In this document: in pieces, positions 1 through 24,655 of the stretch
Numbering within the stretch: position 1 is the first letter of the stretch
Layout of the letters: every line of letters starts with the position of its first letter
Made by a program: the position numbers and the translations under genes
The notes under the pieces: model-generated
The model's database searches: none
What the model was told of the DNA's origin: nothing
Seen by the model: only the letters and a program-made list of their open reading frames with translations
Source: a virus
DNA: 24,655 bases
Virus record (IMG/VR): IMGVR_UViG_3300005915_002008
Location: 1-24,655 of that record
Strand: one strand, 5' to 3'

Positions 1-38
1 ATATAAATATTATATAAATATATTTTATAGTAAATAGG

Positions 39-56
39 TTTATAAAGGTATTTAAT
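39..56 (-). promoter_or_regulatory. Partial copy of the recurrent TATA-box promoter motif, pointing out of the window
   Basis: Minus strand reads ATTAAATACCTTTATAAA, matching the AATAAATAYVTTTATAAA part of the other copies. Confidence 0.5.
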
Positions 57-94
57 ATTTTAAAAATTAGACATTCATGTTCTATTTATTCTCA

Positions 95-166
95 AGCCCC
101 TGAACGGACTCGAACCGCTAACAATTTCCTTACAAGGGAAGCACTCTACCATTGAGCTACAAGGGC
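95..166 (-). tRNA. trnT: tRNA-Thr(UGU), intronless, CCA not encoded
   Basis: Reverse complement folds as a cloverleaf: acceptor GCCCTTG/CAGGGGC, D arm GCTC-AATGGTA-GAGT, anticodon arm CTTCC-CTTGTAA-GGAAA (anticodon TGT), T arm AGCGG-TTCGAGT-CCGTT, discriminator T73. Confidence 0.95.
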
Positions 167-180
167 AATAGTGGTATATA

Positions 181-507
181 TTAAATTTGTTTGTTCTTCT
201 TTTCTTCAAATTCTTTAATCAGTTCTTTTCTTTGTTCATCAGTTACCTTATTTCCTTGCATATGTATATACAATTCCATTGAGTTATCTGATTCAATATT
301 AATCTTCTGTGGAATATAAAACAAGATTTGTTTCATTACAATCTTATCCTTATATGTATACTCTTTAATCGTAATTGGCTTAGACTTATATGTTTTATCC
401 CATTGATCTTCAATCTGTTTAGGATCTGCAGTCCTACAATCAAGATAGGATACCATATAACCATCTTCTTTAATCTTATTTGCTATGTCTTGTATATTCT
501 TATTCAT
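181..507 (-). CDS. Hypothetical protein, 108 aa
   Basis: ORF track; AGGAGTGA/AAGGA SD upstream; part of the tightly packed minus-strand gene run. Confidence 0.75.
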   Translation of the reverse strand: MNKNIQDIANKIKEDGYMVSYLDCRTADPKQIEDQWDKTYKSKPITIKEYTYKDKIVMKQILFYIPQKINIESDNSMELYIHMQGNKVTDEQRKELIKEFEEKKNKQI

Positions 508-523
508 TCCTTATCACTCCTAT

Positions 524-667
524 TTAATATTTATTATTATCATTCCAAGCTTTCAATTCTTTTTCTAACTTCTCAAGTCTATCCTTCTGCCAGAGGATGA
601 TCTCCTTTAGAAAGTCCTCGTTATAATTATCCAAATCCATTATATAAAAATGTGGCTTTTCATTCAT
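524..667 (-). CDS. Small hypothetical protein, 47 aa (MNEKPHFYIMDLDNYNEDFLKEIILWQKDRLEKLEKELKAWNDNNKY), coiled-coil-like
   Basis: Translated by hand; fills the gap between flanking genes, starting 5 nt after the upstream stop. Confidence 0.6.
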   Translation of the reverse strand: MNEKPHFYIMDLDNYNEDFLKEIILWQKDRLEKLEKELKAWNDNNKY

Positions 668-672
668 ATTAG

Positions 673-1401
673 TCATTCTTCATCAATCTCCAGAAGTTCT
701 AAAACTTTATATAATATTTTATATTTAGTTCTAGCTTCAAATGAAGAAATACCTTTTTTAACTTCATCTTTATCTATTTCTGCTGATGCATGTTCTATAG
801 CAACTAAATCCATTTCTAATCTTATCTTATTAACTAACTTATCCCTCTTCACATATCCTGCTTTCTTATACTCTGACTCTTCCATGTCATTATATGCTTC
901 TGTTAATGCTTTTTTATCAATAATATCTGAATTTTTATCAGGTATAATATCACTAGGTTTGCATTCTATACCTATCATTAATATTTTATTTTGTATTTTT
1001 AATAACCTTCTAAGATTCAATTCAAGTGCTTCCTCGTCGTCCTTGTTGATGAATTGATGGTCTAAATATACTATTTTATCTTCATCAATATTATTATAAT
1101 CACCTAATCTCTCCCAACTACAACCACCATCTGTAATTAATTCTATTCGCTCTAAATACTCACTAGCAATTTCAAACTTCTTCTCTTTATTCATAGACTC
1201 GTCTAGCACTTTATCGGCTTCTTGAACATCAAGAATAGTTATGCCTCTATTCTTCGCACTTCTTGTGCCTATATCAGCCTTGTCCAATCCAACACTTGAC
1301 TCTGATTCATTCATCTTATCAATAAGAGTTATTTGTTCTCTAAACTCTTTTGTAGTTCCTATATGTAAATTACCCTTTTTATCTTTAATCATCTCACTCA
1401 T
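673..1401 (-). CDS. Hypothetical acidic protein, 242 aa
   Basis: ORF track; GAAGGTG SD before ATG; no motif recognised. Confidence 0.8.
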   Translation of the reverse strand: MSEMIKDKKGNLHIGTTKEFREQITLIDKMNESESSVGLDKADIGTRSAKNRGITILDVQEADKVLDESMNKEKKFEIASEYLERIELITDGGCSWERLGDYNNIDEDKIVYLDHQFINKDDEEALELNLRRLLKIQNKILMIGIECKPSDIIPDKNSDIIDKKALTEAYNDMEESEYKKAGYVKRDKLVNKIRLEMDLVAIEHASAEIDKDEVKKGISSFEARTKYKILYKVLELLEIDEE

Positions 1402-1415
1402 ATTTTACACCTTCT

Positions 1416-1568
1416 TTATATTTTTATATAGTATACTTTATAACAATCAAGGCATTCTATACAAATGTGTATTCTACCACCCTTGATATCTAATGCATCA
1501 CCATATTTAATATTGCTTGAATTACAAAAGTTGCACTTTAAACTTATAATACAATCATTATCTTCCAT
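1416..1568 (-). CDS. Small Zn-ribbon-like protein, 50 aa (MEDNDCIISLKCNFCNSSNIKYGDALDIKGGRIHICIECLDCYKVYYIKI)
   Basis: Hand translation; two CxxC pairs (CNFC, CLDC); AGGTGA SD 4 nt before ATG. Confidence 0.7.
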   Translation of the reverse strand: MEDNDCIISLKCNFCNSSNIKYGDALDIKGGRIHICIECLDCYKVYYIKI

Positions 1569-1572
1569 AATC

Positions 1573-1734
1573 TCACCTTATATTTTTTACCATTGATATA
1601 AAAAACTTAGCAATAGTATCTGCGTGTTTATCAATTAACTCCTTTCTATGAGGCATATAATTTTGTTCTAATAATTGTGCACATTCTATTGCTTTAGATA
1701 ATTCCGAATACTCATCTTCTTTTTTAATATCCAT
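1573..1734 (-). CDS. Small hypothetical protein, 53 aa (MDIKKEDEYSELSKAIECAQLLEQNYMPHRKELIDKHADTIAKFFISMVKNIR)
   Basis: Hand translation; GAGGTG SD; its TGA stop lies inside the SD of the next gene. Confidence 0.65.
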   Translation of the reverse strand: MDIKKEDEYSELSKAIECAQLLEQNYMPHRKELIDKHADTIAKFFISMVKNIR

Positions 1735-1753
1735 AACACACCTCATTTCTTCC

Positions 1754-1870
1754 TTATATCAATACATTAATTGCAATAACTGCAGTAATAAATACTGCTA
1801 TAAATAAAGTTATATATAATGATTTATACATTGCTAATTCATTTATTAATTCATCTGTAAATTTATCCAT
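1754..1870 (-). CDS. Small single-pass membrane protein, 38 aa (MDKFTDELINELAMYKSLYITLFIAVFITAVIAINVLI)
   Basis: Hand translation; hydrophobic C-terminal segment; AGTGA SD-like motif; fills the gap. Confidence 0.55.
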   Translation of the reverse strand: MDKFTDELINELAMYKSLYITLFIAVFITAVIAINVLI

Positions 1871-1875
1871 ACCAA

Positions 1876-2031
1876 TCACTTCTTTATTTGATACACATCT
1901 ACCATGTTAGGTATTACTATACAATCTTTAAAGCCCTTCTTTTTAAGTTCTTTTCTGACCTCACTACAAACACCAGCACCTGCATTGTCAATACCAATTA
2001 TTGTAATCTTACTTTTCTTTTTCCAAAACAT
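1876..2031 (-). CDS. Small basic hypothetical protein, 51 aa (MFWKKKSKITIIGIDNAGAGVCSEVRKELKKKGFKDCIVIPNMVDVYQIKK)
   Basis: Hand translation; GGAGTGA SD; beta-alpha-beta-like pattern. Confidence 0.65.
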   Translation of the reverse strand: MFWKKKSKITIIGIDNAGAGVCSEVRKELKKKGFKDCIVIPNMVDVYQIKK

Positions 2032-2036
2032 ATTAA

Positions 2037-2213
2037 TCACTCCTTTGTATAATATTTAAGTATAAACTTTTTCAACCCATATTTTAATAAAAAACAATTT
2101 TCTTTAAATTTAATATCATATTCATTATTAACATCAGATTTAATACATTTATCTATACTATATATTGTATCATTAATCTTTGCAAGTATATCACAATATT
2201 CAATATCACTCAT
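2037..2213 (-). CDS. Small hypothetical protein, about 58 aa
   Basis: ORF track 2037..2222. The GTG at 2222 lies inside the GGAGTGA SD, so the ATG at 2213 is the likelier start. Confidence 0.65.
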   Translation of the reverse strand: MSDIEYCDILAKINDTIYSIDKCIKSDVNNEYDIKFKENCFLLKYGLKKFILKYYTKE

Positions 2214-2228
2214 ATCAATCACTCCTTT

Positions 2229-2251
2229 GTTAGCTTAACTATTTAACCAAC
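2229..2251. repeat. Junction hairpin copy 1 (GTTAGCTTAACTATTTAACCAAC)
   Basis: Imperfect palindrome over the stop codon of the 2239..2382 gene; homologous to copies at 2749, 3134 and 3301. Confidence 0.8.
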
Positions 2252-2382
2252 TTATTCTTTTTAATAAACACATCTCTGCATTTGTTGCTACAAAAACTTC
2301 CTATCGGAGTATCTTTATTGCCATCAGAAACTATAATTTTGCCACAGCTATTACAAAATTCAATTCTGCATCTCTCACACAT
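2239..2382 (-). CDS. Small Cys-rich metal-binding protein, 47 aa (MCERCRIEFCNSCGKIIVSDGNKDTPIGSFCSNKCRDVFIKKNKLVK), TRASH-like CxxC...FCSxxC
   Basis: Hand translation; CERC, CNSC and FCSNKC motifs. Confidence 0.6.
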   Translation of the reverse strand: MCERCRIEFCNSCGKIIVSDGNKDTPIGSFCSNKCRDVFIKKNKLVK

Positions 2383-2396
2383 AATTCCACTTAATC

Positions 2397-2579
2397 CTAC
2401 TTTTTATTAGTGTTAATCTCTACCCAATCTTTACTACTTTTCCTTCCAAAGATTTTTATAACTGGGAGATTTTCATTTAACTTAAATTCATTATCACCAA
2501 TTTTAATTAAAGGGGACATATAGCAAAGTTCATAATACTCCTTCCTAGTCATTGTTACTAATCCTAATAATTTTATCAT
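2397..2579 (-). CDS. Small hypothetical protein, 60 aa
   Basis: ORF track; ATG sits 1 nt after the upstream stop codon. Confidence 0.65.
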   Translation of the reverse strand: MIKLLGLVTMTRKEYYELCYMSPLIKIGDNEFKLNENLPVIKIFGRKSSKDWVEINTNKK

Positions 2580-2580
2580 A

Positions 2581-2709
2581 TCAATCTACCTTTATAATTT
2601 TTGATTTACCACATTTATTGCATACACAAAATGGTACACAAATAGGAGGACTTATACTATAAAACTTATTAGGATAATATATCTTCCACTTGTGATTACA
2701 AAATAACAT
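2581..2709 (-). CDS. Small Zn-binding protein, about 42 aa (MLFCNHKWKIYYPNKFYSISPPICVPFCVCNKCGKSKIIKVD)
   Basis: Hand translation; CxHxW...CxKCG pattern common in viral mini-proteins. The start could be up to about 11 codons further upstream. Confidence 0.6.
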   Translation of the reverse strand: MLFCNHKWKIYYPNKFYSISPPICVPFCVCNKCGKSKIIKVD

Positions 2710-2748
2710 TCTAATTAATCTTAATCTACCAATATCAATCACTCTTTT

Positions 2749-2771
2749 GTCGACTTAACTATTATACCGAC
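2749..2771. repeat. Junction hairpin copy 2 (GTCGACTTAACTATTATACCGAC)
   Basis: Covers the stop of 2755..3114; carries a compensatory C-G pair relative to copies 1 and 3. Confidence 0.75.
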
Positions 2772-3114
2772 TTATTCTTTTCTTTAAATAAATTAATATT
2801 ATAGTTATTATATCAGCATCCATATCTGAAGTATAAATTAATGTTTTATATTTGTTATAAATTTTAAAATAATTTGTACTATCATTACGCATCCTATTAG
2901 GTTCACTTCCATTTGCATTCCACCAACTACAATAATAAAACTTAGCATAGTAATTATGTTTTTTTAAATATTTTTGTAATTTATATAATGTATTAATTAT
3001 TAAATCATTAGTAACAGATATTTTATCATAATCTATATTTATATTATTTAAATTATGATTTAATTCTAATTTTATTTTATCTCCAATTATATCTTCTTTT
3101 AAACTATAATCCAT
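2755..3114 (-). CDS. Hypothetical protein, 119 aa
   Basis: ORF track; GAGGGA SD-like sequence upstream. Confidence 0.75.
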   Translation of the reverse strand: MDYSLKEDIIGDKIKLELNHNLNNINIDYDKISVTNDLIINTLYKLQKYLKKHNYYAKFYYCSWWNANGSEPNRMRNDSTNYFKIYNKYKTLIYTSDMDADIITIILIYLKKRISRYNS

Positions 3115-3133
3115 ACCATTCCCTCTTCATTTT

Positions 3134-3156
3134 GTTGGCTTAACTATTTAACCAAC
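3134..3156. repeat. Junction hairpin copy 3 (GTTGGCTTAACTATTTAACCAAC)
   Basis: 22/23 identical to copy 1; starts 3 nt downstream of the stop of the 3160..3276 ORF. Confidence 0.8.
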
Positions 3157-3159
3157 TTT

Positions 3160-3276
3160 TTATTTTTCAAACTCTTCTTCTCTTTTATATATCTCTTTTT
3201 TATAATAATTATATCTATTATCTTGCTTTCTTTTTACCTTTTTAGGAACTTTACCTAATTTGAGCCATAATTCCAC
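3160..3276 (-). CDS. Small basic hypothetical protein, 38 aa, GTG start (MELWLKLGKVPKKVKRKQDNRYNYYKKEIYKREEEFEK)
   Basis: Hand translation; GAGGGA upstream of GTG; fills the interval between hairpin copies 3 and 4. Confidence 0.5.
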   Translation of the reverse strand: MELWLKLGKVPKKVKRKQDNRYNYYKKEIYKREEEFEK

Positions 3277-3300
3277 TTAATCCCTCTCCCTCTTCATTTG

Positions 3301-3326
3301 GTAGGCTTAAACAGTGTTAAGCCTAC
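3301..3326. repeat. Junction hairpin copy 4, perfect 10-bp arms (GTAGGCTTAA-ACAGTG-TTAAGCCTAC)
   Basis: Arms are exact reverse complements with a 6-nt loop; overlaps the TAG stop of 3323..3601. Confidence 0.85.
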
Positions 3327-3601
3327 TTTTCATTCTTTTTAATTAATTCTTTTAATTCATTAAAATGTTTAGGACAAGCACAAATATAAATACACACACC
3401 TTTAAATCTTAATCCTGTAAGTAATCCTTTTTGTTGTATGTCATAACAATAATCACAACCAACATATTTTCTTTCTTTTTCATTCTTTACTTCTTCCTTA
3501 GTAGGAAATGTCTTAGTAGGAAATGTATATCCATAATTTTCTGATACCCCTTTATCATAGTTACTAAATAAAGATCCATATCCACCATGACTATTTTCCA
3601 T
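3323..3601 (-). CDS. Hypothetical Cys-rich protein, 92 aa (CxxC...CxCxxH)
   Basis: ORF track; AGGTGATGG SD; an internal 2x15-bp tandem at 3497..3526 encodes TFPTK-TFPTK. Confidence 0.75.
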   Translation of the reverse strand: MENSHGGYGSLFSNYDKGVSENYGYTFPTKTFPTKEEVKNEKERKYVGCDYCYDIQQKGLLTGLRFKGVCIYICACPKHFNELKELIKKNEK

Positions 3602-3605
3602 ACCA

Positions 3606-3788
3606 TCACCTCTTTAACTTCTTACGTTTGGTGTCATAGTTATTCACAACCATCATGTCCAGAACAAATCCACCAACCATGAATCCGCTCAGAAAGACCC
3701 AGTCGCTTATGATTATGCAGTAGACTATGATAAACAACGCTAGTACACCGAATATAATGTTCAACTCTTTTGATATACCTATTTTCAT
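3606..3788 (-). CDS. Small membrane protein with two predicted TM helices, 60 aa
   Basis: ORF track; two hydrophobic stretches and a basic C-terminus; AGGTGAGG SD. Confidence 0.7.
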   Translation of the reverse strand: MKIGISKELNIIFGVLALFIIVYCIIISDWVFLSGFMVGGFVLDMMVVNNYDTKRKKLKR

Positions 3789-3796
3789 ATCCTCAC

Positions 3797-4858
3797 CTAT
3801 TCAGTATCCTCGAAGTACACCTTTTGGTAATGTTTCCAGGCATCACCAGTTGTATTATTATTTATTATATTATATTTTTTAAAATTTATACAATATATAT
3901 CACCATAATTATTATGATATCTAATATTAATAATCATTTTTATACCTTTATTATTAAGTTTATTGTGTATATTCCAATCATCATTATCTGTGTACCTGAA
4001 GAAATCACCGACCTTTAAGTCCTTGAACTCACAATCACGTAAGACTGCCTTTTTATTAGAATCTTTTAAATCTGCAATCCATTCATTAGAACTTGTGTCA
4101 ATTTGCAATCCATTCTTATTAGTATACATTATTTGTTTTTTATTATATGGATTGATTAAACTTGTTTCACTAAGCCCATAAAACAACTCACTCACGTCCA
4201 GCTCATCCTTAACCGTGTCCTCGAAGGCTTTATAACTCTCTTCAGAAATAAAAACCTCATTACCATTCTCTAAAACTATCTTCTTACTCATACTTAATTT
4301 CTCCTTTTTTATATTATTAAATTTCACAAAACATTCTGGAAAAAATTTATGATAAAAATCCAATATTCCTGGATTTGGACCTATACAAAATTCTTTAACC
4401 AATGGGTGTTCATCTCCAAGAATATCCTGCCAAGTCACTTCTTTATTTTTATGATTATCAAAGAATACAGAATCGCTATATGTATAATATATTCTAGTGT
4501 TCATGATATAAAAACACAAATCATCATGATCAAAATTTAATACTCTTTTATCATCATAACACCATTCATATCCACATCTGAACAACTTCTCCTGGACTGC
4601 CATGCTGATCTCTTTGCTCGGGATCTTGATCTTTATATCCTCATAAATCTTAAAGGGTAACATAGGCTTTGATTCTTTTGCTAACTCTAACTGATCATCA
4701 AACCAACACCAATCAGCATCCTCATTTAATTTATAAGACCCATCAATATTCACATTTTTAATTTCATACATTCTATCATAATATTTTTCAATATTACATA
4801 TGTCATAATCATCACAGCCTTTTATAACCCTAACTCTATCACCAATCTTAAATCTCAT
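3797..4858 (-). CDS. Multi-module hypothetical protein, 353 aa, with an N-terminal SH3/KOW-like (FKIGDRVRV) domain
   Basis: ORF track; GAAGGTGG SD; FKIGDRVRV and LKVGDFFRY motifs. Confidence 0.8.
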   Translation of the reverse strand: MRFKIGDRVRVIKGCDDYDICNIEKYYDRMYEIKNVNIDGSYKLNEDADWCWFDDQLELAKESKPMLPFKIYEDIKIKIPSKEISMAVQEKLFRCGYEWCYDDKRVLNFDHDDLCFYIMNTRIYYTYSDSVFFDNHKNKEVTWQDILGDEHPLVKEFCIGPNPGILDFYHKFFPECFVKFNNIKKEKLSMSKKIVLENGNEVFISEESYKAFEDTVKDELDVSELFYGLSETSLINPYNKKQIMYTNKNGLQIDTSSNEWIADLKDSNKKAVLRDCEFKDLKVGDFFRYTDNDDWNIHNKLNNKGIKMIINIRYHNNYGDIYCINFKKYNIINNNTTGDAWKHYQKVYFEDTE

Positions 4859-5036
4859 CTTTTCCCACCTTCACTAACGCTTTATAAATTAACTTATTAT
4901 TAATATACCCAATCAAATCAGCATCATTCATTTTCTTAATCTTCCCACACTCAGCAATCTCAGCCTGAGTCAAAACTAATGTAGGAATAGTCTCTACAGA
5001 TTTTTGAATATTATAATTATCTTTATCCTTCTTCAT
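4848..5036 (-). CDS. Small hypothetical protein, 62 aa
   Basis: ORF track; overlaps the start of the next gene (translational coupling). Confidence 0.65.
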   Translation of the reverse strand: MKKDKDNYNIQKSVETIPTLVLTQAEIAECGKIKKMNDADLIGYINNKLIYKALVKVGKDEI

Positions 5037-5038
5037 CT

Positions 5039-5224
5039 CTATCTCTCTCTGAGCTCGACACTCTGGTAATTAAATACAGAATTTAAATAAATAGTACTAC
5101 TTTTAATTGTATGTTCTTCATCAAAAAATACATAATAAATCTTTTCATTCTCAACCTTAGTTATTAAACATATATTTTTATTATCTTTATTATTTTCATA
5201 ATTCCAATCATTCTTATCCACCAT
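5039..5224 (-). CDS. Small hypothetical protein, 61 aa; first gene after the promoter at 5254..5286
   Basis: ORF track; lies directly downstream of a conserved promoter copy. Confidence 0.65.
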   Translation of the reverse strand: MVDKNDWNYENNKDNKNICLITKVENEKIYYVFFDEEHTIKSSTIYLNSVFNYQSVELRER

Positions 5225-5253
5225 ACTTAATCATTTCCTAATGTCATATATAA

Positions 5254-5286
5254 TTATATACCAAAACATTTATAAACATATTTATT
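5254..5286 (-). promoter_or_regulatory. Recurrent TATA-box promoter (AATAAATATGTTTATAAATGTTTTGGTATATAA)
   Basis: 33/33 identical to the plus-strand copy at 13159..13191. Confidence 0.8.
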
Positions 5287-5319
5287 TATGTAAATAATAT
5301 TCATTATCAATAATTGATA

Positions 5320-5646
5320 TTATCTATTTAAGTATATAATCAACCCGACTATTATGATCGAAAGCAATGTAATTAGTATGTACAGGTTCTGGAAATTATA
5401 ACTCACGATCTCGTTCAGGTTATGCTGAAGATTGAAGATCTCGGAGTTAGCATCACAGGTCGATGTAGTCCAACCATGAACAGCTAATCCATTAAGCTCA
5501 TAACTTATTTCTGCATCACAACCATAACTCTCAAATATAGCCTTATGAATATTCTCATGCGAGTCCAGATGTATCATACTCACAACCATGTACACAACAA
5601 TGATCGCACCTATATAAAAAATTATACTCTTAGTATACTCGTTCAT
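5320..5646 (-). CDS. Membrane protein with HExxH motif (possible zincin/M50-like metallopeptidase), about 108 aa
   Basis: N- and C-terminal hydrophobic helices, HENIH motif followed by YG. The track start (5664) lies inside the promoter, so ATG 5646 is preferred. Confidence 0.55.
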   Translation of the reverse strand: MNEYTKSIIFYIGAIIVVYMVVSMIHLDSHENIHKAIFESYGCDAEISYELNGLAVHGWTTSTCDANSEIFNLQHNLNEIVSYNFQNLYILITLLSIIIVGLIIYLNR

Positions 5647-5658
5647 ATATATATTACG

Positions 5659-5686
5659 TACCAAAACATTTATAAAGGTATTTATT
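5659..5686 (-). promoter_or_regulatory. Recurrent TATA-box promoter (AATAAATACCTTTATAAATGTTTTGGTA)
   Basis: Direct match to the consensus; the TATA box ends about 22 nt before ATG 5646, so the mRNA is probably leaderless. Confidence 0.75.
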
Positions 5687-5722
5687 TACATAAATGTTTT
5701 ATATAAAGGATCTCAAGCATTT

Positions 5723-5830
5723 ATGCTACGCATGTATGCTACGCATGTATGCTACGCATGTATGCTATGCATGTATGCTATGCATGTATGCTACGCATGT
5801 ATGCTACGCATATATGCTATGCATGTATGC
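5723..5830. repeat. Tandem array of 8.3 x 13-bp units (ATGCTAYGCATRT)
   Basis: Units read directly at 5723, 5736, 5749, 5762, 5775, 5788, 5801 and 5814, plus a partial ATGC. Confidence 0.97.
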
Positions 5831-5863
5831 ACCCCTATAAAGATCTTAATCCAGGGGGTACAG

Positions 5864-5891
5864 CACCCCTATAAAGATCTTTATAGGGGTG
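5864..5891. repeat. Perfect 28-bp palindrome CACCCCTATAAAGA|TCTTTATAGGGGTG
   Basis: Exact self-complementarity with no loop; GCACCCCTATAAAGATCTT is also present at 5829..5847. Confidence 0.97.
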
Positions 5892-6008
5892 TAATATGCA
5901 TAAATATGTATAAATATATACATATATAAAGATCTTAAACAAATAAGTGAAATATAACACACCTACACCTAATTGGGTATAATAGATGTAAAAATATAAG
6001 AGTGTCTA

Positions 6009-6086
6009 AAAACATAACACACCCATACCAAAATATGTGATCAATAGGAACTGACAATATAAATCAGTATGGGTGTGTTATGTTTT
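6009..6086. repeat. Perfect 20-bp inverted repeat (AAAACATAACACACCCATAC) with a 38-bp spacer
   Basis: 6009..6028 is the reverse complement of 6067..6086; a degenerate direct copy (16/19) is at 5951..5969. Confidence 0.92.
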
Positions 6087-6164
6087 ATATGGGGTAACTA
6101 TAACCTGTAAATCTCAGGTACTTAGTAACTATGTACTGAGTAATATGTACTAAGTACTAAGCAA

Positions 6165-6839
6165 TTATTTAGTATTGAATTTGTCCATGAACTCGTCCAT
6201 TGACACGGTCTCGCTGTTTACATTGATGTTCACATTCTTCGATCCTTCAATTATACGATCCAGCTTCTCGATTGCGTCGATCGTGAGTTTACTCAGATCC
6301 ACCTTCAGTCTCTCAATTGGGTTCAGTACGAAACTAGAATTCTCGTTCTTGTCATAAACCCTCTGGAGCATGCCGTGCTTGTGACTGTATATATTAGCTC
6401 GGATCAGATCGGACTTACTCATTAATAAATTATTCACAATCTCATAAACTCGAGGATCATCCAGGTCATACTTATTATTGAATCGTATCACTGTTTTATT
6501 CAACTCATCCTCTTGGTATTTGCATTTAATATGATTCTCTGTGCAGTAATCAGCCGCGTTATGAAGTGCCTTGCTTTTTATTTTATTCCAGACATTTAAA
6601 AATAAAGGTTCATTATCATCATAAATCTCTTTCACATCATTATCCTTTAATGATTCCTCATATGCCTCATGCTTGAATCGTAAAATTAAATCATGTTGAC
6701 AATCACAATTTAATAAATGTTGATAATCACAATTTGGTAATAATGAATCTACTAAATTATTCTGAAATTGTGTCTTTAAATTTATACTCTCTTTCTTTAA
6801 TTCTATATTAATATTATCATTATTAATTACATTACTCAA
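6165..6839 (-). CDS. Hypothetical protein, 224 aa; C-terminal half resembles a small terminase subunit (P27-like pattern)
   Basis: TTG start with GGTGA SD and its own promoter; helix-HG-hairpin-LNP-helix pattern and an NINVN tail. The TerS resemblance is by eye and weak; confidence refers to that call. Confidence 0.4.
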   Translation of the reverse strand: MSNVINNDNINIELKKESINLKTQFQNNLVDSLLPNCDYQHLLNCDCQHDLILRFKHEAYEESLKDNDVKEIYDDNEPLFLNVWNKIKSKALHNAADYCTENHIKCKYQEDELNKTVIRFNNKYDLDDPRVYEIVNNLLMSKSDLIRANIYSHKHGMLQRVYDKNENSSFVLNPIERLKVDLSKLTIDAIEKLDRIIEGSKNVNINVNSETVSMDEFMDKFNTK

Positions 6840-6872
6840 AAATTATCACCAAATATAGATAATATATGAATA

Positions 6873-6896
6873 AAAATATTTATAAATATATTTATT
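6873..6896 (-). promoter_or_regulatory. Recurrent TATA-box promoter variant (AATAAATATATTTATAAATATTTT) for the 224-aa gene
   Basis: Matches the upstream and TATA parts of the consensus; lacks the GG. Confidence 0.55.
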
Positions 6897-7292
6897 TTTT
6901 TAGGCTTATATAATATATAAAATATATTATACTCATTATCTCTTTTCTCATTTCACAAAAAAAAAAAAGAAAAAGTATATCAAAAGCTTATATTAGATTT
7001 ATTCTATTTATTTCATTTATTCCTTAATAATAAATAGAATAAATAAAATAAATTTATTTTTATTTATTTATTATTATTATTATAATAATAAATAAGGTTA
7101 ATATATGTATTAATTATACAAAATTAATACAAATTTATGTAGATAAATATGTTTAAACTTAGTGTTTATAATACATTTATGTATTAATTTACACTTATAA
7201 ATATGACCATTAATTATTTATAATTAACTAATTTCCCAACTTTTTCATCAAATTAATTTAATAACCCTATAAAATTAACCTATTTTCAGAAA

Positions 7293-7401
7293 GAATAAAT
7301 GACGAATAAATGAAGAATAAATGGAAAATATTAATTTATTAATTATATACAATTAACAATTTATTCACCATTTATTCTTCATTTATTTTGGTTTATTCAC
7401 C
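7293..7401. repeat. Inverted arrays of 11-bp-phased GAATAAAT units (3 forward, 4 reverse) flanking an AT-rich spacer
   Basis: Forward units at 7293, 7304, 7315; reverse units at 7359, 7370, 7381, 7392. Confidence 0.6.
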
Positions 7402-7517
7402 TATAATTATTCATGGTTACTAAATTAATTTAGGTTTTTCATAGATATTACTAAAGTATTATTAATATAATAACAATAAAACCCCAACAATTTCTATTAT
7501 AATTTATAATTTATTAT

Positions 7518-7547
7518 AATAACCTTTATAAACATTTTGGTATATAA
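7518..7547 (+). promoter_or_regulatory. Recurrent TATA-box promoter (AATAACCTTTATAAACATTTTGGTATATAA)
   Basis: Consensus match upstream of the GGAGG SD and ATG 7589. Confidence 0.8.
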
Positions 7548-7588
7548 TTATATTAAATAATTCAATAATATTATCAGGAGGAATTAAT

Positions 7589-7804
7589 ATGGTTCAGAAC
7601 TTAATATTTTTAGATAATGATTTAAACAATAAATTAAAGGTTTATGCGAGTATGAAATCTATGTCTAAGAATGATTGCATTATATACATTTTAAAGGAAT
7701 ATTTGGATAACAATTTAGATTATAAGTCTTTAGAGTTACAATCTGGTAATTCGCAATCGAGTATTTCAGAGCTTAATATAGAATCAGAAGAAAAAACTAA
7801 GTAA
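7589..7804 (+). CDS. Ribbon-helix-helix (CopG/Arc-like) DNA-binding protein, 71 aa
   Basis: IFLDNDLNNKLKVYA...MSKNDCIIYILKEYL pattern; CAGGAGG SD. Confidence 0.65.
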   Translation: MVQNLIFLDNDLNNKLKVYASMKSMSKNDCIIYILKEYLDNNLDYKSLELQSGNSQSSISELNIESEEKTK

Positions 7805-7866
7805 TAATATAGAATATATAATAATATAGAATATATAATATATATATGAGATATAGATGATAATTA

Positions 7867-10740
7867 ATGGGCAATAATTTAAATACAAATCATATAGTTA
7901 GAAATGAAATGATGAATTTGTTTCCGCAGATTAAGAAGTATTGTGGGAACACGACTGGGTCATTTCTAAACACACCAATTTTTGTTATATTATATTTATT
8001 ATACAGTGATAATAGATTTAATAGTATAAAAAATCATGTGTATAAAGAAGATGGGATGATATATTTATATTATCATCAATATAATAGCATAGAAGATTTT
8101 AATAAAATGTCTAAAAAAGATAAAATTGAAGAGAATATAATATTTTATAAATTTCTAAATAATAATGGGAATAAGAACCAAACAAAGAGAGTAATGAATT
8201 TATTAAATCAGTACCAAGGAAATAAGGATTTAATGGATATTAAGCTTGACCATTCGAACTTTGCGTATTATATAAGATTCAATGAGAATATTAGTAATAT
8301 ATTCATAAACTATTTCGAAAGAATTATAAAGAATAATGGGAGATATAACAATCCGAATAATGAGATTAGAACTAGCATGGATGATGAAAATGATAATAAT
8401 GAAAATGAAAATAATGAAAATATAAATAAAGAGAATATAAATAGCATAATAAAGAATAATATTGTAACAGTGACTGATTATTTTATTGATAAAAAATTTA
8501 AGACATTACAAGAGGCTAAGGATATATATAAAAATAAATGTATATACATTCCGAATAGATTCAAGGAAGATCCACAATGCATACTTAATAATTATTATAA
8601 TTATTACATTCCTAAGATTGCGTTTTCGATGATGGACTTTCATAAATTAATAAATTCTAATGATGATTGTAGATTTATAATGAATCCCGAAATTAAGATA
8701 TCCACGTTCGATTATAATGCACTCGGGATGGTGCAGAATGTGCAATTTAGAATTGATGAGATAATAGAAATTAATGAATCATCTGGAGAAAAGTTCGTAG
8801 CAATGTATAAATATATCTGCCCGAGAAAAGAATGCCACGAGAGTGTGCAGATTCTACCAGAGGACATTCATCAAGAACTTCTACATGGATGTAAGAATTA
8901 TATAACAGAAGATAATAGACAAAAGTTTACGAAAATTAAACCTTCTGCATTGAAAAATGATAAAATGAAGTATATATATCTATATAAATGTAAGATTAAA
9001 ATTGCTGAGAATAAAGGGAAAAAGAATTGGAAGGAGATATATATATATAGCTTTAATAATGATATGAAAATTGGTAGATATTATGGGAATATAATTGTGT
9101 TTGATGATAAATTGAATAAAGATGAATCTAAAAATCGGACATTAGTGTTCTTACTCGGATATAACATGATTAAACCAGATGCGAATATAGAAATGATAAA
9201 TAATGAGACTGTACAGAGTGCTAGCAAAAGTTTCTGTGAGAAGATCGGAATGCCACATATTAGACTTATAGATACTGTGTTCGGTGTAAGGTATGTATAC
9301 AAAAAGTTCACGAACTTCGATTTCGAGGATAAAGGGATGTGGCTACAGATTATCACGACCATATCAGAACTCGCAAGGAATCTTTTCGAGCATGAGAAGT
9401 TCGGGATTAATGTGATTAGTAACATGTCACTCGGAAAAACTTTCATTGCGACTAAGTTCGCGCAAATGCTGGACTTGAAGTTCAAGCATTCACCAGATAT
9501 ATCATCGAACATGAGCGAAAAGGGATTCACGGGTGGAATTAATAATAATGGAATGAACATTAATGGTGTGAATATCAAGACTTTTCAGAAGGGTATTGTT
9601 TCATTTGGGGGTACAATTGTCATGGATGAAGCGACTAAATTCTTTACTGATAGTAACTATAACATGGCATTAAAAGGATTCTTTAATAAGAATATAGACA
9701 TTGCCAAGATTGGGGGGAAGACACTTGAGGTTGATTATACACCGATTATGCTTTCGAACTTCGATAGAATTGATAAAGAATATAGAAATGATATATATAA
9801 ATATTATAAAACTAAATGCTTCAAAAATAATGAAGAAGAGATTAATATTCATGAAAATTCGAACACTGAGATCCTGAGATATTTAAATAAAATAGATTTA
9901 TATTTACCAATATCATATTACCAAAATAGTCCGATTGAGAATAAAATACTCGCAGAGTCTGTGTATTATGTTCGGAATGTCTGGACAAAGAATAAGAAGC
10001 TAGACTATAAAAATGGGGGATTAATTGAGGCAATGAATAGAATATTCTTTAATGTCTCGGTTTGGAATACATTGAATGTAAAAAAGAAGAAGTTTAAATC
10101 TGCACATAATATGCTATGTGACATTGAGGATGAGATATTACCAATAAATGAATTTATTGATCAGATTCATGAATATTATAATCCTGAGAATAAGAATATA
10201 CAATTATTTTATGAATATAAAATGTCCGGGAGCAAGGAAGAAAAGCAGATAAAGAAGTTATATAGTAGTATAGAGAAATGGCTCGAGGGCAAGGACTGCG
10301 AGAACATGATTGAGTTTATTACAAACAGCACATATGAAATAGACCCAAAGACAGAGTCGTTATTGCATTCTATGATTGCAGTGATTCAGTTATGTGAGGA
10401 CATAAATTCAACAGAAATTTCTGAGAACGTGAAAAAGTGGGTTGTGTTATTAGTTCTGAAAAATAATAGAGGAATTTCAGAGAGAGAATATAATTTTGAA
10501 AAGAACTTAATGCATATTGATGTTGTGAATTATGATGTGATTGAGCTTGAGGAAGAATTAAAAGAAATTACTGAAGAGAATAAAATTAATGAAAAAGCTA
10601 GAATTGAATTACAAAAAGAGAAGATACAGAAAAAAGAAGAAAATATAAATAATCCGAATGAAAATGAATTGAATGAAAATAAAGACATGAGCATTGAAAT
10701 TAATAATATAAACGAAAAAGAATTTAATGAAATAGAATAA
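7867..10740 (+). CDS. mcm: Divergent MCM-family replicative helicase, 957 aa, with a long N-terminal extension and acidic C-terminal tail
   Basis: Zn-finger-like YICPRKECH...HGC; Walker A SNMSLGKT (about 9433); MCM-like SEKGFTGG and KGIVSFGGTIVMDE (Walker B, about 9622); pre-sensor-1 hairpin IDIAKIGG; sensor 1 LSN; Arg-finger-like MNRIFF. Confidence 0.85.
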   Translation: MGNNLNTNHIVRNEMMNLFPQIKKYCGNTTGSFLNTPIFVILYLLYSDNRFNSIKNHVYKEDGMIYLYYHQYNSIEDFNKMSKKDKIEENIIFYKFLNNNGNKNQTKRVMNLLNQYQGNKDLMDIKLDHSNFAYYIRFNENISNIFINYFERIIKNNGRYNNPNNEIRTSMDDENDNNENENNENINKENINSIIKNNIVTVTDYFIDKKFKTLQEAKDIYKNKCIYIPNRFKEDPQCILNNYYNYYIPKIAFSMMDFHKLINSNDDCRFIMNPEIKISTFDYNALGMVQNVQFRIDEIIEINESSGEKFVAMYKYICPRKECHESVQILPEDIHQELLHGCKNYITEDNRQKFTKIKPSALKNDKMKYIYLYKCKIKIAENKGKKNWKEIYIYSFNNDMKIGRYYGNIIVFDDKLNKDESKNRTLVFLLGYNMIKPDANIEMINNETVQSASKSFCEKIGMPHIRLIDTVFGVRYVYKKFTNFDFEDKGMWLQIITTISELARNLFEHEKFGINVISNMSLGKTFIATKFAQMLDLKFKHSPDISSNMSEKGFTGGINNNGMNINGVNIKTFQKGIVSFGGTIVMDEATKFFTDSNYNMALKGFFNKNIDIAKIGGKTLEVDYTPIMLSNFDRIDKEYRNDIYKYYKTKCFKNNEEEINIHENSNTEILRYLNKIDLYLPISYYQNSPIENKILAESVYYVRNVWTKNKKLDYKNGGLIEAMNRIFFNVSVWNTLNVKKKKFKSAHNMLCDIEDEILPINEFIDQIHEYYNPENKNIQLFYEYKMSGSKEEKQIKKLYSSIEKWLEGKDCENMIEFITNSTYEIDPKTESLLHSMIAVIQLCEDINSTEISENVKKWVVLLVLKNNRGISEREYNFEKNLMHIDVVNYDVIELEEELKEITEENKINEKARIELQKEKIQKKEENINNPNENELNENKDMSIEINNINEKEFNEIE

Positions 10741-10811
10741 ATAGAATATAAAAAATGGAGATGCAGAATTAAATAGTATGAATAGTGAGGAATTCGAAGA
10801 CATACAATAAT

Positions 10812-10846
10812 AAATTAAATACATTTAAAAAGGTTTTTATATATAA
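10812..10846 (+). promoter_or_regulatory. Degenerate copy of the recurrent promoter (AAATTAAATACATTTAAAAAGGTTTTTATATATAA)
   Basis: Same spacing between a TATA-like TTTAAAAA and TATATAA as in the consensus. Confidence 0.45.
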
Positions 10847-10896
10847 TATTATTATAATAGTAGTATTATATTAATATATAGTATGGAGAATATAAT

Positions 10897-11013
10897 ATGA
10901 ACTTAACACAAATACAAGTAACAGTAAAAACTAGAGAATTATTGAAATCAAAAAAGATTACAAATAGAGAATCTTATGATGAAATAATTAATAGATTAAT
11001 AAAAATTAATTGA
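10897..11013 (+). CDS. Archaeal-type small RHH/antitoxin-like protein, 38 aa (MNLTQIQVTVKTRELLKSKKITNRESYDEIINRLIKIN)
   Basis: Hand translation; TxIQV..KT...L..K...RESYDEII.RL pattern typical of small archaeal RHH proteins; GGAG SD. Confidence 0.7.
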   Translation: MNLTQIQVTVKTRELLKSKKITNRESYDEIINRLIKIN

Positions 11014-11019
11014 GAATAA

Positions 11020-11862
11020 ATGAGAAAAGGACAGAAAATTTCAGAAGAAACAAGAAAAAAAATGAGTGAATGGCATAAAGGAAAAATATGTTCTAAAGAA
11101 ACACGAAAAAAAATGAGTATAGTAAATAAAGGAAAAATATTATCAGAAGAAACAAAAAATAAAATAAGTATAGCAAAGAAAGGACATAAAGTTTCAGAAG
11201 AAACAAAAATAAAGATTGGATTAGCAAATAAGGGGCATATAGCTTGGAATAAAGGAAAAGAACGTTCAAAAGAAACAAGACAAAAAATAAGTAAATCAAA
11301 TAAAGGTAGAATTTCACCAATGAAAGGTAAAAACCATTTAGAAGAAACAAAAAGAAAAATGAGTTTAGTTCATAAAGGAAAAATAATGTCACAAGAAGCA
11401 AAAAAAAAAATGAGTATTGTAAAAAAAGGATGTATTCCTTGGATTAAAGGTAAAACACATTCAATAGAAACAAAAAAAAAATTAAGTGAATATCGTAAAG
11501 GTAAAACACATTCAATAGAAACAAAAAAAAAATTAAGAATTATACGTTTAGAACAAATTAAAAAATATTTTAATTCTCAACCATATATAAATGTAGGAAA
11601 GAATGAAAGTCAGATATTAGATAATATTGAAAATATTGATAATATTATTATTAATAGAGATTTTACATGTATAGGTTATCATCCTGACGGTTATTGTAAA
11701 GAAACAAATACAATATATGAAATTGATGAAAAATATCATTTTGATTATAATGGGAATATAAATAAGAAAGATATAATAAGACAGAATAATTTAATTGAGA
11801 AATTGAATTGTGAGTTTGTTAGGATAAAGGATTTTGAAGATTCTAAATATTTTAAGGTGTAA
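11020..11862 (+). CDS. Free-standing homing endonuclease-like protein: tandem NUMOD3 repeats plus C-terminal Vsr-like/PD-(D/E)XK nuclease, 280 aa
   Basis: About 8 repeats of (H)SxETKxKMSxxxKGK; C-terminal PDGY...IYEIDEKYH...D..RQ..L..KL.C.FVRI. Confidence 0.85.
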   Translation: MRKGQKISEETRKKMSEWHKGKICSKETRKKMSIVNKGKILSEETKNKISIAKKGHKVSEETKIKIGLANKGHIAWNKGKERSKETRQKISKSNKGRISPMKGKNHLEETKRKMSLVHKGKIMSQEAKKKMSIVKKGCIPWIKGKTHSIETKKKLSEYRKGKTHSIETKKKLRIIRLEQIKKYFNSQPYINVGKNESQILDNIENIDNIIINRDFTCIGYHPDGYCKETNTIYEIDEKYHFDYNGNINKKDIIRQNNLIEKLNCEFVRIKDFEDSKYFKV

Positions 11863-13149
11863 ATGAATATGAATGAAAATTATATATATTTTTTTAATAA
11901 TATTATAACATTCCAAAAATTCATAGAAATAAGGATTTTTGGTGTGAAATCTTACCCAATTATGAAATATGCACAAAATATGGAAGAATTACAAAAATAC
12001 ATTAAATTACACAATAGGTCTAACCTATATTGTAGTATTAACCCAAGAGTTACTAAAAGTGGTAAAAGCATTAATGTTAGTTATAGAAAAAACATATTCT
12101 TCGACATTGAGGGTATTAAAAACAAGCCCGTACTTACTGATTTAGGGTATTATAATAAGCTTAAAGATACAATAAACTATATTTCTAAATTATTCAATGA
12201 AAAATATGGTATGAATGTGAATTGCGTGGTTAAATCTGGACGTGGAATGCATGTATATTTCACAATACAGAATTTAGATAATAAATATCAAATTAAATAC
12301 ATAAAATGGTATAATGAAATTGTGAAATTTATAAACGAGAATTCACCCTATCATAATGAAATTAAATGTGACCCGCCAGTCAAGGATCTTCCGAGAATAG
12401 CAGGACTGCCAGGAACAATAAACTGGAAATATCCGGAAAAGCCTGTAAGGGAGATTGTGTATATTAATGAAAAGATTAATACAGGGTTTGAAAGTGTCTT
12501 AGATAATATAAAAGAGACTAAAACTAAGATGATCACAGAAAAAAGGACAATTAAAAAGTGCGGGAATAAAAAGAGATACACGAATGCAGACATTCTCGAT
12601 GCACCGGAGTTCCAGGTCTGGAAGTTCAAGCCAAAGCAAGGAACTTCATTAAATAATATTCTGCGGTTAGTTGGGAAACTTCTAATTGATCGAGATAGCA
12701 TAACCGATACATCTAAGATTTCTGAGTTCATACAGGATTGTGGTTATCCTTGGAAAGAAATGAATTTCGATCGGAGTCAATATCCTGATTATGAGTATAG
12801 TGAATCGATTCTTAATAAATATGTGATTCATAACATGCAATGGTCAGTCAATGTTGGATTTAAACTCCCATATAAACTATTTGAGGAAAAAGTTATAGAT
12901 AATTCAATCTCGCACATTGAAATTGATTATGATACAGAATTTATTGGTTATAATATAAATACTTTGAATGACTTAATTGGGTTCATAAAAGTATTTAATA
13001 AAAAATATTGTGATAATAGAGTTAATAATGGGATGAAATATTATACAAAGGCATTAGAGCAAAATATAGAAATTAATATAAAGAGTGAAATATTAAGAAA
13101 GTTTATAGAATTTAATAATTTAATTGAAAGATTAAAATACATTATATAA
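11863..13149 (+). CDS. Archaeo-eukaryotic primase superfamily (prim-pol/RepB'-like) protein, 428 aa
   Basis: Motif I FFDIE (DxE), motif II KSGRGMHVY, motif III D....D..RI..LPGTIN.K. Confidence 0.85.
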   Translation: MNMNENYIYFFNNIITFQKFIEIRIFGVKSYPIMKYAQNMEELQKYIKLHNRSNLYCSINPRVTKSGKSINVSYRKNIFFDIEGIKNKPVLTDLGYYNKLKDTINYISKLFNEKYGMNVNCVVKSGRGMHVYFTIQNLDNKYQIKYIKWYNEIVKFINENSPYHNEIKCDPPVKDLPRIAGLPGTINWKYPEKPVREIVYINEKINTGFESVLDNIKETKTKMITEKRTIKKCGNKKRYTNADILDAPEFQVWKFKPKQGTSLNNILRLVGKLLIDRDSITDTSKISEFIQDCGYPWKEMNFDRSQYPDYEYSESILNKYVIHNMQWSVNVGFKLPYKLFEEKVIDNSISHIEIDYDTEFIGYNINTLNDLIGFIKVFNKKYCDNRVNNGMKYYTKALEQNIEINIKSEILRKFIEFNNLIERLKYII

Positions 13150-13158
13150 ATTTACATT

Positions 13159-13191
13159 AATAAATATGTTTATAAATGTTTTGGTATATAA
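13159..13191 (+). promoter_or_regulatory. Recurrent TATA-box promoter (AATAAATATGTTTATAAATGTTTTGGTATATAA)
   Basis: Exact 33-bp match to the minus-strand copy at 5254..5286. Confidence 0.8.
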
Positions 13192-13226
13192 ATATGTATA
13201 TAAACAACTAAATTTATGGTGAAATT

Positions 13227-13445
13227 ATGAATAAAAATGAATTAGTATATAGTGATTATTTTAACACTATGTTTACTGTTAAAGTAAATGGAAAATTGAA
13301 GGATAAAATAAAAAAGCATATTAAGGATAGTAAAGGTCTTTGGCAAAACTTGTTTGATGACTTTTTAAGGGATTATGCTAAACAGAACAATATAGAATTC
13401 AACACCCTCAAGGTTAGAAAGATCGAATCAATCATAACTGACTAG
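13227..13445 (+). CDS. Small putative DNA-binding protein (RHH-like), 72 aa
   Basis: MFTVKVNGKLKDKIKKHI...WQNLFDDFLRDYA strand-helix-helix pattern; GGTGA SD. Confidence 0.5.
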   Translation: MNKNELVYSDYFNTMFTVKVNGKLKDKIKKHIKDSKGLWQNLFDDFLRDYAKQNNIEFNTLKVRKIESIITD

Positions 13446-13560
13446 AACTTCAATGTTTTAATTTTTTCTTAATTCGGTTTTTCTAATCTTATTTATAGTT
13501 AATAACTAATAGTTATCAAATAAAAAAAAGACTGCCAGGATTGGCAATGGAGGAATTAAC

Positions 13561-14310
13561 ATGACAACAAATAAAACAAATCTGAATGGGGATAAAGTCG
13601 AGATTCTTGAGGCGAATGAGAACATAGAAATTTTCAAGTCTGAAGAAGTCAAAGCTGAATCTAATTCTAATTCTAAAGAACAAGGTTCTGAAGCAGATGA
13701 AATAAGTAAAATAGACTCTGTGGATAAAATAACTTTTAATGATGAAACAGAACCTAAATCAGATCCTATGGAGCTTCAAGACTTTGCAGATTCTATTAAT
13801 TATGATATAGAATTTAATGAAGATGAAGAGCTTGAAGAAGACAAGGAAACTAAAGAGAAATATACAAAAAAGATATATACAATAGATAGAGTTGAAGTTG
13901 GTCAACCTAAGCAATTTGATAATGAAGGAAATAAAATTGCACCATTAATTAGTGATAATGGAGCTTTATTCTATGAATCGAAATTGATTGTGTTCTATAA
14001 GGATTCTACTTATAAATCTGTGATACCAAAAATTAAGTGGTATGTGAATAAAGATATTACAACTGGAAAAGAAACTCTAACACCTTGGTTTGCAATTAAA
14101 GAAGATTCAACAATTGAGGAACAATTTATTTCGGTACTTTCTAAAGTGTATTATAAATTTTGTAAATATATGAATTTAGAATCTGGTAAGGTTTCAATGA
14201 AAGACTTTATTACTAAGCTTCCTGGATTAAAGGTTAATCTTTATAATACAAAAGGTAAGTTTAAAGGAACTACATGGAATAGAATTGATATTGTGAAATT
14301 TGTAAAATAA
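13561..14310 (+). CDS. Putative single-stranded DNA-binding protein (OB-fold, DUF669-like end) with an acidic N-terminal region, 249 aa
   Basis: GGAGG SD; C-terminal L.G.KV.L....G.F.G...N.I...F pattern; located between primase and nuclease-helicase genes. Function is inferred. Confidence 0.4.
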   Translation: MTTNKTNLNGDKVEILEANENIEIFKSEEVKAESNSNSKEQGSEADEISKIDSVDKITFNDETEPKSDPMELQDFADSINYDIEFNEDEELEEDKETKEKYTKKIYTIDRVEVGQPKQFDNEGNKIAPLISDNGALFYESKLIVFYKDSTYKSVIPKIKWYVNKDITTGKETLTPWFAIKEDSTIEEQFISVLSKVYYKFCKYMNLESGKVSMKDFITKLPGLKVNLYNTKGKFKGTTWNRIDIVKFVK

Positions 14311-14322
14311 GTTTTACAATTA

Positions 14323-14337
14323 TTTTTTTTCTTTTTT
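14323..14337 (+). terminator. Candidate archaeal oligo(T) terminator (T8-C-T6)
   Basis: T tract 12 nt after the stop of 13561..14310; T tracts are common in this AT-rich DNA. Confidence 0.35.
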
Positions 14338-14366
14338 ATTTATTTATTTATTAGGTATGAAAATAT

Positions 14367-16586
14367 ATGAGTTTGAAGTTTAATTTATCCGCGAGTAGCG
14401 TGTCGAAATATAAGGAATCACAATTAGACTTTTATTATACATATATAGAAAAGTCTAAACCTGATACTCAAATTCTATCAGTTTATGGTAATGCTGGGAA
14501 TATTGTTCATTCTTCCTTAGAGAATTATATTACTTTATTAAAGAATAAGGATGTAACTAAGGGCTATGCAAAGACAGAAGTCGAGAAGTATTTTAGTACT
14601 CAATGGTTTGAAAAGAATATATCACAAATGCAGACGAAAAATAATAAACCCCTTGATATAAATAAATATTTTAATGGATTAAGGAATGCGTTTGTATATA
14701 TAAATAAAAATATTAATATAAGTAATAACTTAATTCCGGAACAGAAGTTCATTTTCCCAATAGTTAATACTAAAGATGCAGTTATAAATTTCAAGGGATT
14801 CATAGATCTTGTGGATGAAACTACTGATATAATTTACGACTGGAAGACAAACTCATCTATTCAGAACTTCAACCTACATGCTAGAATTTATTGCTATGCA
14901 TATTGGAAAATGTATAATAGAATTCCAAAGGCTATATATTATTATTGTAATGTAGATAAGCCAAAAATATATTATTTCACAAAAGATGAAGTTCTAGAAA
15001 CTGAAACTGAATTGAATGATCTATGCAAAGAAATCATAGGTAAAGGACATGACATTTCTAAGTACGATCTAGGTAACTATAATCATATATTCAATGTACA
15101 TTTACAGAAGTGCAAAAGAGAGGCATTGAATAGACAGGACTCTGATGTGATACAATACAATATTGAAAAGAATAATATAATATTCAGAAATTTAAACAAC
15201 AATTTAAAGAATATAATTGATAAAAAATTTAGTTATTATATAAACGGTCATGAGTTTAGTGACTTATTTAAAAAGAGAATATGGGATGGCAAAACTCATT
15301 TATTTAGTATAAAAAGTAACAAATTACCTATTGGTTTATTTACGATTTTCAAAAAATTACTTAATCAATATAATAAATATTCAGAAAGGGACTATAAATT
15401 AGAACTAAAGTATGATTTAAGAAATAAAGATATAATGTCTAATCAATTCGAGACTAAGTTTAAGGACAATAAAGATATAGAATTAAGATATTACCAAAAT
15501 GATGCAATAAAAAGTGCGATAGAAAACAAGATAGGAATTATATATGGCGGAACTGGTTGTGGTAAGTCTATCATTTCAGCAGAGATTATTAAGAATATAA
15601 ATAAAAGAAGTTTATATATTATAAATAGAATAGAACTTGTTGATCAAACTGCAGAGGTCTTTGAGGAATATTTAGGAATAGAAATTGGGAAAATGTCTGA
15701 GGGGAATCTGGATATAAATAAACAGGTCACAATCGCATCAATTCAAACGGTTAATAGCCTCTTAAAACAGAGCTCTGAGAATTCGAAATTACTAAAAAAG
15801 TATTTATACAATACAAACATCTGTATTTTTGATGAATGCCAGAACGTGAAAGACGATGGGTGCTATAAATTGTTATCGAATAACTTAACTAATTGTGAGT
15901 ATTTAATAGGCATGACAGGAAGTCCATTTAGGAACGATGAGCACACACTTAAAATGAAGGCATTAGTCGGTGATGTTATTTATAGTAAAACTACAAAAGA
16001 TCTAGTATCCGAGAATTACTTAGTTCCGACTAAGGTTTATTTTTTAGAGTACGATACAATTTTTGATAGAAATTATCAAAGCTACTCTGACGCATACACA
16101 GATCTCATTGTAGGAAACATTGAGAGAAATAATTTAATTAAAGACATTGTAAGTAAGTTCGAGAATAAAAAGATCTTAATTATCACAAAATTAATAAAGC
16201 ATGGAAAGTTACTCGAAGAACTTATCCCAGATAGCTTTTTAATCACAAGCCAAACAAAAAAGGATATACGAAAGCAAAAGTTTAAGGACTTCAAGGACAA
16301 TAAATTTAATATTCTTATCGGATCGGCTCAGATATTCTCGACCGGAATTGATATTCCCGATCTTGATATAATTCTAAACAGTAGTGGTCATCGTTCAGAT
16401 GTTTTATCAACTCAAATTATAGGACGAGTTATGCGTAAGTCTAAAAATAAAGAATTTGGATACTACATAGACTTTATAGACGACACGAGTGTATATTTCA
16501 GGCAAGCAACTAAGCAACGAATTCAGATTCTAACAGAATTCGGGCACGAAATTTTAAAAATTAATGATATAAAGGACATACAATAA
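14367..16586 (+). CDS. Fusion protein: N-terminal PD-(D/E)XK (RecB/Cas4-like) nuclease plus C-terminal UvsW-like SF2 helicase, 739 aa
   Basis: LSASSV..Y, GNIVHSSLE, FKGFIDLVD, IYDWKT and IY..AY motifs; UvsW-type WDGK..LF (15282); LRYYQ, GTGCGKS, DECQ, TGSP, TGIDIPDL, QIIGRVMR. Confidence 0.88.
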   Translation: MSLKFNLSASSVSKYKESQLDFYYTYIEKSKPDTQILSVYGNAGNIVHSSLENYITLLKNKDVTKGYAKTEVEKYFSTQWFEKNISQMQTKNNKPLDINKYFNGLRNAFVYINKNINISNNLIPEQKFIFPIVNTKDAVINFKGFIDLVDETTDIIYDWKTNSSIQNFNLHARIYCYAYWKMYNRIPKAIYYYCNVDKPKIYYFTKDEVLETETELNDLCKEIIGKGHDISKYDLGNYNHIFNVHLQKCKREALNRQDSDVIQYNIEKNNIIFRNLNNNLKNIIDKKFSYYINGHEFSDLFKKRIWDGKTHLFSIKSNKLPIGLFTIFKKLLNQYNKYSERDYKLELKYDLRNKDIMSNQFETKFKDNKDIELRYYQNDAIKSAIENKIGIIYGGTGCGKSIISAEIIKNINKRSLYIINRIELVDQTAEVFEEYLGIEIGKMSEGNLDINKQVTIASIQTVNSLLKQSSENSKLLKKYLYNTNICIFDECQNVKDDGCYKLLSNNLTNCEYLIGMTGSPFRNDEHTLKMKALVGDVIYSKTTKDLVSENYLVPTKVYFLEYDTIFDRNYQSYSDAYTDLIVGNIERNNLIKDIVSKFENKKILIITKLIKHGKLLEELIPDSFLITSQTKKDIRKQKFKDFKDNKFNILIGSAQIFSTGIDIPDLDIILNSSGHRSDVLSTQIIGRVMRKSKNKEFGYYIDFIDDTSVYFRQATKQRIQILTEFGHEILKINDIKDIQ

Positions 16587-16614
16587 ATACGTTTATAAAT
16601 ATTTTGGTATATAA
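16582..16614 (+). promoter_or_regulatory. Recurrent TATA-box promoter (AATAAATACGTTTATAAATATTTTGGTATATAA)
   Basis: Consensus match overlapping the helicase stop codon, 21 nt before ATG 16636. Confidence 0.8.
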
Positions 16615-16635
16615 ATATATAAAATGTGAATACAT

Positions 16636-18252
16636 ATGAATTTAAATTTGAATAACATTGCATGGTCAGAAAAATACAGACCGAAGAATGTCGATGCTGT
16701 GGTTTCGGATAGTAAGCAGAAGATAAAGAAATACCTAGAGAACCCTGAGAGCATCGAGATAAATAAAATATATTGTATGGATTGTATTGATGGCATGAAG
16801 CAGCTAGAAGCTAATAGTGTAGACTCAATAGTAACTGATCCACCCTATGAATTAGGTTTCATGGGTAAGTCTTGGGATGGAACAGGAATTGCATTTAAAC
16901 CAGAAGTTTGGAAACAAGCTCTACGAGTATTAAAACCAGGAGGACATCTTTTAGGTTTTGGTGGAACTAGGACTTATCACCGTATGGCCTGTGCAATTGA
17001 GGATGCTGGGTTTGAGATAAGAGACCAGATACAATGGATTTATTCTACTGGATTCCCTAAGTCACTGAATATTGGAAAAGCTATTGATAAAGTTAGTAAA
17101 AGATTAAATTTATTCACACCATTTGCTAGGTACTTAAAAGAGCAAAGACTAAAAAAAGGTTTTGTGATAACTGATGTTTCAAAGCATTTTATGAGCAAAA
17201 CTGGGGGTGTGACTGGTTGTGTTAGTAATTGGGAATTAGGATATAGTACTCCAACTAAGACACAATTTATAATTCTAAAGCAATTATTAGACCTAGAAGA
17301 TACTTTTGATGACTTGATAAATAGGGTTGAAGCAGAAAGAAAAGTAATTGGAGAACAACATAGATCTGCTGGGAATGATGTAAATATACCATTTTCTGCT
17401 TGTCATACAAATAAAAATAATGGTTGGTTTAATATTACAGCCCCATCCACAGACCAGGCTAAGAAGTATGATGGTTGGGGTACAAATTTAAAACCTGCCA
17501 ATGAACCAATTTGTGTAGCGAGGAAGCCTTTAGAGGAAAAGACTGTTGCTGCTAATGTTCTAAAATATGGTACTGGTGGTATTAACATCGATGACTGCAG
17601 GATTGGAACTGATGAAAATATAGAATTAGGCAGAAATAATAGAAAGGAATGTATTTCTAATTCATTTGGTCGAAAATTACTGGGTATAGATAGGAGTGGA
17701 TTAAATCAAGGTCGTTTTCCTTCTAATGTGATTCTTGATGGTTCAGAAGAAGTTACTAATTTATTTCCTAATAGTAAATCAACTGGTAGTGATGGATCTA
17801 AATTTAATAATTCTTGTTTTAAAGGATTAGAAAAAGATGTTATTAAAAAAGATGGACTTGGTTTTGGTGATGATGGTTCAGCTTCTCGTTTCTTTTACTG
17901 TGCAAAGGCAAGTAAGTCTGAGAGGAATAAAGGGCTTGAGGGATTTGATGATGTAAAAGGTGGTTCAATGGAAGGTGGAAATGATAAAAGAAATGGGTTA
18001 AATAAACCACAATTGAAATTAACAAAAAATATTCATCCTACTATAAAACCAGTTAAGTTAATAGAATATTTAATCAGGCTTGTGACTCCAAAGGGTGGGG
18101 TTGTTTTAGACCCTTTCATGGGTAGTGGCACGACTGGAATGGCTGCTAAGGCTCAGGGGTTCAATTACATTGGGTTTGACATGACTAAAGAATACTGTGA
18201 AATAGCAGAAGCCAGAATTAAGAGTGTAGATCACCAAATGAAATTATTTTAA
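16636..18252 (+). CDS. Beta-class amino (m6A/m4C) DNA methyltransferase, 538 aa, with an N-terminal clamp-loader-like stub and an internal XRE-type HTH
   Basis: NKIYCMDC, TDPPY (16834..16848), HPTIKP..L, VLDPFMGSGTT; first 40 aa WSEKYRPKNVDAVV; HTH YLKEQRLKKG...VSNWELGYSTP. Confidence 0.9.
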   Translation: MNLNLNNIAWSEKYRPKNVDAVVSDSKQKIKKYLENPESIEINKIYCMDCIDGMKQLEANSVDSIVTDPPYELGFMGKSWDGTGIAFKPEVWKQALRVLKPGGHLLGFGGTRTYHRMACAIEDAGFEIRDQIQWIYSTGFPKSLNIGKAIDKVSKRLNLFTPFARYLKEQRLKKGFVITDVSKHFMSKTGGVTGCVSNWELGYSTPTKTQFIILKQLLDLEDTFDDLINRVEAERKVIGEQHRSAGNDVNIPFSACHTNKNNGWFNITAPSTDQAKKYDGWGTNLKPANEPICVARKPLEEKTVAANVLKYGTGGINIDDCRIGTDENIELGRNNRKECISNSFGRKLLGIDRSGLNQGRFPSNVILDGSEEVTNLFPNSKSTGSDGSKFNNSCFKGLEKDVIKKDGLGFGDDGSASRFFYCAKASKSERNKGLEGFDDVKGGSMEGGNDKRNGLNKPQLKLTKNIHPTIKPVKLIEYLIRLVTPKGGVVLDPFMGSGTTGMAAKAQGFNYIGFDMTKEYCEIAEARIKSVDHQMKLF

Positions 18253-18270
18253 TAAAATAGGGTATAAATT

Positions 18271-20013
18271 ATGAATTACATTAATGATTATTTAGGCTTA
18301 AATGAATTAAAGGTGTTTGCATTTGACACAGAGACGTACGGTCTAGAATTTGATACAATAAACCTAAAAGACATAAGCTTTAGTGATGGTACTAATTCAT
18401 ATTACTTCGATAAGGATCATTTAGATATCGAAAAATTAAAGAATGTACTAATTAACGCGGATTTAATAATCGGGCATAATCTAATATTCGACTTGACTGT
18501 GATGTCTAAGTTCTTTGGTCGAAGCTTTTTATTCGAGATAAATAATGTACCACTATTTGATACCATGCTAGCACAATATATACTAAACGAAAATGCTAAG
18601 AAGGGATTAAAGCATCTAAGTGAGACTATTTTGGGATATAAAATGCAGACTTACGAGGAATCTGTTAATAGCCTGAATAAAGAAACTTGGATTAAGTATA
18701 GTCTAGAGGATTCAATTCAGACATTTAAACTGTATAAATATTTTAAAAATAAAGTTAATAATAATAAAGTATTCAAGAGAGAATGTAAGGCTATACTCCC
18801 AATCGTGGACATGCAACTCGAGGGCTTTCTCGTGGACAAGACTAAATTTAAGGACATAAAAGAAAAAATGGAGAATAGACTCAAGGAAATTGAGGATGAG
18901 TTTATATCGGTTTTTAAGAAATATGGATTAAAACAAAATAGCCTGTTCGGTAGCATTATCCCGATAAACCTAAATTCACCAAAGCAGTTAAAGAAGTTTA
19001 TTAATAACAAATTAAAAATAAAAATTGAGGATACAAGTGTTAAGACACTAAAGAATTATAAAACGAAGCATAAGTTTTTTGAATTGTTATTGGATTATAG
19101 GCATATTTATAAGTTATACAATAGCTATATTAAGCCTTTTGAAGAAAAACACATACAATCAGATGGTAAAATACACGCGAGTTTTAATCCAACTGGAACA
19201 GTAACCGGCAGATATTCAAGTTCTTCTCCAAATCTTCAACAAATCCCATCCTTTGACGAGTTTGGTATGAGGGAACTATTTATAGCAGATAAGGGTTATA
19301 AAATAGCTTGTTTGGACTATGCCGGACAAGAGATTAGGCTCGCAGCCATTATTTCTAATGATAGGAATATGAAAGATGCACTTTTGAATAATAAAGATAT
19401 ACATCTAATGACTGCTAATAGTGTTTATAACTTAGGCATACCCTCTGAATGTCTAAAGACTAATCATAAAGATTACAAAATGTATAAAGATAAGTTCAAT
19501 GCATACAGAAAAAAGGCGAAGATGGTGAACTTCGGTGTTCTCTATGGCGCAGGTGCGATGGGTGTTTCTAACCTCACAGGTGAGTCCGAGGATAAGGCAC
19601 AGGAAATGATTGATAATTTTTTTGAATTTTATACAGGAATAAAATTAAAAATTAATAAAAATTCTAATTATTTATATAAATATAATGAGGTTATAAATTT
19701 ATTTGGTAGACAAAGGAGATTTGAATTGATTGACAGTAAAGCAAAAAGACAATCATTCAATTTCTTAATTCAAGGTACAGCTGGGGATATGTTAAAGATA
19801 GACTTATATAGAGTTTGGAATGAAGTTGTATTAAAATATAAAGATAATATTAAATTAAAAGCTACAGTACATGATGAAATAATATTTATGATTAAAGAAA
19901 ATATGATAGACGAAATATTACCACAATTAGTTAATATCATGCAAGACTTTAAATTTGAAATCCCAATAATAGTAGATTATAATATAGGAAATAATTATGG
20001 TTCAGCTCATTAA
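18271..20013 (+). CDS. polA: Family A DNA polymerase with a 3'-5' exonuclease domain and no 5'-3' exonuclease, 580 aa
   Basis: Exo I FDTET, Exo II GHNLIFD, Exo III YSLED; TGRYSSSSPNLQQIP; motif A DYAGQEIR; motif B RKKAKMVNFGVLYG (Phe at the E. coli 762-equivalent position); motif C VHDE. Confidence 0.95.
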   Translation: MNYINDYLGLNELKVFAFDTETYGLEFDTINLKDISFSDGTNSYYFDKDHLDIEKLKNVLINADLIIGHNLIFDLTVMSKFFGRSFLFEINNVPLFDTMLAQYILNENAKKGLKHLSETILGYKMQTYEESVNSLNKETWIKYSLEDSIQTFKLYKYFKNKVNNNKVFKRECKAILPIVDMQLEGFLVDKTKFKDIKEKMENRLKEIEDEFISVFKKYGLKQNSLFGSIIPINLNSPKQLKKFINNKLKIKIEDTSVKTLKNYKTKHKFFELLLDYRHIYKLYNSYIKPFEEKHIQSDGKIHASFNPTGTVTGRYSSSSPNLQQIPSFDEFGMRELFIADKGYKIACLDYAGQEIRLAAIISNDRNMKDALLNNKDIHLMTANSVYNLGIPSECLKTNHKDYKMYKDKFNAYRKKAKMVNFGVLYGAGAMGVSNLTGESEDKAQEMIDNFFEFYTGIKLKINKNSNYLYKYNEVINLFGRQRRFELIDSKAKRQSFNFLIQGTAGDMLKIDLYRVWNEVVLKYKDNIKLKATVHDEIIFMIKENMIDEILPQLVNIMQDFKFEIPIIVDYNIGNNYGSAH

Positions 20014-20044
20014 AATATACAATAAATATATATATAAATATACA

Positions 20045-20076
20045 AATAAATACCTTTATAAATATATTGGTATATA
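20045..20076 (+). promoter_or_regulatory. Recurrent TATA-box promoter (AATAAATACCTTTATAAATATATTGGTATATA)
   Basis: Consensus match heading the post-polA operon. Confidence 0.75.
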
Positions 20077-20126
20077 TATTATATATATAATAGCCTGAAT
20101 AGGCAAAGGAGAAAATGTGAAAAAAT

Positions 20127-20480
20127 ATGGAAAAAAGTGTAAATACACAAAGTGTAAATACAAAAAATATAAATATACAGAATGTAAATATAAAAGAAAA
20201 ATTAAAAATGTATTTTGATTTGTCTAATGACATAGAAACTTTAGACGAGCAAAGGAAAATTATTAAAGAAGACTTAGAAATTGTACTAACACAAAGTGGG
20301 GTTGATTCATTATCTACTTCTTTAGGATCAATTAGTTATGTTCATAGAAATTATACATCAATTGATAAAATATTTATTGAATCAATTCTTACAATTGAAC
20401 AAAAAGAAAAAGCATACACACAAAAAGAGTCTAAATTTATAAAAATTACTAAATCTAAAAAAGAGAGTGACCAGAAATGA
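20127..20480 (+). CDS. Hypothetical coiled-coil protein, 117 aa, with a 5-aa N-terminal repeat (SVNTQ SVNTK NINIQ NVNIK)
   Basis: ORF track; AAGGAG SD; 15-bp periodicity at the 5' end. Confidence 0.75.
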   Translation: MEKSVNTQSVNTKNINIQNVNIKEKLKMYFDLSNDIETLDEQRKIIKEDLEIVLTQSGVDSLSTSLGSISYVHRNYTSIDKIFIESILTIEQKEKAYTQKESKFIKITKSKKESDQK

Positions 20481-20749
20481 AGCTCGAGATTTCTATTTGC
20501 TTGAAAAAAGACGAGTGTGACTTCTTCTATTTCGAGGATCAATTCGATACTGAGGTTGCTACAATTAAGGGATACAAGGACACCGATGACGCGGGGTTAT
20601 ATTTCTATACATTATTTGAGGTTGTAGACTCAATCTTTAACGAGAAAAGCACACTAAAATTAATAAATGATAAGTGCAGTTTCGAGATGGAACTCTCAGA
20701 GGCTGATGAAAAGATATACAAAGAATGCTTTGGAGATGATCTAGAATGA
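20477..20749 (+). CDS. Acidic hypothetical protein, 90 aa
   Basis: ORF track; ATGA overlaps with both neighbours. Confidence 0.75.
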   Translation: MKLEISICLKKDECDFFYFEDQFDTEVATIKGYKDTDDAGLYFYTLFEVVDSIFNEKSTLKLINDKCSFEMELSEADEKIYKECFGDDLE

Positions 20750-20934
20750 ATAAAGAATTAAAAAAACAATTTCAGGCAATATTTAATATTATAAACTCAA
20801 AGATTAAAATACAATCACAAATTGAGTTATGCAAGGATTCCTGGAAGGACTTTGAGAACACGAATTATTTTATAAACACAAGGGACATAAATTTAGTTGA
20901 TTTATACAATGAAGAATTCAAGAAAGTGAAATAG
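20746..20934 (+). CDS. Small hypothetical protein, 62 aa
   Basis: ORF track; ATGA overlap; GGAG SD. Confidence 0.7.
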   Translation: MNKELKKQFQAIFNIINSKIKIQSQIELCKDSWKDFENTNYFINTRDINLVDLYNEEFKKVK

Positions 20935-20936
20935 AT

Positions 20937-21380
20937 ATGAAAAAGCAAATTAAAAATATATGTAATAATTTAATTAGTATACATGAAAATCATTTTAGAA
21001 AAAATGATAACTTAGAATTTATAGGATATAAATATGTCGATGGATTAACAAAAAAGAAGTTCCTAAAAAATTTCACAATAAAGACATTTATTGAAAGATT
21101 CTATACACTATATTGGTTTAAATTAAATTATCACTATTTAATATTAAACAGAAATGATTTTCATATTACTCGAATTAAAGCATTGAAAAGTGTATTTAAG
21201 GAATGTACAACAAATATTGATTATAAAAAGATATCTACAGAAGTTATTTATTATGAAGACAATGACTTTCAAGTATCAGTATTTCATTCAATGATAATTG
21301 ATAATAAAACATATAGAATAGAATTATTATATCAACATAATGAATTGCTTTTTAGGGTTTGTTGTATGGATATAATTTAA
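20937..21380 (+). CDS. Hypothetical protein, 147 aa, very AT-rich, flanked by a 20-bp direct repeat
   Basis: ORF track; AGAAAGTGAAATAGRTATGA at 20921 and 21401. Confidence 0.7.
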   Translation: MKKQIKNICNNLISIHENHFRKNDNLEFIGYKYVDGLTKKKFLKNFTIKTFIERFYTLYWFKLNYHYLILNRNDFHITRIKALKSVFKECTTNIDYKKISTEVIYYEDNDFQVSVFHSMIIDNKTYRIELLYQHNELLFRVCCMDII

Positions 21381-21416
21381 TATATAAAAATAAAAGTATT
21401 AGAAAGTGAAATAGGT

Positions 21417-22664
21417 ATGATTGATATAAATAGTATGATACAACAGGTATTACAAAGCGAGATTCTAAGTGGTGCATTATTTATTAGCGTTTTCATGGGA
21501 TTAATATATTCATTAAAAGGATTACCCCTTAAATTCTGGAATTGGATAAAGAAATATATATATTATGAAGTTTATATATATGAAACTGATAATTTGTTTG
21601 TATATTTTGAGAAATTCTTAAATAAGAATTACAATAAAAAATATAGAAAAGTTGAGGCAGTTACAGAATTTAATAAATTAGACACAGATATAGGTTATGA
21701 TAAAGCACCCGAATCAGACTCGAATATAAATAAAAAACAAAAAAAGAAAAATGTGTTTATGAAGCAATATCAAATGATATTCACAATTAAGTATAATAAA
21801 AAATATTATATTATAAATAAAGGTCGTGAGAAATTCGAGAATACAAACAATTTAAAAAATGCGTACATGAATCATTATAACATAAAAACTTTATTTTATA
21901 ATAAAAGGTATATAAATAAGTTATTGAATGAGTTAGTCGAAAAGAATATTAAAAAAAAAGTGACAAACACAATTTATGCAAACAATTCTGATTATTGGAT
22001 TAGAGCTTGTGAGAAGAATCTTAGGAGTCTAAAAACAGTTGTGTTAAACAATAAAATAAAGAATGAAGTTATTAATGCATTAAAGAAATTTAACTCGAAT
22101 AAGTCATGGTACAAAAAGCGTGGGATTCCTTATAAACTAGGAATACTATTGCATGGTCCACCAGGGAATGGAAAGACGTCATTGATTCAAGCAATAGCGA
22201 ATGAATTTAAAAAAGACATTTATTATCTAAATCTAGGAAACACAAAGGACGATTATTTAGCTAGATTGTTTAGGTGCATTAATGAAAATAGTATAATTAT
22301 AATTGAGGACATTGATGCATTATTCAAGTCAAAAAGAGAAATGAATAATAAGGATTTAACATTCAGTGGGTTTATTAATGTCCTAGATGGTCTGATGTCC
22401 TCAGAGAATGTAGTATCGATCTTCACAACAAATAAAAAATTGAGCTTAGACGAGGCTCTAATGCGACCAGGCAGGATCGATTTTAAGATTGAGATCCCGA
22501 ATCCGACAATTAATGAAATTAAAGAATATTATAAATTATTTTTTAATACAAATATTAAAATTAAAAAATTAATTAAGAATATTAGCATGGCAGAAGTACA
22601 GGATATATTCCTAAAAAATTTAGAAAATAAAGATAGAATAAATAAGTTATTAGAAGGAAAATGA
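21417..22664 (+). CDS. BCS1-like membrane-anchored AAA+ ATPase, 415 aa
   Basis: N-terminal TM helix; L.TVVL....K; WYKKRGIPYKLGILLHGPPGNGKTS; Walker B IIIEDID; TFSGFINVLDG; TTN; DEALMRPGRID. Confidence 0.85.
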   Translation: MIDINSMIQQVLQSEILSGALFISVFMGLIYSLKGLPLKFWNWIKKYIYYEVYIYETDNLFVYFEKFLNKNYNKKYRKVEAVTEFNKLDTDIGYDKAPESDSNINKKQKKKNVFMKQYQMIFTIKYNKKYYIINKGREKFENTNNLKNAYMNHYNIKTLFYNKRYINKLLNELVEKNIKKKVTNTIYANNSDYWIRACEKNLRSLKTVVLNNKIKNEVINALKKFNSNKSWYKKRGIPYKLGILLHGPPGNGKTSLIQAIANEFKKDIYYLNLGNTKDDYLARLFRCINENSIIIIEDIDALFKSKREMNNKDLTFSGFINVLDGLMSSENVVSIFTTNKKLSLDEALMRPGRIDFKIEIPNPTINEIKEYYKLFFNTNIKIKKLIKNISMAEVQDIFLKNLENKDRINKLLEGK

Positions 22665-23113
22665 TAGATATGACAAAGCAACATTTAGAGAGTTACTTAA
22701 GCAGGAGTCTGAAGCAGTACAATGATTTATGGTACTTGAAGCTTCAGGTAATGCCTTTGGCACACACACAGACACCCGCGGATTACATTGTGCTCTCAAA
22801 GGATAATAAATATTTAGTTGAATGTAAGGAATGCAAGAACGATATTTTCAGTTTCGATCGACTCACTCAGGAGCATGAGTTAAGTGTGTTCCAGAGTAAG
22901 TTCAAGAGCAATCGGAGTTATTTACTATTAATGTTCTGGAAAGAAAGATTGAATAAGTCATCTATATACCTAATTCCAATCAATGCATATTTAAGACATA
23001 AGTCCCGGACGAAAAAGAGATCTATAAATCTTAAAGAATGCCAAGATCAATTTATGATTTATAAAGTAATGCTAACCGAGAACAATTTATTAAATTTAAA
23101 TGACCTGAGATGA
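22661..23113 (+). CDS. Holliday junction resolvase-like PD-(D/E)XK nuclease (RecU/Hjc-like), 150 aa
   Basis: LE..L, TPADY, LVECKE, SFDRL.Q motifs; the start may be ATG 22670. Confidence 0.7.
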   Translation: MIDMTKQHLESYLSRSLKQYNDLWYLKLQVMPLAHTQTPADYIVLSKDNKYLVECKECKNDIFSFDRLTQEHELSVFQSKFKSNRSYLLLMFWKERLNKSSIYLIPINAYLRHKSRTKKRSINLKECQDQFMIYKVMLTENNLLNLNDLR

Positions 23114-23120
23114 ATTATGT

Positions 23121-23273
23121 ATGTTTAAGTATGTGTATTTATGTGAGATTTATATTGGCCTTGAGGTGTACAAGCACAAGATTTTCAATTCAAAAGTTAA
23201 TGCAACACGATGGGTACAGAATAACGCGAGCATAATGGAAGATTACCAGATTAAAGAAATGCAGGTGTATTGA
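23121..23273 (+). CDS. Small hypothetical protein, 50 aa (MFKYVYLCEIYIGLEVYKHKIFNSKVNATRWVQNNASIMEDYQIKEMQVY)
   Basis: Hand translation; fills the gap between the resolvase and the next gene. Confidence 0.55.
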   Translation: MFKYVYLCEIYIGLEVYKHKIFNSKVNATRWVQNNASIMEDYQIKEMQVY

Positions 23274-23279
23274 TAATTC

Positions 23280-23471
23280 ATGGTAGTAAGGGGAGATCAC
23301 ATAGACTCGGGATTAAAGATTCATAACTCGGGAAAGACACAGGGATCGAGTTGTAGTATAATTCATAAAATGCGAGCGAACAGACTTATGAAGTTTATAT
23401 TTCAAAAGGATTTAACAGATGAAGAATTACAGGATTACATTTTATATGATAAAATTAAAAAGGAGAAATAA
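23280..23471 (+). CDS. Small hypothetical protein, 63 aa
   Basis: ORF track; AGGTG SD upstream. Confidence 0.6.
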   Translation: MVVRGDHIDSGLKIHNSGKTQGSSCSIIHKMRANRLMKFIFQKDLTDEELQDYILYDKIKKEK

Positions 23472-23474
23472 TTT

Positions 23475-23846
23475 ATGTTACTAGAAAAAATACAAAATCA
23501 AGAAAAAGAGATTGAAAGCAATAATACAAGATTGCTAAATGTAAAGCGTGAATTTCAGGACAAAATTGAGACACTAAAAAAGAAGTTCAGTAATAAAGAC
23601 ACTAAAGAATTTTGTGATATATTTTTCAGAGCACCCTCAGCAGAGAAGTATAGCTTCGAAGAATCTCAGATTAATATTATTAAGTATAAAATAATTAAAC
23701 AAGATATTAAAACAAATAAAGGCGATTCTAAGATTGATAAAAATGTAGTGTTATTTTCAATTAATGTAACTATAAATCAATTCAAGGAAAGATTTGATGA
23801 AATCAATAATATTTTAGTAAACTTAAAAGATATAATGGAGGAATGA
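23475..23846 (+). CDS. Hypothetical coiled-coil protein, 123 aa
   Basis: ORF track; AAGGAG SD. Confidence 0.7.
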   Translation: MLLEKIQNQEKEIESNNTRLLNVKREFQDKIETLKKKFSNKDTKEFCDIFFRAPSAEKYSFEESQINIIKYKIIKQDIKTNKGDSKIDKNVVLFSINVTINQFKERFDEINNILVNLKDIMEE

Positions 23847-24112
23847 ATATGGTAAAAAAGAAAATAGTAAAAAGAAAGAAAAAGAATGATATGGTTGTAT
23901 TAAATCAAAAGAATATAATCAAGAGTTTAGAGCATGAAATTGATACAGACATACAAACTGTTTTAAAAAATAAAGTAAAAAATAAGTTAAAACAAATCAG
24001 AAAGACAAAGAAGATATTATCAATGCAAGAAATCGATTTACAAGACATTTTAACAGGAAAAAAGAACTTCTCGGAGTCTGACTTACTTTTTGAAGATTCT
24101 GAAGAATGGTGA
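23843..24112 (+). CDS. Hypothetical basic protein with an acidic tail, 89 aa
   Basis: ORF track; GGAGG SD; ATGA overlap. Confidence 0.7.
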   Translation: MNMVKKKIVKRKKKNDMVVLNQKNIIKSLEHEIDTDIQTVLKNKVKNKLKQIRKTKKILSMQEIDLQDILTGKKNFSESDLLFEDSEEW

Positions 24113-24459
24113 TTTTAATGAGAACATCAATGGGATTTAATACAAAAAATATAGAAGATAAGTTTTATATATTTAATAAAACTGCATATGTTTCGATGTA
24201 TGATACTATGTATATACTAAAAGATATTAAAGTACAAAATATAGATGTTACAATTGATAATGGAATACAACCATATTATACATTAAACGATAGGGTTGAG
24301 CATAGAAAAGAATTCAATTTAACAAATATGAATTTTAGTATTACTGGTGAAAAGCTAGAAGTTTCACAGGGTGAAGATTACATTGATGTTTTAGTTAAGA
24401 ACATTAGCACTGATAAATTGCTTAATATGCTATATAAAAAAATGAAGACTAGAAAATAA
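24106..24459 (+). CDS. Hypothetical protein, 117 aa
   Basis: ORF track; overlaps the upstream stop. Confidence 0.65.
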   Translation: MVILMRTSMGFNTKNIEDKFYIFNKTAYVSMYDTMYILKDIKVQNIDVTIDNGIQPYYTLNDRVEHRKEFNLTNMNFSITGEKLEVSQGEDYIDVLVKNISTDKLLNMLYKKMKTRK

Positions 24460-24473
24460 TAAAGTGAATAATT

Positions 24474-24655
24474 ATGAAGATTGAGGTTTCAATGATTGTT
24501 AAGAATGAAGAAGCAGTGCTAGAGCGTTGTCTCGAGTCAGTCAAGGATGCGGATTTGATTACGATAATCGACACAGGATCGACTGATAAAACAATTAAGA
24601 TCGGTAAGAAGTACACAAGCAAGATTTATTATGGTGATAGATACAAATGGCGAGG
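24474..24655 (+). CDS. Glycosyltransferase family 2 (GT-A fold), 5' part only, truncated by the window end
   Basis: Hand translation MKIEVSMIVKNEEAVLERCLESVKDADLITIIDTGSTDKT...; classic MIVKNEE and DTGSTD motifs. Confidence 0.85.
   Translation, partial: MKIEVSMIVKNEEAVLERCLESVKDADLITIIDTGSTDKTIKIGKKYTSKIYYGDRYKWR

What the first reader, a model, noticed from the sequence alone, without database searches (positions are those of the whole stretch)
2229..3326. Array of mini-gene cassettes, each closed by a covarying 23-26-bp hairpin element
Seen: four related palindromes at gene 3' ends (2229, 2749, 3134, 3301), consensus GT-N-R-R-CTTAA-(CTAT/ACAGTG)-TWWA-(G)-CC-N-AC, each preceded by TTT(G) and followed by TT, and each over or next to a stop codon just upstream of the next SD. 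The third stem pair changes in a compensated way (T-A in copies 1 and 3, C-G in copy 2, A-T in copy 4), so symmetry is conserved rather than sequence. Copies 1-3 carry a single bulged base; copy 4 has perfect 10-bp arms with a 6-nt centre (TAA-N6-TTA). Known: integron attC sites are structure-recognised hairpins with extrahelical bases between promoterless ORFs; Xer/dif sites have 11-6-11 TAA-N6-TTA symmetry; T4-type PeSL stem-loops mediate gene shuffling. This element fits none fully. Inference: a possibly undescribed cassette-shuffling or mRNA-processing signal in an archaeal virus accessory region.
Basis: partly seen in the sequence, partly recalled or inferred. Interest (0 to 1): 0.75.

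Follow-up and report, generated by a model that had tools for sequence, protein, structure and literature searches.

The report
Recycled stem-loop gene-junction modules
Four related short hairpin sequences sit between tiny genes of an uncultured AT-rich tailed virus as parts of re-used gene-junction modules. They are real but strictly local, and look like known phage "regulatory cassette" junctions rather than a new recombination system.

Summary
The four palindromes are real (2229-2251, 2749-2771, 3134-3156, 3301-3326). They lie on the coding (minus) strand between a stop codon and the next Shine-Dalgarno, inside one operon of ORFan mini-genes.

The family is strictly local. A covariance model finds only these four in about 46 kb of this virus. 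It finds none in the nearest relative (64% portal identity) or in seven more distant ones. A metagenome pattern scan gave only chance hits.

The repeated unit is larger than the hairpin. Junctions are assembled from a small vocabulary: an A-rich tail, the hairpin, and three SD/start blocks. Two junctions use the same blocks without a hairpin, and one of these equals the copy-4 junction minus exactly 38 nt. Upstream ORFs enter the element in different frames. This mosaic points to past recombination or duplication among junctions, as with T4 PeSL cassettes, but here without a promoter.

No recombinase was found. There are no strain breakpoints: 24 contigs from 10 or more samples are colinear. 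Covariation rests on one base pair, and copies 1-2 fold weakly.

Best reading: recycled junction ("linker") modules whose stem-loop acts, if at all, in the polycistronic mRNA. It is not attC or dif. Interest is modest.

The parts
2229..2251 (-). Hairpin copy 1 (type 1). It holds the stop codon of the 47-aa ORF in its loop and is followed by SD/start block A and the ATG at 2213.
   Evidence: 42.8 bits. Folds only on the sense strand: RNA -4.9 vs 0 kcal/mol.
2749..2771 (-). Hairpin copy 2 (type 1, degenerate inner stem, pair 3 = C-G). The stop of the 119-aa ORF lies in its 3' arm, and block A follows.
   Evidence: -3.3 kcal/mol; 41.6 bits
3134..3156 (-). Hairpin copy 3 (type 1, 96% identical to copy 1). 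It lies 3 nt after the stop of the 38-aa ORF and is followed by block B and the ATG of the 119-aa ORF.
   Evidence: -7.2 kcal/mol; 45.2 bits
3301..3326 (-). Hairpin copy 4 (type 2: perfect 10-bp arms, 6-nt loop, pair 3 = A-U). The stop of the 92-aa ORF lies in its 5' arm, and blocks B then C follow.
   Evidence: -13.3 kcal/mol; 35.5 bits
2212..2230 (-). SD/start block A (19 nt, contains GGAGTGAT), copy after hairpin 1.
2732..2750 (-). SD/start block A, copy after hairpin 2.
2030..2048 (-). SD/start block A, third copy, used WITHOUT a hairpin. The upstream 61-aa ORF reads through it. 2049-2071 may be a decayed hairpin copy, but this is uncertain.
3120..3132 (-). Block B (13 nt, purine-rich SD block), copy after hairpin 3.
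3287..3299 (-). Block B, copy after hairpin 4.
3266..3283 (-). Block C (18 nt SD/start block), copy downstream of hairpin 4 and block B.
2380..2404 (-). Hairpin-less junction between the 60-aa and 47-aa ORFs. It joins the 9-nt 5' block of copy 4 directly to block C, so it equals the copy-4 junction minus 38 nt (rest of hairpin plus block B) between GG/GG.
2250..2259 (-). Shared A-rich 5' block (10 nt) upstream of and overlapping hairpin 1. It is coding, read in a different frame from its copy at 2770-2779.
2770..2779 (-). Shared A-rich 5' block, copy at hairpin 2.
5247..5287 (-). Extended BRE/TATA-like promoter heading the whole minus-strand mini-gene block. No other copy lies on this strand until about position 54.

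Best explanation
The hairpins are one component of recycled gene-junction ('linker') modules. Each module consists of an A-rich stretch, a short stem-loop rich in stop codons, and one of three SD/start blocks.

These modules punctuate a single polycistronic block of ORFan mini-genes. They were spread from junction to junction by duplication or general homologous or microhomology-mediated recombination. That is the same logic as T4 PeSL cassettes, but here without a promoter. This part is shown by the sequence mosaic.

The stem-loop itself most likely acts on the sense mRNA as an intercistronic structure. It would sit at the place where the upstream ribosome terminates and just before the next ribosome-binding site. 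There it could protect upstream segments from 3' exonucleolytic decay and/or uncouple or tune translation of the next cistron. This part is inferred, not shown.

It is not a target of a dedicated site-specific recombinase.
For: 1. Position. All four copies lie between a stop codon and the next SD on the sense strand of a block with one promoter (5247-5287) and no further promoter match on that strand.

2. Nucleotide-level conservation. The upstream ORFs end inside the element in different frames and at different places: loop, 3' arm, 5' arm, or 3 nt before the hairpin.

3. Mosaic.
- Cores of copies 1 and 3 are 96% identical but carry different 3' blocks (A versus B).
- Block A occurs with two hairpins and once without.
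- Block B occurs with both hairpin types.
- Block C and the 9-nt 5' block of copy 4 recur, directly joined, at 2380-2404. This is a 38-nt in/del of 'hairpin plus block B'.

4. Sense-strand bias. Both outer-stem mismatches are G.U on the sense RNA and A.C on the other strand. Copy 1 folds only on the sense strand, and 92.5% of cells pair on the sense strand.

5. The flanking genes are unrelated ORFans, as in the hyperplastic regions where PeSLs sit (PMC2839356, PMC4122927).

6. The hairpins do not match the virus's own promoter model.
Against: - There are only four copies, all within 1.1 kb, and none in the other roughly 45 kb of the virus or in relatives. Any function is not general.
- Copies 1 and 2 are weak hairpins, with z-scores not different from shuffles.
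- The other 9-10 junctions of the same operon work without hairpins.
- Covariation rests on one pair and is not significant. In quasi-palindromes, compensated changes can also arise by templated mutation without selection (established knowledge, not tested here).
- There are no RNA data.
- There are no diverged close strains, so recombination at these modules is inferred from internal mosaicism only.
Confidence: 0.45

Rival explanations
1. The hairpin is a functionless passenger. A quasi-palindrome happened to lie in an ancestral junction and was copied with it. Its symmetry is kept by recent ancestry and by hairpin-templated mutation, not by selection.
For: - The family is tiny and local.
- Hairpin-less derivatives of the same junctions exist and apparently work (2380-2404 and 2030-2048).
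- Copy 2 has a partly broken stem, and copies 1-2 fold no better than shuffles.
- The covariation is not significant.
- The element is absent from the nearest relative.
Against: - Three different Watson-Crick pairs occur at stem position 3, while flanks stay near-identical.
- Stem symmetry is kept across two hairpin types with unrelated loops.
- All mismatches are wobble-compatible on the sense strand.
Confidence: 0.25
2. The element is a DNA-level palindromic binding site (operator or roadblock) for a dimeric virus or host protein that regulates the mini-gene block.
For: - Both arms keep sequence, not only complementarity (GTNGG..TTAA in all copies).
- For the analogous ESAS inverted repeats, DNA-binding was judged more likely than RNA pairing (PMC3203893).
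Against: - Half-site spacing differs by 3 bp between types (23 vs 26 bp), and copy 2 has a degenerate inner half.
- The sites sit inside an operon away from the promoter.
- No candidate DNA-binding protein was identified.
Confidence: 0.14
3. The elements are site-specific recombination or transposition sites (attC-, dif- or REP/RAYT-like hairpins) that move mini-gene cassettes.
For: - The layout is cassette-like, with sites at ORF 3' ends.
- There is a 38-nt in/del containing the hairpin between GG repeats.
- Copy 4 has 10-6-10 symmetry and starts with GTAG.
Against: - No PF00589 or PF01797 match is in the window, and none appears among the Pfam hits of genes on the 49.5-kb contig.
- The sites are far shorter than attC, and two geometries occur.
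- Four sites lie within 1.1 kb, yet 24 contigs from 10 or more samples are colinear.
- The element does not occur in any other genomic context in IMG/VR or JGI metagenomes.
Confidence: 0.07
4. The elements are terminators for antisense (plus-strand) transcription. On the + strand each is a hairpin followed by a T-rich run.
For: - flags copy 4 as terminator-like on the + strand.
- Copy 3 is followed by T5AT5.
- The A-rich 5' block is conserved irrespective of reading frame.
Against: - No plus-strand promoter copy reads into the block.
- Downstream genes beyond window position 1 continue in the same orientation.
- Copy 1 does not fold on the + strand.
- The T-richness is largely explained by the A-rich sense strand (41% A).
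Confidence: 0.07

Closest known systems
PeSL (promoter-early stem-loop) cassettes of T4-type phages (Arbiol et al. 2010, PMC2839356; Comeau et al. 2014, PMC4122927)
   Same: Both are short repeated intergenic modules containing a stem-loop. Both cluster in regions of small ORFan genes. In both, recombination between copies explains mosaic junctions and in/dels.
   Different: A PeSL is a sigma70-like promoter plus a terminating stem-loop. Here no promoter is attached and no U-tract follows on the sense strand. The module carries an SD/start block instead. There are 4 copies rather than dozens. No pair of close strains is available to show exchange.
Conserved TATA-like plus inverted-repeat motif before ORFs of haloarchaeal tailed virus HGTV-1 (reviewed in PMC3950731; sequences read in KC292026)
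   Same: Both are in a tailed virus with archaeal-type promoters. Both are repeated intergenic motifs containing an inverted repeat before small ORFs, and the HGTV-1 motif was proposed to be PeSL-like.
   Different: The HGTV-1 motif is about 60 nt. It has two TATA-like boxes flanking a GC-rich 8-3-8 repeat, lies 70-100 nt upstream of nearly every ORF of one arm, and each gene has its own spacer of 110-180 nt. The present hairpins are AT-rich, have no promoter, lie 3-8 nt from the SD inside an operon, and number four. The counterpart of the HGTV-1 motif in this virus is rather its 43-nt extended promoter.
Start-associated sequences and extended SAS (SAS/ESAS) of Cluster K mycobacteriophages (Pope et al. 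2011, PMC3203893)
   Same: Both have a conserved SD-containing block a few nt upstream of the start codons of a subset of non-structural genes. In about half of the cases an imperfect inverted repeat with variable spacer lies immediately upstream. The upstream stop codon sometimes lies inside the element. The function is unknown in both.
   Different: There is no sequence similarity. The ESAS arms are 17 bp, and their departures do not preserve pairing. SAS/ESAS are spread over half a genome and conserved across subclusters, whereas here the family is local and absent from relatives.
Bacterial REP elements (own knowledge: 20-40-nt imperfect palindromes after stop codons inside operons, 5' GTAG, mobilised by RAYT; they stabilise upstream mRNA)
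   Same: Both are short imperfect palindromes placed right after stop codons within operons, and the proposed mRNA-level role is the same. Copy 4 begins with GTAG.
   Different: REPs are chromosomal, occur in hundreds of copies, and are associated with a Y1 transposase. No PF01797 match was found here, and there are four copies in a virus.
Integron attC sites and Xer/dif sites
   Same: Both are palindromic sites at ORF 3' ends (attC). Copy 4 has 10-6-10 symmetry (dif-like).
   Different: See the membership test. Size, box structure, recombinase and behaviour in the population do not fit.

Membership tests
Integron attC | An integron integrase (tyrosine recombinase) acts on the sites | tested here: not met
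   There is no PF00589 match in the window at E<=0.1, while the controls were positive. No integrase appears among the Pfam hits of genes on the 49.5-kb contig. The genome is still incomplete.
Integron attC | A 57-141-bp site with R''-L''/L'-R' boxes and spaced extrahelical bases (own knowledge) | tested here: not met
   The elements are 23-26 bp with a single helix. One possible bulge in copies 1-3 disappears as a U.G pair on RNA, and copy 4 has none.
Integron attC | Cassette content varies between strains exactly at the sites | tested here: inconclusive
   24 contigs from 10 or more samples are colinear, but all are >=99.8% identical. The nearest distinct relative has an unrelated mini-gene block without the element.
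Xer/dif | About 28 bp as 11-6-11, with one site per replicon | tested here: not met
   Only copy 4 is 10-6-10. Copies 1-3 are 9-4-10. There are four sites within 1.1 kb.
T4-type PeSL | A promoter is joined to the stem-loop | tested here: not met
   The promoter model R2 (six copies, 37-42 bits) gives no hit at any hairpin even at E<=10. Generic sigma70-like hits are not above shuffles.
T4-type PeSL | The stem-loop is an effective terminator (hairpin plus U-tract on the sense strand) | tested here: not met
   The sense strand has A-rich sequence on both sides. A T-tract occurs only on the antisense strand.
T4-type PeSL | Multiple copies among ORFan genes, with recombination between copies creating in/dels and replacements | tested here: inconclusive
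   There are four copies among ORFans, and the internal mosaic and the 38-nt in/del fit this. No strain pair shows an exchange.
HGTV-1 TATA plus inverted-repeat motif | TATA-like boxes flank the repeat, the motif lies 70-100 nt upstream of most ORFs of a genome arm | tested here: not met
   The intergenic sequences of KC292026 were read. The present hairpins lack the promoter and abut the SD.
Cluster K SAS/ESAS | A conserved SD-containing block 3-8 nt before the starts of a gene subset, with an imperfect inverted repeat just upstream in about half | tested here: met
   Blocks A, B and C occur at six junctions, four of them with a hairpin. This is a match in architecture only.
Cluster K SAS/ESAS | The 13-bp SAS consensus and 17-bp repeat consensus of the family (PMC3203893) | tested here: not met
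   The sequences are unrelated (versus the consensus quoted).
REP/RAYT | An associated Y1 (RAYT) transposase and a high copy number | tested here: not met
   There is no PF01797 match, and there are four copies in about 46 kb.
Intrinsic terminator | A GC-rich hairpin followed by a U-run on the transcribed (sense) strand | tested here: not met
   Only the + (antisense) strand fits, and copy 4 is flagged there. A true hairpin+T8 terminator-like site exists elsewhere, at 14298-14335.

The most novel reading that the evidence does not exclude
The roughly 38-nt unit 'hairpin plus SD block' is itself a minute insertable and deletable punctuation element of an archaeal tailed virus. In this reading it is copied into gene junctions at short GG/AGG microhomologies. 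It would bring stop codons in several frames and a fresh ribosome-binding site, so that any captured ORF becomes a working cistron. That would be a promoter-less counterpart of PeSL cassettes operating at the level of translation units.
Probability: 0.12. Interest if true: 0.6.

Novelty: new variant of a known kind. Interest (0 to 1): 0.3.

Why it matters
If the modules really mediate gene capture, they would extend the PeSL idea in two ways: from bacteria to a virus with archaeal-type promoters, and from transcription units to translation units. The PeSL idea is that short regulatory repeats act as recombination handles that build ORFan regions. As it stands, the case is a small local example. 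It helps explain how this virus's mini-gene block was assembled, but it has no demonstrated activity and no wider distribution.

Tried and rejected
- Exact 16-mer core scan of IMG/VR gave five chance matches in unrelated GC-richer contigs.
- A degenerate 23-mer scan of JGI metagenomes gave nine hits, none with the flanks and only one with full complementarity, as expected by chance.
- Relatives were sought through several proteins. The 353-aa, 957-aa and 119-aa proteins found only the virus itself, and the PolA and 353-aa searches of IMG/VR found nothing.
- A full HMMER search with the 602-aa portal-like protein gave relatives at 64% identity and at <=39%. Their contigs (L021-L025, L031-L037) hold no element.
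- A provirus and host search in GTDB genomes with the portal alignment found nothing, so the host domain remains unshown.
- Rfam matched only the tRNA-Thr at 95-166.
- Promoter inside the hairpin: rejected with model R2. The copy-2 TATAAT and the sigma70-like hits are at background level.
- Programmed -1 frameshifting at the A-rich run before the hairpins was considered. The -1 frame stops within two codons at copy 1, so it was rejected by reading the sequence.
- K-turn or L7Ae-type motif, CRISPR-like array, and rolling-circle nick site: no matching features in the sequence.
- A 425-nt contig with a 93-aa variant of the 119-aa protein looked like a possible rearranged junction. It is the same locus with two indel errors.
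- Atlas look-ups of the 119-aa and 353-aa proteins gave nothing usable.

Full report
WHAT IS THERE

The window is a whole IMG/VR record: 24.6 kb, 27% GC, flagged as a fragment. Genes from 181 to 5224 are all on the minus strand. They are tiny ORFs of 38-119 aa plus a few larger ones, with no Pfam or PHROG family and no homologues outside this virus.

In the sense orientation each follows or contains the stop codon of the upstream ORF and precedes an SD/start block by 3-8 nt. The stop lies in the loop (copy 1), in the 3' arm (copy 2), 3 nt upstream (copy 3) or in the 5' arm (copy 4).

HOW GOOD ARE THE HAIRPINS

On the sense RNA the free energies are -4.9, -3.3, -7.2 and -13.3 kcal/mol. Only copies 3 and 4 differ clearly from shuffled sequence. 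With DNA parameters the picture is the same, and copy 1 folds only on the sense strand.

On a four-row alignment, 92.5% of cells pair. One pair (the third) shows U-A, C-G and A-U, and three pairs vary by wobble. 38 of 500 shuffles reach the observed covariation score. The 'bulged base' of copies 1-3 can equally be a U.G pair in a 7-bp stem. So symmetry is real, but statistical support for selected covariation is weak.

HOW WIDE IS THE FAMILY

A covariance model of the four copies scores them at 35-45 bits. The next best hit anywhere is 17 bits, inside a coding region. The model was run on three sets of sequence:
- The window plus same-virus contigs that extend it to about 46 kb (scans).
- The nearest relative found, at 64% identity in a portal-like protein (scans).
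- Seven IMG/VR relatives at 33-39% identity.

Exact and degenerate pattern scans of IMG/VR and of JGI metagenomes returned only chance matches. The family is therefore four copies within 1.1 kb of one virus.

THE REPEATED UNIT IS THE JUNCTION, NOT JUST THE HAIRPIN

Copies 1 and 2 share about 10 nt of A-rich sequence upstream and a 19-nt SD/start block (A) downstream. Copies 3 and 4 share a 13-nt block (B). Copy 4 is further followed by an 18-nt block (C).

The shared upstream stretch is coding and is read in different frames in copies 1 and 2. The conservation is therefore at nucleotide level.

The blocks assort independently:
- The cores of copies 1 and 3 are 96% identical but carry A and B respectively.
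- Block A recurs at 2030-2048 with no hairpin.
- The junction at 2380-2404 is the 9-nt 5' block of copy 4 joined directly to block C. That is the copy-4 junction lacking exactly 38 nt (rest of hairpin plus block B) between GG dinucleotides.

Such a combinatorial vocabulary between unrelated genes is best explained by duplication and recombination among junctions.

The loop region of copies 1 and 3 closes all three reading frames. About 9% of random 23-mers of this composition do so, so this is suggestive only.

TRANSCRIPTIONAL CONTEXT

The virus has a strongly conserved 43-nt promoter-like motif: an A-rich stretch, then TTTATAAA, then 6 nt, then GGTATATAA. Six copies score 37-42 bits with a sequence model. 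One of them, at 5247-5287 on the minus strand, heads the mini-gene block. No further match lies on that strand until about position 54, and none lies at the hairpins. The relative L025 has the same kind of motif.

The layout looks like an archaeal BRE/TATA promoter. The host was not established here, because the provirus search was negative.

Generic sigma70-like hits are at shuffle level. The only terminator-like call at a hairpin is on the antisense strand.

TESTS OF THE RECOMBINATION-SITE IDEA

No tyrosine recombinase or Y1 transposase domain is in the window. None appears among the Pfam hits of genes along the 49.5-kb contig.

Nine contigs from eight samples are identical to the window over positions 1-7000, apart from one 13-bp tandem-repeat unit and one SNP. 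All 24 contigs read for the gene downstream of copy 1 have the same gene spacing. A short contig that looked like a variant is the same locus with indel errors.

This argues against frequent site-specific deletion between four sites only 140-500 bp apart. Consensus assemblies would hide rare events, however, and the strains are too similar to reveal evolutionary breakpoints.

COMPARISON WITH KNOWN SYSTEMS

- PeSL cassettes of T4-type phages are the closest in logic. They are repeated stem-loop modules in ORFan regions that mediate modular shuffling (PMC2839356, PMC4122927). They are defined by an attached early promoter and a terminating stem-loop, and both were tested and not met here.
- The HGTV-1 motif was proposed to be PeSL-like in an archaeal tailed virus (PMC3950731). 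I read it directly in KC292026. It is a promoter motif with an internal GC-rich inverted repeat, far from the start codons, and unlike the present elements.
- The SAS/ESAS elements of Cluster K mycobacteriophages (PMC3203893) share the architecture of an 'SD block with an inverted repeat just upstream in a subset of non-structural genes'. They share no sequence and not the local distribution. Their function is also unknown.
- REP elements share the position after stop codons and the proposed mRNA role (own knowledge). They do not share copy number, host or transposase.
- The attC and dif families fail on size, geometry, enzyme and population behaviour.

VERDICT

- What is shown: a small, local family of imperfect palindromes embedded in recycled junction modules of one operon.
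- What is inferred: the modules arose and were re-assorted by recombination (fairly well supported). The stem-loop works on the mRNA as an intercistronic structure (plausible, about 40%), or is a passenger, or is a protein site.
- Classification: a promoter-less variant of a known kind of phage junction cassette, of modest interest.

Noticed in passing
window 5722-5734: One 13-bp unit of the tandem array at about 5723-5830 is absent in three of nine same-virus contigs (L008, L012, L013). This is the only length polymorphism seen in positions 1-7000.
   Followed up: partly
window 5247-5287(-), 5646-5687(-), 7514-7554, 13158-13198, 16581-16621, 20044-20085: Six near-identical copies of a 43-nt BRE/TATA-like promoter motif (37-42 bits). 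None occurs in the roughly 21 kb structural module downstream (L018, L038). A similar motif is present in the 64%-portal relative L025. HGTV-1's intergenic motif also ends in GGTATATAAA.
   Followed up: partly
L018:4542-7346 (beyond window position 1): A 934-aa gene carries an intein with a LAGLIDADG endonuclease. The relative L025 has a 617-aa intein-less gene at the same place. The structural module also holds at least three free-standing NUMOD3/DUF559 endonuclease genes.
   Followed up: no
L038:13291-14200 versus L039:13288-14632: Two otherwise identical strains differ in gene content after a 295-aa gene of the tail region (47/140/62-aa genes versus 159/139/43-aa genes). This is a real replacement breakpoint, and it is not associated with the hairpin family.
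   Followed up: no
window 14298-14335: An 8-bp hairpin with the stop codon of the 249-aa gene in its loop is followed by T8CT6. This is a classical terminator-like signal on the plus-strand block, unrelated in sequence to the four elements.
   Followed up: no
L025 (SRR32456859 contig, 37.3 kb): The nearest relative has its mini-gene block co-oriented with the replication genes and divergent from the structural module. This is the opposite of the arrangement in the window. Its genes are tightly packed or overlapping, with no junction repeats.
   Followed up: partly
window 2049-2071: The sequence just upstream of the hairpin-less block A shares the outer letters and the central TTAAATA with copy 1 but is no longer palindromic, and it is now coding. 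It may be a decayed fifth copy.
   Followed up: partly

Follow-up and report, generated by a model that had tools for sequence, protein, structure and literature searches.

An MCM-fold helicase, an AEP primase and a family A DNA polymerase in one replication module of an uncultured tailed virus

The 24,655-nt stretch analysed here (IMG/VR record IMGVR_UViG_3300005915_002008; "the window" throughout) raises the question of how an MCM-type helicase and an AEP-superfamily primase came to share a replication module with a family A DNA polymerase (PolA). In the broad sense the combination is not unprecedented, an MCM-like SF6 helicase, an AEP and a PolA being found together in one phage, N4 (PMC4889955). 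A first-pass annotation had proposed that in this lineage PolA displaced a family B polymerase (PolB). Our best explanation, to which as a whole we give a probability of about 0.65, is that the stretch is a replication and recombination module with an archaeal-type core and a polymerase slot swapped to PolA, which would have replaced a PolB-type replicase module either in this lineage or in its donor. The change would then be a variant of the in-situ polymerase swapping already described in tailed phages (PMC11348598).

The module and its conserved core

The window belongs to an uncultured tailed virus of the class Caudoviricetes, with a TerL that carries an intein, a Phage_capsid_4 protein and a cement protein. 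Every replication part firmly named at first pass was found at its position, all co-oriented on the + strand. The conserved core comprises the MCM, the AEP, a small conserved ORF, a 249-aa protein and a nuclease-UvsW fusion, with a resolvase downstream, and between nuclease-helicase and resolvase lies what comparison indicates is a variable slot. In a complete relative of 82.9 kb (G001), itself equipped with tailed-virus genes (portal, TerL, HK97 MCP/protease, tape measure and baseplate hub), the MCM, AEP, helicase and resolvase occur in the same order at 31–39% identity.

The 957-aa product of the ORF at 7867..10740 (+) has no match in Pfam, PHROG, NCBIfam or PDB sequences, and its identification comes from a predicted structure and family conservation. 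In the AF2 model (pLDDT 76.5, pTM 0.70), a poorly modelled extension (residues 1–200) is followed by an MCM N-domain with a Zn site (~203–436), an AAA+ domain (~465–735) and a helical, WH-like C-domain (~760–880). The best Foldseek matches are all MCMs, full-length ones at E~1e-13, and the VIA Z scores are 14.8–17.2 against MCMs versus 7.6–7.7 against MCM N-domains alone. The family has 51 representative clusters. C318, C323, H340, C342, K524, D587, E588, N631 and R725 are invariant, and in the family the Zn ligands, Walker A and B, sensor 1 and the Arg are conserved. By predicted fold, then, the protein is a very divergent but complete MCM, N-domain plus AAA+, as had been proposed from the sequence.

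The primase (11863..13149, +) pairs a catalytic domain (~1–215) with a C-terminal helical domain. Its assignment to the AEP superfamily is supported by the invariant motifs FFDIE (the DxE of D81 and E83), SGRGxH (125–130) and motif III, by a 44% identical homologue (P0056) that carries PF01896, and by a model (pLDDT 82) whose fold matches AEP catalytic domains, among them S-2L PrimPol, CAPP, LigD-pol, RepB' and PriS in Foldseek; the G001 orthologue is 31% identical. Next comes a conserved 72-aa ORF (13227..13445, +) with no family match and a 37% identical homologue at the same position in another contig, L128. The 249-aa protein (13561..14310, +) occupies an SSB-like position and combines an acidic N-terminal part with a conserved C-terminal domain of ~150 aa. 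Syntenic homologues occur in L128 and L129 (31–35% identity), and no similarity was seen to the syntenic 210-aa protein of G001. As an SSB it is putative, with no match in Pfam, PHROG, NCBIfam or PDB, profile search included, and the Atlas gave leads only (a DUF669-like model, TM 0.44).

The ORF at 14367..16586 (+) fuses a PD-(D/E)XK nuclease (aa 7–224) to a UvsW-like SF2 helicase (aa ~287–718), a reading that holds on its Pfam domains (PDDEXK_1 1e-12, ResIII 4e-19, Helicase_C 6e-12), on phrog_16 (2e-84) and on T4 UvsW (2oca, E 1.9e-28). Orthologues are present in G001 (31%), in a second relative (G002) and in L128 (43%), and no deposited phage genome covers at least 80% of the protein. The 150-aa Holliday junction resolvase (22661..23113, +) is likewise of the RecU/Hjc type that had been suggested: it matches phrog_843 at 1e-12 and RecU at 2e-4, the latter below cutoff, and D41...E54-x-K56 is conserved in a 39% identical G001 orthologue.

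One promoter type had also been claimed for the module, and the pattern is there. The module has four + strand copies of the element TTTATAAA-N6-GGTATATA (7525..7546, 13169..13190, 16592..16613 and 20055..20076) and one on the - strand, and GGTATATA is present 8 times versus 2.0 expected, a count reached in 0 of 100 shuffles. The common 22-nt element is preceded by an AATAA-type sequence. Its first copy lies upstream of the MCM and of a 71-aa ORF (7589..7804, +) that opens the rightward module, has no family match and is also predicted as a gene in other assemblies; a Shine-Dalgarno sequence (GGAGG) is located 5' of the start at 7589.

The polymerase slot

Directly 5' of polA and directly 3' of the third promoter-like copy is an ORF whose first ~41 codons (16636..~16758, +) encode an RFC-type N-terminal box (W..KYRPK..D.VV). 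Over 37 aa the box shares 49% identity with the N-terminal end of the G001 loader (E 6e-7), and over 40 aa it shares 55% with the loader of another contig, L042 (E 6e-9), with a further match to the RFC large subunit N-terminus (E 2.7e-3). It is collinear with the relatives' loaders, and the alignment stops ~10 aa short of their Walker A. The rest of the ORF (16759..18252, +) is the body of a CcrM-like N6/N4 DNA methyltransferase (beta-class, DPPY) with an internal insertion of ~240 aa (N6_N4_Mtase 1e-38, aa 62–525 on a 221-position profile; phrog_67 1.5e-78). The clamp-loader stub noted earlier is thus a real relic, but not a separate decayed gene: it reads as the translated leader of the methyltransferase ORF, fused in frame, and the loss of the loader goes with the insertion of the methyltransferase.

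The polymerase itself (580 aa; 18271..20013, +) has a 3'-5' exonuclease and is without a 5' nuclease domain. As annotated, it is an intact PolA (DNA_pol_A 5.6e-76, exo 1.3e-19), with motifs FDTET, DYASQELR, RKKAKMVNFGVLYG and VHDE present and the catalytic motifs intact. In the relatives the slot contains PCNA, an RFC-like loader, DNA-modification genes and PolB, whereas in the window it contains the DNA methyltransferase and this proofreading PolA. Specifically, G001 has a PCNA (profile against archaeal PCNA, 1e-22), an RFC-like loader (AAA, DNA_pol3_delta2, Rep_fac_C) and a PolB with motifs A, B and C between flanking genes that match those of the window, and in G002 a PolB directly follows the helicase; no PolA was found in either. 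With PolB in the same slot of the relatives and the N-terminal box of a loader left in the window, replacement of a PolB-type module by PolA is the reading we favor.

The nearest PolAs, 53–63% identical, are in metagenomic viral contigs, followed by bacterial Pol I at ~30%. Those of L042, L040 and L038 adjoin PCNA and/or RFC-like loaders that are intact. In L042 a G001-type PCNA/RFC/DpdA/GNAT block (loader 47%, DpdA-like gene 52% and GNAT 52% identical to G001) directly precedes a PolA that shares 63% identity with that of the window. Because this PolA stands beside an intact PCNA/RFC block, the polymerase swap and the loss of the clamp loader appear to be separate events. Hence, of the earlier proposal, the displacement of PolB draws support from the relatives' slot and from the relic, but the decay of the loader is not a simple consequence of the arrival of PolA. 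No MCM was seen in the L042 contig, so L042 may lie outside the virus lineage of the window.

Under the preferred reading, the methyltransferase would be expressed through what is left of the old clamp loader: its promoter, its start codon and its first ~41 codons. The MCM would unwind DNA, the AEP would prime, and PolA would synthesise without a virus-encoded ring clamp; the UvsW-nuclease and the resolvase would process recombination-dependent replication intermediates ahead of packaging, and the methyltransferase would mark progeny DNA. Since the PolA relatives keep PCNA and RFC, the clamp-independent part of this scheme is weakened, and PolA may normally act with or beside a clamp.

Host, polymerase role and direction of the swap

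The most serious alternative concerns the host. Two tRNAs encoded by G001, a class I tRNA-Tyr carrying C1:G72 and a tRNA-Met carrying A1:U72, show features that established identity rules mark as archaeal/eukaryal. The tRNA-Tyr indicates an archaeal host for G001 and, by relationship, makes one plausible for the window virus. Moreover, archaeal PCNAs are the top-scoring matches of the PCNAs in the relatives, and PolA-clade relatives encode PriL, ERCC4 and an archaeal-type AdoMet synthetase (PF01941). Against this, the host could be a low-GC bacterium and the virus a bacteriophage with MCM-like and AEP parts, used much as in N4-like and other phages, and with the usual phage polymerase. Among cellular proteins the PolA is closest to bacterial Pol I, the UvsW-like helicase matches Herelleviridae and T4-type phages best, the methyltransferase is CcrM-like, and L042 encodes a GGDEF domain. 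Phage SF6 MCM-like helicases are reported with AEP, and PolA is described as "largely limited to bacteriophage genomes" (PMC4889955). The window MCM, however, has the full N-domain plus AAA+ architecture instead of the DUF3987 type. The promoter-like element fits both hosts: GGTATATA could serve as an extended -10 (TGnTATATA), with Shine-Dalgarno sequences present, but the TTTATAAA box and the A-rich stretch before it would fit an archaeal TATA/BRE equally well. In all, a bacterial host is a real possibility, short of even odds.

An accessory role for PolA in repair or gap filling is unlikely. Replication would then fall to a PolB in the unsampled genome or to a host polymerase with host PCNA. 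The genome is not closed (CheckV puts the window record at 11% complete), and a second polymerase or clamp could sit in the unseen DNA. The window has no recognisable processivity partner for PolA, PolA-clade relatives coexist with PCNA/RFC that have no assigned client, and some phages carry extra divergent PolAs alongside their main polymerase (Yutin et al.). On the other hand, PolA occupies the exact slot of the relatives' only polymerase, no PolB was found within the 16–18 kb around PolA in L042, L038 and L040, and ~54 kb of sequence from the window virus yielded no PolB, PCNA or loader (for PolB, phmmer --max, E<=10), the unseen remainder lying between late-gene blocks.

Swap direction, with PolB probably first, meets the objection that no similarity between the G001 and G002 PolBs was detectable by BLAST, so the slot undergoes repeated turnover and cannot be assigned one ancestral state. 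Independent acquisitions of PolB in these two, with PolA ancestral (with or without PCNA/RFC), would fit that result, as would the coherence of the PolA clade across several virus types. But clamp and clamp loader belong naturally with PolB, the G001 PolB ends in a PIP-like KTGLDKWF that has no terminal counterpart in the PolAs, and the relic shows that the present arrangement of the window came after one with a loader. The other core parts (MCM, AEP, PCNA and RFC) are of the kind found with PolB in magroviruses (PMC10768690), and we regard the reversed order as quite improbable.

That the mixed replisome is an assembly chimera of an archaeal-virus and a phage fragment, suggested by its mixed gene affinities and by nothing else found, is refuted within the limits of what assemblies reveal, given a 49.5-kb ENA contig 99.9–100% identical to the window, a 240-nt helicase/stub/methyltransferase junction that two assemblies of different samples reproduce exactly, the order methyltransferase-PolA-AAA-resolvase in at least five contigs from ENA, JGI and Logan, and the same promoter element on both sides of the junction.

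Further genes of the stretch

Besides the methyltransferase body, the first-pass annotation had left out several genes. Four small ORFs (117, 90, 62 and 147 aa; 20127..21380, +) have no family matches, though the 117-aa one has a 32% identical homologue in L042. A 415-aa AAA ATPase (21417..22664, +), without counterpart in the slot of G001, is BCS1-like (AAA 9e-23, BCS1_N 1e-13; phrog_7485 8.5e-84) and not a clamp loader. Finally, the MCM and primase genes are separated by a mobile insert, a NUMOD3 homing endonuclease (11020..11862, +; NUMOD3 1e-35, phrog_314) absent from this position in G001, and its repeat number varies, giving 280 aa in the window versus 263 aa in the 49.5-kb contig.

Polymerases and the clamp-loader stub

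The family A DNA polymerase of the replication module (18271-20013) is a 580-aa protein with a proofreading exonuclease, and its assignment in the first-pass annotation holds: both Pfam domains score above cutoff (DNA_pol_A 256 bits against 34, 3′-5′ exonuclease 71 bits against 24), and motifs A, B, and C, all intact, were located together with Exo I-III. The same annotation placed a decayed clamp-loader gene directly upstream of polA, and here only a part stands. The gene at that position (16636-18252) encodes an N6/N4 DNA methyltransferase (1e-38), not a clamp loader; what is real is an RFC-type N-terminal box in its first ~41 residues, fused in frame. This stub is collinear with the intact loaders of relatives, matching that of G001, a PolB-bearing virus, at 49% over 37 aa (E 6e-7) and that of L042, a metagenomic contig with a related PolA, at 55% over 40 aa (E 6e-9). 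The similarity ends about ten residues ahead of the relatives’ Walker A, and methyltransferase sequence then follows in frame, with DPPY at residue 68. Tested as an RFC/gp44-type loader, the protein has the N-terminal box (aa 1-41) and neither an AAA+ module nor a collar. On the simplest reading, a methyltransferase that arrived here would have taken over the start of a clamp-loader gene, with its expression signals and first codons, the rest of that gene being deleted. The methyltransferase also carries a ~240-aa insertion between the two halves of the N6_N4_Mtase profile (product aa ~155-294).

Two relatives encode the helicase family of the window virus together with a family B polymerase: G001 (82,856 nt, with direct terminal repeats and rated complete) and G002 (59.7 kb). 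G001 has the MCM, AEP, nuclease-helicase, and resolvase genes in the same order as the window, at 31-39% identity, and the variable slot between the last two holds, in order, PCNA, an RFC-like loader, a YhhQ-type transporter, two TGT/DpdA-like genes, a GNAT, and a divergent PolB. The PCNA was recognized by profile against archaeal PCNAs (1e-22), and the PolB has motifs A, B, and C and a PIP-like C-terminus. In G002, a clearer PolB (5e-19) directly follows the helicase; no PolA was found in either record. The window PolA and the G001 PolB, then, both lie between orthologous nuclease-helicase and resolvase genes.

Relatives of the window PolA are found at 53-63% identity on metagenomic contigs, after which identity drops to <=36% and then to ~30% for bacterial Pol I. 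L042, from the same sample as G001, has a PCNA, loader, 162-aa gene, DpdA-like gene, and GNAT orthologous to those of G001 (28-52% identity), and it encodes a PriL-type subunit. The gene after the GNAT is PolA in L042 and PolB in G001, so that the 2 polymerase families follow orthologous PCNA, RFC, DpdA, and GNAT genes, which is the pattern by which Yutin et al. (2024) recognize an in situ swap. Two further contigs, L040 and L038, have PolA of this clade near an RFC-like loader or PCNA, with a C5 methyltransferase directly upstream of polA, and also ERCC4 and an archaeal-type AdoMet synthetase. Since L042, L040, and L038 have PolA near an intact PCNA and/or RFC-like loader, the polymerase swap appears to have occurred in situ with the clamp system left intact, relatedness being judged by BLAST of shared genes rather than by a tree; in the window lineage, loss of the clamp system would have been a separate event that went along with the methyltransferase coming in. 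The three genomes are read as a series, which does not require a direct line of descent.

The polymerase may not have moved alone. The slot always pairs a DNA-modification gene with the polymerase, be it DpdA/7-deazaguanine genes, a C5-MTase, or an N6/N4-MTase, and this coupling hints that polymerase and modification chemistry could have been exchanged together as neighbors. Directly upstream of its polymerase, G001 has the YhhQ transporter and two TGT/DpdA-like genes (L013:15484-18941; 7-deazaguanine modification), and at the same place L042 has QueD/E/C, FolE, QueF, and the DpdA-like gene (5435-9978).

In situ swapping of DNA polymerase families is common in tailed phages, sometimes with adjoining replication genes (PMC7886860, PMC11348598), and the arrangement in G001, L042, and the window is like the published cases in having an A or a B family enzyme at the same position with neighbors kept (Yutin et al. 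2021, 2024). The cases of Yutin et al. 2024 are bacteriophages with bacterial-type partners, DnaB and DnaG, and make no mention of MCM or clamps (PMC11348598); here, the partners are MCM, AEP, PCNA, and RFC, and the N-terminus of the loader survives as a fossil fused to the newcomer. The in situ swap itself is known; added to it here are partners of archaeal type, a series of three stages, and a relic fused to another gene.

The usual view is that a replicative polymerase is bound to the helicase, primase, and clamp it works with. One conserved MCM/AEP core with three polymerase setups in related viruses, namely PolB with PCNA and RFC (G001), PolA with PCNA and RFC (L042-type), and PolA alone with a truncated loader (window), makes a natural series, in which one can ask how freely a PolA enters an archaeal-type replisome, whether PCNA serves it there, and what becomes of clamp genes after loss of their client. 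Within the MCM family, the tally of PolA to PolB is 1:2, and it stays there because a metagenome scan for more loci of the family returned only contigs of <=11 kb, none reaching a polymerase. A scan of IMG/VR with the PolA clade gave no close relative (best 32% identity). The co-occurrence of MCM and PolA in IMG/VR, proposed in the first-pass annotation as a check, was also searched for, and an MCM of either kind was found in 0 of 46 PolA-bearing records of >=30 kb (a sample; a positive control was run).

Host and replicase

Tailed viruses infect bacteria or archaea, and by gene content both G001 (portal, TerL, HK97-type head protein, tape measure, baseplate hub) and the window virus (intein-bearing TerL, capsid protein, cement protein) are tailed viruses. 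We put the probability that the window virus infects an archaeon at roughly 0.6. A clue comes from a block of 20 tRNA genes in G001 (46.5-49.8 kb; L014:6496-9841). The tRNA-Tyr of the block is class I, 71 nt long, with a 5-nt variable loop and a first pair C1:G72, and the tRNA-Met, unusual at 78 nt, has A1:U72; there is also a tRNA-Ile(UAU), and no tRNA-Leu or tRNA-Arg was called among the 20. Bacterial tRNA-Tyr belongs to class II and has the first pair G1:C72, and bacterial initiators are mismatched at 1:72. Set against these established identity rules, the G001 tRNAs are of archaeal/eukaryal type, which fits the archaeal-type PCNA, RFC, PriL, and MCM. A bacterial host, the rival that survives best, has its own evidence in a GGDEF-domain protein of L042 (12800-13456), which counts for such a host or else as an odd acquisition in a neighborhood otherwise archaeal-looking (PCNA, RFC, PriL, ERCC4). 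Bacterial or phage affinities are also seen in the PolA, the methyltransferase, and the UvsW-like helicase of the window virus. Proviral copies of the MCM family, which might have pointed to a host, were looked for in genome contigs, and no relative was found.

The promoters favor neither host. A 22-nt promoter-like element, TTTATAAA-N6-GGTATATA, usually with AATAAATA ahead, precedes four operons of the module and occurs once on the other strand; one copy lies 22 nt upstream of the stub::methyltransferase start codon, and the element was seen only in contigs of the window virus. It would fit an archaeal TATA/BRE or a bacterial extended -10 and can be read either way.

The first-pass annotation had proposed an archaeal virus lineage in which PolA displaced PolB, with decay of the loader alongside. 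The displacement is supported by the in situ swap; the loss of the loader appears to be a separate event, and the archaeal host carries only the odds stated. A lineage of archaeal tailed viruses with a family A polymerase for replication, whose relatives L042, L040, and L038 would combine PolA with both PCNA and an RFC-like loader, is a more tentative proposition than the host assignment by itself. If the host is archaeal, the consequence would be either a PolA-PCNA holoenzyme of undescribed kind or a staged takeover. The latter would run from PolB/PCNA/RFC through PolA/PCNA/RFC to PolA alone, with the loader fossil in the last stage, and related genomes would have kept each of the three. To our knowledge, reports of PolA among double-stranded DNA viruses have so far come almost exclusively from bacteriophages and virophages, and an archaeal host would extend PolA-based replication to the archaeal virosphere.

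In the literature, PolA is found largely or only in bacteriophages (PMC4889955, PMC3201878), and its association with a clamp has been reported only for bacterial beta/gamma homologs in two large phages (PMC3201878). Archaeal viruses encode PolB, according to Yutin et al. 2024 (PMC11348598), and the main text of Liu et al. 2021 makes no statement on polymerase families (PMC8651126). The nearest archaeal comparison is with the Magrovirales (Aoguangviridae), low-GC tailed viruses of marine Poseidoniales archaea that have divergently transcribed replication and morphogenesis clusters and encode an archaeal-type replisome that is nearly complete, with MCM, AEP, PCNA, RFC-S, and PolB (PMC10768690). 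By gene inventory, G001 has the same replisome as the magroviruses; the window virus differs in having PolA, in having no PCNA or RFC, and in an MCM that fails the Pfam MCM model.

That a PolB elsewhere in the genome might be the actual replicase was a caveat of the first-pass annotation. An outward walk from the window covered ~54 kb of the window virus, the ends of which do not meet, and phmmer --max at E<=10 found no PolB-, PCNA-, or loader-like ORF in it, the stub being the sole exception. CheckV puts the completeness of the window record at 11%. With none in the ~54 kb covered, a second polymerase is judged unlikely, a verdict tempered by the unmet ends and the low completeness estimate. 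A 934-aa intein-bearing gene, considered as a hidden PolB, was rejected since its extein is a large terminase, with an intein-interrupted ATPase Walker B and a C-terminal nuclease-type motif. As to processivity, a PIP-box search on the PolAs found no terminal motif and one internal QEMIDNFF, probably buried. In T7, thioredoxin serves the family A polymerase as processivity factor; at 580 aa, the window PolA seems too small for a T7-like thioredoxin-binding loop, and a thioredoxin gene of the same virus lies about 1.3 kb right of the window end (L023:13306-13578, on a flanking contig).

A chimeric assembly is ruled out, as far as assemblies can show, because a 49.5-kb ENA contig contains the window at 99.9-100% identity, contigs of several samples from ENA, JGI, and Logan show the same order of genes, and the 240-nt helicase/stub/methyltransferase junction has an exact match in two other assemblies.

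The MCM-fold helicase

The 957-aa product of the ORF at 7867-10740 was called an MCM in the first-pass annotation, and fold and catalytic residues bear this out where curated sequence models fail. No family was matched at E<=0.01 in Pfam, PHROGs, or NCBIfam, including PF00493 (MCM) and the NCBIfam MCM models, and the same holds for ten members of its family. A phmmer search against PDB sequences gave no match, and a PDB profile search with the family returned only the Walker A of ClpX at 7e-4 and the Zn region of Mcm7 at 0.055. By tblastn, the protein had no match in 50,697 deposited phage and archaeal-virus genomes, a collection that may not include magroviruses. An exhaustive profile search nonetheless gathered a coherent family of 51 representative clusters, most of 800-1070 aa. 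Across 38 members, C318, C323, H340/C342, K524-T525, D587-E588, N631, R703, and R725 are invariant or nearly so, and from N- to C-terminus they make up a zinc site, the Walker A and Walker B motifs, sensor 1, and arginine residues. The catalytic AAA+ set is present: the Walker A lysine (K524), the Walker B pair (D587/E588), the sensor-1 asparagine (N631), and an arginine (R725, plus R703).

The family alignment gave an AlphaFold2 model of pLDDT 76.5 and pTM 0.70, most of the core scoring 85-97. In Foldseek, every top match to the model is a eukaryotic Mcm2-7 or an archaeal MCM chain (E about 1e-13, 650-840 columns), and in an independent VIA search of 48,161 representative chains the ten best-scoring are MCMs (Z 14.8-17.2, 400-484 residues aligned, model residues 187-870). 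The isolated MCM N-domains 4pof (Z 7.7) and 1ltl (Z 7.6) align to model residues 203-436 alone; RavA, ComM, and BchI score lower and align to the ATPase only. From the full-length and the isolated N-domain matches, the protein has the two-tier MCM architecture, N-domain and AAA+, despite failing every sequence model, and hexameric 3′-5′ DNA helicase activity is predicted with it. The possibility that it is not an MCM runs against the full-length fold match. In the model, residues 563-575, between Walker A and B, and residues 609-621, ahead of the sensor-1 strand, form short strand pairs at the positions expected for the helix-2 insert and pre-sensor-1 hairpins of MCMs, and are candidates for them.

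The fold shared with archaeal and eukaryotic MCMs (SsoPfMCM 9nuk, M. acidophilum MCM 8q67, Mcm2-7) extends over ~400-480 residues, N-domain included, and the likeness takes in the Walker A Lys, Walker B DE, sensor-1 Asn, a conserved Arg, and a Cys/His zinc site. Sequence identity, in contrast, is 8-12%, with no Pfam MCM match; Walker A reads S-L-G-K-T rather than GDPG..KS, and the arginine motif NR.LF rather than SRFD. Unlike known MCMs, the window protein also has a ~200-aa N-terminal extension and a coiled, low-complexity C-terminal tail. The extension (aa 1-200, window 7867-8470) lies ahead of the N-domain, includes an Asn/Glu-rich linker, and is modeled with low confidence; it is present in the closest members (L124, L125) and absent from many others. 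This amounts to a new large MCM family, of about 40 clusters at 50% identity, missed by current sequence models.

A phage counterpart might be sought in the MCM-like SF6 helicases of the DUF3987 type, found with AEP and PolA in, for example, coliphage N4 (PMC4889955), which falls in PolA group 1 of Kazlauskas and Venclovas 2011 (PMC3201878). The likeness lies in an AEP-associated AAA+ SF6 helicase distantly related to MCM, in a tailed phage with a family A polymerase. However, DUF3987 proteins are only distantly linked to MCM and often fused to primase (PMC4889955), whereas the window MCM has the full architecture (Zn-OB N-domain, AAA+, C-terminal domain) in a separate 957-aa gene, and its relatives have PCNA, RFC, and PolB.

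Other genes of the module

The remaining parts reported for the module also stand, the 249-aa protein aside, and it is the interpretation that stands only in part. The AEP primase (11863-13149) has motifs D81-x-E83, S125-G-R-G-x-H130, and a motif III region K168...R178...P183, all invariant in 6 homologs. Its model (pLDDT 82) has only AEP catalytic domains as top Foldseek matches, among them S-2L PrimPol (TM 0.61), CAPP, LigD-pol, RepB′, PriS, and D5/E5. The window AEP itself has no Pfam match, a 44%-identical homolog (P0056) has PF01896 (PriS) by precomputed annotation, and a PDB profile search with the family was empty. At 14367-16586, a PD-(D/E)XK nuclease is fused to an SF2 helicase whose closest solved relative is T4 UvsW (2oca, E 1.9e-28, query 287-718 against UvsW 28-469, covering the N-domain and both RecA-like lobes); Pfam UvsW_N, at 23.2 bits, narrowly misses its 25.3 cutoff, and the N-terminal nuclease is an addition relative to T4 UvsW. 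The small PD-(D/E)XK protein at 22661-23113 is accepted as a putative RecU/Hjc-type resolvase on phrog_843 (1e-12) and a D41...E54-x-K56 signature conserved with the G001 ortholog; Pfam RecU scores 21.8, below its cutoff of 25, and PDB sequences gave no match. For the 249-aa protein, the putative SSB of the first-pass annotation, family members are conserved at the same position in two other loci (L128, L129). It has no match in Pfam, PHROGs, NCBIfam, or the PDB as a single sequence or a 3-sequence profile, and an Atlas search gave leads only.

Several genes were absent from the first-pass list: four small ORFs, a NUMOD3 homing endonuclease (11020-11862), and a BCS1-like AAA ATPase (21417-22664; BCS1_N and AAA, phrog_7485). 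The last, 415 aa long, lies between polymerase and resolvase, overlaps the resolvase start by 4 nt, and has no counterpart in the G001 slot; tried as a clamp loader, it proved BCS1-like instead.

The record (24,655 nt, GC ~27%) is a whole IMG/VR-type record with a switch region near 7000-7800 from which genes diverge. A tRNA-Thr(UGU) at 95-166 (-), between the terminase gene and a block of small ORFs, is the one tRNA that ~54 kb of this virus yielded. The gene for the large terminase (934 aa; L020:10539-13343 (+), on the other flanking contig) is just left of window position 1, on the window - strand, and a LAGLIDADG-type intein interrupts it immediately behind the ATPase Walker B (...NDE|C). 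At least four NUMOD3/HNH/DUF559 homing endonuclease genes are also present in the late-gene block. The NUMOD3 endonuclease of the module is 280 aa in the window and 263 aa in the 49.5-kb contig (L001:13112-13903), one repeat unit apart in contigs otherwise identical, and the nuclease-helicase gene of L128 is in two pieces with a related endonuclease ORF between them, as if split by it.
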